From: Bacillota bacterium
GTDB taxonomy: Bacteria > Bacillota > Clostridia > TANB77 > CAG-465
DNA length: 64,000 bases
Assembly: GCA_023410645.1 (NCBI GenBank)
Contig: JAEYPQ010000073.1
Coordinates: forward strand, 10,971 to 74,970
Reading direction: 5' to 3'
Shown: positions 1 through 64,000 of the stretch, one piece after another
How positions within the stretch are numbered: position 1 is the first letter of the stretch
Layout: the number at the start of each line of letters is the position of its first letter
Notes under the pieces: model-generated
Told to the model about the DNA's origin: nothing
What the model saw: only the letters and a program-made list of their open reading frames with translations
Database searches by the model: none
Program-made: the position numbers and the translations under genes

Positions 1-217
1 CTGAAGATACAACTTTATTATTATACCATGTATCGTTAATTATATTTTCAATGCCTCCATAGTATCTATACCATTTTCCTTCTCTTGTAATCCCTATAAG
101 AATTAAATTATATTTTTCATTATTAACATTTTTAATCACAGATGTTGCAGATTTTAATGACACTTCGTATTCACTCGAACAACCTCCGAATATAACTGCT
201 AAATTTATTTTATTCAT
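1..217 (-). CDS. ddl: D-alanine--D-alanine ligase, N-terminal part (gene continues beyond window start)
   Basis: Hand translation of the minus strand from ATG at 215-217 gives MNKINLAVIFGGCSSEYEVSLKSATSVIKNV..., the canonical Ddl N-terminus. A GGGGG SD lies about 8 nt upstream. The ORF is absent from the track because it is truncated. Confidence 0.8.
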   Translation of the reverse strand, partial: MNKINLAVIFGGCSSEYEVSLKSATSVIKNVNNEKYNLILIGITREGKWYRYYGGIENIINDTWYNNKVVSS

Positions 218-402
218 AGAACATTCCCCCTAAATTTGAATTCTATGATAAGATTTTACTACTATATAAATTTAAATGTTTTAACATATAATTAATATTT
301 TCTTAAGTTTTTATTAAGATGTTAAATTATTTAAATTGACATATATGATATAATTATTGAAAGTAACATATTAATTTAAAAATAATTATTAAGGGGGATT
401 AT

Positions 403-1011
403 ATGAACATATCAAATAATTTGGAAAATAATTTTTCTAGGTTTAAAACGTCTAATATGAAACAAGACTATTATTTATTTTGGCTATATGGCAATTATAA
501 TTTTATATCTGAATCACACAATCTATACTTTTCTAAGGATTATCTACGAGATTCTTACCAAATGATATTTCAAATGTTTATTAAAAGATTAGAGATTTCA
601 AATGATATAAACCTTAATACAGATGATCAAGATTTAAAATATGATTTGCATAAAAAATTAGACAAATATAAATATTTCATGGAAAAATTTTTCAATGCTA
701 TAAATTTTCCTATGTTCATTTTAGCACATAATTCTGGATTTTCTGATGAAAATACTGTTTTTGAATATTATACAAAAACAAAAATAAGTGTTCCTCATGT
801 ATCTGATTTAAGTATTAGGAAAATAAGTAATGAAAGATTAGAACTTTATTTTAAGGAATTAAATGAATCTAAGATAAAAAATATAAAAAGTTTCATGTAC
901 TGTGCAAAATATTATGATAATCCTGAATTATTAGAAAATATTCTTTTACAAAATGATTTAAAAAAGTTTATAATATCTGAAGAAAATATTATATATTTAT
1001 ACCAAAGTTAA
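403..1011 (+). CDS. hypothetical protein (202 aa)
   Basis: The ORF is preceded by an AAGGGGGA SD and followed directly by an 18-bp hairpin terminator. I recognise no motif. Confidence 0.55.
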   Translation: MNISNNLENNFSRFKTSNMKQDYYLFWLYGNYNFISESHNLYFSKDYLRDSYQMIFQMFIKRLEISNDINLNTDDQDLKYDLHKKLDKYKYFMEKFFNAINFPMFILAHNSGFSDENTVFEYYTKTKISVPHVSDLSIRKISNERLELYFKELNESKIKNIKSFMYCAKYYDNPELLENILLQNDLKKFIISEENIIYLYQS

Positions 1012-1058
1012 ATACCTTAAATATTAAAGCTTTTGTTTAATATTTAAGGTATTTTTAT
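1011..1058 (+). terminator. rho-independent terminator
   Basis: Perfect 18-bp stem aataccttaaatattaaa / tttaatatttaaggtatt with a 7-nt loop and a T-rich tail. Confidence 0.7.
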
Positions 1059-1147
1059 TTATGAATTTAATTCTTATATTATTTTACTAAGTAAATTAAA
1101 AATTTAAAGCTAAGCAGAATATAAACTCTGCTTAGCTCTGTGTGTCT

Positions 1148-1223
1148 TGGTGTTCCTGGTGCGAATCGAACGCACGACCAACAACTTAGGAGGTTGCTGC
1201 TCTATCCACTGAGCTACAGAAAC
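1148..1223 (-). tRNA. tRNA-Arg (anticodon CCT)
   Basis: The reverse complement folds as a cloverleaf. Acceptor GTTTCTG/CAGGAAC, anticodon loop CTCCTAA, T-loop TTCGATT, encoded CCA. Confidence 0.85.
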
Positions 1224-1393
1224 AAATATACAAATTAATAATATGCTAATTATACCACATTCATTTTAATATATCAATCTATCTTTAAAATAATGATATT
1301 TATACTTTATTTTATATTGCACCAAAATTACACCAAAGATTTATTTTCAATTGACTTTTATACTATTTTAAGTTATAATTATATTTGTTATAT

Positions 1394-1470
1394 GCACCTG
1401 TAGCTCAACTGGATAGAGTGCCGGACTACGAATCCGTAGGTTGGGGGTTCGAATCCCTTCAGGTGCACCA
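1394..1470 (+). tRNA. tRNA-Arg (anticodon ACG)
   Basis: Acceptor GCACCTG/CAGGTGC, D-arm GCTCAACTGGATAGAGT, anticodon loop CTACGAA, T-arm GGGGGTTCGAATCCCTT, encoded CCA. Confidence 0.9.
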
Positions 1471-1482
1471 AATAAAAGATTA

Positions 1483-1520
1483 AATATCAAGTACTTTTTA
1501 ATTATTGTACTTGATATTTT
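1483..1520 (+). terminator. rho-independent terminator after tRNA-Arg(ACG)
   Basis: Perfect 12-bp stem AATATCAAGTAC / GTACTTGATATT followed by Ts. Confidence 0.65.
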
Positions 1521-1571
1521 ACAATTTTGCATATTTTTCTGATTATATAATAGATAATAAATGACATCTGT

Positions 1572-1721
1572 CTAATTGTTATTTATAGTTTGAATAGCAT
1601 CCATAATACCTATTAAATATAAAAGAGATACAAATTCATTATTATTATAAATAAAGTCAATTTCATTTTGCTTAAAGACAGTTTTACTTTCTAAAATTCT
1701 TTTAACAATCAACTCTTCCAT
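1572..1721 (-). CDS. small hypothetical protein (49 aa, MEELIVKRILESKTVFKQNEIDF...)
   Basis: Hand-translated ORF with an AAGGGGGAATAT SD directly upstream of the ATG. It is below the ORF-track size cut-off. Confidence 0.4.
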   Translation of the reverse strand: MEELIVKRILESKTVFKQNEIDFIYNNNEFVSLLYLIGIMDAIQTINNN

Positions 1722-1740
1722 ATATTCCCCCTTCTTGTAC

Positions 1741-1841
1741 TTGACATTTATACAAAAAAGTATATAATGAAAATATATACCTTATGTATATGTTTTAAAT
1801 AGATAGTTTGATTGTTAGCGCAAAAGACTATCTATTTTTTT
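1741..1841 (+). ncRNA. candidate small RNA: orphan promoter followed by an intrinsic terminator
   Basis: TTGACA (1741-1746), a 16-nt spacer, then TATAAT (1763-1768). A 10-bp hairpin AATAGATAGT/ACTATCTATT (1798-1836) with a T7 run follows. No ORF lies in between. Confidence 0.3.
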
Positions 1842-1938
1842 ATGTTCTAATCATATTACATTTGGTAATAAATGTGCTATAATTATAAATTTATTGTACA
1901 ACTCCATCTGGTAAAAATCAACACTTTTTAGAAATAAT

Positions 1939-1976
1939 CGTTCGACATGATGGCAAATTTGACAACATGTCGAACG
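1939..1976 (-). terminator. terminator ending the island's long minus-strand transcription unit
   Basis: Perfect 11-bp stem CGTTCGACATG / CATGTCGAACG immediately after the stop codon at 1977. Confidence 0.6.
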
Positions 1977-2300
1977 CTATTTATATTGTGCTAATTTAGA
2001 TATTATCAAGTCTATTATTCTGCTAATTTTTAATGTTTTTGGATGGGTTAAACCATACTGTTCAATATGATAATTAAGACTTTTTTTTAATGAATTAATT
2101 TCTTCTACAGTATAAAAAAAATCTTTTACATTTACTCTTAAAAATTTAGATACAGTATAAAGTATGTATATACTTGTATTATCTAATTTATTATTTTCTA
2201 GATCTGATAGATGTGAAATAGATATGCCAGTACCTTTATGTATTTGATCAAGCGTATATCCTTTTTCCTCCCTAATAATCTTCATTGCTATTACTATCAT
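1977..2300 (-). CDS. XRE-family helix-turn-helix transcriptional regulator
   Basis: HTH_3 pattern KIIREEKGYTLDQIHKGTGISISHLSDLENNK. I chose the ATG at 2300 because it has an AGAGGAAG SD; the track start at 2366 lacks one. Confidence 0.75.
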   Translation of the reverse strand: MIVIAMKIIREEKGYTLDQIHKGTGISISHLSDLENNKLDNTSIYILYTVSKFLRVNVKDFFYTVEEINSLKKSLNYHIEQYGLTHPKTLKISRIIDLIISKLAQYK

Positions 2301-2400
2301 AATGCTTCCTCTTTCTAATATAATTTCACGACTTATAATTATATTAAAAAAATGTAACATTTTCAATAAAAACTATTAGGATTCACTTTTGTTCCATATA

Positions 2401-3063
2401 TTATAGTTTAGTTAAACCACCCGACCAAACATAATTTCCTTTAGCTGACTTGTACCATTTATTATTATCATTTACACTTTCACCTTCAACAACTCCTACT
2501 GCTTGGAAAATATCATCTTTACGTAATAATCCTGTACCTGATATACTTGATTTAGTGGTTGCTTGACTTCTTACATTAGCCTCTGCTTTATCCACTCTTA
2601 CAGTAAATGTATTTACTTTTATTTTTTCTTCAGTATATGGTAGTATTTTATTTTCTCCTGTAAAATATGGATTAGGATCTACTGATATATTATTTTCTCT
2701 TACTTCAAAATGTAGATGTGCCCCAGTTACAAATCCAGTTGCACCCATATATCCAATTATTTGTCCTTCTTCTACTATATCACCAATGTCAACACAAACT
2801 GTACCAATTTTCATATGTGCATATACCGTACTTATATTTCCACCGTGTTGAATATGTACAAAGTTTCCATAGCTTCCTGATTTATATCCAGATATATTTT
2901 TCTCAACATTAACTACTTTTCCTCTAGCACATGCAATTATATAATCTAATTGATATCCTTGTCTTACAAAGTCAATTCCTATATGTTTGTATGGATTACC
3001 ATTTAAAATTTGATTTCCATAATCTAATGTAATTAATTCTTGTTTACTTTTTAATACATTCAT
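2401..3063 (-). CDS. M23 (LytM/lysostaphin-type) peptidase with C-terminal SH3b-like domain; putative endolysin
   Basis: M23 motifs HIGIDF (HxxxD) and GAHLHFE (HxH). The C-terminal segment resembles SH3b (NKWYKSAKGNYVWSGGL). The ATG at 3063 has a GGAGGT SD 7 nt upstream. It is the last gene of the tail operon. Confidence 0.75.
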   Translation of the reverse strand: MNVLKSKQELITLDYGNQILNGNPYKHIGIDFVRQGYQLDYIIACARGKVVNVEKNISGYKSGSYGNFVHIQHGGNISTVYAHMKIGTVCVDIGDIVEEGQIIGYMGATGFVTGAHLHFEVRENNISVDPNPYFTGENKILPYTEEKIKVNTFTVRVDKAEANVRSQATTKSSISGTGLLRKDDIFQAVGVVEGESVNDNNKWYKSAKGNYVWSGGLTKL

Positions 3064-3187
3064 TATAATTACCTCCATGTTTTCTATTTTTAAAACAATA
3101 TAAAATAGATACTTCTAATTTAATTCTTTTTATTAAGATTTAAGTTAGTTTGCTAAATAAAAATTAAGACAGTTTTATTTTACTGCT

Positions 3188-4819
3188 TTAATTTTTTATA
3201 TCTACAAATTGCAATTCAACATATCTTATTTGACCTTGCGGTTCACCATTTGCACCAGTTTGAGTGTTAGTTATAATACCTTTAAAAACAGTCCATTCAT
3301 TTGGCAGACTATTAAATGCAATTCTATTTGTTGACATTCTATTTAATCTAGCATTATTTATAGCTCCCCACACTATATCAAAAGTAAAAGAGTAACCATG
3401 ATAACCACCACTTTGGTTAAACAATCCTATTTGTATTCCAGGTACACTAGTATTATTACAATTATCCGTTAGTATAGCAAAACATCTGGCATATCTGGTA
3501 TATCCAGTAGGTACTGGTACTGTATTTACACCAGGCTTATAATTATAAAAAATATTACCCAAATCTTTCCACTCTGCCCTTGTAACAGACACTGGTGTAT
3601 CTCCTGCTATGCCAAAAATCGGAAAACTATAAACTATTCTTTCTTTTACTAAATTATATAATTCTGTACCTTTATTAACTGATAAAGCATCTGTTGAACT
3701 TGTACTGTCAAATCTATCCACCACCACAGAGCTTATTGGGACACTATTTTTTGCTTTAATAATGGAATACTGAACTAAATAAGGTTGTAAATTATTGTGA
3801 GCTTGACTACCTCCCGTATAAGTAGTAGAGTATCCCTTGTTTTGCATTCCCAAAAATTCAGATCCAATAGCTGTACCGCTAGCAGCTATATTACCTTCTG
3901 TACCCCTGCTATTGACATTATGGTTATGATTTGGTATTTGATCTACTGTTAAAGTATGTGTTTTAGATCCACCAATTTTACCTAAAGTATTAAATTCGGA
4001 TTGAGAACTATCATATGATACCACAATTTTACCTTTTTTATTTGGGAGATTAAACGTTGTAGAACCATCACCATTTCCATAAGTAGTTCCTATAACATCA
4101 AATAATTCTTTATATTCTGTTCTTGATACAGCTCTACCATCCTCAATAAGCCAATTGCTAGGGGGATTGGCAGAAGGATAATATCCTTCAAATCCAATAG
4201 GAAGTGTATCTGAATTTACAGTACCCTCACTATCAAATTTAATTCCATCAGGACCAAATATAATTAAATATTTTCCATCTTGTACTGTGGTATAAAAATA
4301 TTCTGGAAAATCTAAGTTTATACTAGTTGCAATTGCTAATTTAATATAAAACATTTTTCCTTTTGTAAATCCACTTGCTCCCAAATCTCCTTCAATTAGG
4401 CTTTCAATCGAAAATTCACTCTTATTTTCATTATATGTTATTTTTGATATATCTATATAAAATGGACCATATTCAGTACCCTGATTTTCTCCATATTCAT
4501 TATAAGGAGTTTCACTGGACCAATATTTTATATACTTTACATCGTACTCTCCTAAATATGTTAATTTACCTGTTGCCTTTAATTCAACCTGTTCATCAAC
4601 ATCATTAAGTCTTCTAGATTCAATATTATTAAAATATGGAGTGCGAAAAATTTCAACGTTCAATGGTTTACTACTGCTTGAAGTATTTCCTCTACTATCT
4701 ACTACTGTTACTTTAACATAATCTTTTCCATCTTTCAAACTCTTTATTAAATCATCGCTATTTGAGTAAATTGTATCTGCTAAAAGAGAGTATCCATTTG
4801 GAAGATTTAAACCGCTCAT
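3188..4819 (-). CDS. tail fibre / receptor-binding protein with phage tail-collar domain
   Basis: Central collar-domain signature: NWLIEDGRAVSRTEYKELFDVIGTTYGNGDGSTTFNLPNKKGK, then GGSKTHTLTVDQIPNHNH and GGSQAHNNLQPY. The ATG at 4819 has a GGAGGTG SD and overlaps the upstream stop (TAATG). Confidence 0.75.
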   Translation of the reverse strand: MSGLNLPNGYSLLADTIYSNSDDLIKSLKDGKDYVKVTVVDSRGNTSSSSKPLNVEIFRTPYFNNIESRRLNDVDEQVELKATGKLTYLGEYDVKYIKYWSSETPYNEYGENQGTEYGPFYIDISKITYNENKSEFSIESLIEGDLGASGFTKGKMFYIKLAIATSINLDFPEYFYTTVQDGKYLIIFGPDGIKFDSEGTVNSDTLPIGFEGYYPSANPPSNWLIEDGRAVSRTEYKELFDVIGTTYGNGDGSTTFNLPNKKGKIVVSYDSSQSEFNTLGKIGGSKTHTLTVDQIPNHNHNVNSRGTEGNIAASGTAIGSEFLGMQNKGYSTTYTGGSQAHNNLQPYLVQYSIIKAKNSVPISSVVVDRFDSTSSTDALSVNKGTELYNLVKERIVYSFPIFGIAGDTPVSVTRAEWKDLGNIFYNYKPGVNTVPVPTGYTRYARCFAILTDNCNNTSVPGIQIGLFNQSGGYHGYSFTFDIVWGAINNARLNRMSTNRIAFNSLPNEWTVFKGIITNTQTGANGEPQGQIRYVELQFVDIKN

Positions 4820-5736
4820 TATAGTAACACCTCCTCTATTTTTCCGTTCCACTCTATTATTACTTTTTTTAGAGTGGCTCCGTTCTTGGCTGAAAGACTA
4901 ATATCTTTTATAGCAATATGAGCATCAGACAAATTACCAAATGGGCCAAATCCTGCTACTATATCACTTAATTCATCATCGATACTAGTCCCTCCCCTCA
5001 TACCAAAGATACCAAAAACAGGAGTCTCCGGATTACTATTTTTAATATAGCATGTGCCTTCTTTTGTTGTCATTCCTAGTAATGTTGTGCCAATATAAGT
5101 ACATAGATTAACTCTTATTTTTGCTGAATTATTATTTGGCAGTAGATTATATAAATTATTAGCTAGATTAGCGAGATCTAGAGTAAAATTCTTAGATGTA
5201 ATATCTTCTTCTTTTATACTTTTCCATACATTATTTACATACATATCTAAGTATACTTTATAGTTGTAATTTACATTAGTTATATCAGAAATAGATATAT
5301 TTAAATCATTACCTATATTAAAATCTATATTAGAATTAATAGTACTTGCTATGTAACCTACCGGCGTTGTTACCGTTTTCTCTGTACCACTATCAAATGT
5401 TACTGATCCACCATTTGTACTTTTGAATATAATTCTACAACCATTTATCTGATTACTTCCATATCCTTTATCAAACCAAAAATACTCAGTTTCAGATGGG
5501 AAGTAAGTCACTCCACTTCCTCTATTAGGAGAATTAGCTTTTATTTGCCCACCATAGTTATTTCCTTCAGTATACACATCTGCTATTATGTTATATCCAA
5601 AATAATATCCATTATCTATTGCCCATGTTAATTTCCAACGTATACCTAGTTTAGATCCATCTCTTGTTGTTTCATATTCAACGGTATAGTTTATATGTCC
5701 CCATTGTACTTCTTTACCTTGTACGAATACTTGCAT
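4819..5736 (-). CDS. phage tail/baseplate structural protein (305 aa, unknown family)
   Basis: It lies between the Tal-like and fibre genes, has an AGGAGGGA SD, and is translationally coupled to the next gene. Confidence 0.5.
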   Translation of the reverse strand: MQVFVQGKEVQWGHINYTVEYETTRDGSKLGIRWKLTWAIDNGYYFGYNIIADVYTEGNNYGGQIKANSPNRGSGVTYFPSETEYFWFDKGYGSNQINGCRIIFKSTNGGSVTFDSGTEKTVTTPVGYIASTINSNIDFNIGNDLNISISDITNVNYNYKVYLDMYVNNVWKSIKEEDITSKNFTLDLANLANNLYNLLPNNNSAKIRVNLCTYIGTTLLGMTTKEGTCYIKNSNPETPVFGIFGMRGGTSIDDELSDIVAGFGPFGNLSDAHIAIKDISLSAKNGATLKKVIIEWNGKIEEVLL

Positions 5737-5748
5737 TACTTATCCCTC

Positions 5749-7623
5749 CTATCCATCTTTATCATAAGATATTCCAACTCTTCCATCTTGTAATACTGTA
5801 AATCTCATTTTTCCTACATTTAAACGTTCGAAAAATGTTGCTCTATCAAATGTGGAATTCTCACCATTAAATTCTGCTTTTACTTTGCCTGTCTCTCTAT
5901 TTTTTATTACTGTTCCCTCAGCACCAAAGATTGACTTAGTATTTTTTATTATACTTTCTACTTCTAGACCATTATATCCAAAAGAGTAATTCATGCCAAC
6001 TACTTCTCCTGGGTAACTCTGATATCCTAATTTTGAACCTTTATTAAACATACAATCACTAAATAAAACATAATTATTATCACTAAAAAGTTCAATTTTA
6101 ACTTGTGATGTTGGGCTGTTCACTGAAAATTCCACCTCATTAAAAGTATTAGGTTCAATTTCAAGATTATATATTTGTTCTGTTCCGCTTGTTATTTTAA
6201 CCTTTACATTTGCAAGCTCTAATTTATATATAATACAGCTAAATGTATAATCTGTATTCTCCTTTATTTTTATAGGGGCAAATTGTACACTACCATTATT
6301 TATTTTAATTGCAGATTTAGAAATTGTATTATCCATAATTTCTTTATTTTGTTCTATGGCTACATTACCACTTTTTATATTGCCAACATACTCTAAACGT
6401 AAAGTGCTGTCTTGTATAAGATTAAGTCCACCCGCTTGCTGTAAATTTATACTTACATTTTCAACATTTTGTGTCATTTGAATTATCTGACTGCTATTTT
6501 CATTTGTTTTACTCGCAACTGATTGTATTATTTGATCTTGTTTATTTACTATGATTTCTGTTCTTTTAGCAATTTCTAACGCAGTTACAGGATTCTCATA
6601 TTCAATGCTAGCTTTGGTTATACTAGGTGCTTCAAATCCTATTTCTACCCCCTCAATGTTAATCCTTAATATTATTGTATTTACATTTTCACCAGATTTA
6701 TTTTTTATGGTTACGATATCACCAACTTCAAGATATGGATATAAACAATTTTTCAGTGTCATGCCAGAATACCCAAATCCTTTTGCTTTGTTATATATGG
6801 AATTTATAAGCTTTTGCCTTTTTTCTTGTGTATATGCAAATGGATTATCAGTAATCATTAAATAATTCTCACCATATTCTGCAATACCCTCTTCCCATCT
6901 AATAGTAACATTTTCACCTTCGAATTCTGAATTTTCAATACCTACTATTGTTATAGGATTTATATCTTTTTTATTTTCAAATTCATCATAATCATTTATA
7001 TCTATAACTACATCTGTTGTATTTGCAAATACCAATTTCAGTTTGTCATTTACTATTTTTGCAAAGTTGCAACTTATACCTGCAATAGCGCTTACTACAT
7101 GCCCAAATTGAGATCCTTCAAATTGATTACTATCAACAATAAATTCTGAATTATCAAAGTCAATAGAATTGAGTTCAACACCACATTTAATACAACATTC
7201 TTCAAGTACATCTGAAGCTGTGACATTACCACTTGCATAGTCTAAATCTGATTGATAGGTGTTTGCAAACTTTAAGCCATAATCATATGCGGTTACTTTT
7301 ACGCTTTCTTTTGTATCACTCTCTTCTACATTATAAACAATAAAAGTTCCATAATCTATTGCTTCCCATGTACCATCTTCAAGTCTATACTCTTTGTATG
7401 CTCTAAATTCTTTTTGTCTGAAATCAAAATTAATATCTTCATAATCAAACTCAAGTCTCTTCATTATAAAATTTTGTAAGAAATTACCATCTTTATAACA
7501 ATCATCATAAAGATTAAACCACAGATATATCCTATCTGTGGCTCCTTTTAATATAATATAATCTCTTTCTACTACACTATCTTTTTTTAGTGCACTTTTT
7601 AAAGCAGTAGAAACATTTTTCAT
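5749..7623 (-). CDS. tail-associated protein (Tal / prophage tail endopeptidase-like minor structural protein)
   Basis: 624 aa, sitting after the tape measure and a Dit-like gene as in siphovirus tail modules. Its start overlaps the upstream stop (TAATG). The assignment rests on size and position only. Confidence 0.5.
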   Translation of the reverse strand: MKNVSTALKSALKKDSVVERDYIILKGATDRIYLWFNLYDDCYKDGNFLQNFIMKRLEFDYEDINFDFRQKEFRAYKEYRLEDGTWEAIDYGTFIVYNVEESDTKESVKVTAYDYGLKFANTYQSDLDYASGNVTASDVLEECCIKCGVELNSIDFDNSEFIVDSNQFEGSQFGHVVSAIAGISCNFAKIVNDKLKLVFANTTDVVIDINDYDEFENKKDINPITIVGIENSEFEGENVTIRWEEGIAEYGENYLMITDNPFAYTQEKRQKLINSIYNKAKGFGYSGMTLKNCLYPYLEVGDIVTIKNKSGENVNTIILRINIEGVEIGFEAPSITKASIEYENPVTALEIAKRTEIIVNKQDQIIQSVASKTNENSSQIIQMTQNVENVSINLQQAGGLNLIQDSTLRLEYVGNIKSGNVAIEQNKEIMDNTISKSAIKINNGSVQFAPIKIKENTDYTFSCIIYKLELANVKVKITSGTEQIYNLEIEPNTFNEVEFSVNSPTSQVKIELFSDNNYVLFSDCMFNKGSKLGYQSYPGEVVGMNYSFGYNGLEVESIIKNTKSIFGAEGTVIKNRETGKVKAEFNGENSTFDRATFFERLNVGKMRFTVLQDGRVGISYDKDG

Positions 7624-7997
7624 TATTCTACCACCTCACTACTCTTTTCCAATACAACATCAAATTCAGCATATCTTTCTCCATATTTACTATAAACTAA
7701 ATTTTTTGCTCCCTTTGTTACTATAAAATTATATTTTTTATAACTTCTTGTATTTGGATTCCAAACTTCATATTCACCATCAATAAAATTATCATTGTAT
7801 TCTTTTATTGTTTCTCCATCCAATTGTCCCAGCTTTATTCCTATTGTTATAGTATTATAAGAAGCATAAATCACTTTTATACTTCCATCTGCTTTTATAG
7901 ATTTATTTAAAACAACTGGTTGTTCATCAAATTCATAGCCTTCACTTAAAATATTATTAAATTTATATATTTCTTTTTTTATTAAATAATCTTCCAT
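7623..7997 (-). CDS. short distal-tail-protein-like structural protein
   Basis: It sits immediately after the tape measure gene. The ATG at 7997 is preceded by GGAGGTG. The functional call is positional only. Confidence 0.35.
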   Translation of the reverse strand: MEDYLIKKEIYKFNNILSEGYEFDEQPVVLNKSIKADGSIKVIYASYNTITIGIKLGQLDGETIKEYNDNFIDGEYEVWNPNTRSYKKYNFIVTKGAKNLVYSKYGERYAEFDVVLEKSSEVVE

Positions 7998-8006
7998 ACG
8001 CACCTC

Positions 8007-9641
8007 CTAGAAGCCATACTGTAATTCTAATTTTTTATTTACTTTATTTGTACTTTTTGCAACTTTCTCACCATCTAATTCAACGGTAGAATTTACTACT
8101 ATTTCCTTATTATCACCAATTGATTGTAATGTTGCTTGTGTTTTATCTTCTTTTTCCACTTGCATTGTTGCTGTAGAAGTTAAATTAGCACTTAATTTAC
8201 CTGTTTCTAGCTCTATTGTTTTTTGCATATCGTTAAATACACCATCTAGATTATCGCTAAACCCTTCTCCTAAGCCTAGTGCTAAATATTTACCAACTTC
8301 ATCTCTGAATTTCTTAGAAGGTGAATGTATTCCAAAAAAACCTTTTATTCCATTGATAATTGTACTACACCATTCCTTCATTTTATTAGCTAGCCATGTG
8401 ATTGAACCACTTAGACCATTCCATATTCCTTCCACAATTCCTTTACCTATATCATACATACTTGTAAATATTAAACCAAATGCATTAACTATACACATTA
8501 ATATACTTGGTATCTGTCCGATTAATGAAGGAATTGCATTAACTAGTCCAGCAATTAACATGAATATAATTTGTACACCCATAGCTACTATTTTAGGTAA
8601 ATTGTTATTAAATGCATCAAATAATTTGTTAATAATTGTAGGAACCTTTTCAATTAATTGAGGTAAAGCTTCAATAATTCCCATAATTAAAGCTAATAGA
8701 ATTTCAATTCCTGTATCTATAATTAAATCTATATTATTTATTAGTGTTTCAACTATTATTAATACACAATCTACCATTGCAGGAATCAGTGTAGGTAGTA
8801 TTTGTGCTATACCTTGTATTAAAGCCATTAATATTTGAATACCTGCATTTAATATAATTGGTAAATTCTCAACTATAGTATTAATTATATTATTTATGCA
8901 TGATACAATTACAGGAATAATATTTGGTAAGCTTAATACTATACCATTTAGCAATTCAACTAATATATTTATGCCTAGTTCAACTATTTGGGGTAATAAT
9001 TCAAAGATACCATTAAGTAAAGTTGTAATTATATTTAATGCTGTTTGAGTTATTAGTGGCAAGTTACTGGTTATAGAATTAATAAAACTTAATACTATTT
9101 GTATTGCCATATTAATTACTTGAGGTAACATATCAGATGCCTGTTGTAACAATAAAACTAAACTTTCGCTAAGTTTTTGGCTAAATGCTTCTATTCCACC
9201 AGTTTCAAATGCTCCTTGTAGTCCTGCTATTGTATCATTCAAAAGCGGGAAAACATTATTTACAAGTGCACCACTTATTCCTTCTGTTAAACTACCTGTT
9301 AATGTATTAAAATTATCTTTAAGGGTAGTCATTTGTTCTCCAACAGCCGGACTTTGCTCTTGCATATATTGAAAAAACTGTTTGCCGACATCTACAGCTT
9401 TAGATATTGATTTTCCAACCGCATCAACTGCCATCTTTGCACCTTTAAAAGCTATATTTCCAATATTTCCAAATCCACTTAAAGCTGTTTTTGTAATGTC
9501 CATAACCCCACTAAAAGCTGTATTTGTTATCTCTAATAACCCACTTAAGGCCGTATTTGCTATAGATGCTATTTTACTAAATGAACTTTTAATTTCTGGC
9601 TCGTTAATCTGTATATCTATTATAATTATATTATCATCCAT
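8007..9641 (-). CDS. tail tape measure protein
   Basis: 544 aa with a long series of hydrophobic helical repeats (LPQVINMAIQIV..., LPNIIPVIVS..., LPTLIPAMVD..., LPQLIEKVPT...) and N-terminal ALSG/AFSG repeats. It holds the canonical position between the chaperone and baseplate genes. Confidence 0.8.
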   Translation of the reverse strand: MDDNIIIIDIQINEPEIKSSFSKIASIANTALSGLLEITNTAFSGVMDITKTALSGFGNIGNIAFKGAKMAVDAVGKSISKAVDVGKQFFQYMQEQSPAVGEQMTTLKDNFNTLTGSLTEGISGALVNNVFPLLNDTIAGLQGAFETGGIEAFSQKLSESLVLLLQQASDMLPQVINMAIQIVLSFINSITSNLPLITQTALNIITTLLNGIFELLPQIVELGINILVELLNGIVLSLPNIIPVIVSCINNIINTIVENLPIILNAGIQILMALIQGIAQILPTLIPAMVDCVLIIVETLINNIDLIIDTGIEILLALIMGIIEALPQLIEKVPTIINKLFDAFNNNLPKIVAMGVQIIFMLIAGLVNAIPSLIGQIPSILMCIVNAFGLIFTSMYDIGKGIVEGIWNGLSGSITWLANKMKEWCSTIINGIKGFFGIHSPSKKFRDEVGKYLALGLGEGFSDNLDGVFNDMQKTIELETGKLSANLTSTATMQVEKEDKTQATLQSIGDNKEIVVNSTVELDGEKVAKSTNKVNKKLELQYGF

Positions 9642-9685
9642 TTAGAAACTCCTTTCCAGTCAGGCTCATAGGCTCAATTTAAAGA

Positions 9686-9817
9686 CTAATTTTTAATTAA
9701 TATTTCAATTTCTTTTTTACAATTTTTACATATAAAAAAAATACCTTTAGATTCAGCACCTTTTTCATACTTTAATATTTTCTTATCACAATATGGACAA
9801 ATATACCATTTTCTCAT
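9686..9817 (-). CDS. Com-like zinc-ribbon protein (43 aa)
   Basis: MRKWYICPYCDKKILKYEKGAESKGIFFICKNCKKEIEI carries two CxxC pairs. An AGGTGA SD precedes the ATG at 9817. The upstream part of the track ORF is hydrophobic and lacks an SD. Confidence 0.55.
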   Translation of the reverse strand: MRKWYICPYCDKKILKYEKGAESKGIFFICKNCKKEIEILIKN

Positions 9818-10005
9818 GTCATCACCTGCACTTTTAATTGATTCCAAAATTATATTAGAACTTACAAGTGTAATAAAAAAGATATATATATTGAAAAGAC
9901 GCCACATGCATATAGCATTGACGTTCCTTTCTTTTATAAATCATTTTTCATAGTTATACAATTTGTAATAATCAAATTAATTTGAGACCCTTACAAAATT
10001 CAGTA

Positions 10006-10581
10006 TTACCAAAAAACACTTCCAAAATCTTTTTCTTTCTCTTCGACTGTACGTATATCAGGTAATGCATATATTTTTTTTAACTTTTTATAATGATTTT
10101 TTGTATCTTTATCTTTAATTTTTGATAAATCTATTGATCTATATCCCATTATTTTAGCTATTTGAGTATCTTCATTTAAACCATTAAACATTGCTTTAAA
10201 TTCCCACCAGTGCAAATGTTTAACTTTATTCAAGTTTTTTTGATACTGTTCTAAAAAAGCATCAAAAATATAGTCTGCATCAAATTCATAGCTATAAATT
10301 CTTTTTGCTTTATCTTCAGTACTGTTAGAATTAATTAATTCTTCCTTTTGTTCCTTCCCGCATCGGTAAAACCAAAGCATATCTTGTATAGCAATATTTA
10401 TATCTTTAATTTTTGATAAATCATAATAGAGATTAAGAGCAAGTAGAACTTTATCTTTTTCAGACACTTTATTATCTTGCATAAGTAGTTCAAATTTAAT
10501 AGAAGTTCGAAAGTCCGTATTTATTTTGAATCCACTTTGAGTTGTTTCAGGTAGTTTGTCTAATAATATATTAGTTAACAT
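10006..10581 (-). CDS. phage Gp15-like protein (Listeria phage A118-type tail-module protein)
   Basis: 191 aa, lying between the chaperone and tape measure genes. Size, position and the N-terminal LLDKLPE..I.TDFR pattern recall the Gp15 family. This is from memory, not from a search. Confidence 0.45.
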   Translation of the reverse strand: MLTNILLDKLPETTQSGFKINTDFRTSIKFELLMQDNKVSEKDKVLLALNLYYDLSKIKDINIAIQDMLWFYRCGKEQKEELINSNSTEDKAKRIYSYEFDADYIFDAFLEQYQKNLNKVKHLHWWEFKAMFNGLNEDTQIAKIMGYRSIDLSKIKDKDTKNHYKKLKKIYALPDIRTVEEKEKDFGSVFW

Positions 10582-10584
10582 ATA

Positions 10585-10938
10585 CTACTTCCTTTTTTGT
10601 ACTCTTCTTTGTTCTCTGTTGGGTTGATATCTGTCAAAAGCATTTTCTAATCCTTTTTGTTGTTCTACTTTTTCTTTAACTATATCTTCAAATGCACTTA
10701 TACAATCTTTCAAGTTGTTCTTTTCTCCAAAAACGTTAAGTGATGTACCTTTACCAAAAACATTGTCAAAAAATTCTTTTATTATCTTACATTCTACTTT
10801 TATAGTTTCAGATAATTTCATATCCTTTTTTTCATATGACTCAGCCTTTTCTTTTACTTTTTGTGCTTCATTTTCAAAAATTTCAACAAAATCAGCATCT
10901 AAAAAATCAAAATCAACTTCTACTCCTCTTATTTTCAT
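10585..10938 (-). CDS. tail assembly chaperone-like protein
   Basis: A 117-aa acidic protein immediately downstream of the major tail gene. The call is positional. Confidence 0.4.
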   Translation of the reverse strand: MKIRGVEVDFDFLDADFVEIFENEAQKVKEKAESYEKKDMKLSETIKVECKIIKEFFDNVFGKGTSLNVFGEKNNLKDCISAFEDIVKEKVEQQKGLENAFDRYQPNREQRRVQKRK

Positions 10939-10941
10939 CTA

Positions 10942-11439
10942 TTATTCCTCCTCTTCTGCTCCTTCTGTAAATGTTGCAGATTGCCAATTATCAGTTGTAC
11001 TAGCTATACCTTCAATTATATCTCCTTGTGCTGCAAAAGTACCGCTATATTGGTAAGCATCTGTTCCGTCACCATCAGCATCTGGAATTATTGAATATGA
11101 TCTTTTTTTAGCTTTATATGCTCCAGCTGTTGTAGTTTCTTCATTGAAGTTAACTGTTATTATTTCAACAATTTTGCCAGTTAGTTCTTTATCATGTACT
11201 TCTACTATCACATCTTGAACAGTATTATCTGTCATTCTATCGAAATTATATGCTATTTCTGTTGCATATCCTGTAACATCTTTTCTTTGTGTCTTTTCGT
11301 CAACATATCTTCTTTCATAAGTACTTGAATTTAAACTTTTTCCACTTTCAGTAAATCCTGTCATTCTAGCATAAGTATTAGTGCTATCGGCAGTTTTCAT
11401 AAAATTTACAATATCAGCTCTGTTATACAATTTTCCCAT
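10942..11439 (-). CDS. major tail protein (non-contractile, TP901-1/phi13-like)
   Basis: 165 aa with a beta-rich composition and an acidic C-terminal tail, sitting in front of the chaperone and tape measure genes. The ATG at 11439 has a GGGGG SD 8 nt upstream. Confidence 0.6.
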   Translation of the reverse strand: MGKLYNRADIVNFMKTADSTNTYARMTGFTESGKSLNSSTYERRYVDEKTQRKDVTGYATEIAYNFDRMTDNTVQDVIVEVHDKELTGKIVEIITVNFNEETTTAGAYKAKKRSYSIIPDADGDGTDAYQYSGTFAAQGDIIEGIASTTDNWQSATFTEGAEEEE

Positions 11440-11440
11440 T

Positions 11441-11905
11441 TTAATTTCCCCCTTCAAAGTAAATAACTTGCATTTCTATTATGTAATTAGAAACTGTATC
11501 TGTTTTTTGCAAAATATATCCTAGTTTTATACATTCAATACTTTGCACACCAGGCATAACAGGCAAGTTATTTGACTTATTTTGTGTTTCAATCCATTTA
11601 CTGAAATCTTCAAAAAATTTACTATTAGCAAGATTTTGAAGATTAGAAAATGGAGCATTAACAACAAAATCAAATGCAATCTGCCTTAAACTACTACCAT
11701 CTGCATATCGCTTGTAAATCAGATCAGATGGTTTTATATCTATAGTAAATCCCTCTATAATCTCATCTACATAATCAACATTTATTATTCCATTTTCAAG
11801 AAATGGACATGTTGATATAAATTCTTTAATTAATTCTATCTTTGATTTAGCCATTTTAATATACTCCTCTACATCTTTGCAAATATCTTTTCTTCTCTTT
11901 ACCAT
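11441..11905 (-). CDS. tail terminator / head-tail-joining-like protein (first gene of the tail operon)
   Basis: It sits directly upstream of the major tail gene. An alternative start at 11854 (MAKSKIELIKEF) has a GAGGAG SD. Confidence 0.4.
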   Translation of the reverse strand: MVKRRKDICKDVEEYIKMAKSKIELIKEFISTCPFLENGIINVDYVDEIIEGFTIDIKPSDLIYKRYADGSSLRQIAFDFVVNAPFSNLQNLANSKFFEDFSKWIETQNKSNNLPVMPGVQSIECIKLGYILQKTDTVSNYIIEMQVIYFEGGN

Positions 11906-12441
11906 ATTCTTCTATCCTATTATCTTGCACTCTTTTATGCTAATAGTAATTGAAATTAGTATTTAATAAAGTTTTATCACCTAAAGCCAAAATAAAAACT
12001 GCTATCTTTAGTGGGTATTAATTTAAATTATACTAATATTTAGAATAAGGTACACGTATTTAATAGAATGATTGTTAGATAAGCTTTAATCTTTTATATT
12101 ATCAACTTATCTTATACTTTAAAGAATTAATACTTTTTCTACAATTCCCTTAACCAGGTTAGTTCACAATTGATTAGTAACTTATCTACTTATATATTCC
12201 TTACACATAAGCAAGTTCTAAAAAAAATATTGTTTTTCTAAATTTTGTATCATATCCTTTATATGTTGCATGATTTTCTTGCCTATATTCTATATTTTGA
12301 GACTCCAAACTTTGCATTGAAACTTTTTTAATTTACCAGTATATATTTGATAAATTAAAAATATTAGCTTCTTTAACGTCTGGCTTAAAAGACAAAAAGC
12401 GAATTCATAAAAACGCTTGATAACTAAATTTATCTTTTAAT

Positions 12442-12855
12442 TTAATTTTTATCTTTTACTTGTATTAATATATCTTTTAATTTATCAGGATAAGGAACAC
12501 CTAACTTAGTTGTATTTTCCAATAATGATATACCCTCATTAGCTATATAGAAAAGTATTGATAAATTCCTTAACATTTCTATATTAAGTACTTGATCTAA
12601 TTTATTACATAGACCAATTAGTCCAAAAATTAAGAACTTTTTAAATATCCCTTTATATCCAACTTCAGAATTTAAATTCTTATTTATAAAAATCGCCACT
12701 GCTAAACCAGTTATGAAGTCGGTAAATGTAAATGCAACTAGTAAACTCATAGACACATCCCATCCTCCTAAATAACTAGATATTATGGTACATAATGTTG
12801 CAAATACCAAACAAATGGATTGTCCTATTTCACTTAAATTAGTTAATCTAAACAT
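12442..12855 (-). CDS. holin, TcdE/LL-H (toxin secretion / phage lysis) family
   Basis: Pattern GGWDVSMSLLVAFTFTDFITGLAVA...GYKGIFKKFLIF...ANEGISLLENTTKLGVPYP with three TM segments. The ATG at 12855 lies 5 nt after an AAGGGGGTGA SD. Confidence 0.75.
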   Translation of the reverse strand: MFRLTNLSEIGQSICLVFATLCTIISSYLGGWDVSMSLLVAFTFTDFITGLAVAIFINKNLNSEVGYKGIFKKFLIFGLIGLCNKLDQVLNIEMLRNLSILFYIANEGISLLENTTKLGVPYPDKLKDILIQVKDKN

Positions 12856-13049
12856 CTTTATCACCCCCTTTAGTATTTAATTGAAAAAACACTGTGTTTT
12901 TACAGCATTTTTATATTTTTTATCATGGATTTTTATTAATTAATTACTGTATGATTTAATTTTTTTATTGTATATATCTATTGCTATTATACATTATAGC
13001 ATGGTTTTTCTTTAAAATATTGTTCTTTTATTCCCAGTTTCTTCCCGAT

Positions 13050-13682
13050 TTAATAATTTGTTCTAATTATTCCTAAGATTTTTTTCTTTATATTAGATAA
13101 TTTATTTTGTAATCTTTTTTGAGTTAAATCCTTATTGAAGTTTTTATTGTATGATATTTCTATATCATGCCAATCCATGTTTTCATAATACTTACATTCT
13201 ACTAGAAATACATCTTTTGGACTTAACGTACTAAATGCTACTTCTAACTTTCTTACTTCAATCTCTAAAGCAATTCTTTCACTCTTTGCTATTTTTATTA
13301 GCTCCTCAGCTTGTCTATGATTTAATTCATTTCTTAATGCTTGACTTTCAACTGGACTATATATTCTATTTTTTGACTTAGGCATACCAAATGTAGATTC
13401 TGAAACATTGGTAAAAATATTCTCATTTTCTTCTAAGGCTCTATTCCATACATCTATTCGCTCTGACAATGTGGCAATCTTTGCTTTATTATTCATATAA
13501 TTTTTTAACATATGATTTATATCTTTCATATCCAGTAATGCATCTGCACATGGTGTACTACTTTCCCTTTTCATTTTTCTTGGTTCCTTACAAAATTTAC
13601 AATAACTATAACTTTCACACATACCACCATTGCATTTTAGTGCTTCTTTTTCTAATTTCTCTTGTATTTCTTCCCTATTCAT
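13050..13682 (-). CDS. phage late-gene activator, sigma region-4-like (ArpU/RinA/DUF1492-type), with Cys-rich N-terminus
   Basis: FGMPKSKNRIYSPVESQALR...LSPKDVFLVECKYYENMDWHDIEISYN...TQKRLQNKL resembles sigma-like phage activators. The N-terminus carries the cysteines C..C....C..C. Confidence 0.5.
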   Translation of the reverse strand: MNREEIQEKLEKEALKCNGGMCESYSYCKFCKEPRKMKRESSTPCADALLDMKDINHMLKNYMNNKAKIATLSERIDVWNRALEENENIFTNVSESTFGMPKSKNRIYSPVESQALRNELNHRQAEELIKIAKSERIALEIEVRKLEVAFSTLSPKDVFLVECKYYENMDWHDIEISYNKNFNKDLTQKRLQNKLSNIKKKILGIIRTNY

Positions 13683-13700
13683 ATATTCATTTTACTCCTT

Positions 13701-13892
13701 CTACTTTTTTATATTTTTTTGGCAATCCATATATTTCTCATATGTATAACTTAATAATTGAATAAATTCTTTTGTAAGCATTTTATCTTTATTTTTATAA
13801 AATATTTTCTGTATTAGGTTGTGTATCTCTATATAATTACTTTGATGTATTTTTTCATTTTCAATATAATTTTTAGTTTTATTTTTTGTCAT
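13701..13892 (-). CDS. hypothetical phage early protein (63 aa)
   Basis: ORF with an AAGGTGA SD 8 nt upstream, lying in the operon. Confidence 0.45.
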   Translation of the reverse strand: MTKNKTKNYIENEKIHQSNYIEIHNLIQKIFYKNKDKMLTKEFIQLLSYTYEKYMDCQKNIKK

Positions 13893-13900
13893 TGTCTAAT

Positions 13901-14200
13901 TCACCTTCTCACATAATCTAATATTTCTTCTGTTTTATTTAATCTGGATTTCTGAACTTTTTTATCTGATTTTAGATTTGTATATTTTTCCTGTAATTTT
14001 CTTCTGCATCTACTTACACTTTCAAATGTTGGCAATCCCAAAAACTTGTATTCCCTAAATATATATCCAAAATCATTTATTGATAGGCCAGGATTTAACT
14101 TATATATCACTTCCACATATAGTAAATGATCATCCAATCTTGCTAATTTATTCTGTTCAAGTACATCTTTCACAAATTTCTCAATATTATACATTTTCAT
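13901..14200 (-). CDS. hypothetical phage early protein
   Basis: ORF-track entry 13901..14209. The ATG at 14200 is best spaced from the GGTGG SD. No motif recognised. Confidence 0.5.
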   Translation of the reverse strand: MKMYNIEKFVKDVLEQNKLARLDDHLLYVEVIYKLNPGLSINDFGYIFREYKFLGLPTFESVSRCRRKLQEKYTNLKSDKKVQKSRLNKTEEILDYVRR

Positions 14201-14264
14201 ATATTTCATCCACCTTTTATCTTTTATTTATCTAATTTATAAAATTCTTATTTGTTAAATCAAT

Positions 14265-14405
14265 TTAATTTACTCTACTTTTTTTATTAATTATCGCCTG
14301 TGCCTGTGCCTCTTGTGTGTAATCAAGTTCGTTATTTTCTTTAAACATTTTGCTGGCTAATGCTATCAATAGTACTATTGCTGATATGGTTAATATCTTT
14401 TTCAT
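14265..14405 (-). CDS. small membrane-anchored protein (46 aa, MKKILTISAIVLLIALASKMF...)
   Basis: Hand-translated ORF with an AGAGAGGG SD. It is the first ORF downstream of the minus-strand switch promoter. Confidence 0.4.
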   Translation of the reverse strand: MKKILTISAIVLLIALASKMFKENNELDYTQEAQAQAIINKKSRVN

Positions 14406-14635
14406 TTTTACCCTCTCTTTTTTATAAAATTTTAGTATATTTATAGTTCTTTTTCTTCACACGATAATGTGAGAATAAAAAAAATTAAATTTATATGTTA
14501 ACGCATTTTCTTTACAAAATATTTTTATTATTATAAAGTTAAGATCCTTTGTATTCCAACAGAATATGATATTTTATCTGCGATTCATTATTATATATTT
14601 ATTATTTCCGCCTCCTTTATTTTCTTACTACGATA

Positions 14636-14664
14636 ATTATATATTATTTTTTCTATCGTGTCAA
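14636..14664 (-). promoter_or_regulatory. consensus sigma-A-type promoter (lytic-side, leftward) with overlapping operator
   Basis: The minus strand reads TTGACA (14664-14659), a 17-nt spacer, then TATAAT (14641-14636). ACGATA half-sites abut the -35 and follow the -10. Confidence 0.65.
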
Positions 14665-14712
14665 GTATAATTGTTTATTTTTTATCGTATTACGTTTATT
14701 ATGTAATTTTTA

Positions 14713-14741
14713 TTGACACGATAATATATGTGTGCTATAAT
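14713..14741 (+). promoter_or_regulatory. consensus sigma-A-type promoter of the repressor gene with overlapping operator
   Basis: TTGACA (14713-14718), a 17-nt spacer, then TATAAT (14736-14741). The same TTGACACGATA module occurs in the divergent promoter. Confidence 0.65.
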
Positions 14742-14780
14742 TTTATTATTAAAAAATTTTTTGAAAATAAGGAGAAAAAA

Positions 14781-15149
14781 ATGAATGAATTTGATAGAGA
14801 ATTAATAGGAAAAAGACTAAAGTCAAGAAGGGAACTTGCAGGACTAACTCAAGAACAAGTTGGAGAAAAAGTGGGCAAAACCTTTGCTACTGTGGCGAAA
14901 TATGAAAGTGGAGAAATTAAAAATATAGATATTATGGTTATTAGTATAATTGCCGATATAACTAATACTAATATTGACTATTTATTGCTAAAAAGTGATA
15001 GCCCAGATCCTAACAATAATTTTAGAAATTATAAGCATTTAAATAATTCTTTAATAGGAAGGGTATCTAAAAAGATGGAAAGCATGTCAGATAGTGAATT
15101 AGAAATGTTAGACAGAATAATAGATGCTCTTATAAATGAAAAAAAATAA
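14781..15149 (+). CDS. cI/ImmR-like XRE-family repressor
   Basis: LIGKRLKSRRELAGLTQEQVGEKVGKTFATVAKYESGE is a classic HTH_3 pattern. The ATG at 14781 follows AAGGAGAAAAAA. The track start at 14658 would lie inside the promoter region. Confidence 0.8.
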   Translation: MNEFDRELIGKRLKSRRELAGLTQEQVGEKVGKTFATVAKYESGEIKNIDIMVISIIADITNTNIDYLLLKSDSPDPNNNFRNYKHLNNSLIGRVSKKMESMSDSELEMLDRIIDALINEKK

Positions 15150-15166
15150 AATGGAGATTGTGTGTT

Positions 15167-15580
15167 ATGAAAAAATTTTATGATTATATACAAAAGGAAA
15201 ATATTATATTTAAAGAACAATATATTGATGAAAATATAAAAGGATTATGTATAAGATTACCTAATAGTAAAACTGCAATTGTTTTAAATGATAATTTAAT
15301 AGAAAGTAACATTGAAAAAAATTGTGTTCTTGCTGAAGAACTGGGGCATTATTATTGCGATGCTTTATACTCACCTTTTTGTGAGGATCAGACAATTATA
15401 GATAGAAATGAGTATAGGGCAAAAAAGTGGGCCTTTAAATCTATTATTGGAAATAAATTACACAATAACATTGGAAGATATAAAAATATGCTTAAATATG
15501 AGATTGCAGAGGAAATTGGCGTAACAGAAGATATGCTTGATATGGCATATGATTATTATAAAAGAAATGAAGTTATTTAA
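15167..15580 (+). CDS. ImmA/IrrE-family zinc metallopeptidase (anti-repressor protease)
   Basis: HExxH motif in LAEELGHYYCD. It lies immediately downstream of the repressor, as in ImmR-ImmA pairs. Confidence 0.7.
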   Translation: MKKFYDYIQKENIIFKEQYIDENIKGLCIRLPNSKTAIVLNDNLIESNIEKNCVLAEELGHYYCDALYSPFCEDQTIIDRNEYRAKKWAFKSIIGNKLHNNIGRYKNMLKYEIAEEIGVTEDMLDMAYDYYKRNEVI

Positions 15581-15672
15581 TTATATTTAGTAAATCAAAT
15601 AACTTCAAAAAATAAATAATTCTATAATTTCTTTGAAAAGTAAAAAATATTTCTAAATATTTTAATTCCTTT

Positions 15673-15696
15673 AAAAGGCACTAATAGTGCCTTTTT
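15673..15696. terminator. bidirectional terminator
   Basis: AAAAGGCAC taatag GTGCCTTTT, lying between convergent genes. Confidence 0.65.
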
Positions 15697-15698
15697 AT

Positions 15699-16073
15699 TC
15701 ATATTGTGACTAATCCACTTCTCTTCATCCTTACAACGTCTTCTATTATAAATTCAACTATATAGTCAAAAATCTTATCTATCTCAAATTTCTCAATAAA
15801 GTACAGATCATCTTTTGAAAATACATAATTATAATCATATATTATTTGGTTACAAATGTTTAATATTAAATTATATAATTTTTCTTTCACAACCGTTTCC
15901 AATAAAGAATCATATCTACCATTATTATCTTTTTTTATATATTCAACTAAATTAAATTTATGGTATATCTCATTTGTTTTATTCTTTATTTCTTTATAAT
16001 AGTTATATCTTCTTTTATTTATTATATTAATTATCTTATCAAAGAATTTATTAAACTGTTTATTTTTTTTCAT
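15699..16073 (-). CDS. hypothetical protein (124 aa)
   Basis: ORF track only; no motif recognised. Confidence 0.45.
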   Translation of the reverse strand: MKKNKQFNKFFDKIINIINKRRYNYYKEIKNKTNEIYHKFNLVEYIKKDNNGRYDSLLETVVKEKLYNLILNICNQIIYDYNYVFSKDDLYFIEKFEIDKIFDYIVEFIIEDVVRMKRSGLVTI

Positions 16074-16211
16074 TATCTTCTCCTGTAAATTGATTTATTG
16101 TTTATAAAATATGTACAATAGGTCATTATATTTAATCATAAAATAATGTATTATATTATATAATGTGGTTTCATTTTTATATAATAAATACATAAATGAA
16201 AGGATTTAATT

Positions 16212-16562
16212 ATGAATTATTTATCTCATTTTAATGATGAACTTGAATTAAGACGTTGTATATCAAAAAGTATTAAAAAAATTCGAAAAGACAATAAGTT
16301 AACTCAGGAAAAATTAGCAGAATTACTTAATGTATCAATTGAACATATTTCAAGAATAGAAAATTGTAAATATACTTGTTCTATTATGCTAATATTTAAG
16401 ATTTGTACAATATTTAAGATTGATATACATGATTTCTTTAATATAAATACAGAAATATCAGACGATAATATAACAAGCTTCTTAAAAAATTTACCAACAG
16501 AAAAATATGATGCAATTATTGAATTTTGTAAGGAAGTGGAAAATTGTCGTAATAATTCATAA
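16212..16562 (+). CDS. XRE-family HTH regulator
   Basis: IKKIRKDNKLTQEKLAELLNVSIEHISRIENCK is an HTH_3 pattern. It is divergent from 15699..16073. Confidence 0.7.
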   Translation: MNYLSHFNDELELRRCISKSIKKIRKDNKLTQEKLAELLNVSIEHISRIENCKYTCSIMLIFKICTIFKIDIHDFFNINTEISDDNITSFLKNLPTEKYDAIIEFCKEVENCRNNS

Positions 16563-16699
16563 TAATAATACATATATATTATCAAAATCTTTCATATTTG
16601 TAAACATTTTTTTGAAAATTTTGTAAAAAATATGTATTTATTTAAACACTGTGAGAATTTAAATAAATACATATAGTTTTTAAAAAGCAAATAAATATA

Positions 16700-17155
16700 T
16701 CATTTATTTGCTTTTTTTATCCTTAATTGTTTAAAGAACTCACTTAGAATATTAGAACATTTTTGTGTGTTTTGTAAATATTCATATTCTACTTTATGAG
16801 TCGTATTTATATCAAGTATATTGCCAATTGATCCAACACAACCATTTTTTTCATCCTTTGCGCCAATATATATTTTTTTTATTCTTGATTGAGTTAATGC
16901 ACCTGCACACATTGCACATGGTTCCAAAGTAACATACATTTCACATCCATCAAGTCTCCAACTATTTAACTTTTTACACGCTTTTTCTAAACAAAGTATT
17001 TCTGCATGCGCTAAAAATATATTTTTCTTTTCCCTAAGATTATGTGCTCTGGCAATAATTTTATCATCCTTTACTATAACTGCACCAACTGGCACTTCAT
17101 CTTTATCATACGCTTTCTTTGCCTCTTTTAAAGCTTCTTCCATGTATTTATTCAC
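16700..17155 (-). CDS. tadA: tRNA-specific adenosine deaminase
   Basis: CMP/dCMP deaminase zinc motifs HAEILCLEKA and PCAMCAGAL; 151 aa. Confidence 0.9.
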   Translation of the reverse strand: MNKYMEEALKEAKKAYDKDEVPVGAVIVKDDKIIARAHNLREKKNIFLAHAEILCLEKACKKLNSWRLDGCEMYVTLEPCAMCAGALTQSRIKKIYIGAKDEKNGCVGSIGNILDINTTHKVEYEYLQNTQKCSNILSEFFKQLRIKKANK

Positions 17156-17888
17156 TACTTACTCCTTTTTTTGAAAAATAATCCTGTAACCCTATAAATA
17201 TTCCCCAAGCAAGTTTGTTTTGATATTCATCAGTTGTCAAAAGTTGTGCTTCCTGTTTATTTGATAAAAAGCCACATTCTACTATAACACAAGGTATTGT
17301 AACATTATTCATAATATATACTTCTGTTATTGGTAATGGTGTCCTATCATTTTTAAATTCAATATTTTTATTTAAATTCTGTTGTATTAAATTTGCTATC
17401 ATCTTACTATCTTCATCATTTTTCTGATAAAATGTTTGCCATCCTCTATATATCTCTGAAGGTGGATATTTATTTAAATGTATTGAAACAAATACATCCG
17501 CTGAACTTTCATTTCCAATCTTAACCCTATTTTTTATATCACTAACCTTTTTATTTCTTATACTATTACTATCAGAAGAATATATTCCATTTTCGTCACT
17601 CCTAGTAAGTACAACTTTTGCTCCACTTTGCTCAATAAGTCTTTGAAGTTTTAATGTTACCGCTAAATTAGTGGCCTGCTCGGTAGTACCATTAAAACCA
17701 ACGGCTCCTTCATCAGGAAGCCCATGTCCAGCATCTATTACAATAACTTTATTTGCAATTGGTGTTGCATTTACTTGAGTAGTTTGATTATTTTCATTTA
17801 TATTATTTATTATACCATATGAACCTAAAGAAAGCAAAACAAAAAGGCATACATATATAATCCTTTTATGAAATATTGTTAATTTCAT
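17148..17888 (-). CDS. cwlD: N-acetylmuramoyl-L-alanine amidase (germination-specific CwlD-like)
   Basis: Signal anchor followed by amidase_3 motifs VIDAGHG..DEGA and FVSIHLN. Confidence 0.8.
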   Translation of the reverse strand: MKLTIFHKRIIYVCLFVLLSLGSYGIINNINENNQTTQVNATPIANKVIVIDAGHGLPDEGAVGFNGTTEQATNLAVTLKLQRLIEQSGAKVVLTRSDENGIYSSDSNSIRNKKVSDIKNRVKIGNESSADVFVSIHLNKYPPSEIYRGWQTFYQKNDEDSKMIANLIQQNLNKNIEFKNDRTPLPITEVYIMNNVTIPCVIVECGFLSNKQEAQLLTTDEYQNKLAWGIFIGLQDYFSKKGVSSE

Positions 17889-17987
17889 ATTATCACCTTT
17901 TACATATATATGTTTTTACTATAATATATACTACATTTAAGTATAAATCATAAAATCAACAGTGAAATAATTATATAACAATTATTC

Positions 17988-18012
17988 AAAAATATTGTCT
18001 AGTTTTGTCGAA
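17988..18012 (+). repeat. 25-nt motif AAAAATATTGTCTAGTTTTGTCGAA (contains a Spo0A-box TGTCGAA), copy 1
   Basis: It is the exact reverse complement of 19246..19270 and lies upstream of 18095..18550. Confidence 0.8.
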
Positions 18013-18094
18013 TAATACACATATAAAGTTTTTTTTTGAGAATTAGCTTGAAATATGTTTTTTTTAAGATATAATTTTTGAAGGAGGTATTAAT

Positions 18095-18550
18095 ATGAAA
18101 TCAAAAGCATTTTTAGTAGTAATAACAATATTAATAATTATTATAGCCATTTTATTATTTTTTACCTTAAATAATGTTCTAAATAAAAATAATGGAGATA
18201 ATCAAGACGAAATTGATAAATCAAACGCAATAGCAAATACATTAAGTCTTTCAATTATTCGTATTAATTATGATTTAAAGTATAGTGATGATACAATAAA
18301 TAGAGAATATACTTTAATATTAAATAAAGACGGAAAAGTTATTGATACAAGAGTTAAAGAGAAAGGTTACAGTAATGAAAATTTGCAAAAGCAATATAAT
18401 AATATAAAACTAAATACTCCTTTTAATACCAATGTTAGTATTAAAGATACTTATTTATATTATAACACAAACTTTTTAAACGGTAATACAGTAGAAGAAG
18501 TTACAAATTCACTTAAAAGTTTATCAAATTATAAATATGAAGAATTATAA
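18095..18550 (+). CDS. membrane-anchored hypothetical protein (151 aa)
   Basis: GAAGGAGG SD, N-terminal TM segment, and a hairpin terminator downstream (aaaagacctatttttatagtatataaaaataggtctttt). Confidence 0.6.
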   Translation: MKSKAFLVVITILIIIIAILLFFTLNNVLNKNNGDNQDEIDKSNAIANTLSLSIIRINYDLKYSDDTINREYTLILNKDGKVIDTRVKEKGYSNENLQKQYNNIKLNTPFNTNVSIKDTYLYYNTNFLNGNTVEEVTNSLKSLSNYKYEEL

Positions 18551-18618
18551 TGAAAAAGACCTATTTTTATAGTATATAAAAATAGGTCTTTTCATATTAA
18601 ATTTTACAATATGGATAA

Positions 18619-19083
18619 CTAACCATATATCCAACATAATATATCAACATTATCAGTACTTTCAAAGTAAACCCTGTAATTTCCTGCTGTTGCATTTTTG
18701 AATTGATATCTATTCAAATAATCGCTATCTCCAGGCGTAAGTTGTATAAAACTTATACCATTTGGCACTGACATGCTAAGTATAGATCCATCTGGTCTAT
18801 AAATTGTTGCTACAATATATGCTCCTTGTGGACAATTAAGTGCCTTAATTGTTATGCCACCTGTACTTTTCGTAGGACCAGATACTGGGACATAAAACTG
18901 TCCACCCGATTGTCCAACAAGCTGTCCGAACCCTAAAAGTCCTGCTTCTTGTATAGTTAATTCTTTTTCTAATTCCTCTGCGAAAATTTTTGTAGGATTA
19001 AATATAATAAAAAAAACTATAAAAAATATTGAAAAAATTATTCTAGTAGAATAAAAATAGTTATTTTTTTTGCATATTCGCAT
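18619..19083 (-). CDS. secreted hypothetical protein (154 aa, beta-rich C-terminal domain)
   Basis: GGAGGG SD and an N-terminal signal/TM segment. Confidence 0.6.
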   Translation of the reverse strand: MRICKKNNYFYSTRIIFSIFFIVFFIIFNPTKIFAEELEKELTIQEAGLLGFGQLVGQSGGQFYVPVSGPTKSTGGITIKALNCPQGAYIVATIYRPDGSILSMSVPNGISFIQLTPGDSDYLNRYQFKNATAGNYRVYFESTDNVDILCWIYG

Positions 19084-19245
19084 TTTATGCCCTCCTGTGT
19101 TGTATTTAACAGTAAAGTTTAATTAAATTATTACTTGGGGAACGTGCAGATTTCATTTGAAATTCCTTTCTTTAATATTAATTTTTTGAAATAAAACAAT
19201 TTACTACTGCTAAATTATAACACAAAAAGACATATATTTTATAAT

Positions 19246-19270
19246 TTCGACAAAACTAGACAATATTTTT
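19246..19270 (-). repeat. 25-nt motif, copy 2 (inverted)
   Basis: TTCGACAAAACTAGACAATATTTTT is the reverse complement of copy 1. It lies upstream of the minus-strand gene 18619..19083. Confidence 0.8.
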
Positions 19271-19316
19271 ATAATAGTATATAAATCTCTAGCATAACTA
19301 TTTATTTTTATAAGAA

Positions 19317-19463
19317 TTAGTATATGTCAACTTCTTTATTATTTACTGTTTCGATAAAATTTATATTTCTATCTTGTATAAAAGCATCTGCGTATAATGC
19401 AAGAAGTACAATTAATACTACACTTACATATAATATACTCTTTTGCTTATTATTAAGTTTCAT
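19317..19463 (-). CDS. small membrane protein (48 aa)
   Basis: MKLNNKQKSILYVSVVLIVLLALYADAF..., with an AGGTGA SD before the ATG at 19463. Confidence 0.45.
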   Translation of the reverse strand: MKLNNKQKSILYVSVVLIVLLALYADAFIQDRNINFIETVNNKEVDIY

Positions 19464-19495
19464 AGAATCACCTAGTAACATATATATTAGATTTA

Positions 19496-20125
19496 TTACA
19501 AAATATAATATATTGTGCACATTATTATTAATCTTAATAGCTTTGGAAAAATTAAATTAATTAAGAATAATGGCATCAAAATCTTAGTTTGGAATTTATA
19601 TATGTCAATAATAAAACTTTTATCTTTTCCAATTATTTTTCCATTTAAATATTTATCAGAAACATTTACAGATTTTTTTACTGCATCAATTTCTAAAATC
19701 AATCTAAAAATTAAAGATAAAGCTACTATTAAAGAATAAATATATAATGGCATTTTAGATTCTTGCATAAATAGTCCTAAAACAGAAAATATAACAAAAG
19801 TAATAATTTCTATATTTGAAGATATAAAATTTAATTTTTGAACTATTTTCGATTGAATAGAATGTATACATTCATGCGCTATAACACAAATTCTTGCATA
19901 AGTATTCTTTTTATTACTTGATAAATATATAGTATCATTTAAATATACATAGTAATTATTTTTTATATCTTTATCTTCTACTAATTTTGTTGTCTTATTA
20001 TCCAAACTTTCTAAAATTTCTTTTGTTACTAATTCATTGTTTGGTAATCTAGAAATTAATTCTTCTGCTTTATTTTTTAATATTGAATTCTTCTTAAATA
20101 TTTTTAAACTCTCAAAAAAATTCAT
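19496..20125 (-). CDS. membrane protein with HExxH zinc-metallopeptidase motif
   Basis: IAHECIHSIQ is followed by several TM segments. Its start overlaps the stop of the upstream gene. Confidence 0.5.
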   Translation of the reverse strand: MNFFESLKIFKKNSILKNKAEELISRLPNNELVTKEILESLDNKTTKLVEDKDIKNNYYVYLNDTIYLSSNKKNTYARICVIAHECIHSIQSKIVQKLNFISSNIEIITFVIFSVLGLFMQESKMPLYIYSLIVALSLIFRLILEIDAVKKSVNVSDKYLNGKIIGKDKSFIIDIYKFQTKILMPLFLINLIFPKLLRLIIMCTIYYIL

Positions 20126-20463
20126 TAAAATTCTATAATCTCCTTAATTCCTTCTCCAACTATTTTTTGCATATCTGCAAGTAGTACATTGATTCTCATT
20201 TCACACTCTAATAATTTTCTCATATCTTCATTTTGTATAATAATTGAATATAAATTTTCTAAACTTGTTTGATTCTCTTCATTTAGTTTTCCTGTATTTA
20301 TATATTCAAATTGATGCTTTTGTTGTTTTTCCTTAAAATCTTTTAACATAGTATATGCCTTTTCATCAGCCCTAATTTTATTTTTTAAAGATATAAATTC
20401 CTTAAATTCTTCTGTTTCTTTTAAACATTTAACTAATTCATGTATTTTATCATAAAAATTCAT
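20125..20463 (-). CDS. YlbF/YmcA-family regulatory protein
   Basis: A 112-aa helical protein. IHELVKCLKETEEFKEFISLKNKIRADEKAYTMLKDFKEKQ is typical of the YlbF/UPF0342 family. Confidence 0.6.
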   Translation of the reverse strand: MNFYDKIHELVKCLKETEEFKEFISLKNKIRADEKAYTMLKDFKEKQQKHQFEYINTGKLNEENQTSLENLYSIIIQNEDMRKLLECEMRINVLLADMQKIVGEGIKEIIEF

Positions 20464-20495
20464 AATATCACTTTCCCTTTCTAAATAAAATTATA

Positions 20496-20544
20496 CAATA
20501 AAAAAATACAAAATCCAACAATTATTTGTTAATTTTGTATTTTT
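20496..20544 (-). terminator. terminator closing the VirB4/Tad-like operon
   Basis: Perfect 12-bp stem AAAATACAAAAT / ATTTTGTATTTT, followed on the minus strand by a T-run. It lies just after the stop at 20549. Confidence 0.65.
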
Positions 20545-20548
20545 AATA

Positions 20549-21844
20549 TTATTTGAACAATTCCATTAATCTATCATTTGCTTCTTTTAATTCATTATAC
20601 TCCTTAGCTGTAAGCTTTGATGTATCATTATTGTATTTTTCAATTTCATTACTTATTATATACATTGTTTTAACATGTTTTGTAGAAAACTGTGTCCAAA
20701 TACCTATTTGATCTTTAGTTTTCATTTCAGTAGAGGTACCTATGACTTCACCTTTTTTATTTTTTGTAATATCTTTTGTAAATTCAATATTTACAATTGC
20801 ATTCACTCTGTTATCTGCTGTATCATAGCTTCCCATAAAATCTCCTAAACCATATGCAGCATATATGTGAGTATCTTTATCATTAACTTTTATTAAATCT
20901 TCTTCAGTATCTTGTACTACATTACTTCCAGTTCCAAGGACAACATTAACACCATTATTAAATAGAGTATCAACACATTCTTTCTGCTTACTATTTGGTA
21001 TAGTACTATTTTCATTTGGTACGTATAAGTATGAAATTATATAATCAACATTTTTAGATTTTAAATACTCTATATCCTTTTTTATATTATCTTCTTCAAA
21101 AATGTTAACTAAATAATCTTTACTTGCTTTAATTGAAACATTAGTATCTGTTGTATATGATAAGATCCCTATACTTATATTATTTTTTGTAATTACAACA
21201 GGGTCATTTCTTGTTTCAGAACTTATTCCAACTTGAGATATTTCTTTATCCTTTAATGCCTTTTCTGTTTGTATAATGCCATTTTCATTTTTATCCATTG
21301 AGTGTTGGTTTGCTGTTGCAACTACACTAATATTTAATTCTTTTAAAGTATCAAGTAGCTCTATTGGAGCATTATATACGCTTTTGGCAGAATAAGATAA
21401 TGAATCAGCAACAGGCGTGTTTAAACTTGCAATAACTAAATCATAATCTTTTAGCTTTTGGCTTACATCATCTATTCCAGTACTAAAATCATATGTAGAT
21501 CCAGTTTTTGCACCACTTAAAGAATTAGAAGTAAGATAAATGTCGCCTAACGCAGCGATTTTTAAACTATAATTTTCAACAGTTTGGTTAGGAGCCTTTG
21601 TTATAAACATTCCTACAAAAGAATTAACTGAATTGTATAACCACATTTTTTCCTTATCACGCATTCCCAAAGTATATGTTATCATTGTGTAAACTTGGTA
21701 ACCAACAAATATAGTTAATATAATCCATATAAATAATTTTATTTTTAGTTTATTTTTATCTTTATTATTTAAAGCAATACTCTCATTATCTTCTATATCA
21801 TTTTGATTTATTCTGTTAGAATATTCAATATTTCTTCTTCCCAT
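20549..21844 (-). CDS. CapA/PGA_cap-family metallophosphatase-like ectoprotein with N-terminal TM anchor
   Basis: TM segment IWIILTIFVGYQVYTMITY, then AALGDIY..., ANQHSMD and GLGDF patterns typical of CapA. The ATG at 21844 follows AGGAGA. Confidence 0.6.
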   Translation of the reverse strand: MGRRNIEYSNRINQNDIEDNESIALNNKDKNKLKIKLFIWIILTIFVGYQVYTMITYTLGMRDKEKMWLYNSVNSFVGMFITKAPNQTVENYSLKIAALGDIYLTSNSLSGAKTGSTYDFSTGIDDVSQKLKDYDLVIASLNTPVADSLSYSAKSVYNAPIELLDTLKELNISVVATANQHSMDKNENGIIQTEKALKDKEISQVGISSETRNDPVVITKNNISIGILSYTTDTNVSIKASKDYLVNIFEEDNIKKDIEYLKSKNVDYIISYLYVPNENSTIPNSKQKECVDTLFNNGVNVVLGTGSNVVQDTEEDLIKVNDKDTHIYAAYGLGDFMGSYDTADNRVNAIVNIEFTKDITKNKKGEVIGTSTEMKTKDQIGIWTQFSTKHVKTMYIISNEIEKYNNDTSKLTAKEYNELKEANDRLMELFK

Positions 21845-21886
21845 TTTTATATAATCTCCTATTTTTGCATTGTACAATACATTATA

Positions 21887-22606
21887 CTACAAATTGTTGC
21901 AAATTTGCAACTGCATAGGTGATAATTTATTGTTTTTATTATTCACTAACTCAGTCATATTTTGAATAATATTATTTTCTTTTATACATTCTAAGCTATT
22001 ATTTACCAATTTTTGCTTTGCATTTAATTGTTTTGCTATAGAATTTAAACTATCAATTTCAAACTTTTCATATGATTGATACCACTGATTACATAGTTGT
22101 TTAAAATCTGTAACCTTTTCTCTTATTCTATCAAAACTTCTATCCAACTTTTCTACGAAAGTTTTACTAGATATAAATGTTTTTATATCTTTAACAAATG
22201 TATTAATGTATGGTTCAAAAATATTATTTTTAAACGTATTTTTACAAAATATATCTATTCCTGCATTAATTGCAGAAGTTATCCCGCCTTTAATTGCAAT
22301 ATCTTTAATTTTACTAATATCTTTAAGAACGTTTTTTGGCATATTTAATATTTCTAAGCCTTCTCTTACACTACTATTTACTGCAGTTTTAATTATTTCT
22401 TTAAAATCTTTAGTTTTTAAAGAATTCTTTACATCAATTAATATATCCTTTATATGCCCATTTACTGGTGAAGCCTTAATAGCATATTCTGCTCCCTTAT
22501 CTATTATATTTCCAATTATATTTTGAAATTCATTATTATTTTTAGAAATTTGCAAGTTTAAATCCCTATCAATTTCTAAACCATTTACTATATCTAAATT
22601 TTGCAT
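21887..22606 (-). CDS. hypothetical soluble helical protein (239 aa), operon member
   Basis: ORF track. It lies 2 nt after the upstream gene and 9 nt before the track-called TTG start (21877) of the CapA-like ORF. No TM segment or motif recognised. Confidence 0.55.
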   Translation of the reverse strand: MQNLDIVNGLEIDRDLNLQISKNNNEFQNIIGNIIDKGAEYAIKASPVNGHIKDILIDVKNSLKTKDFKEIIKTAVNSSVREGLEILNMPKNVLKDISKIKDIAIKGGITSAINAGIDIFCKNTFKNNIFEPYINTFVKDIKTFISSKTFVEKLDRSFDRIREKVTDFKQLCNQWYQSYEKFEIDSLNSIAKQLNAKQKLVNNSLECIKENNIIQNMTELVNNKNNKLSPMQLQICNNL

Positions 22607-22608
22607 TT

Positions 22609-23511
22609 TTATTCCTCCAATTTATTTATTTTTCTTATAAATAAAAATATTAACATAAATGATATAATATCAATATTTATAATTATTTTGCCAAACAAAG
22701 TGTTTAACATTATACTCTTATACTCATCATTTAATAATATAAATGTAAAAAGTATATAAATATTTATTATTAAAAGTAACATAAGAACTAGTTTTGAAGA
22801 AAAACTTTCTTCATTTTCTTTTTCTTTTTGAATATTAAACTTTACAAGTATCTTAGAAAATCTATCTAATAATTTATTAAAATCTCCACCATTTATATAT
22901 GAATATTGAGATGCAATAATGAATTCACTTATTTTCTCGATATTTATATTTTTTTTTAGACTTTCAAAAGACTCAAAAACACTAATTCCCTTTTCAATAG
23001 ACAAATTAAATTTATCTACATAAATTGAAAGAGGAGTTTCCGTTTTTGTCTTTTTAAAGGCCAGTACTATATTATTTGTAGATTTAGTATAATTTTTTAA
23101 TGATATTGCATACATAGGAAATATTCTTAAAATCTTATTTTTTTGATTATTTACAATGTATTCAATTATTAAGTACGGTAATATAAATACAAAAATTGAG
23201 AATATCAAAGAAGTTGATAAAATATTTGTTAATATATATATTATTGAAAAAGTTATTATGGACAAAAAAATTGAAATTGATAAAATTATTACTGAATTTA
23301 GAAAATACAGATTTTTATTACTAGAATTTTTTATTTCTAATAAATAATAATTAATTTTTTGAATAAATTTAATTCTATTTAATTTATATGTTAATTTATT
23401 ATATTCAATCTTTTTCTTACCCTTAAAATCTAGAAAAATTTCATATATTGAATATATGATTAAAAATATTATTAACATCTCTAAAATTGTATTTATAATA
23501 ACAAATAGCAC
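22609..23511 (-). CDS. TadB/TadC-like (T2SS-F domain) polytopic membrane protein
   Basis: N-terminal TM, a central TM pair, a cytoplasmic helical domain (FPMYAISLKNY...GISVFESFESLKKN...ISEFIIASQYSYINGGDFNKLLDRFSKIL) and a C-terminal TM pair, matching the GspF/TadB layout. Confidence 0.6.
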   Translation of the reverse strand: MLFVIINTILEMLIIFLIIYSIYEIFLDFKGKKKIEYNKLTYKLNRIKFIQKINYYLLEIKNSSNKNLYFLNSVIILSISIFLSIITFSIIYILTNILSTSLIFSIFVFILPYLIIEYIVNNQKNKILRIFPMYAISLKNYTKSTNNIVLAFKKTKTETPLSIYVDKFNLSIEKGISVFESFESLKKNINIEKISEFIIASQYSYINGGDFNKLLDRFSKILVKFNIQKEKENEESFSSKLVLMLLLIINIYILFTFILLNDEYKSIMLNTLFGKIIINIDIISFMLIFLFIRKINKLEE

Positions 23512-23518
23512 CTACTTT

Positions 23519-24691
23519 CTAATATATATTTAATATTTTTATTTTATTTTCATCTTTTATATAATCAACTTCTACTATTTCTTTTACTTTATAGTTTTCT
23601 AAATAAATTATATAATCTATACTACTTGCAAGTATTTGTTCTATGAACTCTTTTGTATATTTTTGATTTTTATCATCTCTTTTAAATAATGTTATTAATC
23701 TATTTATTGTATTTTCTGATGAATCTGAATGTACTGTTGCAATCCCCATATGACCTGTACATATAGAATCCAAAAAACTAGATGTTTCTTCACCTTTCAA
23801 TTCTCCAATCACAATAACATCATTAGACATTACTAGACTATGTTTCATCAATCTTTGTAATGTTATCTTACTAGAATCTTTTCTATTTTCTACTATTTCA
23901 CGTTGAATTATATTTTTATTTTCTATAAATAATTCAGTTGTTTCTTCATTGGTGGTAATTGAGATAGTATCTGGTATTTTATCTATTATTGCTCTAAGTA
24001 AAGTAGTTTTACCACTACCACCCTTTCCTGAAATTATTATGTTTTTAAAACTATTGATAGCCTCATACATTATTTTATATGATTTCGAATCAAGCATATC
24101 TTCTATAATAAATAATCTCTCCAAGGTAATATTTTTATTATTTCTATGTATTCTTATTACTATGCTCGAAGAAATAGAATTAACTGGAGATATCCCAGCC
24201 TCAATTCTTAGATTATATTTTTTATCACTTACAATTACTATAGGGATATCAAAGTTTATATTTGAATTATTCTTCTGTACACAAAATCTTATATACTGTT
24301 CAAAGACATCATTATTTTCAAATTTATCCGCCACTTTAATCCATTTTCCATTCTTCTTTATATATATATTATCATATCTAACCGCTCTAATATCAGTTAT
24401 ATCTGAATCATCGATATATTTTTGCAAAATATCATATCCAAACATTTTATTTATAAGTGTATTTACAATTAGATTTTGTGTATCCTGATTTTTTATCCTA
24501 TATTTTTGAATCAAATATTCATATATTTTTTCTTTAATTTCTTCTTTTAAATCTTTTTGCAGATATTCAATATAATTATTTATTATAAATCTTTGTATAT
24601 CTAAAATATCAATCTCTTTATTTTCTTCAATATCTGTTCTTTTAATAATTTCATTATTATCATTTTCTTCTTTAAAAATATTTGTTATCAC
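23519..24691 (-). CDS. CpaF/TadA/VirB11-family secretion ATPase
   Basis: Walker A SGKGGSGKTTLL, Asp/Walker B region DVIVIGELKGEE, and His box GHMGIATVHSDSSENTINRL. Confidence 0.8.
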   Translation of the reverse strand: MITNIFKEENDNNEIIKRTDIEENKEIDILDIQRFIINNYIEYLQKDLKEEIKEKIYEYLIQKYRIKNQDTQNLIVNTLINKMFGYDILQKYIDDSDITDIRAVRYDNIYIKKNGKWIKVADKFENNDVFEQYIRFCVQKNNSNINFDIPIVIVSDKKYNLRIEAGISPVNSISSSIVIRIHRNNKNITLERLFIIEDMLDSKSYKIMYEAINSFKNIIISGKGGSGKTTLLRAIIDKIPDTISITTNEETTELFIENKNIIQREIVENRKDSSKITLQRLMKHSLVMSNDVIVIGELKGEETSSFLDSICTGHMGIATVHSDSSENTINRLITLFKRDDKNQKYTKEFIEQILASSIDYIIYLENYKVKEIVEVDYIKDENKIKILNIY

Positions 24692-25890
24692 TTAATGTTT
24701 CCTCTTTTTTTAATTAAATTTTCAAATGAATTAATAATCTTAATTTTTTCTTTTTTATTATTTATTCCTAAATTTCTATACATATTTTGAGTGTTTATCT
24801 TCACATCAATTATATTTATCGCTCCATTTATAAAAGATTCTATATCTTTATTATATTCTATACTTAAGATAGCCTTATAACCTTTTATTAAAGATTCAAC
24901 TTGATCTATATCTAAAGAATTTTTTTGTATTTTATTTAAAATAATATTAATCTTCTCCTTTTGTATATTCCAATTTCTAACCATTAAATCTAGATATTTT
25001 ATAGCTTGTCTTATACTTAAATAATTAGGATTAATGACAAAATATATCTTAGTGGAGTATTTTAAAGTGTATTCTACAACATCTAAAAATGGTGTTGATG
25101 GTAAATCTATAACACAATATTCATAAGTTTGTGAACAAGCTGAATATATTTTTTGATAATACTCTTTTGATAGTTTATTTTGACAATCATATAGACTAAC
25201 ATTATTAGTTATATAATTTAGTTTTCTATTATTTTTATCCTTTTGAACATATTTATTAATATTTCCATTTATTTCAATCCTTTTATCCACATCTTCAACA
25301 ATTTGAGAAATGTTACTTACATTAGCTTCTAAATTATTAAATATATCAATTGATGGATTTTGAATATCCATATCTATAAGGCAAGTAGAGATCTTTAGTT
25401 CATTACAAATTTCTTTTGAAATAATGCTAGAAATAAATGATTTACCCGCTCCACTTGTGCCAAATACAGCAATCATCTGTTTAGGTATAACTTGATTACT
25501 ATTAAATATTTCATTACTCTTGTATATTATATTTTTATCATTTTCAATTACATCAGCTATTTGCTTTATATCTATATATTCACCCTCAATAATGTTAAAT
25601 ATTTTATTTGAAAAAAGAAATTCTTTATATTCATTAGTAAGTTTAGAAACTATATAAATAACTCGTGTATTATTATTTGATAACTTAATTTGTTTTGCAA
25701 ATAGCATATTATTTAAATTTCCATTTAGATTATCTCTTGTTATTAAAATATATTCCTCATCTGTATTACTTAAAAATTCAATTACTCCTTCCATATATGT
25801 TATATCCTGTTTATATACAATATCGCCATATAATTTAATTAGTTCATTTTTTACCTTTTCATTATCTAGTGCTACTAGTATTTTCATCAA
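24688..25890 (-). CDS. TadZ/CpaE-like protein: receiver-like N-domain plus P-loop NTPase
   Basis: The N-terminus MKILVALDNEK...ILITRD looks like a CheY-type fold. The P-loop is AVFGTSGAGKSF. It overlaps the downstream gene by 4 nt. Confidence 0.5.
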   Translation of the reverse strand: MMKILVALDNEKVKNELIKLYGDIVYKQDITYMEGVIEFLSNTDEEYILITRDNLNGNLNNMLFAKQIKLSNNNTRVIYIVSKLTNEYKEFLFSNKIFNIIEGEYIDIKQIADVIENDKNIIYKSNEIFNSNQVIPKQMIAVFGTSGAGKSFISSIISKEICNELKISTCLIDMDIQNPSIDIFNNLEANVSNISQIVEDVDKRIEINGNINKYVQKDKNNRKLNYITNNVSLYDCQNKLSKEYYQKIYSACSQTYEYCVIDLPSTPFLDVVEYTLKYSTKIYFVINPNYLSIRQAIKYLDLMVRNWNIQKEKINIILNKIQKNSLDIDQVESLIKGYKAILSIEYNKDIESFINGAINIIDVKINTQNMYRNLGINNKKEKIKIINSFENLIKKRGNIK

Positions 25891-25891
25891 T

Positions 25892-27673
25892 TTATTCCTC
25901 CATTATCTTTTTTTCATAATTACTTATTTTTATGTTTATTATAGATATATTTCCTTTAAATATAATCATAGCTTGTCCTTTATTTAAGATGGAAATATTT
26001 TTTATAATTTTATCATTAAATTCACTTAAATTATTTAATATTTCTGTATCTGAATATTCTATTTTAAAGAATATCTTAAATGCACAATTATTAAGAATAC
26101 TTTTACCATATATTCCATCCTGAAAAGAGAAAAAATCAGAAATATCTTGCGTTATAGAAATAATTCCTGCATTTAATTTTCTAATAGTTTTAAATAATGA
26201 AAATATATTTTCAGAAATTAATGATTCTTCTTTACTATTAATAAGTTTCCAAATCTCATCAATATATATAATAGTATTTTTTTTAGATTCTATTTTTACT
26301 TTTTCTGCTGTTAGTATATTTTTTATAATATTTAAGAAATATTTCGAAAATATAACTGAATCTTTTGAATCTATATTAGAAAGATCAAAAACTACTAGTT
26401 TAGACATAATATCCATATTTGTATTATTAGTAAGGCAAGTATATTTATTTATAATTTTCGTTTTTACTTTTTTATTTAATTCTTTATTTTCTATTTTCTC
26501 TAACACATCTTTTAATGTTGGAAATAGTATTTTGGATCTTAAAACTTTACTAATATATATTTTGTTTTCAAATTCATCCATATACAAGGATTCTAAATCA
26601 TTAATGTCATATTTCTTATATGCTAATCTAATCGCATTCTCTAGTTCAATTATCTCTTTTTCATTATTAACTCCAATTATCTCCAATAAAAATTCTTTAA
26701 TTTCTTGTATTTTATTTTCAATTACATTTTTCCCATATAAAACTACTTCAAATTCATTTATATCGAGTATATTTATATATTTATTAATATTTTTATTATT
26801 AAAAATAATGTACTCCATGTTGAGTTTTTCTGATATTTGAATATATTCACCCTCTGGATCAAATATATACTGATATTTATTATTAAAAAAGTGCCTAATA
26901 ATTAGTATTTTAGTAAAAAAGGATTTTCCGGAACCACTACTTCCCAATATACACATATTAGAATTTGTATATTCATTACTGAAAATATCTATATTATATA
27001 ATTTATTTTCTTTTGCAGTATATCCAAAAATAATTCCATTTTTATCAAATACATTTCTAGTATAAAAAGGAAAAATATTATTTAAAGATGATGTAATTAT
27101 ATTTCTATATGTATTTTTAATTAATTTATTTTGAAAATTTATTAATGGTAGAGTTAAAATATATGAATCCAAATGTCTAAAATTAGTTATATTTGAAATA
27201 AATTGATTAGAATAAAGTTTACTTTGAATTTTCTTTACATCAATTAATAATTGCTCTTTGTTAACATTATATAGTGTCAAATATATATTAATATAAAAAA
27301 TTTCTTCATTATTTATTTGTATTTGCCTTCTTAATTCTTGAGCATCATTACTTACTTTGTTTATTAAGTCATAATCTAATTGATTTTTATTTATAGTTTT
27401 AATCTCAGCTTTTGAAGAGGATATATATTTTGTTAATTGCCTTAATATATTATATGAATCTTGCTTTTGTATATAAAATGATATATCATATTCAATACTT
27501 TTAGGTAAGGCCTCTATAAGCTGTAAAAACTGTATTTTCTTTGGATAATCGCATATTGTAATATTACAGATATATTTATTATCTAATTTTAAGTATTTAA
27601 AATTCGTATTATCTATATAGCCAGGTAAAATATTAATTATATCAGTTTTATCACCATCAAATATATTATTCAT
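25892..27673 (-). CDS. VirB4/TraE-type conjugation-family ATPase, C-terminal two-thirds
   Basis: Walker A ILGSSGSGKSFF, FDPEGEY, Walker B with the DEAW-type motif IIYIDEIWKLI, and RKLNAGIISITQDISDF (RK.N..I..TQ..D). It has its own GAGGAGAA SD. Confidence 0.7.
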   Translation of the reverse strand: MNNIFDGDKTDIINILPGYIDNTNFKYLKLDNKYICNITICDYPKKIQFLQLIEALPKSIEYDISFYIQKQDSYNILRQLTKYISSSKAEIKTINKNQLDYDLINKVSNDAQELRRQIQINNEEIFYINIYLTLYNVNKEQLLIDVKKIQSKLYSNQFISNITNFRHLDSYILTLPLINFQNKLIKNTYRNIITSSLNNIFPFYTRNVFDKNGIIFGYTAKENKLYNIDIFSNEYTNSNMCILGSSGSGKSFFTKILIIRHFFNNKYQYIFDPEGEYIQISEKLNMEYIIFNNKNINKYINILDINEFEVVLYGKNVIENKIQEIKEFLLEIIGVNNEKEIIELENAIRLAYKKYDINDLESLYMDEFENKIYISKVLRSKILFPTLKDVLEKIENKELNKKVKTKIINKYTCLTNNTNMDIMSKLVVFDLSNIDSKDSVIFSKYFLNIIKNILTAEKVKIESKKNTIIYIDEIWKLINSKEESLISENIFSLFKTIRKLNAGIISITQDISDFFSFQDGIYGKSILNNCAFKIFFKIEYSDTEILNNLSEFNDKIIKNISILNKGQAMIIFKGNISIINIKISNYEKKIMEE

Positions 27674-27683
27674 ATTTTTCTCC

Positions 27684-28220
27684 TCATGTAATCTTTTCTT
27701 TATTTATACATTCATATAATACTAATTTTATATCTTCTATACTTCTTATTCTTGAAACAATACAACCAATCTGATTTAATTTGTATATAGTCTTATCCAC
27801 ATCCTCAATTCTAATGCTATCCTGATCTCTTATTGCAACAATTAAATAGTATTTGGATGAGTATATTTCTTCTTTTGATAATTTATCATATACATCGTTT
27901 AAATATAGTTTTTTTATATTGTCATATTCATTATCTACTTTTTCATTCGATATATTATTATATTTTTTCATATAATTTTCAGCATCAAACTTTCTATTTG
28001 AAATTAAAATTTGATACTCTAAGTTGAACTCTTTTAAAAATTGGATATAAATGTTAGAAATATCATTTTTAATATTTTCAGAAGAATCTAAAATACTCAC
28101 TGGCATTACTTCATAAATATATACATTTTTAATTGCCTTATTTATATTTATTTTTATACAGTCATTTGTTATATCAGATATATTATATACTTGACTTATA
28201 TCTTTATATTTGTTTTTTAT
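27684..28220 (-). CDS. VirB4 N-terminal-domain-like protein (separate ORF; start uncertain, possibly ATA at 28220)
   Basis: YIYEVMPVSILDSSENIKNDISNIYIQFLKEFNLEYQILI resembles the N-terminus of Gram-positive VirB4 proteins. The frame stays open upstream of the first ATG (28106) as far as a GAGGTGAT SD at 28224-28231. Confidence 0.5.
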   Translation of the reverse strand: MKNKYKDISQVYNISDITNDCIKININKAIKNVYIYEVMPVSILDSSENIKNDISNIYIQFLKEFNLEYQILISNRKFDAENYMKKYNNISNEKVDNEYDNIKKLYLNDVYDKLSKEEIYSSKYYLIVAIRDQDSIRIEDVDKTIYKLNQIGCIVSRIRSIEDIKLVLYECINKEKIT

Positions 28221-28371
28221 ATTATCACCTCACTTAGATTTTATAATTAATTGGAAATACGTTAAGAAATATTTAATAGACTTAAATAGTTAAAAAATAA
28301 AATAGAAAAAATATGTCAATAATATTAACATGCTTTAATTAATATGTCAATATTTTATTTCAATTATTTCA

Positions 28372-28387
28372 TCGCAAGTTTCGACAA
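28372..28387 (+). promoter_or_regulatory. 16-mer TCGCAAGTTTCGACAA containing a Spo0A box, in a divergent control region
   Basis: Contains TTCGACA (28380-28386). The identical 16-mer recurs at 29963-29978. Confidence 0.5.
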
Positions 28388-28488
28388 TTTATTAATTTTA
28401 ATATTAAATCATGTCCTATAAATTAATTTATTCACATATTAAATACACTTGCATATAATTACTATATAAGAAAAGGAGATGTTTTTTT

Positions 28489-28668
28489 ATGAATAATGAT
28501 CAAAATCAAATGAATAATATGTTAAATTCAAAATTAATGGAGTTACTATCTACGATTGATAAAAGTAAAATAGATCAAGTTACTAGAATGGTACAAAATA
28601 TGTCTAGCGATGATTTAAATAATTTGGTAGGTATGCTAAGTAAGAATCAAAACCAAGATAAAAAATAA
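28489..28668 (+). CDS. small hypothetical protein (59 aa, MNNDQNQMNNMLNSKLMELLSTIDKSKIDQV...)
   Basis: Hand-translated ORF with an AAAAGGAGA SD. Its stop lies 1 nt before the next ATG. Confidence 0.55.
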   Translation: MNNDQNQMNNMLNSKLMELLSTIDKSKIDQVTRMVQNMSSDDLNNLVGMLSKNQNQDKK

Positions 28669-28669
28669 T

Positions 28670-29242
28670 ATGCAAGAAAATGAAACAAAAAGATCAGATG
28701 ATGCTGGTCTTCCGTCTGATAATTCTAACGAATTATATAACTTAATTCAAAGCATTCAATCCAAATTAAATAATGAAAATTCTAGTAATAATACATATAG
28801 TGAAATTGATGATAAAGGAACAAATAACACTACTCAAAATGTTGATTATACCTCAACTCAGAATAATACAAACAATCAAAGTACATATAATCAAAATGCA
28901 AATAATCAATTTAATTTTTCAAATTTAGGATCTATATTACAAAATCTCGATATAAGTACAATATTAGGTGCACTTGGTGGATCTTCGAAAAACCAAAATA
29001 GTACTGATAACACAGGTGGTTCGGGATTCAATTTAGGAGATATAGATCCAAACACAATATCTAGAATACAGAAAATAATATCATCAATGAGTAAAAGAGA
29101 TCCAAAAAAAGATTTACTATTATCTTTAAAACCGTTTTTAAGAAAATCTAGACAAGATAGAATTAGTGAATATGTTACAATGCTAACTGTTGCAAATGCA
29201 CTTGGAATTTTTGATAGAAAAGGTAGTGATGAAGATGTTTAG
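28670..29242 (+). CDS. N/Q/S/T-rich low-complexity protein with structured C-terminus
   Basis: ORF track. The first ~110 aa are N/Q-rich. The C-terminal region is DLLLSLKPFLRKSRQDRISEYVTMLTVANALG. Confidence 0.55.
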   Translation: MQENETKRSDDAGLPSDNSNELYNLIQSIQSKLNNENSSNNTYSEIDDKGTNNTTQNVDYTSTQNNTNNQSTYNQNANNQFNFSNLGSILQNLDISTILGALGGSSKNQNSTDNTGGSGFNLGDIDPNTISRIQKIISSMSKRDPKKDLLLSLKPFLRKSRQDRISEYVTMLTVANALGIFDRKGSDEDV

Positions 29243-29747
29243 ACAAAATATGTATGTTCCTAATTATTATAATTATGGCTATAGAAATAATATGTCAAAC
29301 ATGTACAACACTGCCTTTTATAATAATTATATACCATATAACTATAATCAGGATAACTACAATCAAAATATAAATGAGAATTTAAGTGAAGACATATCTG
29401 AAAACAATATTAATGATGAAAATGAAAACAAAACAGAAATATATCAAAATGAGACAGTCGAAAATAGTGAAAATATGAAAGATAATGATACTAAAAAAAA
29501 TGAGGATTTTACAAAAAATAACAAAGAAAGTAAAAGGGATGATAAAAAGGATGGCTTTAGATTTGGTCCCATTGGTTACAACGATGGTACACTATCTATA
29601 TTTGGGTTTTCGCTTGCACTAGACGATTTAATTATCATCGCTCTAATCTTTTTCTTATTTATAGAATCAAGTTGTGACTATTCTTTACTTATAATACTTG
29701 GTTTAATGTTATTTAATATTTCAATTAGTAGTTTAAATATTATTTAG
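29229..29747 (+). CDS. N/Y-rich protein with C-terminal TM hairpin
   Basis: MKMFRQNMYVPNYYNYGYRNNMSNMYNTAFYNNYIPYNYNQDNYNQ, then a charged region, then LIIIALIFFLFIESSCDYSLLIILGLMLFNI. The start was chosen as an in-frame ATG overlapping the upstream stop. Confidence 0.5.
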   Translation: MKMFRQNMYVPNYYNYGYRNNMSNMYNTAFYNNYIPYNYNQDNYNQNINENLSEDISENNINDENENKTEIYQNETVENSENMKDNDTKKNEDFTKNNKESKRDDKKDGFRFGPIGYNDGTLSIFGFSLALDDLIIIALIFFLFIESSCDYSLLIILGLMLFNISISSLNII

Positions 29748-29886
29748 CAACATCACATTCCTTATAATACTTAATTAATAGTTCATCTATCTCAACACTT
29801 GTTTTGTATATTTTTTCATATTTTTCATCTTTTAATATCTGATTTTCTAATTTTGCTTTTAAATTATTTATATCTTTTATGATCAT
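29740..29886 (-). CDS. Spo0E-family aspartyl-phosphate phosphatase-like protein (48 aa)
   Basis: Hand translation MIIKDINNLKAKLENQILKDEKYEKIYKTSVEIDELLIKYYKE fits the Spo0E pattern (helical hairpin with S.E.D.LI). A GAGGAGG SD lies 6 nt upstream. It is absent from the ORF track. Confidence 0.55.
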   Translation of the reverse strand: MIIKDINNLKAKLENQILKDEKYEKIYKTSVEIDELLIKYYKECDVAK

Positions 29887-29962
29887 AGACATCCTCCTCT
29901 TTTTCTACATAATTTATACCATTTTTAAGGTATAAAGTCAATAATTGTTGTCAAAAAATCGG

Positions 29963-29978
29963 TCGCAAGTTTCGACAA
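29963..29978 (+). promoter_or_regulatory. second copy of 16-mer TCGCAAGTTTCGACAA (Spo0A box)
   Basis: Exact repeat of 28372-28387. It lies upstream of the Spo0E-like gene. Confidence 0.5.
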
Positions 29979-30096
29979 AAAAGTGTTGTAACTATTAAAA
30001 CTCCAATGTTTCATATTAAAAGTATATGTAATTTATAGTGATTTATTCATAAAAAATAGGCCATATAATATTTAAATATTATATGGCTCGTATCCT

Positions 30097-31395
30097 CTAT
30101 TTTATATTTGTAATAATCGATATAACTTGTGTTTCTTCTTTTAGATTATTTAAGAATTCCTTTATATCTTCTTTAGTAATTGAATTTAATAAGCTTACAT
30201 CTTCATATAAAGTTATATTATCCACAATACTATCTATAATTCTTCTATAACTATTATTAAGATTTTCTGATGATAATATACTTTCACCTATTTTCATTTT
30301 TTTAATTATATTGAACATCTCTTCATCAATGTTAGAATTCTTAATATTATTTATATAATTTAAAATGTTATTTTTTAATATTTCTATATCCATAGAACCT
30401 GCAGATAATAACACATGTGCAAAAGAATCACTACCCTCGTATTCGAAATTTATTGGCTCATATATAAGTCCTAATTCATATTGTTCTTTAAAGAAATTAG
30501 TAAGTTTAGAAAAAAACATTTCTGAAATAAAATCTGCAATTACTTGCCTTTTTACTATTTCATTTCCTTTTACTACTGGTAACTTATATCCAATACATAA
30601 TTGAGACATATAAATATCCATTTCTTTTTTTATTATTTTTTCCTGTACACTGTCTTTTTCTTCTTCAAAATATTTTGTTATATCTTTTACCTTTGCATTA
30701 TCATAATCTTTCTCATATATTTTTATATTATCTTCAATTAATTTTATAGTTTCTTCTTTATCTACATCACCAATAACAATAAAAAACATATTGCTTGGAT
30801 TATAAAATGTATTATAGCAAGTATATAATAAATCTTTATTTATACTTTGTATGGATTCAATTGTACCTGCAACATCTATCCTTATCGGATGAGTATTATA
30901 AATAGCTCTTAAAGCGTTAAAATATACGTTAAACATAGGATTGTCATCATACATACTAATTTCTTGAGCAATTATTCCTTGTTCTTTATTTACATTTTCA
31001 TCTGTAAAATATGGTGTTTTAACTAATTTAATTAAAAGTTCCACTGATTCTTTAAATCTTTCTATAGTTTCAAAATAATATACTGTTTGATCAAAGCTTG
31101 TATAAGCATTTGAAGATACACCTATTTTGGCAAATAAATCAAGTGCATTTGCACCTTCTTGCTCAAACAATTTATGTTCTAAAAAATGTGCTATTCCATC
31201 AGGTACTTTTATTCTTTCATTTGTCTTGATATCCACAAAATCATTTATTATTGAACCATATTTTGTACCAAATAATCCAATTTTCTTATTATATCCTTTT
31301 TTACTACAAATATAGACTTCAAGACCATTTTTTAATACTATTTTTGAAATTTCTTCATCTAAATATTCATTTTTAAATGTTTCAAATTTATACAT
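30097..31395 (-). CDS. M16 (pitrilysin/insulinase) family zinc peptidase, active-type subunit
   Basis: Inverted zinc motif HFLEH in GIAHFLEHKLFEQ. The ATG at 31395 follows GGAGGTGA. Confidence 0.8.
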   Translation of the reverse strand: MYKFETFKNEYLDEEISKIVLKNGLEVYICSKKGYNKKIGLFGTKYGSIINDFVDIKTNERIKVPDGIAHFLEHKLFEQEGANALDLFAKIGVSSNAYTSFDQTVYYFETIERFKESVELLIKLVKTPYFTDENVNKEQGIIAQEISMYDDNPMFNVYFNALRAIYNTHPIRIDVAGTIESIQSINKDLLYTCYNTFYNPSNMFFIVIGDVDKEETIKLIEDNIKIYEKDYDNAKVKDITKYFEEEKDSVQEKIIKKEMDIYMSQLCIGYKLPVVKGNEIVKRQVIADFISEMFFSKLTNFFKEQYELGLIYEPINFEYEGSDSFAHVLLSAGSMDIEILKNNILNYINNIKNSNIDEEMFNIIKKMKIGESILSSENLNNSYRRIIDSIVDNITLYEDVSLLNSITKEDIKEFLNNLKEETQVISIITNIK

Positions 31396-32656
31396 CACCC
31401 TCACCTCCAAGTAATAGTATTTTTTCTAATTTAACTTTTTTAGAAAAATTTAGTACATCTTCAATTGATACTTTTTCTATTCCATCTATTAAATCTTCTA
31501 CTTTACTATTAGGATCTTTACTTGAAATTATATTAGTAATTATCATTTTAGCAAGAGTAATTTTTGAATCATTCCACTCTAATAAATCAGATATTAAGCT
31601 TTCCTTTGCAGCATTAAATTCTAAATCAGATATTTTTCCATTTGAAATCTCATTTATATTATCTATTATTACTTGTTTTGCTTTATCATAATTTTTCTTT
31701 TGAATTCCAGCATATATTATAATTATATCTTTAAATCTATAACATCTCGATCTTACAGTATATGCTAAAGATTCTTTTTCTCTAAAATTTTGAAATAGTT
31801 TTGAGCTTGGATTTGAACCAAGTATAGAATTATACACATTTAAAATATAAAAGTCTTCTAATGAAAAATCACTTATTCTGAGTCCAAGTGTTAATACACT
31901 TTGTGTTGTCTCTTGTGATTCATATATTTCTTCTACTTGCTTATTTTCATTTTTTCTTAATGAATTATTTATAATCAAATCTTTATATCCTATAACTGAA
32001 TTTAATTTATCTTTAAATATATCTTCTATTTTTTCATTTATATTTTCATAACCGGTAATATTTCCAGATAAAATAACAGTGATACAAGATTTATTTAATA
32101 AATTATCATATATTTTTGATAAATCTTTTGATGTAATTTTTTCTACATCTTCCTCTAACCCATAAATAGATGCCCCAAATGGCTCGTTTTTACACATTAT
32201 ATTTTCCATTCGTACAACTGAGTACTTAAGTTTTTCATCTTTTCTTATTTTTATTTTATTAAGTATTGCATCCTTTTCTTTTTCAACTAATTGATTATCA
32301 AATAAGTTATCTTTCATATTTGGCATATATATTATATCATGTAAAAATTCTATACTTTTTAAGACTACATCCTCATTGTTTGGCAAGAATTTTTTATTTA
32401 TGCATTCTACTCTAAATTCTATATTATATATATCACCTATTAACTCCAAATTAATATCGAAATTAACACCGTATAGACTATATAAATATTTTTGAATCTC
32501 TATTTGTGTTTTCAATCTGCTATTTGATTTTGCAAGAATAGAGCTAAGAACAGCATATTTTGAAATATCTTCTTGACTTGCATTTATAGTATAATTAAAA
32601 GACACATATATACTCTTAAATTTACTATCATTAATTTTATAAATATTATTAACCAT
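31388..32656 (-). CDS. M16-family peptidase, HxxEH-less partner subunit
   Basis: Its size and fold pattern parallel the downstream M16 gene and it overlaps that gene by 8 nt. No HxxEH motif is visible. Confidence 0.65.
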   Translation of the reverse strand: MVNNIYKINDSKFKSIYVSFNYTINASQEDISKYAVLSSILAKSNSRLKTQIEIQKYLYSLYGVNFDINLELIGDIYNIEFRVECINKKFLPNNEDVVLKSIEFLHDIIYMPNMKDNLFDNQLVEKEKDAILNKIKIRKDEKLKYSVVRMENIMCKNEPFGASIYGLEEDVEKITSKDLSKIYDNLLNKSCITVILSGNITGYENINEKIEDIFKDKLNSVIGYKDLIINNSLRKNENKQVEEIYESQETTQSVLTLGLRISDFSLEDFYILNVYNSILGSNPSSKLFQNFREKESLAYTVRSRCYRFKDIIIIYAGIQKKNYDKAKQVIIDNINEISNGKISDLEFNAAKESLISDLLEWNDSKITLAKMIITNIISSKDPNSKVEDLIDGIEKVSIEDVLNFSKKVKLEKILLLGGEGDV

Positions 32657-32734
32657 TATATCACTCCTCTAAATTATTATATCCTAATATAATTATATAT
32701 ATAACAAAAAACCAAGTACAACTTGGTTTAAAAA

Positions 32735-33178
32735 TTACATATTTTCTAGTTGTGCTTTAACTATTTCGCTTACTAGTCTTCCATCAGCTTTTCCAGACGT
32801 TTTAGATTTTAAATCTTGCATTACTTTTCCAATATCTCTTGGTGAAGTAGCTCCTACATTTTTTATAGATTCTTTTACTATTTCATTTATTTGCTCTTCA
32901 TTTAATTGTTCTGGTAAATATTTACTTAGGATTTCTATTTCTTTATTTAATTCTTCAACTAAATCTGATCTTTGTGCTTTTTCATACTCTACTATTGATT
33001 CTTTTCTTTTTTTTACTTCTTTTGAAACTATTACCTTTATTTCATCATCATTAAGAGTTGTTTGTGTATCTTTTTCAACTTGTAATATAGCTGCTCTTAG
33101 CATTGTAATTGTGTTTTTTCTCAATTCATCTTTATTTTTCATTGATTCTTTTAATTCATTTAATAATAACTCTTTCAT
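32735..33178 (-). CDS. GatB/YqeY-domain protein
   Basis: LKESMKNKDELRKNTITMLRAAI...YLPEQLNEEQI...GKVMQDLKSKTSGKADGRLVSEIV is typical of YqeY. Confidence 0.8.
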   Translation of the reverse strand: MKELLLNELKESMKNKDELRKNTITMLRAAILQVEKDTQTTLNDDEIKVIVSKEVKKRKESIVEYEKAQRSDLVEELNKEIEILSKYLPEQLNEEQINEIVKESIKNVGATSPRDIGKVMQDLKSKTSGKADGRLVSEIVKAQLENM

Positions 33179-34248
33179 TTTACTTCCTCATTTCTATTTT
33201 CATTTTTCTTTTCTTTTATCATATTAAGTAACCCTAAAAATACAAAACATATTACTGCGATTATTAATATTATTAATTTCCATATATCAATGGATATTAT
33301 AGTAACAGCAATTATACATAAAATACTAGTAATTGTGTATAGCAGTAATACTGCTTGCCTCTGATTTAATCCCATTTTCAATAATCTATGATGAATATGT
33401 GCACCATCTGGTTTTAGCATTGGTTGACCTTTTAAAAATCTTCTCACCATTGCAAATAATGTATCAAATATTGGTACTCCTAATGCTAAAATTGGTGCAA
33501 TAATTGCAAGGATAGTATATCCTTTAGCAAATCCTAAAATAGATACAACTGATAATGTAAATCCGAGAAAATTTGAACTTACATCTCCCATAAAGGTCTT
33601 AGCAGGATTAAAATTATATGGCAAGAATCCAAGAGTGGCACCAACCAAAACAGCAGTTATCACAATAGCTTCTAGACTTGCAGAAGTTGCCACAAAGATC
33701 GTAAGAAGTGCTGTTGCAGATATTGCAGAAATTCCTGCTGCTAAACCATCTAATCCATCAATCAAGTTAATTGCATTAGTCACGCCTATTACCCATATTA
33801 AAGTTACAGGAAGATCTAAGATTCCAAAATCTATTATATCTGTATATATAAATGGAATCTTTACTCCTGATATTCTAATTCCAAATGCATATACAACAAT
33901 TCCTGCTACAAGTTGAAATATAAATTTATGTCTTGCTCTTAAAGTAAATACATCATCAATAAATCCCATAGCTGCTATTAAAATACCACCTATAACATAA
34001 CCATAAAACTTTTCGTTTAAACTTATCGATGGAATATCTTTAGTTATTAAATAATAAATAATTAAACCTATAAACATTGACAGAATAATTGCAATTCCAC
34101 CACTTCTTGGCATAGGTTTTGAATGCACTCTCCTATTATCTTTTGGTATATCCACCCATCCAAATTTTTTACACATTTTAATCGCTATTGGCGTTAAAAT
34201 TAAACATGATATAAATGTTATTATAATTATACTATATACAATTGCCAT
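33175..34248 (-). CDS. glycosyltransferase family 4 (MraY/WecA/TagO-type undecaprenyl-phosphate sugar-phosphate transferase)
   Basis: Polytopic membrane protein with VTNAINLIDGLDGLAAG and DD motifs. Confidence 0.8.
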   Translation of the reverse strand: MAIVYSIIIITFISCLILTPIAIKMCKKFGWVDIPKDNRRVHSKPMPRSGGIAIILSMFIGLIIYYLITKDIPSISLNEKFYGYVIGGILIAAMGFIDDVFTLRARHKFIFQLVAGIVVYAFGIRISGVKIPFIYTDIIDFGILDLPVTLIWVIGVTNAINLIDGLDGLAAGISAISATALLTIFVATSASLEAIVITAVLVGATLGFLPYNFNPAKTFMGDVSSNFLGFTLSVVSILGFAKGYTILAIIAPILALGVPIFDTLFAMVRRFLKGQPMLKPDGAHIHHRLLKMGLNQRQAVLLLYTITSILCIIAVTIISIDIWKLIILIIAVICFVFLGLLNMIKEKKNENRNEEVK

Positions 34249-34717
34249 TATTTATACCACCTTTAAATCCATTTTCTTCTAATTTGTCAATTTTCTTAAC
34301 TCTTATATCATGTCTTCCACCATCAAAATGTGTATTAATAAAGACATTAATCATTTCTTCAATATTAGATAGATTTTTTGAACTTTCTAGTCTTGCACCT
34401 AGACAAAGAATATTAGTGTTATTATGCCTTCTACACATTTCTGCCATATATACATCTGTGCAAAGTGCAGCTCTTATACCTCTAATTTTATTACATGATA
34501 TTGATATGCCAATACCTGTCCCACAAATTGCAATTCCCAAATTTTCTTCATTTTGAAGAACATTAGAACAAATTATATTTGCAATATCAGGATAATCATC
34601 ACCATCTTGACTCTCAAAATTTGTTACATCTTCAAATTCAATGTTATTTTTTAAAAATATTTCGATTATTTTCTTTTTAAATTCAATTCCAGAATGATCT
34701 GAACCAATTATAATCAT
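34232..34717 (-). CDS. rpiB: ribose-5-phosphate isomerase B
   Basis: IIIGSDHSG...ICGTGIGISISCNKIRGIRAALC...RRHNNTNILCLGAR, the RpiB/LacAB signature. Confidence 0.85.
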   Translation of the reverse strand: MIIIGSDHSGIEFKKKIIEIFLKNNIEFEDVTNFESQDGDDYPDIANIICSNVLQNEENLGIAICGTGIGISISCNKIRGIRAALCTDVYMAEMCRRHNNTNILCLGARLESSKNLSNIEEMINVFINTHFDGGRHDIRVKKIDKLEENGFKGGINNGNCI

Positions 34718-34729
34718 AACCTTATCTCC

Positions 34730-35185
34730 TTAAAATTTCTCTATAAGCTTATCCACATTTTCAACAATTTCTTTAGCACATGTTCTATATACATTTATGT
34801 CAAATCCCCATGGATCATCTATATCTTTATATTCTTTATCTTTATTTACATATTCTTTTAATGTATATATCCTATCTTTAATATTTGGATACATATACAA
34901 TACAAAATTTTTATGACTTTCAGTTAAACATATTATCAAATCGTAATCACCTAAATTTATTTCATCAATATATTTAGATCTATGCTTTTTCATGTCAACA
35001 CCATATTCATAAATGACTTCTATTGCATTTTTTGTAGCAGGCTGTCCACTTTGAGCATTAGTACCACAAGAATCAATTAAATATTCTTCTTGTATTCCTA
35101 AATCAATAACTTTTTTTTGCATATACCAATGAGCCATTGGGCTTCTACATATGTTACCTGTGCATATATAAATTATTTTTTTCAT
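34730..35185 (-). CDS. low-molecular-weight protein phosphatase (YwlE-like)
   Basis: CX5R(S/T) P-loop in ICTGNICRSPMA. It sits next to rpiB, as in the Bacillus ywlE-ywlF arrangement. Confidence 0.8.
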   Translation of the reverse strand: MKKIIYICTGNICRSPMAHWYMQKKVIDLGIQEEYLIDSCGTNAQSGQPATKNAIEVIYEYGVDMKKHRSKYIDEINLGDYDLIICLTESHKNFVLYMYPNIKDRIYTLKEYVNKDKEYKDIDDPWGFDINVYRTCAKEIVENVDKLIEKF

Positions 35186-35275
35186 GCATTCCTCCTATTT
35201 GTAAAATACATTATTATACTACCACATTTTTATTTTAAAGTCAATTAAAAAGGTTAATAAATACAACATAACTTA

Positions 35276-36019
35276 TTACAAATTTGTAATACTTACACCT
35301 AATAATATTCCTACTATGTACATTACATATGATATTTTATTACTTGATATTTTTTTAGAACTTGGTATTAAATCACATGAAACAATATATAACATTGCAC
35401 CAGATGCTAGCGATAAACTAAGTGATATATATGTATCTGATATATTTCCAACTATCTGACCGATAAAAACACCTAATCCAACTGTCATACCAACAAATAT
35501 ACTATCAAGTACAATTTTTAAAATTGATATTTTACTTGAATTCTCTGTTATACCAACTATCATTCCTTCTGGTATATCATGCAAGAATATTGAGATCATG
35601 ACTGATATTCCAAATGATGTTGAGTAAACAAGGCTAGATCCAACAGCTAAACCCTCAAGTATATTGTGAGCGGCCATGGATACAATAACCACCAATGCAG
35701 TTACACTATATTTATTTTTTTTTAGATTAGTTGATTTTTTATTAGTTTGCTCTAATATATAATCTAAACAAAACACTAACATTACTCCTATTATTACACC
35801 AATTATACCAGATAATACATTAGTTAAATAAAAGCTCTCTGGCAACATATCAAAGCAAACAATTCCTGTCATCATACCGGCAGTTATTTCATAAAGAGAA
35901 GATAAAATTGCTTTATTTTTTGGTTTTATAATTCCACCTAAAAATCCACCAAGACCTGAACTTAACATTCCAAGCAAAGTCAGTGAAAAAGTTAGTTTTA
36001 AAACATCCAATTTATACAC
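35276..36019 (-). CDS. ZIP-family divalent metal (zinc) transporter
   Basis: Eight-TM layout with the HNILEGLAVG and HDIPEGMIVG motifs. Confidence 0.75.
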   Translation of the reverse strand: MYKLDVLKLTFSLTLLGMLSSGLGGFLGGIIKPKNKAILSSLYEITAGMMTGIVCFDMLPESFYLTNVLSGIIGVIIGVMLVFCLDYILEQTNKKSTNLKKNKYSVTALVVIVSMAAHNILEGLAVGSSLVYSTSFGISVMISIFLHDIPEGMIVGITENSSKISILKIVLDSIFVGMTVGLGVFIGQIVGNISDTYISLSLSLASGAMLYIVSCDLIPSSKKISSNKISYVMYIVGILLGVSITNL

Positions 36020-36143
36020 CTCAAACCTCTCTTATATACATATATATTTAAATTAATTTGATTTATTCGACAAAAAATGTTATAATGATATTATGATTTA
36101 TTGTTGCTTTAACTTCTAAATTATTTTTTAAGGAGGTTTTACT

Positions 36144-36284
36144 ATGAAAAGATTTTTTGCTTTTGGAATTTTTGTTACTATTGGACTTTTGGCGTACACT
36201 TTGAAAACAATATTTGAATATGCAAAAGGATTCTTTCAAATTAACATTAATATGGCCAACACTGGTTTTGTTAAAGATGAATAA
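36144..36284 (+). CDS. small membrane protein (46 aa, MKRFFAFGIFVTIGLLAYTLK...)
   Basis: AAGGAGG SD 7 nt upstream and a terminator hairpin at 36291-36319. A TTCGACA box (36066-36072) sits in its promoter region. Confidence 0.55.
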   Translation: MKRFFAFGIFVTIGLLAYTLKTIFEYAKGFFQININMANTGFVKDE

Positions 36285-36330
36285 AAAAGAAAAAGGGACA
36301 CTCTTGTGTTCCTTTTTTTATTTTGCAAAT

Positions 36331-36372
36331 TTCGACATTTTAATTGACATAACTCAGTTACAATGCTATAAT
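36331..36372 (+). promoter_or_regulatory. Spo0A box plus consensus promoter of the SleB-like hydrolase gene
   Basis: TTCGACA (36331-36337), then TTGACA (36344-36349), a 17-nt spacer, then TATAAT (36367-36372). Confidence 0.55.
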
Positions 36373-36409
36373 ATTATGTAACGTTAAATATATGTAAAGG
36401 AGATCAAAT

Positions 36410-37192
36410 TTGAAACTTATACAAATGCTTAATAGAAATAGAATCAACATAATTATTATATTTATTATTTTAATCTTAAGTATTCCAGCTGGTTCTTACA
36501 TTGATTCATATCAAAAAAGACAAAAAGATTCTCATGCATATGCTTTTGCCTCTCAATTATATAGCAATCCAATAGAAATTAATATAGATGAGAAATCTGT
36601 TGAGAATACTGATGGAAAATCCGATTATGATTATAAAGAAAAGATTGAGATTATTAATCATGATGAAGAGATTAATTCACTTATCCAAGAAAAGATTGAA
36701 ACTAGGAAATATCAAAAAGAACTTCAAATGAGAGAAATAGAAAAAAAGAAACAAGAGTTAAAAAAACAAAAGGAAAAGGAACTAAAGTATAAAAAAAATC
36801 TTGAGAAATATTCTAATGAAGATATTGATTTATTAGCACATCTTATTTTTGCCGAGGGTGAAAGTTTACCAAAACGAGGAAAGATTCTTATAGCTATTGC
36901 CGTAAAAAATCGTTTAAAAGCTAAAGAATTTCCAGATACAATTCCAAAAATTGTCTTTCAAAAAACATTTTATAAAGGAAGTGTAAGATCCCAATTTAGT
37001 TGTACAATTGATGGTCGCATTAGTTTAGCATATACAGATGAATGTTTGAAAATAGCAAAAGGAGTTCTTTCTGGAGAAATTAATGATAAGCTTCAACCAT
37101 TATATTTTGACTCCTTACCTATGGGAGATTCATGGGCATCAAGAAATAGACCCTACATAACAACTATCGATAATATGAATTATTTCGAATAG
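36410..37192 (+). CDS. cell wall hydrolase, SleB/CwlJ (Hydrolase_2) family, with TM anchor and K/E-rich linker
   Basis: DIDLLAHLIFAEGESLPKRGKILIAIAVKNRL is the Hydrolase_2 signature. It uses a TTG start after AAGGAGA. Confidence 0.7.
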   Translation: MKLIQMLNRNRINIIIIFIILILSIPAGSYIDSYQKRQKDSHAYAFASQLYSNPIEINIDEKSVENTDGKSDYDYKEKIEIINHDEEINSLIQEKIETRKYQKELQMREIEKKKQELKKQKEKELKYKKNLEKYSNEDIDLLAHLIFAEGESLPKRGKILIAIAVKNRLKAKEFPDTIPKIVFQKTFYKGSVRSQFSCTIDGRISLAYTDECLKIAKGVLSGEINDKLQPLYFDSLPMGDSWASRNRPYITTIDNMNYFE

Positions 37193-37305
37193 TATTAAAC
37201 CTCACTTAGAATTAAGTGAGGTTATTTTTATGTAATGACATCTTTTTGCATATTTTTTATATTAATAAGTATATAATATTTGAAGAAAGTGAGGTGATTT
37301 TGATT

Positions 37306-37437
37306 ATGTCACATAAAAAAAATCGTTCTGGATCTTCTTCGAATGAAAATAAGCAAATGCAAGAAGATAGAATGTCACAAGAAACAAAAAATTCTGGCGA
37401 CTATTCACAATCTCAAAAACAAGGTAAAAAGAAATAA
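37306..37437 (+). CDS. small highly hydrophilic protein (43 aa, MSHKKNRSGSSSNENKQMQEDRMSQETKNSGDYSQSQKQGKKK)
   Basis: GTGAGGTGA SD before the ATG at 37306 and a hairpin terminator downstream. The upstream part of the track ORF lacks an SD. Confidence 0.5.
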   Translation: MSHKKNRSGSSSNENKQMQEDRMSQETKNSGDYSQSQKQGKKK

Positions 37438-37631
37438 TATCACATTTAATAGCTTGATATTTGAATAAAATATCAAGTTATTTTTAATTGAGTATATGAT
37501 AATTAAAAAAATATATTACTTATTTATCTAAAATACTTTATTCAATAGATATTTACTTATTATGTAATCTATGTTATAATCTATATTAATTAAGATATTT
37601 AATAAAAATTATCCTATTGGAGGAGTTTACT

Positions 37632-37928
37632 ATGAAATTAAACATAGTTTTCAGAAAAGAAGAGATAGTCGATGATTTTATCACATGTCTTCCAACCATT
37701 ACTCCTGATGACATAATTAAAGCAAAATATGATATATTGAACATTATTAATTTAGGTTATGAAACTGACAGTAAGTTATTTGCAACTCTTTTATGGGAAA
37801 AAATGACTAATGATAATTTAAAATTAATTTTTGAATCTAATGATGAATTAAAATATAGTAGTAATTTTTTTGATTCAGTATTAGAAATTAAATTTACGGA
37901 AGATTTCATTACTTTCGATATTTTCTAA
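37632..37928 (+). CDS. hypothetical protein (98 aa)
   Basis: GGAGGAG SD before the ATG at 37632. A terminator lies at 37934-37967 (9-bp stem CAGCCACTG/CAGTGGCTG plus T6). Confidence 0.55.
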   Translation: MKLNIVFRKEEIVDDFITCLPTITPDDIIKAKYDILNIINLGYETDSKLFATLLWEKMTNDNLKLIFESNDELKYSSNFFDSVLEIKFTEDFITFDIF

Positions 37929-38121
37929 TCAAACAGCCACTGTAGAAGTTTCAGTGGCTGATTTTTTATGAATAGAAATAATTACACATTTCTGCCAAGA
38001 ATTATACATTATTTTAAGAAAATAACTAATGGTAAAAAGTGGTTATTATTTCTTTATGATACAATTCAAATATACATGTCAAGTACACAAGTCAACTCAA
38101 TTTTGACATGTACATTGTAAA

Positions 38122-38147
38122 TAAAAAAACGTTGATATATCAACGTT
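38122..38147 (-). terminator. terminator downstream of the tRNA-Ser pair
   Basis: 20-nt palindrome AACGTTGATATATCAACGTT followed on the minus strand by T7. Confidence 0.6.
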
Positions 38148-38168
38148 CAATTCGAAATAATTCGTATT

Positions 38169-38258
38169 TGGCGGAGAAGGAGGGGTTCGAACCCTCGCGC
38201 CCCTATTGGAACCTAACAGTTTAGCAAACTGTCCCCTTCACCACTTGGGTACTTCTCC
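38169..38258 (-). tRNA. tRNA-Ser (anticodon GCT)
   Basis: Reverse complement GGAGAAGTACCCAAGTGGTGAAGGGGACAGTTTGCTAAACTGT..., with a long variable arm, GGTTCGAACCC T-arm and encoded CCA. Confidence 0.9.
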
Positions 38259-38308
38259 ATATATAAATTTTTAGCGGAAATACTATTTAAATATCTCCGC
38301 TAATTGAT

Positions 38309-38397
38309 TGGCGGAAGAGGTAGGATTCGAACCCACGGTGCCTTTCGACATCATCAGTTTTCAAGACTGACTCCTTAAACCACTCGGACACTCTTCC
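38309..38397 (-). tRNA. tRNA-Ser (anticodon TGA)
   Basis: Reverse complement GGAAGAGTGTCCGAGTGGTTTAAGGAGTCAGTCTTGAAAACTGA..., with a long variable arm, GGTTCGAATCC T-arm and encoded CCA. Confidence 0.9.
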
Positions 38398-38466
38398 AAA
38401 CTTGGTACAAGTAATATTATACCAGTTTTTTTATTTTTGTCAATAGCTTTTCAGATTTTTATTCAT

Positions 38467-38898
38467 TTAATTATAATATTTTTGTATTAACATATCCTTT
38501 ATCTCTAATGGCAATAAATTATATTCTTTTATTTCATTTACATTAATAATAACAATTTCATATTTACCATATATCTCGTTATATTCATTCCATTCGGGGC
38601 CTGTTCCAGTTCCAATTGTACCAGATATTAATTTGCATATAAAAAATTTTTCATCTCGATTTAAATCATAATTATAGATATGTGCAAACTCTTCTATAAT
38701 TTCTATATTAATACCCAACTCTTCATAAACTTCTCTAATTGTGGCATCTTCAAAAGTCTCATCATTTTCAATATGTCCACCAGGTAAAGTATAATATAGT
38801 TTTTCAATTCCATTTATCAATTTTATTCTTTTAATAGAAATTATTTTATTATCTATAAATATAATTGCTCTACCTGTTTTATTTGATTCTTCAGACAT
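38467..38898 (-). CDS. NUDIX hydrolase
   Basis: Nudix box GGHIENDETFEDATIREVYEELGI. Confidence 0.8.
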   Translation of the reverse strand: MSEESNKTGRAIIFIDNKIISIKRIKLINGIEKLYYTLPGGHIENDETFEDATIREVYEELGINIEIIEEFAHIYNYDLNRDEKFFICKLISGTIGTGTGPEWNEYNEIYGKYEIVIINVNEIKEYNLLPLEIKDMLIQKYYN

Positions 38899-38908
38899 TT
38901 ACTATACC

Positions 38909-39802
38909 TCACATATTTATCTCTAATTTGCCAAGTAAACTCTCTAGACCATCTGCATCATTATACTCTATTATTAATCTTTGATGTTTTTTTCCTGAAT
39001 CTATTTTAACTTTATATCCAAAATAACTCTTAAGTTTCTCTTCTAACTTCTGATAATATACAGTCTTAGGTTGTTTCTTATCTTCTTTTCTAGTATAATC
39101 ATCTGCACCATATATTAATTTTTCAACTTCTCTTACGGTAAGTCTTTTCTCAATTATTTTTTCTGCTATTTGTAATTGTTTTTCTTTATCTTCAATCGCA
39201 AGCAATGCCCTTGCTTGTCCTTCAACTAGCTTCCCTTCTAATAAATACTGTAATATTTTATCTGGAAGTCTTAATAATCTTGTTATATTTGAAATTGACG
39301 ACAAACTCTTACCAGTTATTTTTGATACATCAGACTGAGTGTATCCATCTATTTCCATTAATTCTCTAATTGCATTTGCAATTTCAACAATATTTAAATC
39401 TTCCCTTTGAATATTTTCAATTAAGGCAACTTGTTTTTTCTTTGTATCAGTGTAATCTTTTATTATTGCTGGTATTTCCTTTAAACCAGCATTTTTTGCT
39501 GCTCTCCAACGTCTTTCTCCAGCTACAATTGTAAATCCATTTTCATCTTTTACAACAAGAATTGGTTGTAAAACACCATGCTCTTTTATAGAATCTGTCA
39601 ATTCTTCCAATTTTTCTTTATCAAATACTTTTCTTGGTTGATTTAACATTGGTTCAACTTCAGTTATATTCAATTCTACTACTTTATCAATTTCTTTATT
39701 TACTTTTTCTTTTTTTGAATGTGTTATTTTATCTAATTCTTCCGTATCTTCTCCAAAAAACACATTTAAACCTCTTCCAAGACCTTTTTGACTCTTTTGC
39801 AT
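38909..39802 (-). CDS. parB: chromosome partitioning protein ParB/Spo0J
   Basis: GLGRGL, PRK.F, and the HGVLQPILV...IVAGERRWRAAK motifs. The ATG at 39802 lies 8 nt after AAGGGG. Confidence 0.9.
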   Translation of the reverse strand: MQKSQKGLGRGLNVFFGEDTEELDKITHSKKEKVNKEIDKVVELNITEVEPMLNQPRKVFDKEKLEELTDSIKEHGVLQPILVVKDENGFTIVAGERRWRAAKNAGLKEIPAIIKDYTDTKKKQVALIENIQREDLNIVEIANAIRELMEIDGYTQSDVSKITGKSLSSISNITRLLRLPDKILQYLLEGKLVEGQARALLAIEDKEKQLQIAEKIIEKRLTVREVEKLIYGADDYTRKEDKKQPKTVYYQKLEEKLKSYFGYKVKIDSGKKHQRLIIEYNDADGLESLLGKLEINM

Positions 39803-39806
39803 GTTA

Positions 39807-40574
39807 TTATCCCCTTTCATTTAATTTTAATAATTCTTTAGCTAATTTTTTATATGTTTCAGCGCCTTTAGAATCAGGATCATATAATGTTATTGGAAGT
39901 CCATGACTTGGAGCCTCACTTAGACGTATATTCCTTGGTATTATTGTTTGAAACACCTTATTATTAAAGTATTTCTCAACTTCAGTAGCTACTTGTGTAG
40001 ATAAATTAGTTCTCGCATCAAACATTGTAAGTACTACACCTTCTATTTCAAGTTCTGGATTAAGATGCTTTTGCACAAGCTTTATAGTATTAATTAATTG
40101 TCCTAGCCCTTCTAATGCGTAATATTCACATTGTATAGGTACAAGAACGCTATCAGAAGCAGTAAACGCATTAAGAGTTATTAAACCAAGTGATGGTGGA
40201 CAATCAATAAAAACATAGTCATATTCGTTTTTTATGTTATCTATTGCTACTTTCAGCCTTGTTTCTCTTGATACCATTGACACAAGTTCAATTTCTGCTC
40301 CAGCTAAATCAATATTAGCCGCACAAACATCTAACTTTTTTATCATTGTTGGTTGAATTATCTCTATCATTTCAACTTCATCAACTAAAACATTATATAT
40401 TGATTTTCCATCTATTGGAACAACTCCAAGACCACTAGTAGCATTTCCTTGTGGATCTATATCTACTAATAATACCTTTTTTCCTTTAGAAGCTATGCAA
40501 GCACTTAAATTAACTGCAGTAGTGGTCTTTCCAACTCCACCTTTTTGATTAGCTATTGATATTACTTTTGCCAT
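39807..40574 (-). CDS. parA: chromosome partitioning ATPase ParA/Soj
   Basis: Deviant Walker A NQKGGVGKTT, then VLLVDIDPQGN. Confidence 0.9.
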   Translation of the reverse strand: MAKVISIANQKGGVGKTTTAVNLSACIASKGKKVLLVDIDPQGNATSGLGVVPIDGKSIYNVLVDEVEMIEIIQPTMIKKLDVCAANIDLAGAEIELVSMVSRETRLKVAIDNIKNEYDYVFIDCPPSLGLITLNAFTASDSVLVPIQCEYYALEGLGQLINTIKLVQKHLNPELEIEGVVLTMFDARTNLSTQVATEVEKYFNNKVFQTIIPRNIRLSEAPSHGLPITLYDPDSKGAETYKKLAKELLKLNERG

Positions 40575-40673
40575 AATGTCACCTCGAGCTATATTATATT
40601 ACATTTTGTATAAAAAAAAAAGAGTTAAACAAAAAAATATTTGTTTTTATCTCTTTTTTTATTGATTTAATTA

Positions 40674-41399
40674 TTATAAAGGCTCCTTTTTTATCTTTCC
40701 ATAACTTCTTGGATATTTTTTCGGAGTTTTTTCAACTCTAATAATTTCTACTATACTCCTACTATATGTTTCATCATCAACTTTATACGAATATTTATAT
40801 ATATTTCTAATATTACATTTTAGTTCATCTAGTGCCCTTTTCGCTTTTTCTAATTCACTTAAAATATTATCAGATTTCATCAATAAGCACTTACCGCCTA
40901 CTTTTATATATGGGGTATCAAATTCAATTAAGTTACTTAATCCTGAAACTGCCCTAGAAACTGCATAATCATAATTTTCTCTATATTCAATTTTTTGTCC
41001 AATATCTTCTGCTCTTCCATGTAATATTCTTACATTAGACAAATTTAAAATTTTAATTACCTCTTCCAAAAATATAAGCCTCTTATTTAAACTATCAAGT
41101 AATGTGATTGTTATATTATTTTCAAAATATATTGCTATTACTATACCTGGAAATCCTGCACCAGTACCGACATCTATTAAATTTTTATTTATATCTATAT
41201 ATTTAACTATCTCTAAACAATCAATAAAATGCTTTACTATTATTTCATACTCATCAGTAATTGCAGTTAAATTCATTTTTTCATTCCACTCTAATAATAA
41301 ATCTTTATATTTTTCAAATTTATCTAACATTTTATCATTAAGTTCAATATTAATCTTATTAGTCTCATATTTTAATATATCTTTAAAATCACTTTTCAC
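40674..41399 (-). CDS. rsmG: 16S rRNA (guanine527-N7)-methyltransferase
   Basis: LLEWNEKMNLTAI...DVGTGAGFPG SAM-binding motif, in the conserved position next to mnmG. Confidence 0.85.
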   Translation of the reverse strand: MKSDFKDILKYETNKINIELNDKMLDKFEKYKDLLLEWNEKMNLTAITDEYEIIVKHFIDCLEIVKYIDINKNLIDVGTGAGFPGIVIAIYFENNITITLLDSLNKRLIFLEEVIKILNLSNVRILHGRAEDIGQKIEYRENYDYAVSRAVSGLSNLIEFDTPYIKVGGKCLLMKSDNILSELEKAKRALDELKCNIRNIYKYSYKVDDETYSRSIVEIIRVEKTPKKYPRSYGKIKKEPL

Positions 41400-41408
41400 A
41401 TGAAAACC

Positions 41409-43298
41409 TCACTTTATATTATTTTGATTAAGATAAATCATTAATACTGATATATCTGCAGGTGAAATACCTGATATTCTAGATGCTTGACCAATAGAAT
41501 TAGGTTTTTGTTTATTTAGTTTTTGCCTTGCTTCTAAACTTAATCCAATAATTTTCTCATAATCTATATCACTATTTAATCTTTTATTTTCTAATTTTCT
41601 AAAATCCTCTATTTGTTCTAATTGTAATTTTATATATCCCTCATATTTAATATCAATTTCTGCTTCTTCAATAACTGAATCTGGTAATTTAGGTCTATTC
41701 TCATCTAATTCCTTAATGTTTTCATAAGTTAATTCACTTCTTTTTAATAAATCACCTATCTTAACTCCTGATGTTATTGGAGAACTGCCTAGTCCAATCA
41801 AAATTTTGTTATTTTCTTCAGTTGGCTTTATAGTTGTATCTCTAAGTCTCTTTATCTCGGCATTTATCATATTCTTTTTAGCTATAAATTTTTCATATCT
41901 TTCACGTGAAATTAATCCTATTTCATATCCTTTTTCTGTAAGTCTTAAATCAGCATTATCTTGTCTTAACATTAATCTATATTCTGATCTTGATGTCATC
42001 ATTCGATATGGCTCATTAGTACCCTTAGTTATTAGATCATCTATTAAAACACCTATATACGCCTCAGATCTATCAAGAATAAAAGGTTCTATATTATCTA
42101 CCTTTCGTGCTGCATTTATTCCAGCAATTAAGCCTTGTGCAGCAGCTTCTTCATATCCAGAACTTCCATTAACTTGTCCAGCAAAGAAAAGACCATCTAT
42201 ACCTTTATATTCTAAACCTAAACTAAGATTAGTTGAATCAATACAATCATATTCAATTGCATAAGCTGGTCTCATCATTTTAGCATTTTCAAGTCCAGGA
42301 ACAGTTCTATACATTTTAATTTGTACTTCTTCTGGTAGAGAAGATGACATACCTTGTATATACATCTCTGATGTAGCCTCTCCTAAAGGTTCAATAAACA
42401 ATTGATGTCTTTCCTTATCACTAAATCTAACAACTTTATCTTCTATTGAAGGACAATATCTAGGACCAATTCCATGAATTTTTCCACTATATATAGGAGA
42501 TCTATGAAGATTATTACGTATTATTTCATGAGTTGCTTCAGTAGTATAAGTTAAATAACAATCTACTTGATCCCTATTTATTATTTCTTCATTTCCTTCA
42601 TTTTCAAAAGAAAACGGTATAATTTTTTTATCGCCATGTTGAACTTCCATCTTAGAAAAATCTATACAATTCTTATTAATTCTAGCTGGTGTTCCTGTTT
42701 TAAATCTTCTTAATTCAACACCAATATCAATTAAACTTTGTGATAAATCATTTGCTGGAAAGACACCATCCGGACCACTTTCATATGAAATTTCACCTAT
42801 TATAACTTTTCCTTTTAAATATGTGCCAGTTGCCACAACAATAGATTTACATAAAAATGTAGCACCTATTTTTGTTTCTACACCATATATTTTTTTATCT
42901 TTTACTAATATTTTCACAATTTCAGCTTGATAAACATCTAGATTAGGCTGATTTTCCATTGTTTTTTTCATTTCAATATGGTACATCCTTCTATCTGCTT
43001 GTACTCTTAAAGAATGAACAGCAGGACCTTTTGACATATTTAAAACTTTTGATTGAATAAAAGTCTTATCAGCATTTCTTGCCATCTCACCACCAAGTGC
43101 ATCAATTTCTCTTACTAAATGTCCTTTTGAAGTTCCTCCAATACTTGGATTACAAGGCATATTAGCAAGTGTATCTAAATTTATAACAAATGAAGCAGTC
43201 TTTTTGCCAAGCCTCGCACTTGCAAGGGCTGCTTCACATCCAGCATGCCCAGCACCTATTACAACTACATCATACTCTCCTAAAATATATTTTTCCAT
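41409..43298 (-). CDS. mnmG: tRNA uridine 5-carboxymethylaminomethyl modification enzyme MnmG (GidA)
   Basis: [26 protein letters not shown] motif and GidA-wide similarity. The ATG at 43298 follows GGAAGTGA. Confidence 0.9.
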
Positions 43299-43309
43299 TA
43301 TTTCACTTC

Positions 43310-44692
43310 CTATTTTCCTAAACAAAATTTTTCAAAAATTTTATTTAATACATCTTCAGACACATCAGATCCGATAATTTCTCCTAAAGATTTAGTAGCA
43401 CTTTTTACAAATATTGAAATTATATCTATTGGCTGCCCATTTTGAATTTCTAATTTTGCTTCTTCTAAATAATTAACAGATTTTTTCAATAAATCTTTAT
43501 GCCTAGAATTTGTTATAATTAATTCATGTTCATAATCAAAATCTTCTTTTATAAAAATTTCACTTATTTTCTGTTTTAATAAATTTATATTTTCATTATT
43601 TTTTATGGAAGTAAATATTATATCTTCCGCTTTTATATTGAATTCACTTAATTGGTCCAAAAAGGTATCAAAAATTGATTTTTGTACTTCATCAATCTTA
43701 TTTATCACCACAGTAAATTTAATTCCTTTATTTTGAATTTTAGAAAGTATATTTTTATCCTCTTCCTCTAACTTTGAATTTGCATTTAACATATATATTA
43801 CAAAATCAGTTTCATCCAAAATTTTAATACTCTTTTCTACTCCAATTTTTTCAATTACATCCTCAGTATCTCTTATACCAGCTGTGTCTGATATATTTAA
43901 AACTATATTTCCCAGATTAATAGTCTCTTCAACTATATCCCTAGTTGTACCTGCAATATCTGTTACAATAGCTTTTTCATATTCAGCTAAAGAATTAAGT
44001 AGTGATGATTTACCCACATTAGGCTTTCCAAGTATAGCTGCATTAATACCTTGTTTTATATATTTTCCATGATCATAGGTTCTTATAAGCTCGTTTATTT
44101 CACTTATTTTTTTATTTAAAATAGATATAACATTATTATTTTCAACTTCATCATAATCATATTCTGGATAGTCAACACTTACTTCAATATGTGCAAGTAA
44201 TTCTACCAATTCTTCTCTTAATTCTTTTATTTTTTTTGATATATTTCCATCTCTCTGATTTGATGCAATTTTAGCTTCAGTCTTTGTTTTTGCATTAATT
44301 AAATTTATTACAGCTTCAGCTTGCGACAAATCCATTTTACCATTTAAAAATGCCCTTTTAGAAAATTCACCTGGATCAGCTAAAATAGCACCATTTTCAA
44401 GTACTATTGATAATATTTGACGTGTTATTTCATTACCACCATGACAATTAATTTCACAAATATCTTCACCAGTAAAAGATCTTGGAGCTTTAAAATATGA
44501 AACTAAGACATCATCAATTAATTCATTATTATAATATATTTTTCCATAAACTATTGTGTTAGGATTTATTTCATTTTTAGTTTTAAAAATCTTATTTATT
44601 ATTTCTAAACTTTTATCTCCACTAATTCTTATTATACTAATTCCGCTATTTGAAAGTGCAGTTCCAATAGCAGCTATAGTGCTTGTTGACAT
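43310..44692 (-). CDS. mnmE: tRNA modification GTPase MnmE (TrmE)
   Basis: G1 [11 protein letters not shown]3 DTAGIR, and the C-terminal FCLGK motif. Confidence 0.9.
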
Positions 44693-44740
44693 AATTTTTC
44701 ACCTTTTCTATAAAAAATCAGCATATAGCTGATCTTTTAA

Positions 44741-45397
44741 TTAATTATATTTTTTCTTTATTACGACTCTTCTTCTTGGTTCTTCCCCAATACTTTCAGT
44801 TTCAACGTCATCTCTATTTGCAAGTTCGCTGTGGATAATCAATCTTTCATAAGCTGACATTGGTTCAAGTCTAATAGGCTTTCTAAACTTTACAGCATTA
44901 AATGCCATTTTATTTGCAAGTTTTCTAAGTTTTTCTTCTTTTTGCTTTTTATAACCATTAATTTCTACGAAGACTTTAGCATATTCTTCATCTTCCCTTT
45001 GAAGCATTGAATTAATTAAAGATTGAAATGACTCTATTGTTTTACCTTTATAACCTATTAAATGAGATACGTTATTTCCAGTAATATCAAGTAAAATTTG
45101 ATTATCATTTTGTTTAACCTCATACTTGATATCCTCTTCACCAGTGATTTTGAATAAATTTGACAATATATCGTTAATTTTATTAATTGTTAACTTTGCT
45201 TGTTCTTCATTTATTCTCTTATCAACAGTAAGTCTAACTTTTGCTAATTTTGCAGAAAGGATTCCAAGAATTCCACCAGATGAAGGTTCTTCTAAAATTT
45301 CTATTTTAACATCATCTCTTGAAACTTTAAGTTCTTCTAATCCTTTTCTAATAGCTTCCTCCGTAGTTTTTGCTACTTGCTCAGTTATTTTTTTCAT
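44741..45397 (-). CDS. jag: RNA-binding protein Jag/KhpB (KH + R3H domains)
   Basis: C-terminal R3H region (ERLIIHSELANRDDVETESIGEEPRRRVVI), in the conserved position after yidC. Confidence 0.85.
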   Translation of the reverse strand: MKKITEQVAKTTEEAIRKGLEELKVSRDDVKIEILEEPSSGGILGILSAKLAKVRLTVDKRINEEQAKLTINKINDILSNLFKITGEEDIKYEVKQNDNQILLDITGNNVSHLIGYKGKTIESFQSLINSMLQREDEEYAKVFVEINGYKKQKEEKLRKLANKMAFNAVKFRKPIRLEPMSAYERLIIHSELANRDDVETESIGEEPRRRVVIKKKYN

Positions 45398-45400
45398 CCT

Positions 45401-46228
45401 TTATTCCCCCTTTTCTAAGGCAAGATTCTTTTCATCTTTTATGATAACCTTATTTACAAATATTTGTTGAAGTATTGAAAGTATATTACCAAATAACCAA
45501 TATACACCTAGTGCAAGTGGCATTGAATAAGAAATGGAAGCAGATAAAAGTGGCATCATAAGATTAGTTGTTCTCTGCATTTCTTTTTGCTCATCTGTTA
45601 AGGTCTGAGTTTTTTGCATAAGCTTATTTTGAATAATTGAAAATACTATAGAAAGTAACGGTATAACTAATGAAAAAGGTGTCACTCTTTTTGCTGGATC
45701 ACTATTGAATGTATTAGCTGGTATATCTCCTAGATTTATTATATTTCCAACATTCATATCAATTATTTTTTCTTTATTTGCAACTATTATTTCATTTTCA
45801 TTCATTTCTTTTGTTGTAACTTCTTCTTTACCTAAAACATTTTGTGTATAAACTCTAATTTGTTCTTGAGGCGTTTGAGTTATATATGTAAGTGGTTGTT
45901 TTACTATAAAAAACATGCTTAATACTATAGGTATTTGTATTAATAATGGTAAACATCCTCCAAGAGGATTGATTTTATATTCACCATATAATTTTGTTAA
46001 TTCTTCTGCTTGTTTTTGTTTATCATTTTTATATTTTTCTCTTATTTTTTTATCTAATGGCGCTATCTTCTTCATTTTTTCTGTTGATTTTATTTGTCCC
46101 AATGATAATGGAAATAAAATCAATTTTGTAAATAACGTAAACAATAATATTGATAAGAAATAATTATCATTTACAATGCTATATATGAATCTAATAATAA
46201 GCCCAAAAAATTCTGCAATTGCTGTCAT
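45401..46228 (-). CDS. yidC: membrane protein insertase YidC/SpoIIIJ
   Basis: Oxa1/YidC core: LFTLFTKLILFPLS...KINPLGGCLPLLIQIPI. Confidence 0.85.
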   Translation of the reverse strand: MTAIAEFFGLIIRFIYSIVNDNYFLSILLFTLFTKLILFPLSLGQIKSTEKMKKIAPLDKKIREKYKNDKQKQAEELTKLYGEYKINPLGGCLPLLIQIPIVLSMFFIVKQPLTYITQTPQEQIRVYTQNVLGKEEVTTKEMNENEIIVANKEKIIDMNVGNIINLGDIPANTFNSDPAKRVTPFSLVIPLLSIVFSIIQNKLMQKTQTLTDEQKEMQRTTNLMMPLLSASISYSMPLALGVYWLFGNILSILQQIFVNKVIIKDEKNLALEKGE

Positions 46229-46245
46229 TATAAATATCCCTCATT

Positions 46246-46497
46246 TCACTTTAAATAATCAATTCCACCTTTTGCAAATGGATTGCATTTTAATATTCTT
46301 ATAAATCCTAAAATATTCCCTTTTATTATACCATATTTGTCAACAGCTTGTTTAGTATATTCAGAGCAAGTCGGATAGTATATGCATCTTCTTCCTAATG
46401 AATATGAAATATGTTTTTGATAGAAAATTATTAATAATATTTCTAATCTTCTTGGTATTTTAATAATAAATGATATAAATTTATTAACTTTTTTCAT
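46246..46497 (-). CDS. yidD: membrane protein insertion efficiency factor YidD
   Basis: YQKHISYSLGRRCIYYPTCSEYTKQAVDKYGIIKG signature. Confidence 0.85.
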   Translation of the reverse strand: MKKVNKFISFIIKIPRRLEILLIIFYQKHISYSLGRRCIYYPTCSEYTKQAVDKYGIIKGNILGFIRILKCNPFAKGGIDYLK

Positions 46498-46846
46498 ATA
46501 AATCAAGCTCCCCGAAACATTCTTTTAATTGTTTATAAATAATATTAAAATCTATCATATCTAATTTTACATATTTTTTATACAAAATTATGATATTATA
46601 CCCTTTTTTTAAATTAATTTCTTCTTGTTTATATGCTTCTCTTGCCCATCTTTTCATTTTATTTCTATGTACGCTTATACCATTTTTTTTTGAAACACAA
46701 ATTCCAAGATAATTTATTTTTTTAAAATTACTATTTCTATTTATTTTTATTGCATGTACAGTAATATATTTTTTTGAAGAATAAAATCCTTTATTTAGTA
46801 CATATTTAAATTTTTTGTTTTCTTTCATACTATATGTAAATTTCAT
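46484..46846 (-). CDS. rnpA: ribonuclease P protein component
   Basis: A 120-aa basic protein with the RNR motif region (VHRNKMKRWAREAY), sitting downstream of rpmH. Confidence 0.85.
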   Translation of the reverse strand: MKFTYSMKENKKFKYVLNKGFYSSKKYITVHAIKINRNSNFKKINYLGICVSKKNGISVHRNKMKRWAREAYKQEEINLKKGYNIIILYKKYVKLDMIDFNIIYKQLKECFGELDLYEKS

Positions 46847-46906
46847 ATTTTCACCTTATATATAGACAAAAGTGGATATGACAAACATACCCACTTTTCC
46901 AGTAGC

Positions 46907-47041
46907 CTAAGCACTTAAAACTTTTCTTCCTTTAGCTCTTCTTCTTCTTAAAACAGCTCTACCTGATATAGTACTCATTCTATTTCTAAACCCATGTACT
47001 TTTTGTCTTTGTAATTTTTTTGGTTGATATGTTCTTTTCAT
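46907..47041 (-). CDS. rpmH: 50S ribosomal protein L34
   Basis: Hand translation [44 protein letters not shown], with a GGAGGTG SD. It is below the ORF-track cut-off. Confidence 0.95.
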
Positions 47042-47539
47042 TGCTACACCTCCTAAAAGTAATTTTTATATGTATTTTATTTCAATACTGCAATGATTAA
47101 AATAAATTTTAAATTTAATCAAAAGTTAATTCATTATACAATATTATTTTTATTTTGTCAATCTATTTTAATATTTTTTTATTTTATGTTTACTTGCCTA
47201 CTCCATATCTAAAATTAAATTATTATAACCATATTCTACATTTAGCTTAAATTTCGACAAAAAGTTATTATTTTTGTATTTCCACAAACTATATTATTTT
47301 CTTTTGAACATATGGTAAATTTTTAAATAAAAAATACTAAAAGTATTGTTTTTTTGCATGTTTCATGATATATTAATCTAGGAAGTAAATATTTTAATTT
47401 TCACATGTTTCACATTAATCCACAATAATTATGTAATTTGTTTTGTCAATTATTATTATTTTGTCGAAAAGTTATCAACACCTGTGGATAACTCTGTGGA
47501 TAACTTAAAAAAACATGTGTTTTTAAGAAAGGTGGTTTT
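47042..47539. other. oriC, upstream (rpmH-dnaA) part: DnaA boxes and Spo0A boxes
   Basis: TGTGGATAA at 47483-47491 and 47495-47503, TTATCAACA at 47472-47480, TAATCCACA at 47416-47424. 0A boxes lie at 47253-47259 (TTCGACA) and 47462-47468 (TGTCGAA). Confidence 0.75.
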
Positions 47540-48958
47540 ATGGAAAAAAGTTTTATGGAAATATGGTCAGAAGCCTTGGAAATACTGAAAGAAGAGATAT
47601 CTCCAATAGGATATAAAACCTATGTAGATGTTATGGTTCCAAGACTTGTTGATGAAAACACATTATGTTTATTATCACCATCAACATACCATGTTACAGT
47701 TTGTCAAACTAGATATTTAGATTTAATTCAAAATACATTAACTCATTTAACAAAAAAATCTTATAATATAATTTTTGAAGCAAAAGAAAATATACCCGAC
47801 TCAATAAAAACAGATGAATCTGAAATACTAGTAGCAGAAAATTTAGAAAAAACCACAAAAGAGAATAAAGTAGAAGAGGTATCTATACCTAAAACAACAA
47901 CTACTATTGAAAAAACTAATGAAAAACATGATAACGGAAATTTAAATTCAAAATATACCTTTGAAAATTTTATTGTTGGATCTAACAATAGATTTGCACA
48001 CGCAGCAGCAGTTGCAGTTTTTGAAAATCCTGGTATAAAATATAACCCACTTTTTATTTATGGTGGAGTAGGACTAGGTAAAACTCACTTAATGCAAGCA
48101 ATAGGAAATGAAATGTTAAAAAATAATCCTAATACTAAAATTGTTTATTGCACAGGTGAATTATTTGCAAATGAACTAGTTTCTGCAATTATGACAGACA
48201 AGAATGAATCATTTAGAAAAAAGTATAGGAATATTGATTTATTATTAATAGATGATATTCAATTTTTGGCTGGAAAAGAAAAATGTCAAGAAGAATTTTT
48301 CCACACTTTTAACACTTTATTTGAAAGTGGGAAGCAAATTGTACTTACATCTGAAAAACCACCAAAAGAAATAGCAATGTTAGAGGATAGACTAAAAACA
48401 AGATTTGATATGGGACTTTCTGTTGATATACAAACACCAGACTATGAGACAAGACTTGCTATTCTTAGAAAAAAAGCTGAAAAAGAAAGATATATTATAG
48501 ACGATGATGTATTAGTAAAAATAGCTACTAGAGTTAAATCTAATATTCGTGAATTAGAAGGTGTTTTTAATAAATTAATTGCATATACATCTTTTACTAA
48601 TAATGAATTAACAGATGCTGTAGTTGATAACACGATAGAATCAATTCTTGTAAAAAATACTAAAGTTCTTACAAGTAGATTAATTATGCAAGTAGTTTGT
48701 AAATTTTTCAATTTAAAAGTATCGGATATCGTAAGTGATAAAAGATCTAATAGTGTTGCTTTCCCAAGACAGATAGCTATGTATCTATGTAGGGAAGTAG
48801 CAAACTTATCTTTTCCATCAATAGGAAAGGATTTTGGGGGGAGAGATCATTCAACAGTTTTACATGCATATTCAAAAATTAAAGAAGAATATGATAAAAA
48901 TAGTGAAACAAGAAATTTAATAGAAGATATAAAAAAATCCTTATCTATAGCGGATTAG
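47540..48958 (+). CDS. dnaA: chromosomal replication initiator protein DnaA
   Basis: AAA+ Walker A GGVGLGKTHL, Walker B LLLIDDIQF, and the C-terminal DNA-binding region RQIAMYLCRE...GGRDHSTVLHA. Confidence 0.95.
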   Translation: MEKSFMEIWSEALEILKEEISPIGYKTYVDVMVPRLVDENTLCLLSPSTYHVTVCQTRYLDLIQNTLTHLTKKSYNIIFEAKENIPDSIKTDESEILVAENLEKTTKENKVEEVSIPKTTTTIEKTNEKHDNGNLNSKYTFENFIVGSNNRFAHAAAVAVFENPGIKYNPLFIYGGVGLGKTHLMQAIGNEMLKNNPNTKIVYCTGELFANELVSAIMTDKNESFRKKYRNIDLLLIDDIQFLAGKEKCQEEFFHTFNTLFESGKQIVLTSEKPPKEIAMLEDRLKTRFDMGLSVDIQTPDYETRLAILRKKAEKERYIIDDDVLVKIATRVKSNIRELEGVFNKLIAYTSFTNNELTDAVVDNTIESILVKNTKVLTSRLIMQVVCKFFNLKVSDIVSDKRSNSVAFPRQIAMYLCREVANLSFPSIGKDFGGRDHSTVLHAYSKIKEEYDKNSETRNLIEDIKKSLSIAD

Positions 48959-49289
48959 ATAGGAATATTACATTTTTATTTCAGTGATATTACACAATTA
49001 TTACTGAAGCAAAGTTATCCACATATAATTGTTGATAACCATGTTAATAACTTGTGTATAATTTTTTAAATCTATTTTTATCCACAACAAACAAAGATTC
49101 TGTGGATAAAAAACACAAGTTATCCACAGAATTATCCACAAATATAAATTCAGTGGTACCAATATGTGTAAATACTTTTCCACATAATCCACAATACCTA
49201 CTACTACTACTACTAAATTAATATAACTAATATATAATATGTTAATAACGTGGATAACTGAAATAAAAAAATTAAATGGAGGAGAAATA
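48959..49289. other. oriC, downstream (dnaA-dnaN) part: DnaA-box cluster, DnaA-trio-like repeat and AT-rich unwinding tract
   Basis: Perfect TTATCCACA boxes at 49015, 49078, 49120 and 49132, and TGTGGATAA at 49101. Near-perfect boxes at 49177, 49185 and 49249. (CTA)6 at 49198-49215, then an A+T-only stretch. Confidence 0.8.
49198..49215. repeat. (CTA)6 trinucleotide run = (TAG)6 on the opposite strand; DnaA-trio-like element
   Basis: Six exact tandem CTA units begin 4 nt after the DnaA box TAATCCACA (49185-49193). Confidence 0.6.
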
Positions 49290-50405
49290 ATGAAAATAAA
49301 TTGTGAATTAAAAGAACTAATAAATGGACTAAATACTGTATCAAAAACATCAAGTAACAAAACTACAATGCCAATATTAGAAGGTGTTTTAATTGAAGCA
49401 AATAATAATAAATTAAAATTAACAACAAATGACTTAGAAATAGCTTGTGAATATACATTTGATTGTAGTATATCAGAAGAAGGAAAAACTGTTGTAGACA
49501 TTAAGATGTTAAATGAAATTGTAAGAAAAATTGATGATGAAATTGTAGATATATCAGTAGATGATAATTTATTTATATTAAAATCAGTTAACGGAATATT
49601 TAAACTTACAGTTATGAATGCAAACGAATATCCAAAGTTACCTGTGTTTAATGTGGAAAATTCAATTGAATTAAATCAAAAAGTATTTAAAGATATGGTT
49701 AGGAAAACTATTTTTTCAGTAAGTAATGACGAAAATAGACCAATATATAATGGAGCATTAGTAAAAGTAGAAGATAATATTTTAACTATTGTTGCAGTTG
49801 ATGGCTTTAGATTATCTTTAAAGAAATATTTAAGTGATAAAACTATAAATAACTTTAAAGCTATAATACCTGGTAAAGTTTTAGCTGAGTTATTAAAGAT
49901 ATTATCTGATAATGAAGAAGAAAAAATTAAAATTGGGGTTAATAGAAATCAAGCTTTGTTTGAGATGGGAAAAAGTATAATAGTAAGTAGAATAATTGAA
50001 GGAGATTTCTTAAATTATAATAGTATAATACCTGAAAATAGTGAAACGAAAATAAGAGTAAAAACAAAGAGCATTTTAGATTCTTTTGAAAGGGTAGCAT
50101 TATTTGCAAAAGAAAATAAAGAAAAAGATAGAAAATCACCAGTTAAAATGAAAATTGGAATTGATGGTATTGTACTTAGTTGTGTTAGTGATACGGGTGA
50201 TGCCAAAGAAATGGTAACAGCAGTAGTTGAAGGAAAAGATGTAGAAATAGGATTTAATCCTAGATATGTAATAGAAGCTTTAAAAGTTATAGATGAATCA
50301 GAAATTTTTATTGAATTTACAACAAGTATTTCACCAGTGTTAATAAAATCAACTGCTTCAAATGATTTTATATATGTTGTTTTACCAATAAAATTAAATA
50401 GTTAA
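49290..50405 (+). CDS. dnaN: DNA polymerase III beta subunit (sliding clamp)
   Basis: MKINCELKELINGLNTVSK..., typical DnaN length, sitting after dnaA. The ATG at 49290 follows GGAGGAGAAATA. The track start at 49239 would lie in the oriC AT-rich tract. Confidence 0.9.
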   Translation: MKINCELKELINGLNTVSKTSSNKTTMPILEGVLIEANNNKLKLTTNDLEIACEYTFDCSISEEGKTVVDIKMLNEIVRKIDDEIVDISVDDNLFILKSVNGIFKLTVMNANEYPKLPVFNVENSIELNQKVFKDMVRKTIFSVSNDENRPIYNGALVKVEDNILTIVAVDGFRLSLKKYLSDKTINNFKAIIPGKVLAELLKILSDNEEEKIKIGVNRNQALFEMGKSIIVSRIIEGDFLNYNSIIPENSETKIRVKTKSILDSFERVALFAKENKEKDRKSPVKMKIGIDGIVLSCVSDTGDAKEMVTAVVEGKDVEIGFNPRYVIEALKVIDESEIFIEFTTSISPVLIKSTASNDFIYVVLPIKLNS

Positions 50406-50683
50406 AAAGAAAAAAAGGAGTATTAACTCCTCTTTTTCCGATAATTAATCCATTTTGAAATCTCATGTAAATTAATCAATTGAATGAAAAATAATGAAAG
50501 CTATAAATCCCAAAACTAATATACCTAAGATTGCTAATATTATTGTTTCATATTTACCAATTAAGCATACAATCCAAATTAAAAAAATCCAAATGAAGAT
50601 TTCCAAATTATCACCTTCCTAAATGTTATTTTTTTTTATATTATAACATATCTATTACTTTATGTAAAGAAAAAGAGGTTAAG

Positions 50684-51757
50684 ATGCAAATAAAAAATAT
50701 AAATCTAAATTATTTTAGAAATTATAAAGATCAAAAAATAGAATTAATAAAAGGAATAAATCTTTTCGTTGGAAATAATGCAGAAGGAAAGACTAATATA
50801 ATAGAATCTGTATATATGTGTGCTTTAGGAAAATCATACAGAGCAACAAAAGATATAGAAGCAATTAATTTTTATTCTAATTATTGCAAGGTTAATATAG
50901 AGTACCTAAAAAATAATATTAATAATACTATTGAATTATATATTGATAATACTGGTAAAAAAATTATAAAAAAAAATGATATAAAAACAATTAAATTAAT
51001 TGATCATATAGGTGAAGTGCCAATTGTAATATTTTCACCTGATAGTTTGGATATTGTTAAAGGTGCACCAGGAAAAAGAAGAAAATTTATAGATATGATA
51101 TGTTCGCAACTATCTAAAAGTTATTTGATTAGTTTACAAGAGTATAATAAATTATTAAAAATAAAAAATTCTTTGTTAAAACAAGATGAATTTGATTTTG
51201 AATATATGAATATAGTAAATGAAAAAATGAGTGAATATATTGAAAAAATAGTAATATATAGGGAAGAAGTAATAAAAAAATTAAATCTGAAAGCAAAAAT
51301 TATAGAAAAAAATATTACAAATTCAAAAGAAGATATTCAGATTAATTACATTACTGATTTTAATGGCTTAAATAAATTACAAATAAATGACATATTAAAT
51401 AAATATTTAAAAATTGAAAGAATTAAAAAAAGTACTTTAAAAGGAATTCAACGAGATGATATAGAAATATTAGTAAATAATATGGAAGTTAGTAAATTTG
51501 GCTCACAAGGTCAAAATAGAACAGCATTACTTACATTAAAACTTTCAGATTTTGAAGTGTTAATGGAAGAAAAAGAAGAAGAACCAATATTATTACTTGA
51601 TGATATAATGTCTGAATTAGATTCAAGTAGAATTAGTTTCTTATTAAAATATATTGAAAAATATCAAAGCATAATAACAACAACAGACTCAAGTTTTATA
51701 AAAAATATAGAAAATATAAAAATTTCGAAAGTTTTTAAGGGAACACTTGAAAATTAG
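50684..51757 (+). CDS. recF: DNA replication and repair protein RecF
   Basis: NYFRNY...GNNAEGKTNIIESVY Walker A and the C-terminal LLLDDIMSELD Walker B. Confidence 0.9.
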   Translation: MQIKNINLNYFRNYKDQKIELIKGINLFVGNNAEGKTNIIESVYMCALGKSYRATKDIEAINFYSNYCKVNIEYLKNNINNTIELYIDNTGKKIIKKNDIKTIKLIDHIGEVPIVIFSPDSLDIVKGAPGKRRKFIDMICSQLSKSYLISLQEYNKLLKIKNSLLKQDEFDFEYMNIVNEKMSEYIEKIVIYREEVIKKLNLKAKIIEKNITNSKEDIQINYITDFNGLNKLQINDILNKYLKIERIKKSTLKGIQRDDIEILVNNMEVSKFGSQGQNRTALLTLKLSDFEVLMEEKEEEPILLLDDIMSELDSSRISFLLKYIEKYQSIITTTDSSFIKNIENIKISKVFKGTLEN

Positions 51758-51809
51758 TTATGAGATGTGATATAAGTATAAAGTACATTAAGAAAAGAGG
51801 TAGTAATAA

Positions 51810-53726
<1,917 letters not shown>

Positions 53727-53771
53727 AAATAGTAAAATTATAACACTTTTATATGATTTTATTAAAAAGTA

Positions 53772-53945
53772 TTGACATTTAGTATAAATTTATGTATAAT
53801 AAAACTTGTAAAGTAGAGGAAATCTTCTCACCTTACAAGTTTTTTCTTGTTAAGGTTATGCAAAATTATATAAAAACTACTAGTAAAATAGTATTATATT
53901 TTGTGTATCTGAGAAGATTGCCGTACAAGAGCAATCTTTTTTTAT
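53772..53945 (+). promoter_or_regulatory. infC operon promoter plus L20-leader-type transcription attenuator
   Basis: TTGACA (53772-77), a 17-nt spacer, then TATAAT (53795-800). Hairpin at 53804-53840. Terminator AAGATTGC/GCAATCTT (53914-53938) with a T-run. AATCTTCTC (53821-29) is complementary to GAGAAGATT (53911-19), giving an anti-terminator alternative. Confidence 0.6.
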
Positions 53946-53964
53946 TTTTGTGGAGGTGTTTAAT

Positions 53965-54474
53965 ATAAAACAAGATTTTTTAATTAATGAAGAAATAAAA
54001 AGCTCAGAAGTTCAAGTTATCAATGAGGATGGACAAAAACTAGGTAGTATGCCTACTAAACAAGCTTTGCAAATGGCTTATGATCAAGGATTAGATTTAG
54101 TATTAGTATCTCCAAATTCTGATGTTCCAGTTTGTAAGATATTAGATTACAGTAAATTTAAATTTGAAATGATAAAAAAAGCCAAGGAAGCAAAGAAAAA
54201 ACAAAAAGTAGTAGAAATTAAAGAAATTAGATTATCACCAAATATTGATAAACATGATTTGGAAGTAAAAGCAAAAATGGTAAACAAATTTCTTGAATCT
54301 GGAAATAAAGTAAAAATTTCTATGAGATTTAAAGGAAGAGAACTAAACTTCATAAGTCAAGGACATGAAATTATGAATAATTTTAAGAATATGCTTGAAG
54401 ATTATCAAATTGAAAAAGAAGCAAAAATGGAAGGTAAAAGCCTTACAATGTTTTTAGCACCAAAGCAAAAATAA
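53965..54474 (+). CDS. infC: translation initiation factor IF-3 (probable non-AUG ATA start)
   Basis: The ATA start codon is followed by KQDFLINEEIKSSEVQVINEDGQKLG, which matches the IF3 N-terminus. The GGAGGTG SD (53952-58) lies 6 nt before ATA at 53965. The GTG codons at 53950 and 53956 have no usable SD. Confidence 0.85.
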   Translation: MKQDFLINEEIKSSEVQVINEDGQKLGSMPTKQALQMAYDQGLDLVLVSPNSDVPVCKILDYSKFKFEMIKKAKEAKKKQKVVEIKEIRLSPNIDKHDLEVKAKMVNKFLESGNKVKISMRFKGRELNFISQGHEIMNNFKNMLEDYQIEKEAKMEGKSLTMFLAPKQK

Positions 54475-54497
54475 TTAGTTTAAAGGAGGAAAATTTT

Positions 54498-54695
54498 ATG
54501 CCAAAAATAAAAACACATAGCTCAACAAAAAAGAGAGTAAAATTAACTGGTACTGGAAAGTACAAAAAAAATGTAGCTAATAGAGCACACAAATTAACAG
54601 GAAAATCTTCAAAAAGAAAGATGTCATTAAAACAAGCATCTTATGTTGATAGTGCAAACAAAGCTGCTGTAAAAAAATTATTACCATATAAGTAA
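54498..54695 (+). CDS. rpmI: 50S ribosomal protein L35
   Basis: MPKIKTHSSTKKRVKLTGTGKYKK... Confidence 0.95.
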   Translation: MPKIKTHSSTKKRVKLTGTGKYKKNVANRAHKLTGKSSKRKMSLKQASYVDSANKAAVKKLLPYK

Positions 54696-54725
54696 TAAAT
54701 TGTGATACGAAGGGAGAGATAATAA

Positions 54726-55073
54726 ATGGCAAGAATAAAAGGCGCTGTTACAACAAGAGCAAGACATAAAAAAGTATTAAAAAGAGCAAAGGGATATTTT
54801 GGAGCAAAATCAATTAGATTTAGAATGGCAAATCAAGCTGTTATGAAATCTTTAAAATATGCATATGTTGGAAGAAAACAAAAGAAAAGAAACTTCAGAC
54901 AATTATGGATTGTTAGAATAAATGCTGCTGCAAGAATTTGTGGTACTTCATATAGTAAATTAATGTCTGCATTAAAGAAATCAAACGTTAATATAAATAG
55001 AAAAATGCTTGCAGAAATGGCTGTAAATGATATTAACGGATTCAAAACTTTAGTTGAAAAAGTTCAAAAATAG
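54726..55073 (+). CDS. rplT: 50S ribosomal protein L20
   Basis: [29 protein letters not shown]... Confidence 0.95.
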
Positions 55074-55090
55074 TTGATAGGGGGGACAGT

Positions 55091-55648
55091 ATGATTTTAG
55101 CAGGAGATTTTAGAAATGGTATAACTTTCGAGATGGAAAGTAATGTTTATAGAGTTGTAGAATTTCAACATGTTAAACCAGGAAAAGGTGCGGCTTTTGT
55201 TAGAACTAAATTAAAAAATGTTATAACAGGAAATAATTTAGAAAAAACATTTAATCCATCTGAAAAATTTGAAGAAGCTCAAATAACAATTCAAGAAATG
55301 CAATATTTATATAACGATGGTGAAAATTATACATTTATGGATACATCTACATATGAACAAGCAGAACTTACAAAAGAACAAATTGAGGATACACTTGCAT
55401 ACTTAAAAGATAATATGAATGTAAAAGTATTATCATATAAGGGAAATGTATTTGGTGTTGAACCACCTACTTTTGTGGAATTAGAAGTTACATATACAGA
55501 GCCAGGACTAAAAGGAAGCACAGCAACAGGTTCAACAAAACCATGTACTGTAGAAACAGGAGCAACATTCTATGTTCCAATATTTGTTGAAATTGGAGAT
55601 AAAATTAGAATTGATACAAGAACTGGATCATATATGGAAAGAGTATAA
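55091..55648 (+). CDS. efp: elongation factor P
   Basis: [23 protein letters not shown] with the conserved KPGKG loop. Confidence 0.95.
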
Positions 55649-55756
55649 GCTTATAAAATAGCAATAATTTATTTATTGTTATTTTTTTTGTTTAATTTAA
55701 TATTTGACAAATTAATATATAAATGTTAAAATATTTTCGTTAAGTAGGAGAATAAA

Positions 55757-57133
55757 ATGAGATTTAAAAATAGTTATGAAGAAAAAATTAAAAAGTTTGC
55801 TATAGAAAACAAACTTACATATCATATAGATACAATGGGATGTCAAATGAATGAAAATGACTCTAATAAATATAAAGGAATTTTAGAATCAGTTGGATTT
55901 GTAAAATCAGATGATGAAAATGCTAATTTAGTATTATTTAATACATGTTGTGTAAGGGAAAATGCTGAAAATACTTTATTTGGAAGATTAGGATTTTTTA
56001 AAAATAAAAAGAAAGAAATTAAGAATATGTATATTGTTGTAGTTGGTTGTATGACACAGCAAAGACACATATTGGACAAAATAAAAGTATCGTATCCTTT
56101 TACTGATATAGTTCTTGGAACAAATAGTATGAATTTATTTCCAAAAAAATTATATGAAGTAATCTTTGAAAATAAAAAAGAATATGAGTATATAGAAGAA
56201 AATAATGAAATTATAGAAGAAATTCCTATAATCTATGAGGATAAGTACAAAGCAAGTGTAAGTATTATATATGGATGTAATAACTTTTGTTCGTATTGTA
56301 TTGTTCCATATGTAAGAGGTAGAGAAAGAAGTAGGAATCCAGAAGATATAATAAATGATGTAAAAAAGCTAGCATCAAAAGGATATAAAGAAGTAATGTT
56401 ACTTGGTCAAAATGTTAATTCATACGGTAATGATTTTAAAAATGACTTAAAATATACTTTTCCAGAATTATTAAAAGAAATAGAAAAAATCGATGGTATT
56501 GAAATAATAAAATTCATGTCACCACACCCGAAAGATTTTAGTGATGAATTGATAGATGTGATTTCAAAATCATGCAAAATATCAAAGCAAATTCATCTAC
56601 CACTTCAATCTGGAAGTACAAAAATTCTTAAAGATATGAATAGAAATTATACAAAAGAATCATATTTGGAAATAGTAAAAAAACTTAAAAGTAATGTAGA
56701 AGATATTTCATTTTCAACTGATATTATTGTTGGTTTTCCTGGTGAAACAGAAGAAGATTTCCTAGATACATTAGATGTTGTAAAAAAAGTCGGATATGAT
56801 CAAATATATATGTTTATATATTCAAAAAGAACTGGTACAAGGGCTGCAAAAATAGAAGATAATACAGAAAATTCAGTTAAAGTAGAAAGATTAGAAAGAT
56901 TAAAAAAATTATATGAAGAAAAACTAGATGAATTGAATAAAAAAACAATTAATAAAATTTATAAGGTTTTAATTGAAGGTAAAAGTAAAAATAATGAAAA
57001 TTTATATACTGGAAGAACAAGCCAAAATAAAGTTGTAATATTTGAGGCAAAAGATGAATTAATTGGAAAAATAGTAGATGTAAAAATAGAATCAGAACAC
57101 CTTTGGTATTTAAAAGGGAATATTGTGAATTAA
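55757..57133 (+). CDS. miaB: tRNA-2-methylthio-N6-dimethylallyladenosine synthase (radical SAM methylthiotransferase)
   Basis: MGCQMNENDS N-terminal cluster, radical-SAM CNNFCSYCIVP, and a TRAM-like C-terminus. Confidence 0.85.
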   Translation: MRFKNSYEEKIKKFAIENKLTYHIDTMGCQMNENDSNKYKGILESVGFVKSDDENANLVLFNTCCVRENAENTLFGRLGFFKNKKKEIKNMYIVVVGCMTQQRHILDKIKVSYPFTDIVLGTNSMNLFPKKLYEVIFENKKEYEYIEENNEIIEEIPIIYEDKYKASVSIIYGCNNFCSYCIVPYVRGRERSRNPEDIINDVKKLASKGYKEVMLLGQNVNSYGNDFKNDLKYTFPELLKEIEKIDGIEIIKFMSPHPKDFSDELIDVISKSCKISKQIHLPLQSGSTKILKDMNRNYTKESYLEIVKKLKSNVEDISFSTDIIVGFPGETEEDFLDTLDVVKKVGYDQIYMFIYSKRTGTRAAKIEDNTENSVKVERLERLKKLYEEKLDELNKKTINKIYKVLIEGKSKNNENLYTGRTSQNKVVIFEAKDELIGKIVDVKIESEHLWYLKGNIVN

Positions 57134-57277
57134 TTTTATAAAAAAATAAAAAGGATATTAATAGAAAAAATATTTAATATCTTTTTTATTGTCTTTTTTG
57201 TAATAAAAGAATTATATAAAAAATATAATCTAATAAATACTTGTACAAAATTTGTATAGTATTTATTGGAGGTTATT

Positions 57278-58375
57278 ATGGAAAATATTATTGCAGCAAG
57301 AAGGTTAAGAAAAAGTTATATTAAGGATGCAAGAAATCAAAATCTTGAAATTTTGAGTAATATTTCGAATTTAGGTAATGTAAAAACAAAATATAATCAT
57401 CCAAATTTAAAAACATCAGTAGATGTTGATGACGATGATAAAGAAGAAAAATTTAAAATAAAATTTAAATATAAAATAATAATAAAAGTGTTTTGTGCAA
57501 CTTTTATAATTTTTCTGTGCCTTTTATTTAAACTTGTTTTTCCAAATATAATAAATGAGAATAAATATATTAGTAGTATATCAAACCAATATTTAAAAGA
57601 TTATAGTAAAGAAGATATTTTGAATTTTATTGAAGATAAATCAAGATTAATAAATGAAAATTTAAAATTTTTATTACCAGATAGTGTTGTAAATATAGTA
57701 AAAAGTAATTATAAAGAAAAATTAAAACCTGTATTTTTGTCATTTGATTTAAAAAATACTATATCAGAACTTTTAAAAAAAAATGAAACTATAAATCAAG
57801 AAAATGAAAATACACAAGAATCCACAAATGAACAAAATCAGCAAAGTAATCAAGAAATAATTAATGAAAAAGCAGATAATACAGAGGTTGGTGTAGGTGG
57901 TGGTGAACCAATCGAAGAAGTTATAAAAGAAGATTCTAGTTCTGTTAGTATAATGGATGAAGATATAAAAGAAATAATAGATAAAAAAATAAATATTATT
58001 AAACCTGTTTCAGGAGTAATTACTTCAGGGTATGGCTCAAGAGAACAAATATTTGCTGGCGTAAATCCATATCATACAGGTATTGATATTGCAAATAAAC
58101 TAGATACAGAAATAAAAAGTGCAACCACTGGTATTGTAAAAAATACAGTAAAAAATGATAAATATTATGGTAATTATATTGAAATAGAAACAAATGGCGT
58201 CACTTTTAAATATGGACATTTAAATAGCATTGGAGTAAATGAAAATCAACAAGTAAATCAAGGTGATGTTATAGGGAAAATGGGAAGTACGGGAATGTCT
58301 ACAGGCTCTCATTTACATTTTGAAATTAGAATAAATAATAGAAGTGTCGATCCAGCAAAAATATTAACTTTTTAG
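57278..58375 (+). CDS. membrane-anchored M23 (LytM) peptidase, SpoIVFA/SpoIIQ-like architecture
   Basis: One TM segment (VFCATFIIFLCLLFKLVF). The C-terminal M23 domain has intact HTGIDI and GSHLHFE motifs. Confidence 0.7.
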   Translation: MENIIAARRLRKSYIKDARNQNLEILSNISNLGNVKTKYNHPNLKTSVDVDDDDKEEKFKIKFKYKIIIKVFCATFIIFLCLLFKLVFPNIINENKYISSISNQYLKDYSKEDILNFIEDKSRLINENLKFLLPDSVVNIVKSNYKEKLKPVFLSFDLKNTISELLKKNETINQENENTQESTNEQNQQSNQEIINEKADNTEVGVGGGEPIEEVIKEDSSSVSIMDEDIKEIIDKKINIIKPVSGVITSGYGSREQIFAGVNPYHTGIDIANKLDTEIKSATTGIVKNTVKNDKYYGNYIEIETNGVTFKYGHLNSIGVNENQQVNQGDVIGKMGSTGMSTGSHLHFEIRINNRSVDPAKILTF

Positions 58376-58383
58376 GTGATTAA

Positions 58384-59028
58384 ATGAAAATAAATACACC
58401 ATATTTCACTTTAAAAATAGAAGTACTATTAATAATAGTATTTCTAATTTCTATTTTATTTGAAAATGTTAGAAATTTTCTTTATTCTTTTTATATATGC
58501 TATTTATTTATAGTATTTCACGAACTTTCTCATATGTTTATTGCAGCGATTCTTGGAAAAGAAATAAAGGACTTTAAAATGTCCTTAGCAGGTGTATGTA
58601 TAACTTTTAAAGAAGAAAAGTACGAAAAAATAAAAATTACCAAAATAAATAATATAAAAAACATATTTATTTATCTTGCCGGTCCATTGTCTAATTTAAT
58701 AATTGCAGTGTTATTTCAAAATATAAAATTAATATTCGAAATTAATATATTTTTTGCATTGCTAAATCTCATTCCATTATATCCTTTAGATGGTTATAAT
58801 ATATTACAAAATATTTTAATGATTATTAAAAGTAAGGAAAAAAACAAAAGTATCTTAAAAATATTAGAAAAAGTGATATTATTAATATTTTTTACCATTT
58901 CAATATTACAGATAATATATTTTAAAAATCCATCCATGATAATTTTTGTAATATATATATATTTACAAATAAAACAAAAAGATGTATTTGATAAAAATGT
59001 TGAAATATTGAAGAAAATAAGATATTAA
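58384..59028 (+). CDS. M50 site-2 protease family (SpoIVFB-like) membrane metalloprotease
   Basis: HELSH zinc motif inside a TM helix, and the NLIPLYPLDG (NxxPxxxLDG) motif. Confidence 0.75.
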   Translation: MKINTPYFTLKIEVLLIIVFLISILFENVRNFLYSFYICYLFIVFHELSHMFIAAILGKEIKDFKMSLAGVCITFKEEKYEKIKITKINNIKNIFIYLAGPLSNLIIAVLFQNIKLIFEINIFFALLNLIPLYPLDGYNILQNILMIIKSKEKNKSILKILEKVILLIFFTISILQIIYFKNPSMIIFVIYIYLQIKQKDVFDKNVEILKKIRY

Positions 59029-59138
59029 AGAAATGTTTCAAATAAATTACAAAAATATTACAGTTTTTTTGTTAAAACACTTGATTTTTTACAAAAAAAA
59101 TAGTATTATATGTGTAGATTTATTTGGGGGTGTTAAAT

Positions 59139-60413
59139 GTGGCTATCGGAGACATTATAGTTGGGCTAGATTTAGGCGTTTCAAAGGTAAGTTGTGTTAT
59201 AGGACAAGTTAATAAATTTAGCGAAATAGAAGTTATTGGTTACGGTTTAGCAAATAATTCGGGTATAAAAAAGGGCCAGATTTTAGATCCGCAAAATGTG
59301 GGACAATCTATAAAAAAAGCAATTGAATCTGCTGAACAAATATCAGAACTTTCCGTTAATTCTGCATATGTAAATGTAAAAGGTTTAAATGTTAGAATTG
59401 AAAAGGTTGTTATGGAGTCAGAAGTTGAAAAGCCTGATGATGGAATGACTATAAACGATATATACAATTTATTTAATAAAATACAATATGCTACTAGTCT
59501 GGAAAATGATGAGCAAATTATAGATATATTACCTTTTGAATATTACGTTAATGGTAGAACATATAAAGAGGAGCCAATAGGAGCTTTTTGCAAAAGATTT
59601 TCAATGGAAGTTGAGGTAATAATTGCAAAGGGTGATTATATAGCTGGCGTACAAAAGGCACTTAAATATGCCGGTATATCTTTAGACGGGCTTATACTTG
59701 AAACATTAGCAACTTCGAATATAGTTTTAATGCCAGAAGAAAAAGAAATGGGAGTCTTACTAGTAGATATTGGGGCAGGACACACAGATATATCAGTTTA
59801 TAAAAATTCTAAAATTGAATTTTATAGCACTTTACCTGTTGGTGGCGATCATATTACAAGTGATATAGCATTAACATTTGATATTTCTACCACTGAAGCA
59901 GAAAAATTAAAAAAGCAATATAATCTTGCTATTATGGCTATGATAACGAATAATCATGAATTAAAATTAACTACAAAAATGTCAGATGATCAAAATGATG
60001 TTATAAAGTGTAGTGATATTGTACAAGTAATAGAAGCAAGAGTTAAAGAAATATATCAAATAATTAGAAAACTAATAGCAGATAATAACTTAACAGGTAA
60101 AATTGAATGCATGGTTTTAACAGGACAAGGTATCAGCAATATTGTTGGTGTAGAAGAACTTGGAATGCTTATACTTAAACTAAATCAAGTCAGAATTTGT
60201 AGTCCAAAATTAATTAATATAATTAAACCACAACACACTACAGTTTTTGGAATGGTAAGGTATATAGCAAGTCTTGGAATAAGCAAACATGTAAATAGTG
60301 ATGTTGAAATAATAACTGATCCAAATATGAGAGAGAAATTTATATATAGTATAAAAACTTTCAAAGAAAAGTTTGGTAATATGTTTAAAAGAGTTAAAAA
60401 TATAGATGAATAA
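59139..60413 (+). CDS. ftsA: cell division protein FtsA
   Basis: IVGLDLGVSKV and LLVDIGAGHTDISV actin-fold phosphate motifs. The GTG start at 59139 lies 6 nt after GGGGGTG. Confidence 0.9.
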   Translation: MAIGDIIVGLDLGVSKVSCVIGQVNKFSEIEVIGYGLANNSGIKKGQILDPQNVGQSIKKAIESAEQISELSVNSAYVNVKGLNVRIEKVVMESEVEKPDDGMTINDIYNLFNKIQYATSLENDEQIIDILPFEYYVNGRTYKEEPIGAFCKRFSMEVEVIIAKGDYIAGVQKALKYAGISLDGLILETLATSNIVLMPEEKEMGVLLVDIGAGHTDISVYKNSKIEFYSTLPVGGDHITSDIALTFDISTTEAEKLKKQYNLAIMAMITNNHELKLTTKMSDDQNDVIKCSDIVQVIEARVKEIYQIIRKLIADNNLTGKIECMVLTGQGISNIVGVEELGMLILKLNQVRICSPKLINIIKPQHTTVFGMVRYIASLGISKHVNSDVEIITDPNMREKFIYSIKTFKEKFGNMFKRVKNIDE

Positions 60414-60434
60414 AGAATTGAGGGGGAAAAAGTA

Positions 60435-61589
60435 ATGGAAAATGATTTACAAATTGGTATGGCAAGTATTAAAGTTGTAGGTGTTGGTGGAGCTGGAAAT
60501 AATGGAGTAAATAGAATGGTTGAATCTGGACTTAAAGGTGTAGAATTCATATCTATTAATACTGATAAACAAGCTTTACAATTATCAAGAGCAAGCAAGA
60601 AGATACAAATAGGAGAAAAATTAACTAGAGGACTTGGCGCAGGTGCAAATCCTGAAGTTGGAAAATGTAGCGCAGAAGAATCAAAAGCAGAGATAGCCGA
60701 AGCTTTAAAAGGTGCAGATATGGTATTTGTAACCACTGGAATGGGCGGAGGAACAGGAACAGGAGCAGCTCCTATAGTTGCTGAAGTTTCTAAAGAAATG
60801 GGTATTCTTACAGTTGGTGTTGTGACAAAGCCTTTCCCTTTTGAAGGAAAAAGAAGAATGACACAAGCTGATCGTGGTATTGAAGAATTAAGACAATCAG
60901 TTGATACTTTAATTATAATTCCAAATGAGAAATTATTACAAGTTGTTGAAAAACAAACTTCTTTTGATGAAGCTTTAAAAATGGCAGATGATGTATTAAG
61001 ACAAGGTGTACAAGGTATATCTGATTTAATAACAATACCAGGTCTTGTAAACTTAGATTTTGCTGATGTTAAGACTATAATGTTAGATGCTGGAATTGCT
61101 CATATGGGTATAGGAAGAGCATCTGGTGAACATAGAGCTCAAGAAGCTGCAAGACAAGCTATACATAGTCCATTACTTGAAACATCTATTGAGGGTGCTG
61201 GTGGCGTATTAATTAATGTAACTGGTGGTAGAGATCTAGGACTTCTAGAAATTAATGAAGCTGCTGAACTAGTACAAAAATCAGTTGATCCAGAAGCAAA
61301 TATAATATTTGGTGCTGTAATAGACGAAAATTTAACAAATGAAATTGTTATAACTGTTATTGCAACTGGATTTGCTAAGGCATCTTCTTTTCAAGAATTG
61401 AAGTTGGATAATGTATTAAATGATGCTCTTAAAAATGCGACAAGCAGTAACTCTTCAAGTAGTATTCCTTCTGGTAATTTAAATGGAGTAAATATTATGG
61501 GAAATAGTTCAAAAAATTCTTTTAACTCAAACAATTATAATGTTGATTTAGATATTCCACCTTTCTTAAGAAGAAATAAAGGAGAATAA
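60435..61589 (+). CDS. ftsZ: cell division protein FtsZ
   Basis: Tubulin signature [17 protein letters not shown], and a C-terminal DIPPFLRR tail. Confidence 0.97.
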
Positions 61590-61718
61590 ATTAAAATCTA
61601 TATATTTAATGAATTGCATACTTAAGTATGCAATTTTTTTTAAAACTTTTTATCTACAATTTTATTCTACAAAATTTTATTCATTTGCGTATTATAATTT
61701 ATTAAGGTGATTAATTAA

Positions 61719-62528
61719 ATGAAAATCTACCTAGAATATGTATTTATTGAAAATTTAATAGTAAATTATGTGATAGTAAATCAAATAAGCATTTTTACTA
61801 AAATAAAGATATCTAAAATAAATAAATTCTTTTCAATATTTATTCTATCTTTTTATACTGTTGTAGAAATTGTACTAAAAGATAATATTATATCTAATAT
61901 ATTAATTAAGATTTTAGTTGTAAATGTATCAATATATATTGGATTTAGATCTAAAAATTTAGGAGTATATCTAAAAGAAATTGTATATTATTACATTATT
62001 TCATTTACTTATGTAGGAATAATAATATCAATTACACTATTATTTAATATTCCTATTGAAAAGACATATATTAAAATATTAATTTATATAGTTTCGTATG
62101 CAATATTATATGTGTTTAATAATTTTTTGTGGAAACTGTGGAAAACAGACATAAAGAAAAATGATTTGACATATAAAATTAATATAAATGGACATGAGAT
62201 ACAAGCTTTTGTGGATACTGGAAATACAGTTAAGGATTATATAAATAATTTAGATGTTATATTTATTGAGAAAAAATGGTATGAAATATTTAAAAAAGAA
62301 AATTTATTTATATCCAAAGAAAAAATAAATATTAATACCATAAATTCAAATAATGAGGTTTATGGTTATGTAATAAAAAACATAGAAATATTCAAACAAA
62401 ATGAAACATTTTATTTTGAAAAAATGGTATTTGTTTTTGTTGATCATAATATAAATAAAAGTTTAGATTGTACTGCTATTATTGGATACGATACATATGT
62501 AGAAAAATTAAAGGGGGTATCATTATGA
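61719..62528 (+). CDS. spoIIGA: sigma-E processing peptidase SpoIIGA
   Basis: Five N-terminal TM segments and the aspartic protease motif FVDTGN. It lies immediately upstream of sigE. Confidence 0.85.
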   Translation: MKIYLEYVFIENLIVNYVIVNQISIFTKIKISKINKFFSIFILSFYTVVEIVLKDNIISNILIKILVVNVSIYIGFRSKNLGVYLKEIVYYYIISFTYVGIIISITLLFNIPIEKTYIKILIYIVSYAILYVFNNFLWKLWKTDIKKNDLTYKININGHEIQAFVDTGNTVKDYINNLDVIFIEKKWYEIFKKENLFISKEKININTINSNNEVYGYVIKNIEIFKQNETFYFEKMVFVFVDHNINKSLDCTAIIGYDTYVEKLKGVSL

Positions 62529-63235
62529 TAAAGAATAATACTTTAAGAGCTATATACTTAAAAATGCTAAAGATGTTTGGATTAGATGAAAACAATATAT
62601 ACTATATAGCTGGAAGTGACAAGTTACCTGCACCTCTAGATTCAAAAGAGGAACAAGAATTATTAGAAAAACTAATGAAAAAAGATTTAGAAGCAAAAAA
62701 TACATTAATAGAAAGAAATTTAAGATTAGTCGTATATATTGCAAAGAAATTTGAAAATTCAGGTGTAAATATTGAAGATTTAATATCTATAGGTACAATA
62801 GGATTAATGAAAGCAATTAATAGTTATAATTTAGATAAAAATATAAAACTCGCTACATATGCATCCAGATGTATAGAAAATGAAATATTAATGTTTCTTA
62901 GAAAAAATAATAGAATAAAAACAGAAATATCAATTGATGAACCAATTAATACGGATAGTGAAGGAAATGATTTATCATTAGGTGATATTTTAGGAACAGA
63001 TAATGATAGTATATTTAGATCAATTGAAGAAAGTGATAATAAAAAAGTTTTACTTGGTGCTATAAAAAAATTAAATAAAAGAGAAAAGATGATTATGCAA
63101 CTTAGATATGGATTTGATGGGATTGAAGAGCTTACTCAAAAAGAAGTTGCCGATAAGCTTGGTATATCACAATCATATATTTCAAGAATTGAAAAAAAGG
63201 TAATAAATAGTCTAAAAAAAGACTTTTCGCTTTAA
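62525..63235 (+). CDS. sigE: sporulation sigma factor SigE (pro-sigma-E)
   Basis: YYIAGSDKLPAPL pro-sequence region, then region 2 NLRLVVYIAKKF...DLISIGTIGLMKAI, and region 4 ELTQKEVADKLGISQSYISRIEKK. The ATG at 62525 follows GGGGG. Confidence 0.9.
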   Translation: MIKNNTLRAIYLKMLKMFGLDENNIYYIAGSDKLPAPLDSKEEQELLEKLMKKDLEAKNTLIERNLRLVVYIAKKFENSGVNIEDLISIGTIGLMKAINSYNLDKNIKLATYASRCIENEILMFLRKNNRIKTEISIDEPINTDSEGNDLSLGDILGTDNDSIFRSIEESDNKKVLLGAIKKLNKREKMIMQLRYGFDGIEELTQKEVADKLGISQSYISRIEKKVINSLKKDFSL

Positions 63236-63294
63236 TATGTATAACTTATAATTAACGAGAAAAAATATGAACAAATGAAAAAGGAGGAATACAT

Positions 63295-64000
63295 ATGAAT
63301 GTAAAAGTTGAAATCCAAGGATTAGATACTTCTAAATTACCAAAATTATCTGCAAAAGAACAAATGGAATTACTACATAAAATAAAAAACGGCGAAACAG
63401 AATTAAAAGATAAATTTATTGAGGCAAATTTAAGATTAGTATTAAGTATAATTAAAAAGTTTAATAATAGAGGTGAAAATATAAATGATATTTTCCAAAT
63501 AGGAGTTATAGGATTAATAAAATCAATTGATAATTTTGATATTAATCAACCTGTTCAATTTTCCACATATGCGGTTCCTATGATAATTGGTGAAATAAAG
63601 AGGTACTTGAGAGATAATAGTGCTTTTAGGATAACAAGATCTTTAAGGGATCTAGCATATTTAATTTCTCAGGAAAAAGAAAAATATATTAGAGAAAAAA
63701 ATGAAGAACCAACCATTGATGAGTTGTGCAAAATTACAGGAGCAGAAAAAGAAGATGTTATACTAGCAATTGATAGTATGGTTACACCTATGTCAATATA
63801 TGATTGTGTGTATAATGATGGTGGGGATCAAATATATCTACTTGATCAATTAAAAAATGAGAAAGAGGAATCTGAGAATGTTATTGATAAAATAGCAATT
63901 GAACAGATATTAGAAAAATTAAGTGAAAAAGAAAGACATATAATACAAAAAAGATATTTTAATGATAAAACACAAACTGAACTTGCAGAGGAGTTAGGTG
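63295..64000 (+). CDS. sigG: sporulation sigma factor SigG (3' end beyond window)
   Basis: Hand translation MNVKVEIQGLDTSKLPKLSAKEQMELL...NLRLVLSIIKKF...FQIGVIGLIKSIDNFD...FSTYAVPMIIGEIKRYLRDN. AAGGAGGAA SD upstream. It sits after sigE. Confidence 0.85.
   Translation, partial: MNVKVEIQGLDTSKLPKLSAKEQMELLHKIKNGETELKDKFIEANLRLVLSIIKKFNNRGENINDIFQIGVIGLIKSIDNFDINQPVQFSTYAVPMIIGEIKRYLRDNSAFRITRSLRDLAYLISQEKEKYIREKNEEPTIDELCKITGAEKEDVILAIDSMVTPMSIYDCVYNDGGDQIYLLDQLKNEKEESENVIDKIAIEQILEKLSEKERHIIQKRYFNDKTQTELAEELG

Follow-up and report, generated by a model that had tools for sequence, protein, structure and literature searches.

Gene content of the locus

Within the window, a stretch of 64 kb of DNA from an uncultured Clostridium-like bacterium, a phage-derived gene set of 13.6 kb occupies positions 1977-15580, adjoining the replication origin (Table 1). 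Its location between tRNA-Arg(ACG) and the housekeeping genes tadA and cwlD, as given in an earlier sequence-only reading, was confirmed by ARAGORN and Rfam for the tRNA and by recognition of the other two as deaminase and Amidase_3 genes, and a search for att-like repeats at the tRNA boundary found none. The proteins of the window are singletons at 90% identity. The tight coupling of co-oriented genes with good Shine-Dalgarno (SD) sites is likewise seen: 17 such genes each carry an ATG start and a purine-rich SD sequence, and the tail block is packed with gaps of 1-12 nt or 1-nt overlaps, except around the optional zinc-ribbon ORF. Gene starts were revised for several genes (terminator 11854, tube 11439, fibre 4819, holin 12855, lysin 3063, terminal XRE regulator 2300), that of the repressor, 14781, with the aid of a gene call in locus L014 and the orthologue in a second species, L001.

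Table 1. Features of the element and its flanks, with positions in the window
Feature	Position	Strand	Evidence
tRNA-Arg(ACG), conserved boundary marker	1394-1470	+	ARAGORN and Rfam; same neighbour in L001
Terminal HTH_3 and Spo0E-like regulator, 107 aa	1977-2300	-	Pfam HTH_3 2e-7, SpoOE-like 4e-7
M23 peptidase, endolysin candidate, 220 aa	2401-3063	-	Pfam M23 9e-24; PHROG endolysin families 2e-20
Collar-domain tail fibre, receptor-binding protein candidate, 543 aa	3188-4819	-	Pfam Collar 1e-17, Gp10_C 8e-10
Conserved tail protein, 305 aa, baseplate or fibre adaptor candidate	4819-5736	-	Follows hub
Baseplate hub/Tal, 624 aa, C-terminal carbohydrate-binding-module-like domain	5749-7623	-	PHROG_6616 tail protein
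Distal tail protein (Dit) candidate, 124 aa	7623-7997	-	Position between tape measure and hub
Tape measure protein, 544 aa	8007-9641	-	PHROG tape measure families to 5e-51
Zinc-ribbon ORF, 43 aa (CPYC...CKNC), accessory	9686-9817	-	Weak zinc-ribbon Pfam matches
Phage_Gp15-family protein, second chaperone candidate	10006-10581	-	Pfam PF06854 2.6e-50; PHROG_706
DUF6673 protein, tail assembly chaperone candidate	10585-10938	-	Pfam 5e-29
Tail tube (major tail) protein, 165 aa	10942-11439	-	PHROG_3099; phmmer to PDB 11OK
Tail terminator/tail completion protein, 137 aa	11441-11854	-	PHROG_3266 tail completion 1.5e-30
Non-coding spacer, 587 nt, holin to tail operon	11855-12441	-	No ORF over 38 aa
Holin (Phage_holin_4_1 family), first late gene	12442-12855	-	Pfam PF05105 4e-34; PHROG_199 holin
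A-tract/hairpin/U-tract, terminator-like	12885-12912	-	Between extended -10 block and holin
Extended -10 block (TGcTATAATgTATAAT...), candidate late promoter/reg210 cognate site	12974-13004	-	Conserved; unique in window
Late regulator reg210, N-terminal four-Cys cluster and sigma-70 region-4-like helical domain	13050-13682	-	PHROG_36 2e-5; weak DUF722
Three small early ORFs: 46 aa (hydrophobic N-terminus), 99 aa, 63 aa	13701-14405	-	ORF list, gene calls
Switch region	14406-14780		Divergent consensus promoters, operator-like ACACGATAAT repeats
XRE/HTH_3 repressor candidate, 122 aa	14781-15149	+	Pfam HTH_3 1.4e-12; PHROG transcriptional regulator/repressor
ImmA/IrrE-like (M78) anti-repressor candidate, 137 aa, EELGH motif	15167-15580	+	PHROG_87 metallo-protease 6e-15
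tadA	16700-17155		Recognised as deaminase
cwlD	17148-17888		Recognised as Amidase_3

The tail module is uninterrupted and non-contractile, running from the terminator through the tube, two chaperones, tape measure, Dit candidate, hub and 305-aa protein to the fibre, and the Pfam and PHROG matches to tail completion, Gp15, tape measure and Collar families agree with its first description. The terminator gene, whose SD sequence and start are conserved in L001, is the last connector-type gene ahead of the tube gene in all phage relatives. The tube protein matches the tube of a Clostridium histolyticum tailocin, PDB 11OK, over nearly its full length (phmmer 4.7e-10, profile 1.4e-11) and shares 82-84% identity with its L001 counterpart (82% by tblastn, 84% by MAFFT; dN/dS 0.20). 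The DUF6673 gene always lies between tube and Gp15 genes in all relatives, and the zinc-ribbon ORF is missing from L001 and found in some phage relatives. The tape measure protein matches that of phage 80alpha weakly (7e-4), and its L001 counterpart, at 407 aa, is conserved with it over the C-terminal ~100 aa only. The protein read earlier as Dit-like gave no family or PDB match, and a gene for 124-136 aa is conserved at the expected position in the matchable relatives (seven phage loci, L001 and the third variant, L018); it is a Dit candidate by position and conservation only.

In a search with Foldseek, the AF2 model of the hub (pLDDT 73) matched the Mu-type hub 3cdd (4e-12) as well as the diffocin, R2 pyocin and T5 hubs and VgrG, so that its predicted fold is that of gp27/Mu gp44/VgrG, and its C-terminal domain resembles the carbohydrate-binding module 8xmz. 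The 305-aa protein, for which no family or PDB match was found, has counterparts behind the hub in L001, L018 and the intact phage L015 (59-71% identity). The fibre matches the long tail fibre 8kec in the PDB (8e-10) and, among its three variants, is hypervariable in an insert at about aa 296-345 and variable at its C-terminus. At the end of the cluster, the lysin gene, which shares its position with L001 and L018, encodes the expected M23 peptidase, but the SH3 domain also ascribed to it was not detected by Pfam at E<=0.01. The terminal XRE regulator gene was recovered with an additional Spo0E-like domain and 90% identity to L001, although its membership of the element is uncertain.

Genes for heads, packaging, replication, integration and a sheath are absent from the 64-kb window and from ~4 kb of contig on its left, as the sequence-only reading had it. 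Pfam/PHROG-type searches for head, packaging, integrase, replication and sheath families yielded no match in any ORF, and tblastn of 107 head-region ORFs from the closest phage relatives against the whole 64 kb returned 0 matches. A marginal TerL match in the window sits on dnaA and is spurious.

Switch region and late regulation

The proposed pair of a repressor and an ImmA-like protease is borne out by family matches. The repressor candidate is 79% identical to its L001 counterpart, and the ImmA-like protein (Pfam M78 at 6e-4, below cut-off) has a dN/dS of 0.054 between the two species, both of which carry EELGH. The form EEXXH occurs in 109 of 151 aligned ImmA-like sequences (the query and 150 representative homologues), and proteolysis is regarded as putative, since the motif is EEXXH rather than HEXXH. 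The divergent consensus promoters are both perfect sigma-70 matches (12/12), at 14664 to 14636 on the minus strand and 14713 to 14741 on the plus strand, and operator-like ACACGATAAT repeats overlap the -35 boxes of both. This motif occurs 8 times in the locus, where 1.4 occurrences would be expected and no shuffle gave as many, and is also clustered in the orthologous switch of L001, with three sites within 75 bp. The small early ORFs, previously counted as four, number three of at least 40 aa; family searches gave no match for them, and only the 63-aa one is conserved in L001.

The sigma-like late activator is supported by PHROG_36 and by Foldseek, in which the AF2 model of reg210 (pLDDT 76) matched phage sigma-70 region 4, DUF1492 and transcriptional activator proteins in BFVD (E 7e-4, target-normalised TM 0.73); residues C22, C28, C31 and C45 are invariant. 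In phages L020 and L021 a homologue closes the series of early genes ahead of terminase, and in L022 one ends the early module where the contig stops. The extended -10 block TGcTATAATgTATAAT occurs once per locus, 26-61 nt downstream of the reg210 homologue, in 5/5 reg210-bearing loci and in 0/17 loci without such a homologue, and 29 nt of it are identical in phage L020. The hairpin that follows folds at -8.8 kcal/mol in the window and, with a different stem sequence, at -11.8 kcal/mol (z -3.8) in L001; phage L021 carries a canonical terminator at the equivalent position. The layout of a late regulator, a cognate promoter block and a terminator is like that of lambda Q. The holin, identified as claimed, is 88% identical to that of L001 (dN/dS 0.075), and the spacer behind it, without an Rfam family, is conserved with L001 at its two ends only.

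Conservation of the headless cluster and its phage relatives

L001 carries this headless cluster at the matching site, bounded as in the window by tRNA-Arg(ACG) and tadA/cwlD; all its ORFs are intact, and the flanking CwlD and TadA proteins are ~80% identical to those of the window. The 13 core genes are intact in both species; the frameshifts and low conservation that would mark decay were looked for and not observed. The conservation and dN/dS check suggested earlier, run against L001, gave values of 0.05-0.27 for the genes of the element and 0.10-0.14 for the flanks, and the structural genes (0.11-0.27), hub and fibre included, are all under purifying selection as judged from these substitution rates. 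Some tail genes have a dS of 0.4-0.5, below the ~1.0-1.2 of the flanks, which could mean that lineages exchanged these genes later instead of inheriting them strictly vertically. In L018, the order of Dit, hub, 305-aa protein, fibre and M23 genes is that of the window.

Every other genome locus with a related tail module (12/12) is a complete phage, and the tail module of the window is 50-67% identical to that of complete prophages; in these loci and in those of more distant hub homologues, terminase, portal and capsid genes lie directly upstream of the terminator gene, so that the head module occupies the place where the element has only the regulator and holin. The intact temperate siphophages of gut Clostridia (L002-L013, L015, L019) have a tail module homologous gene for gene (terminator 43-55%, tube 40-67%, DUF6673 40-60%, Gp15 49-62%, hub up to 64% identity), but, unlike the window, carry genes for terminase, SPP1-type portal, minor capsid protein 2, scaffold, capsid and connectors directly upstream, and their lysins are amidases or CHAP enzymes rather than M23. 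A recent deletion, with head genes adjacent in related strains, was not observed.

Interpretation and known tailocins

Taken from its genes, the element is probably a domesticated F-type tailocin, that is, a phage-tail-like bacteriocin, and every in-silico expectation of this interpretation that lent itself to a check agrees with the gene set, the switch and lysis genes, the conservation in L001 and the heads of the relatives. It is supported by the completeness of the tail gene set, accompanied by a dedicated switch and lysis genes while all other modules are absent, by a tube homologous to that of an experimentally imaged F-type tailocin, by the hub fold, by the shared headless site and low dN/dS in L001 and the gene order in L018, and by the fact that the other tail-module loci are phages with heads. 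Further support comes from the localised hypervariability of the fibre, as expected of a specificity determinant, from regulatory logic like the repressor/metalloprotease pair of monocin, from reg210 homologues at the late-activator position in real phages together with the co-occurrence of their site, and from ATG starts, SD sequences and tight packing throughout. Counted against it are the positional Dit assignment, the EEXXH motif, the poor conservation of the tape measure outside its C-terminus, the hairpin between the candidate late promoter and the holin, the spacer before the tail genes, the tail-gene dS below that of the flanks, and the ~68 kb of genome in view.

In the proposed mechanism, the XRE repressor would at rest occupy the ACACGATAAT-type repeats observed over both divergent promoters, and under stress, probably DNA damage, the co-transcribed ImmA-like protein would inactivate it, by analogy with ImmR/ImmA and the CI-like/MpaR pair of monocin. 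Transcription of the early operon would then yield reg210, which may act at its cognate block just downstream, either by activation or by allowing read-through of the following hairpin, to turn on the late genes in the order holin, terminator, tube, two chaperones, tape measure, Dit, hub, 305-aa protein, fibre and M23 lysin. A tube of ~60-80 nm, with its length set by the tape measure, would be built on the hub with collar fibres and capped by the terminator; holin and M23 enzyme would lyse the producer and free the particles, and the fibre and the CBM-like domain of the hub may bind cell-wall glycans of related strains, leading to killing.

An alternative is that the locus supplies functional tails to DNA-filled capsids from elsewhere, either a split prophage or a capsid-forming satellite, in which case the product would not be a bacteriocin but a particle capable of transduction or infection. 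The extent of genome inspected leaves room for such a partner, the retained terminator normally docks to a head connector, and phages with a reg210-type regulator and site are present in the sample holding the L018 variant, making co-induction conceivable. However, connector, adaptor and stopper genes were not retained beside the terminator, the cluster resembles stand-alone tailocins in carrying a switch, a holin and a lysin of its own, the headless layout is fixed in two species, and a tail-only helper locus is not described in the literature searched; this explanation is considered unlikely. A non-bactericidal particle or lysis module, for instance one that lyses part of the population in a programmed way to free cell contents, mediates adhesion or ties in with the control of sporulation, is similarly improbable. 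The holin is the first late gene, 587 nt apart from the tail genes, the terminal regulator has a Spo0E-like domain, and the killing mechanism of F-type particles in general is called unclear in the literature; yet such a role sits poorly with purifying selection reaching the hub and fibre, fibre hypervariability fits target recognition, and the activity-tested headless siphovirus-type clusters of such layout (monocin, efagin) all inhibit related strains. That the cluster is instead a cryptic prophage remnant, a tail-and-lysis fragment left by deletion of head and replication genes that has no selected particle function and is retained either by accident or solely on account of its regulators or lysis genes, agrees with its clear phage ancestry, the highly divergent tape measure of unequal length in two species and the non-conserved accessory ORFs (46 aa, 99 aa, zinc ribbon), but is very improbable given 13/13 intact core genes across such diverged flanks, the low structural-gene dN/dS without frameshifts, preserved SD sequences and gene packing, and an exact deletion boundary that kept the tail terminator and lost every head and connector gene; a decaying remnant is contradicted by the intact, low-dN/dS copy in L001.

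Monocin of Listeria monocytogenes (Ftb locus; Lee 2016, Gu 2025) is of the same size class (11.6 kb), non-contractile and from a Gram-positive host, and shares a regulatory region with a repressor and a metalloprotease anti-repressor (predicted in the window) and the order of terminator, tube, two chaperones, tape measure, Dit, hub, fibres and lysis genes. The A118/monocin resemblance noted earlier holds for architecture, but sequence comparison detected no homologue among the monocin structural proteins: FtbF, G, K and L showed no significant similarity, FtbJ reached E 0.13, and the tube_lmo2291 model scored below its cut-off. At 124 aa the Dit candidate leaves no room for a galectin domain, the fibre belongs to the collar/Gp10_C type rather than FtbN/O/P, and, unlike in monocin, the holin gene precedes the tail genes and the lysin belongs to the M23 peptidases. 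By gene content, the element appears to have been domesticated independently, from a phage lineage other than that of monocin. Efagin of Enterococcus faecalis (ef1276-ef1293; 14.6 kb), likened by description, is a chromosomally fixed, conserved, non-contractile phage-tail-like inhibitor that recognises cell-wall polysaccharide through a variable C-terminal binding protein; it differs in genus and phage ancestry and is intrinsic to one species, whereas the element here is common to at least two. Diffocin, the R-type tailocin of Clostridioides difficile, is also clostridial and has a related hub fold (8v3w_H among the Foldseek matches), but is contractile, with sheath and complex baseplate genes, and the window lacks a sheath gene.

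An F-type element in Clostridia had been regarded as notable, a view weakened by the F-type tailocin particles of C. histolyticum (bioRxiv 10.64898/2026.06.17.733002, preprint September 2026; locus NCTC503_02168-02181; tube PDB 11OK). That cluster, like the gene set described here, is chromosomal, clostridial, headless and sheathless, and comprises genes for terminator, tube, tape measure, Dit (a candidate in the window), hub, fibre and lysis. The host here is an uncultured organism other than C. histolyticum, the tubes are distant homologues (11OK being the sole PDB match, with a modest score), and in the C. histolyticum locus a duplicated tube gene (TTP*) fills the position that the DUF6673 and Gp15 genes take in the window. 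F-type tailocins in Clostridia are thus no longer unprecedented, the kind being already known from Listeria, Enterococcus and C. histolyticum.

Organization of the element and its chromosomal setting

The element, a headless and sheathless tail cluster at 1977-15580 of the window, occupies the minus strand between tRNA-Arg(ACG) and tadA/cwlD, with its regulator pair on the plus strand. Most of the labels proposed in the sequence-only reading were recovered in family scans (Pfam, PHROGs), as summarized in the table. Small early ORFs are present as it described, although they number three and not four, and the SH3 domain it had assigned to the lysin was not detected in the family scans. Gene prediction on the 77-kb source contig, a Logan assembly of SRR13358440, led to the refinement of several starts, and with these refined starts 17 of the 17 co-oriented genes carry an ATG and a purine-rich Shine-Dalgarno (SD) sequence. 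Neighbouring genes of the tail block lie 1-12 nt apart or share a 1-nt overlap, except for the optional zinc-ribbon ORF and its flanks. The element contains its own switch, an XRE and ImmA-like pair, as well as its own lysis cassette, composed of a PF05105 holin and an M23 lysin, and two perfect (12/12) sigma-70 promoters are placed divergently between the regulator pair and the early genes.

Features of the element, its surroundings and compared loci, with dN/dS between the window and L001 (window coordinates unless another locus is named; L001, second species with the same headless cluster; L014, source contig including sequence left of the window; L020, L021 and L022, phages with a homologue of reg210, the candidate late regulator gene)
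Feature	Position	Strand	Family-scan support or remark	dN/dS
tRNA-Arg(CCT)	1148-1223		boundary on one side of the element	
tRNA-Arg(ACG)	1394-1470		same side as tRNA-Arg(CCT)	
Terminal regulator	1977-2300	-	HTH_3 and Spo0E-like domains (Spo0E, sporulation phosphatase family)	
M23 peptidase (lysin)			9e-24	0.21
Tail fibre			Collar and Gp10_C domains	0.27
305-aa tail protein				0.26
Hub				0.16
Dit (distal tail protein) candidate	7623-7997	-		0.16
Phage_Gp15 protein			3e-50	0.12
DUF6673 protein			5e-29	0.11
Tube				0.20
PHROG assignments			tail completion, 1.5e-30; tape measure, 5e-51; tail protein, 1e-30	
Non-coding spacer	11855-12441			
Holin			Phage_holin_4_1, PF05105, 4e-34	0.08
Terminator-like hairpin	12885-12912	-		
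Extended -10/tandem TATAAT block	12974-13004	-		
reg210	13050-13682	-		0.11
HTH_3 regulator		+	family scan	
M78/ImmA-like protein	15167-15580	+	family scan	0.05
124-aa ORF and divergent HTH_3 regulator (116 aa)	15699-16562		ORF family-less; between element and tadA; conserved in L001	
tadA (deaminase)	16700-17155		other side of the element	0.10
cwlD (Amidase_3 protein)	17148-17888		other side of the element	0.14
Secretion-type operon	21887-28106	-		
dnaA	47540-48958			
dnaA, dnaN, gyrB, mnmG	47540-53726; 41409-43325	+; -		
Extra regulator and 157-aa ORF	L001 4691-5827		absent in window	
ATGYTATAATRTATAATAG block	L001 8424-8442			
ATGYTATAATRTATAATAG block	L020 10689-10707			
ATGYTATAATRTATAATAG block	L021 5576-5594			
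ATGYTATAATRTATAATAG block	L022 10688-10706			
Cell-wall gene cluster	L014 17407-21362			

The terminal regulator, a putative member of the element situated between the lysin and tRNA-Arg, shows the highest conservation in the region, with 90% identity to its L001 counterpart, and may be a link to sporulation. A 587-nt non-coding spacer separates the holin gene from the tail terminator gene; it holds no ORF longer than 38 aa, and the L001 spacer is of similar length, with conservation at both ends only. An Rfam search for non-coding RNA in this spacer or elsewhere returned tRNAs only.

The remainder of the window is core chromosome, including dnaA, dnaN, gyrB, mnmG and a gene for an FtsA-family protein. 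Because the first four of these are present, the window spans the chromosomal replication origin region, and the position of dnaA places the element about 32 kb from it. Since G+C content stays at 24-32% all along the window, no compositional island is apparent at the element. Two further loci were recorded in this neighbourhood. The first is an operon encoding a HerA/TraG-like P-loop ATPase, a ParA/MinD-like protein, a T2SSE-type secretion ATPase and several family-less proteins, which may represent a Tad/Flp-type pilus or a related secretion system. The second, just left of the window and past the two tRNA-Arg genes and a 202-aa ORF, encodes a Ddl-like ligase, a VanY carboxypeptidase and acyltransferase/alanine racemase domains, and resembles a van-type cell-wall remodelling locus.

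Absent modules, relatives and selection

Family scans of the element ORFs gave no match to capsid, portal, terminase, scaffold, connector, integrase, excisionase, replication or sheath families. All ORFs in 2401-11854 are accounted for, and as scans with Pfam, PHROGs and NCBIfam showed no sheath or contractile-baseplate gene among them, the element is not of the R-type. A total of 107 head-region ORFs from the closest phage relatives were searched against all 64 kb with zero matches; a lone marginal TerL match seen later (E 0.008) falls on dnaA and its spacer and is spurious. The 4 kb of contig past the left edge contain no phage genes, and the head, packaging, replication and integration modules of an intact prophage are thus missing from the 64 kb and the 4 kb to the left. 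The description of a tail cluster without head, integrase or sheath genes therefore holds in the family scans and, for head genes, in the 107-ORF search as well. Additionally, no att-like repeats flanking the cluster and no integration scar at tRNA-Arg were found, no repeat includes the tRNA, and near-identical DNA was not found in GenBank phages.

The tube protein family has many members in metagenomes, and a scan with one genome per species yielded 13 loci, all from uncultured Clostridia. In 12 of them, genes for TerL, portal, minor capsid protein 2, scaffold and capsid lie directly upstream of the terminator gene, the truncated L007 showing the capsid gene only. The thirteenth, L001 (MAG OH_SBrB_46), has the same headless cluster with the same order and boundaries, extending from the ImmA-like gene to the terminal regulator between cwlD/tadA and tRNA-Arg(ACG); it belongs to a different species, because identity to the CwlD and TadA of the window is only about 80%. 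A third variant on a short contig, L018, shows the Dit-hub-305-fibre-M23 order of the window. The next hub relatives, at 64% and then about 45% identity, reside in complete phages with capsid genes. Because L001 alone of the 13 loci is headless and the other tail-module relatives are complete phages, the headless state is read from these loci as a shared derived feature of a small clade inside an ordinary temperate siphophage family. The boundary of the loss is precise, in that the tail terminator was retained together with all genes distal to it and no head or connector gene remains. Beyond these, the late regulator with its cis site was kept, and replication and integration genes were lost. 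A recent deletion in this copy, with heads still encoded in related strains, had been named as an argument against a tailocin; it was not seen, and L001 is also headless at the same site.

Accessory ORFs differ between the two species. L001 carries an extra HTH_3/CI-like regulator (207 aa) and a 157-aa ORF between a conserved 124-aa gene and the ImmA-like gene, and lacks the 46-aa and 99-aa early ORFs and the 43-aa zinc ribbon of the window; the regulatory periphery is therefore fluid and the core fixed.

Selection was assessed by the Nei-Gojobori method on the window and L001, a check that had been proposed with the tailocin interpretation, and the result is purifying selection (dN/dS 0.05-0.27) without frameshifts. 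ORF lengths match between the two loci, with the terminator gene and the tape measure as exceptions. The terminator gene value of 0.51 is inflated by a mis-called start, the conserved SD sequence and ATG placing the start at 11854. The tape measure has 544 aa in the window and 407 aa in L001, with conservation confined to the C-terminal ~100 residues; shortening of this protein as a signature of domestication was rejected, as tape-measure lengths in the phage relatives span about 400 to 925 aa. For some tail genes dS is 0.4-0.5, compared with about 1.0-1.2 for the flanks, so later exchange between lineages is possible, and the constraint is clear regardless. A decaying remnant as the main explanation is ruled out by the intact ORFs and this constraint.

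Structural proteins and comparison with known tailocins

The sole solved-structure match of the tube protein is PDB 11OK, the tube of the C. histolyticum F-type tailocin (bioRxiv 10.64898/2026.06.17.733002), at E 4.7e-10 with a single sequence and 1.4e-11 with a profile, which represents distant homology. In the AlphaFold model of the 624-aa hub (pLDDT 73), the first ~350 residues match Mu-type hubs, VgrG, T4 gp27 and the hubs of diffocin, R2 pyocin and T5 (best E 4e-12), and model comparison likens its C-terminal beta domain to carbohydrate-binding modules. The collar region of the fibre matches a phage long tail fibre (8e-10). In a comparison of three fibre variants, the N-terminal ~295 residues were conserved, an insert at ~296-345 was hypervariable and the C-terminus varied, a pattern that would be expected of a receptor-binding protein (RBP). 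Searches with the 124-aa Dit candidate, the terminator and the 305-aa protein found no solved or curated relatives, and intact phages carry conserved counterparts of all three at the corresponding positions. The earlier Dit label fits by position and conservation but lacks family support, and the assignment is accordingly kept as a candidate on position and conservation only. The complete non-contractile set, comprising terminator, tube, chaperones, tape measure, Dit candidate, hub/Tal and fibre/RBP, is present.

In the papers searched, F-type tailocins are described in Pseudomonas, an alphaproteobacterium, Listeria (monocin), Enterococcus (efagin) and, since September 2026, C. histolyticum, whose particles were imaged in commercial collagenase. 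The premise that only R-type particles are known in Clostridia is thus out of date. The clostridial tailocin surveys found in the literature search report R-type elements only. Membership in the monocin lineage was rejected: in PDB sequence and profile searches with the tube, terminator, Dit, hub, tape measure, 305-aa protein and fibre, no monocin chain was matched at a significant E-value (FtbJ, E 0.13), and homology to FtbF/G/J/K/L was not found. The parallel drawn earlier with monocin thus stands for architecture and gene layout but not for sequence homology, and the resemblance is, by these searches, one of design and not of descent. The C. histolyticum tailocin, by contrast, shares the distant tube homology; it has a duplicated tube gene (TTP and TTP*), whereas the element has a single one, and as judged from the tube protein the two are only distantly related.

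Every feature of the F-type class that can be tested on sequence is present, including a fixed locus under purifying selection, which supports the F-type interpretation. The element is probably a maintained and functional tail-particle element, and by analogy we infer a bactericidal role.

Regulatory modules and biological implications

The switch region contains ACACGATAAT repeats and degenerate copies that overlap both -35 boxes. This motif is also clustered in the orthologous L001 switch (three sites in 75 bp), and the whole locus has 8 matches compared with 1.4 expected, a number that no shuffle reached; the repeats are candidate operators. The XRE and ImmA-like pair follows the same two-gene logic as the pair of monocin, where a CI-like repressor is cut by the metalloprotease MpaR downstream of RecA. 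In both species the ImmA-like protein, a candidate anti-repressor, carries EELGH in place of the HEXXH zinc motif. An exhaustive search (query and 150 cluster representatives) showed E at the first motif position in 109 of 151 aligned sequences and H in 35, so that EEXXH is a family trait, and a whole subfamily of short ImmA-like proteins carries this non-canonical zinc motif. The idea that EELGH marks a lesion in a dead protease was rejected, since most members of the subfamily carry EEXXH and no other gene of the cluster is under stronger constraint.

Only five reg210 homologues were found in 5.8 billion proteins. In three genuine phages the homologue ends the early module, with the terminase next in two of them and the contig ending in the third. 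Four cysteines of the protein are invariant and its C-terminal part is helical, and its model matched phage sigma-70 region-4, DUF1492 and transcriptional activator proteins in a viral predicted-structure library (E 7e-4, target-normalised TM 0.73); against solved structures no significant fold match was obtained, the only hits being non-significant ones to sigma WhiG. Each of the five loci with a reg210 homologue has one copy of the 19-nt core ATGYTATAATRTATAATAG, a perfect extended -10 with a second TATAAT, 26-61 nt downstream of that gene, and the core is absent from the 17 other loci. Upstream of the tail operon spacer, no shared motif rose above shuffled controls, which only the block downstream of reg210 exceeded. 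Between this site and the first late gene, a terminator-like hairpin with a U-tract is found in the window, L001 and phage L021, that is, in three of the four loci whose sequence continues past the site, and the stem sequences of the window and L001 differ. With the holin as first late gene, this arrangement recalls the layout of lambda Q, PR' and tR', and reg210 may act either by transcription activation or by antitermination. It seems unlikely that the late switch is a lambda Q-like module shared with co-occurring temperate phages, allowing cross-activation between reg210 phages and the element. If it were, a superinfecting or co-resident reg210-type phage would trans-activate the late operon of the element, or vice versa; infection by a phage would set off premature lysis and the release of tailocins; and the element would be an abortive-infection-like defence as well as a weapon, or a phage-coordinated partner like monocin/phi10403S. 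Such a module would in addition establish a new class of late regulators in Gram-positives, with 4-Cys and sigma-region-4-like domains and acting by antitermination. Taken together, regulator, site and terminator form a tractable module through which the control of late genes in Clostridia phages could be tested.

The element provides a clean case of independent domestication, one that will not surprise specialists given recent papers. Compact at 13.6 kb and equipped with a separable fibre and a carbohydrate-binding-module-like hub domain, the cassette could be a chassis for retargetable anti-clostridial particles, for which monocin and diffocin are precedents. The comparison with intact phages amounts to a natural experiment on which genes are retained and which discarded as a siphophage becomes a weapon. 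An independently domesticated lineage would thereby join the short Gram-positive F-type list of monocin, efagin and the C. histolyticum element, and uncultured Clostridia would be seen to maintain F-type elements in more than one species, at a fixed site about 32 kb from dnaA.

Follow-up and report, generated by a model that had tools for sequence, protein, structure and literature searches.

Several described systems share parts with the operon analysed here. One is the conjugative VirB4 ATPase of the Firmicutes (CD1110/TcpF/PrgJ-type; NCBIfam NF045971; PDB 4AG5); on pJ62_2, the one plasmid inspected, an unsplit VirB4 of 830 aa has genes for pilin, hydrolase, VirD4 and TrbL as its neighbours. 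In Gram-negative type IV secretion systems (T4SS) VirB4 pairs with VirB11; the T4SS of monoderm bacteria are not normally known to include VirB11. During sporulation the A-Q complex SpoIIIAA-SpoIIIAB combines a secretion-superfamily ATPase with a GspF/T2SSF-like membrane protein, and this complex is not known to contain VirB4 or TadZ. Tad/Flp systems are organised around a TadZ-TadA(CpaF)-TadB/TadC core, and the uncultured order TANB77 is reported to conserve a Tad cluster with seven pilin-like genes (PMC11680825). Finally, cmdABCDEF of Streptomyces (PMC2782261) and MOBless co-opted T4SS (PMC3548315) provide examples of chromosomal, relaxase-less VirB4-like operons with a developmental (sporulation) tie.

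Within a window of 64,000 nucleotides, the whole stretch of DNA that was analysed, we identified an operon of seven tightly spaced minus-strand ORFs (g1-g7, 20549-28220) that draws on several of these systems. We found no earlier published account of this architecture or of its function. Like the Gram-negative T4SS, it encodes a VirB4-family and a VirB11/TadA-superfamily ATPase together, but the latter (g4) resembles CpaF more closely than VirB11 and is accompanied by a T2SSF platform, which T4SS lack. Genes g3-g5 encode the same three protein types as the Tad core, including that of the TANB77 cluster, in the same order. However, they include a single platform gene, whereas Tad systems have two or a fusion of TadC with TadB; CpaB, pilins and prepilin peptidase are missing from the locus; and the cassette is dispensable and embedded between VirB4 and g6. 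The resemblance of g4-g5 to SpoIIIAA-SpoIIIAB is one of functional analogy and not of membership, as neither protein matched the Pfam families Spore_III_AA and Spore_III_AB in profile searches. The Cmd system, although also chromosomal and relaxase-less, belongs to another phylum, has other partners including five membrane proteins, and contains no Tad parts and no g6.

A split VirB4 joined to a Tad-like trio

A recheck of the window reproduced the seven ORFs and every junction given in the initial annotation. The stop of g1 (27684) is separated from the start of g2 (27673) by a 10-nt gap, the g2 stop (25892) and g3 start (25890) by 1 nt, and g3 and g4 overlap by 4 nt at 24688-24691; the remaining junctions lie at 23519/23511 (g4/g5), 22609/22606 (g5/g6) and 21887/21877 (g6/g7). 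The 5′ boundary had to be moved. It had been placed at 28231, which falls inside an upstream in-frame stop, TGA (28232-28230). No ATG, GTG or TTG lies upstream of Met-28106, though orthologues align for ~40 residues further up, and the likely start is an ATA at 28220-28218, 4 nt past the Shine-Dalgarno sequence GAGGTGA (28231-28225). AUA or AUU often appears to be the initiation codon of g1 across the family.

The first ORF, g1 (27684..28220, minus strand; ~178 aa), corresponds to the N-terminal domain of VirB4 as judged from orthologue alignment and from the matches of its orthologues to Pfam PF26593 (TraC-like). The VirB4 body, consisting of the second half of the N-domain and the ATPase domain, is encoded by g2 (25892..27673, minus strand; 593 aa), which carries GSSGSGKSF, IIYIDEIW and ITQDISDF and matches P-loop_TraG/DUF87/AAA_10 profiles. 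Its scores against the VirB4 CD1110-family model (157 bits) and PDB 4AG5, the VirB4 C-terminal domain (1e-39), place this region in the VirB4 family, a point on which the initial annotation had staked its reading. A virtual g1+g2 fusion outscored g2 alone on VirB4 models, aligning as one collinear stretch with positions 37-730 of 752 of the CD1110 model and covering 99-893 of 894 of the Mbov_0397 model. The split was seen in every locus where both genes were found, and sequence comparison indicates that g1 and g2 arose by fission of a VirB4 ATPase gene. The operon protein shares the ATPase fold and motifs of the Firmicutes conjugative enzymes and is collinear with the whole model, but it scores far under the family cut-offs (168 vs 325 bits), is divided into two ORFs, and is inherited vertically on the chromosome. 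The closest VirB4s from plasmids are ~25% identical to it and, unlike in pJ62_2, genes for pilin, hydrolase, VirB6/TrbL, VirD4 and relaxase were not found next to it.

The TadZ-like protein g3 (24688..25890, minus strand) contains an atypical receiver-like N-domain followed by a MinD/ParA-type P-loop domain, of the CbiA/MinD profile class, which carries GTSGAGKSF and lacks the signature lysine. The best Foldseek match to its AF2 model (pLDDT 84.8) was Eubacterium rectale TadZ, 3FKQ (8.8e-12), across both domains and 381 columns. The optional cassette that follows begins with g4 (23519..24691, minus strand), a CpaF/TadA-like hexameric secretion ATPase with the motifs GKGGSGKTTLL and GHMGIATVHSDS. 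It matches T2SSE at 2e-26 and scores higher against CpaF (128 bits) than against VirB11/Cag-alpha (110 bits), with matches to VirB11 and TrbB models as well. The second half of the cassette, g5 (22609..23511, minus strand), is a single-domain T2SSF (TadB/C-like) polytopic membrane platform with five hydrophobic windows; the T2SSF match is weak in the window copy (8e-4), and 27/27 orthologues match, the best at 8e-8. Region 22609..24691 is thus of the Tad/T2SS family by its T2SSE, CpaF and T2SSF matches, as had been proposed. Walker A (GSSGSGKS) and the Walker B DE of g2 are invariant in our orthologue alignment (A1), and since the Walker motifs of g2, g3 and g4 are invariant the operon ATPases are probably still functional.

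The two remaining products differ in character. The 239-aa protein g6 (21887..22606, minus strand) is soluble, with a confident, all-helical predicted structure of unknown fold family; it had no match in Pfam or the PDB, and no plasmid homologue was found. In contrast, g7 (20549..21877, minus strand) is a PGA_cap (CapA-like) ectoprotein (1.7e-40) anchored by one N-terminal TM segment. Profile and structure matches therefore bear out all the family calls of the initial annotation, and the motifs it quoted are present in g2, g3 and g4.

Inheritance and stepwise gene loss

Related genomes keep the same gene order more than chance would allow: it recurs in 79 loci of species-representative genomes, and additional metagenome contigs show it too. 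All carriers are known from MAGs of spore-forming, uncultured gut Clostridia, and the loci are chromosomal and origin-proximal in ~80 species-level genomes. Two contexts were observed. In context A the operon lies near parB, preceded by YfmF/YfmH and three small divergent genes and followed by YlbF, and in context B the arrangement is dnaA-dnaN-recF-gyrB-[g1 g2 (g3) g6]-gyrA. Distances between g2 orthologues track the YfmH distances (r = 0.82) and the g4 distances (r = 0.84). The operon co-diverges with housekeeping genes, which together with its chromosomal contexts indicates vertical inheritance. Conservation, collinearity and the co-divergence of g2 with g4 also make the linkage of VirB4 to the Tad-type trio real and non-accidental.

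Such a locus could also be a decaying ICE remnant, or a defence island, beside a Tad fragment with no common function. VirB4 is a conjugation hallmark, the window contains a prophage remnant at a distance of 6 kb, the context-B gaps hold defence and mobile genes, and g2 matches the PADLOC mad8 ATPase model (1.8e-18). However, this last match covers the generic P-loop domain only, no other PADLOC component was matched and the search returned no complete defence system. Order, spacing and catalytic motifs are kept down to 31-54% protein identity across ~80 species, as is the promoter motif; divergence of the operon follows that of a housekeeping gene; and no integrase, relaxase, T4CP, effector, cell-wall hydrolase or VirB6 was found in the annotated flanks. 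These observations contradict this reading, which we regard as highly improbable.

The near-invariant set comprises g1, g2 and g6, the last detected in 71/82 loci and adjoining g2 directly where g3 is missing. The cassette genes are far less common (g4 in 33/82 loci, g5 in 30/82), as is g7 (27/82, with one locus, L021, retaining a fragment), and about a dozen loci have a shortened g3 or none. Separate lineages have cleanly lost g7, the cassette of g4 and g5, or the ATPase half of g3, and in the end g3 altogether; most loci without the g4-g5 motor keep the TadZ-like gene, sometimes as the N-domain alone. Comparison of the loci indicates that g3-g5 and g7 belong to the ancestral layout yet are dispensable, having been lost stepwise in several lineages. 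The single seven-gene, three-ATPase machine originally envisaged does not fit this distribution.

This pattern bears on whether g3-g5 form a second motor of a Tad-type pilus or secretion system, with pilins and prepilin peptidase encoded elsewhere and VirB4 and g6 as accessories. The genes match TadZ, CpaF and T2SSF in tadZ-tadA-tadB order (PMC6668835), Tad platforms are built from single-domain T2SSF proteins, and the separate TANB77 cluster is a candidate pilin source; if the host belongs to TANB77, pilins could be supplied in trans. The description of the operon as an orphan is therefore relative (PMC11680825). Against a Tad motor, g4-g5 are missing from ~60% of loci while g1, g2 and g6 persist, which excludes extension of a pilus by this motor as the conserved function. 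Furthermore, pilin-like ORFs were absent, by a motif screen, from the window and from the ±10 kb around each of 84 related loci, and no part in Tad pili is known for VirB4. We consider this explanation unlikely. The hallmark T4SS and Tad parts reported as missing are, from this screen and the annotated flanks, indeed absent locally, and we infer that the operon encodes no conjugation system and no Tad pilus able to work by itself.

Promoter and a probable sporulation link

Upstream of g1 we identified a sigma-A-type promoter (28322..28350, minus strand), with TTGACA (28350-28345) separated by 17 nt from TG-n-TAATAT (28327-28322). It is preceded by a predicted Spo0A box, TGTCGAA (28380..28386, minus strand), forming the first 7 nt of a conserved motif, TGTCGAAAnTTGCGAyGAAA (28386-28367). 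Orthologues repeat the TTGAC-17-TAtAAT arrangement downstream of the box, and the offset from box to -35 is fixed at 36 nt in the four context-A promoters counted. The box is exact in 22/50 context-A intergenic regions, in the same orientation each time, at a density of 3.26 per kb against a background of 0.085 per kb (~38-fold enriched). Loci of the gyrB-gyrA context carry it ahead of g1 as well, again at a set distance from the -35, and two loci hold two perfect boxes 10 bp apart. An exact box is found in ~30-35 of ~80 promoters overall, the rest being degenerate or lacking it. In the window as a whole there are 11 boxes against 1.9 expected. The host has spoIIGA-sigE-sigG, with spoIIGA-sigE in the window itself, and CwlD-, SleB- and Spo0E-like genes. 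The conserved, enriched and uniformly oriented box supports the earlier hint of sporulation control and is a probable binding site for the sporulation regulator. A consensus promoter with 17-nt spacing could nevertheless fire constitutively, and Spo0A might then act on the operon as a modulator or even a repressor.

At the other end the operon is followed by an AT-rich, intrinsic-terminator-like hairpin (20502-20544) with a U-run (20496..20544, minus strand). The hairpin was absent from the output of a simple terminator scan, but folds at -16.3 kcal/mol (z = -3.6), a value reached by 0/200 shuffles.

Possible roles of the conserved core

The proteins of the near-invariant core contain no membrane-spanning segments. 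The earlier proposal of an envelope machine was inference only, and in the minimal forms (g1-g2-g6), which encode no membrane-spanning product, an envelope role needs partners encoded elsewhere. This raises the question of whether the core is instead a cytoplasmic DNA-handling motor acting in differentiation, for example by segregating or translocating the chromosome around the asymmetric septum, a role for which the origin-proximal position would matter. VirB4 is a member of the FtsK-HerA pumping ATPases and is here partnered with a ParA/MinD-class protein, the promoter carries the predicted Spo0A box, and oriC adjoins the locus whether this lies near parB or in the gyrB-gyrA gap. Streptomyces offers an analogue in the cluster of the VirB4-like CmdB: cmdABCDEF mutants are defective in chromosome segregation and sporulation septation (PMC2782261). 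CmdB, however, acts with five membrane proteins, unlike the g1-g2-g6 core, and the ancestral T2SSF platform and ectoprotein point to the envelope. In addition, profile searches found a DNA-binding domain in none of the products, and dsDNA pumping by VirB4 is not known. The gyrB-gyrA gap also gathers mobile insertions (DGR, AbiEii, Rpn-like), so the origin-proximal position may reflect permissiveness rather than function. Taken together, a DNA motor seems quite unlikely.

We tentatively favour a co-opted (exapted), relaxase-less ATPase module derived from T4SS and Tad components and switched on at the onset of sporulation, a reading we hold as possible rather than probable. On the sequence evidence, a conjugation-type VirB4 has been exapted, split into g1 and g2 and coupled to the new helical protein g6 to form the core. 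Accumulation of Spo0A~P, as cells enter stationary phase or sporulation, would switch the operon on, and the VirB4 hexamer could then power the assembly or translocation of a substrate at a pole or septum; neither substrate, channel nor pilin was identified for the operon. Where the cassette is present, the VirB4 hexamer may stack onto or pair with the CpaF-like hexamer, on the T2SSF platform, by analogy with the VirB4-VirB11 pair of Gram-negative T4SS. The TadZ-like g3 may be a localisation hub with low turnover that contacts g6 through its receiver-like domain. Contacts between g2 and g4 and between g3 and g6 are suggested by synteny, analogy and one fusion protein. In that protein (P0399) the g3 N-domain and g6 are naturally joined, as recognised at an hhalign probability of 95.6%.

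VirB4 and Tad-type components of the operon

The operon comprises seven minus-strand ORFs (g1–g7) spanning about 20549-28229, separated by gaps of 10 nt or less and with the same junctions as proposed in the initial annotation. Both ends of the unit were also recovered, with a promoter scan placing TTGACA-17-TGnTAATAT at 28350-28322 on the minus strand, and a terminator-like AT-rich hairpin with a U-run on the same strand at 20496-20544 (z = -3.6). The surrounding window is a very AT-rich chromosome segment (20-30% GC) containing oriC/dnaA at about 47 kb, where the GC skew flips; rnpA...parAB lie on the minus side of oriC and dnaA-dnaN-recF-gyrB on the plus side. Here gyrB is followed by infC-rpmI-rplT-efp, not gyrA (51810-55650). 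Profile searches against Pfam, NCBIfam and the PDB backed each of the family assignments first made for the operon products.

The body of a VirB4 ATPase is encoded by g2 (25892-27673, minus strand), which matches P-loop_TraG/DUF87/AAA_10 and the VirB4 CD1110 and Mbov_0397 models; its family profile also matches the VirB4 C-terminal domain in PDB 4AG5 (1e-39). By itself g2 covers 191-730 of the CD1110 model's 752 positions. The orthologues of g1 match Pfam TraC-like, and g1 gave no match in the PDB. When g1 and g2 were fused in silico the product scored higher and gave one continuous alignment to CD1110 (37-730) and to Mbov_0397 (99-893), with g1 and g2 scoring under the curated equivalog cut-offs of the VirB4 models. 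The same split is seen in all related loci where both parts were detected. The one plasmid-borne VirB4 that was inspected, on pJ62_2, is undivided, with a length of about 830 aa. The g1-g2 pair is thus a VirB4 divided by gene fission, and the profile, PDB and fusion alignments agree with the split VirB4 originally suggested.

The next three genes follow the order tadZ-tadA-tadB. The predicted model of g3 (24688-25890, minus strand; CbiA/MinD-class profile match) has a pLDDT of 84.8; its N-domain is flavodoxin-like and is joined to a MinD-like domain. In the PDB, the best Foldseek match is TadZ from E. rectale (3FKQ), across both domains, while the remaining matches cover the ATPase domain only. 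The acidic pocket of the receiver is not kept in g3 (A6, N9), the Walker A motif GTSGAGKS is without the signature lysine of deviant Walker A motifs, and Pfam TadZ_N does not match the protein. TadZ is reported to have low ATPase activity and a Walker-A motif that is atypical (PMC6668835). The product of g4 (23519-24691, minus strand) matches Pfam T2SSE at 2e-26, and its nearest solved relative is CpaF (3.4e-36, 128 bits), followed by Cag-alpha/VirB11 (110 bits). The T2SSF match of g5 (22609-23511, minus strand) is weak for the window copy by itself, and all 27 of 27 orthologues match T2SSF (PF00482). These matches uphold the TadZ/CpaF/TadB-like core of the initial annotation. The locus has one single-domain T2SSF gene and no second, whereas Tad systems usually have two genes or a fusion.

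The remaining two genes encode g6 (21887-22606, minus strand) and g7 (20549-21877, minus strand), a PGA_cap protein with a single TM anchor. No TM segments were found in g1, g2 or g6. Sequence-profile searches of Pfam, NCBIfam and the PDB returned no significant match to g6. Among its 3,634 detectable homologues, which form 404 clusters at 50% identity, none is named and none carries a Pfam domain. The predicted model is of high quality (pLDDT 91.9, 11 helices), and Foldseek searches of the PDB and BFVD found no relative for it, the best E-values being 0.78 and 0.37, respectively. We also considered g6 as an ESCRT-III/PspA-like protein or a pore-former, and found no support in sequence-profile and structure searches. 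As it matches no Pfam family and no known fold, g6 represents a new protein family. The homologue P0399 is a natural fusion of a g3-type receiver-like N-domain to g6 (hhalign 95.6%), and P0388 shows the same arrangement more weakly; the existence of such fusions argues for a direct link between the g3 N-domain and g6. Another g6-family protein among the fusion cases is P0394. Two further proteins may be assembly or gene-call chimeras: P0458, with half of g6 joined to Cna-B-like repeats with an LPRTG sorting signal, and P0504, with an integrase-like N-terminus joined to the g6 C-terminus.

Inheritance and gene content of related loci

A genome scan recovered 79 loci, all in MAGs of uncultured gut Clostridia, and no cultured carrier was present among the relatives found. 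The carriers include Clostridium sp. CAG:465, CAG:921 and CAG:1219, which we take to belong to order TANB77 of GTDB, together with rabbit, Hadza and ruminant bins. Loci of the closer clade (context A) share the order YfmF/YfmH peptidases, three small divergent genes, operon, YlbF and a Zn-peptidase-like gene, and lie not far from parB. In the more distant loci examined (context B, 31-35% identity) dnaA-dnaN-recF-gyrB precedes the core and gyrA follows it; in L059, L051, L071, L084 and L085 the inserted genes are g1-g2-(g3)-g6. The gyrB-gyrA gap of L084 and L085 also holds a diversity-generating retroelement (bAvd and reverse transcriptase), AbiEii and an Rpn/PDDEXK_2 gene.

The operon is vertically inherited. 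Distances between g2 proteins track those of the housekeeping protein YfmH (r = 0.82) and of g4 (r = 0.84), and the catalytic motifs of the operon ATPases are invariant in the alignments. VirB4 is regarded as a signature of conjugation and type IV secretion, and the initial annotation had named an ICE remnant lying beside a Tad locus as the alternative. Neither a relaxase nor a VirD4/TcpA coupling protein was found among the window ORFs scanned or the Pfam-annotated neighbours within ±10 kb of L001-L004, L084 and L085. A VirB6/TrbL-like channel, a VirB8-like protein and a cell-wall hydrolase are absent from the operon and the annotated flanks, and the flanks contain no integrase. The nearest plasmid VirB4 proteins found by tblastn are about 25% identical (27% at most), and the top match, on pJ62_2, lies within a normal T4SS flanked by the channel and hydrolase genes that are missing here. 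No plasmid match to g6 was obtained by tblastn, and an ICE or plasmid origin was rejected on these grounds. A defence system was likewise rejected, as PADLOC gave only generic P-loop matches (mad8, HerA, PtuA), to g2 and g4, and none to g1, g3, g5, g6 or g7. The possibility that the operon is a decayed mobile or defence element is contradicted by the evidence. P0070, whose contig equals that of the window protein in length and which we had considered a paralogous second copy on it, proved to be an orthologue from another sample.

The local absence of pilin genes noted initially was also borne out, with no match to a class-III signal/Flp-pilin regular expression in the window or 84 loci, and no Peptidase_A24 (prepilin peptidase) among annotated neighbours. 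A rival explanation, which we hold less likely than our own reading below, is that the Tad-type motor acts in trans for pilins encoded elsewhere; another Tad cluster is reported to be conserved in TANB77 (PMC11680825). The Tad pilins of this order have been linked to immunotherapy response (PMC11680825).

When the six-frame ORFs of all 82 loci were searched by jackhmmer with the proteins of the window as queries, the gene content proved to be modular. Matches to g1 and g2 occur in 81-82 of the 82 loci and to g3 and g6 in 71 each, while g4, g5 and g7 are matched in 33, 30 and 27, respectively. Where g4-g5 are missing g3 abuts g6; six loci have g3 cut down to its N-domain, and in five g2 directly abuts g6. 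Since g4-g5, g7 and g3 vary across loci, we consider the split VirB4 and g6 to be the constant core. On the g2 tree, g4-g5 turn up on deep branches in each of the two clades, with scattered absences, which together with the co-divergence of g2 and g4 indicates that g4-g5 are ancestral and were repeatedly lost. The stepwise losses provide a natural dissection series, from the full operon, through loss of the motor and then of the TadZ ATPase domain, to VirB4 and g6 only, and reveal how the parts depend on one another.

Promoter, Spo0A box and start of g1

An exact TGTCGAA motif lies at 28386-28380 on the minus strand, upstream of the sigma-A promoter, a feature of the Spo0A regulon and a predicted Spo0A site. 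The motif occurs in 22 of 50 context-A intergenic regions (3.26 per kb versus 0.085 per kb background in the same loci), always on the operon strand. In the window and three context-A orthologues counted, the box starts 36 nt before the -35 element and is followed by TTGCGAyGAAA. It is also found upstream of g1 in context-B loci, and because its upstream neighbour there is gyrB, we assign the box to the operon and not to the divergent genes. The Spo0A-box hint of the initial annotation therefore gains weight at the sequence level, as the putative box is enriched and conserved in orthologous promoters of both contexts. We also tried TGTCGAAAnTTGCGAC as a palindromic operator, and rejected it; the left half alone is invariant and two loci swap the right half for a direct box repeat, which favours tandem Spo0A boxes. 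Two perfect boxes 10 bp apart are present in two loci, with one-mismatch versions in others.

Within the window TGTCGAA occurs 11 times against 1.9 expected (1941, 1968, 18006, 19246, 28380, 29971, 36066, 36331, 38344, 47253 and 47462), nearly all intergenic, and 0 of 100 shuffles reached this number. One copy is about 80 nt upstream of a Spo0E-like gene (29740-29892), and two are in the dnaA upstream/oriC region. The right end carries a canonical ftsA-ftsZ-spoIIGA-sigE-sigG block, with spoIIGA-sigE at 61719-63235 and sigG just past the window (compare locus L087). The window also encodes a SleB-like protein (36410-37192) and a CwlD-like amidase (17148-17888); the amidase scores 211.7 bits, somewhat below the cut-off of 221.6. 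Judged by its spoIIGA-sigE, sigG, CwlD-like and SleB-like genes, the host is an endospore former.

The divergent genes up1–up3 (28489-29747, plus strand) encode three small proteins, none of which matched Pfam, NCBIfam or the PDB. One has 59 aa; another, of 190 aa, is rich in N/Q and carries the invariant motif LLxSLKPFLxxxRQ at its C terminus; the third, of 185 aa, is rich in Y/N and has a pair of TM segments in its C-terminal part. The genes are conserved beside the operon in about 50 context-A loci and absent from context B, so we left them out of the system. The up1 promoter fits the sigma-A consensus TTCACA-17-TATAAT, and its interpretation as a sigma-K/sigma-E promoter was dropped for this reason.

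Orthologues align about 40 residues upstream of the g1 Met at 28106, a stretch with no canonical start codon. A strong SD sequence, GAGGTGA, is followed 4 nt on by ATA at 28220 (start region 28218-28232), and g1 appears to start at this AUA. Among about 77 orthologous loci (L002-L082), the predicted start is an SD-positioned AUA/AUU/AUC codon in 51, and an in-frame ATG/GTG/TTG alternative is absent in 26 of 71. Starts of this kind are discriminated by IF3, as at infC. The recurrent AUA/AUU start suggests IF3-sensitive initiation, and may point to translational control of g1.

Possible role and other features of the window

Beyond the gene identities, the VirB4 fission, the vertical inheritance, the modular losses, the conserved 0A-box promoter and the spore-forming host established here, we can offer a tentative proposal, our preferred one although at slightly less than even odds. 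The operon would be induced in a Spo0A-dependent manner, the TadZ-like protein would act as a hub contacting g6, and VirB4 would serve as an assembly or translocation motor, either alone or together with the CpaF-like ATPase on its T2SSF platform, presumably at the envelope or septum. A more far-reaching version, which we consider rather doubtful, is that VirB4 (g1+g2) and g6 form an ATP-driven machine of a new kind, specific to a large uncultured clade of endospore-forming gut Clostridia, switched on by Spo0A and ancestrally plugged into a Tad-type membrane motor. When sporulation begins, such a machine might for example carry protein or DNA through the septum or envelope, and it would then be a new example of monoderm bacteria adapting T4SS parts to a developmental function. 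A rival explanation that we hold less likely than the preferred one is a DNA-handling motor in the cytoplasm, like CmdB of Streptomyces (PMC2782261).

A full-text literature search found no description of a VirB4-TadZ-CpaF-TadB-g6 operon. Precedents cover parts only, namely co-opted T4SS without a relaxase (PMC3548315), cmdABCDEF, Tad loci and VirB4-VirB11 pairing. The operon is thus a variation on familiar systems, and its core partner g6 has an orphan fold. A relaxase-less, split and vertically inherited VirB4 wired to Tad parts and to the sporulation master regulator would be one of few documented instances in which Gram-positive bacteria recruited parts of a T4SS, and its carriers are abundant uncultured gut Clostridia.

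The YfmH/YfmF pair (30097-32656) lies directly upstream of the operon's divergent neighbours, and efp is within the same 64-kb window; YfmH/YfmF are associated with the 5-aminopentanol modification of EF-P. Judged solely by reading the translations, a prophage remnant unrelated to the operon occupies 1-14200 on the minus strand. Its parts are labelled as a holin-like ORF (12442-12864), a tape-measure-like protein (8007-9641), tail/fibre-like proteins (3188-7623) and an M23 peptidase (2401-3078), and HTH regulators are likewise labelled at 14.6-16.6 kb.
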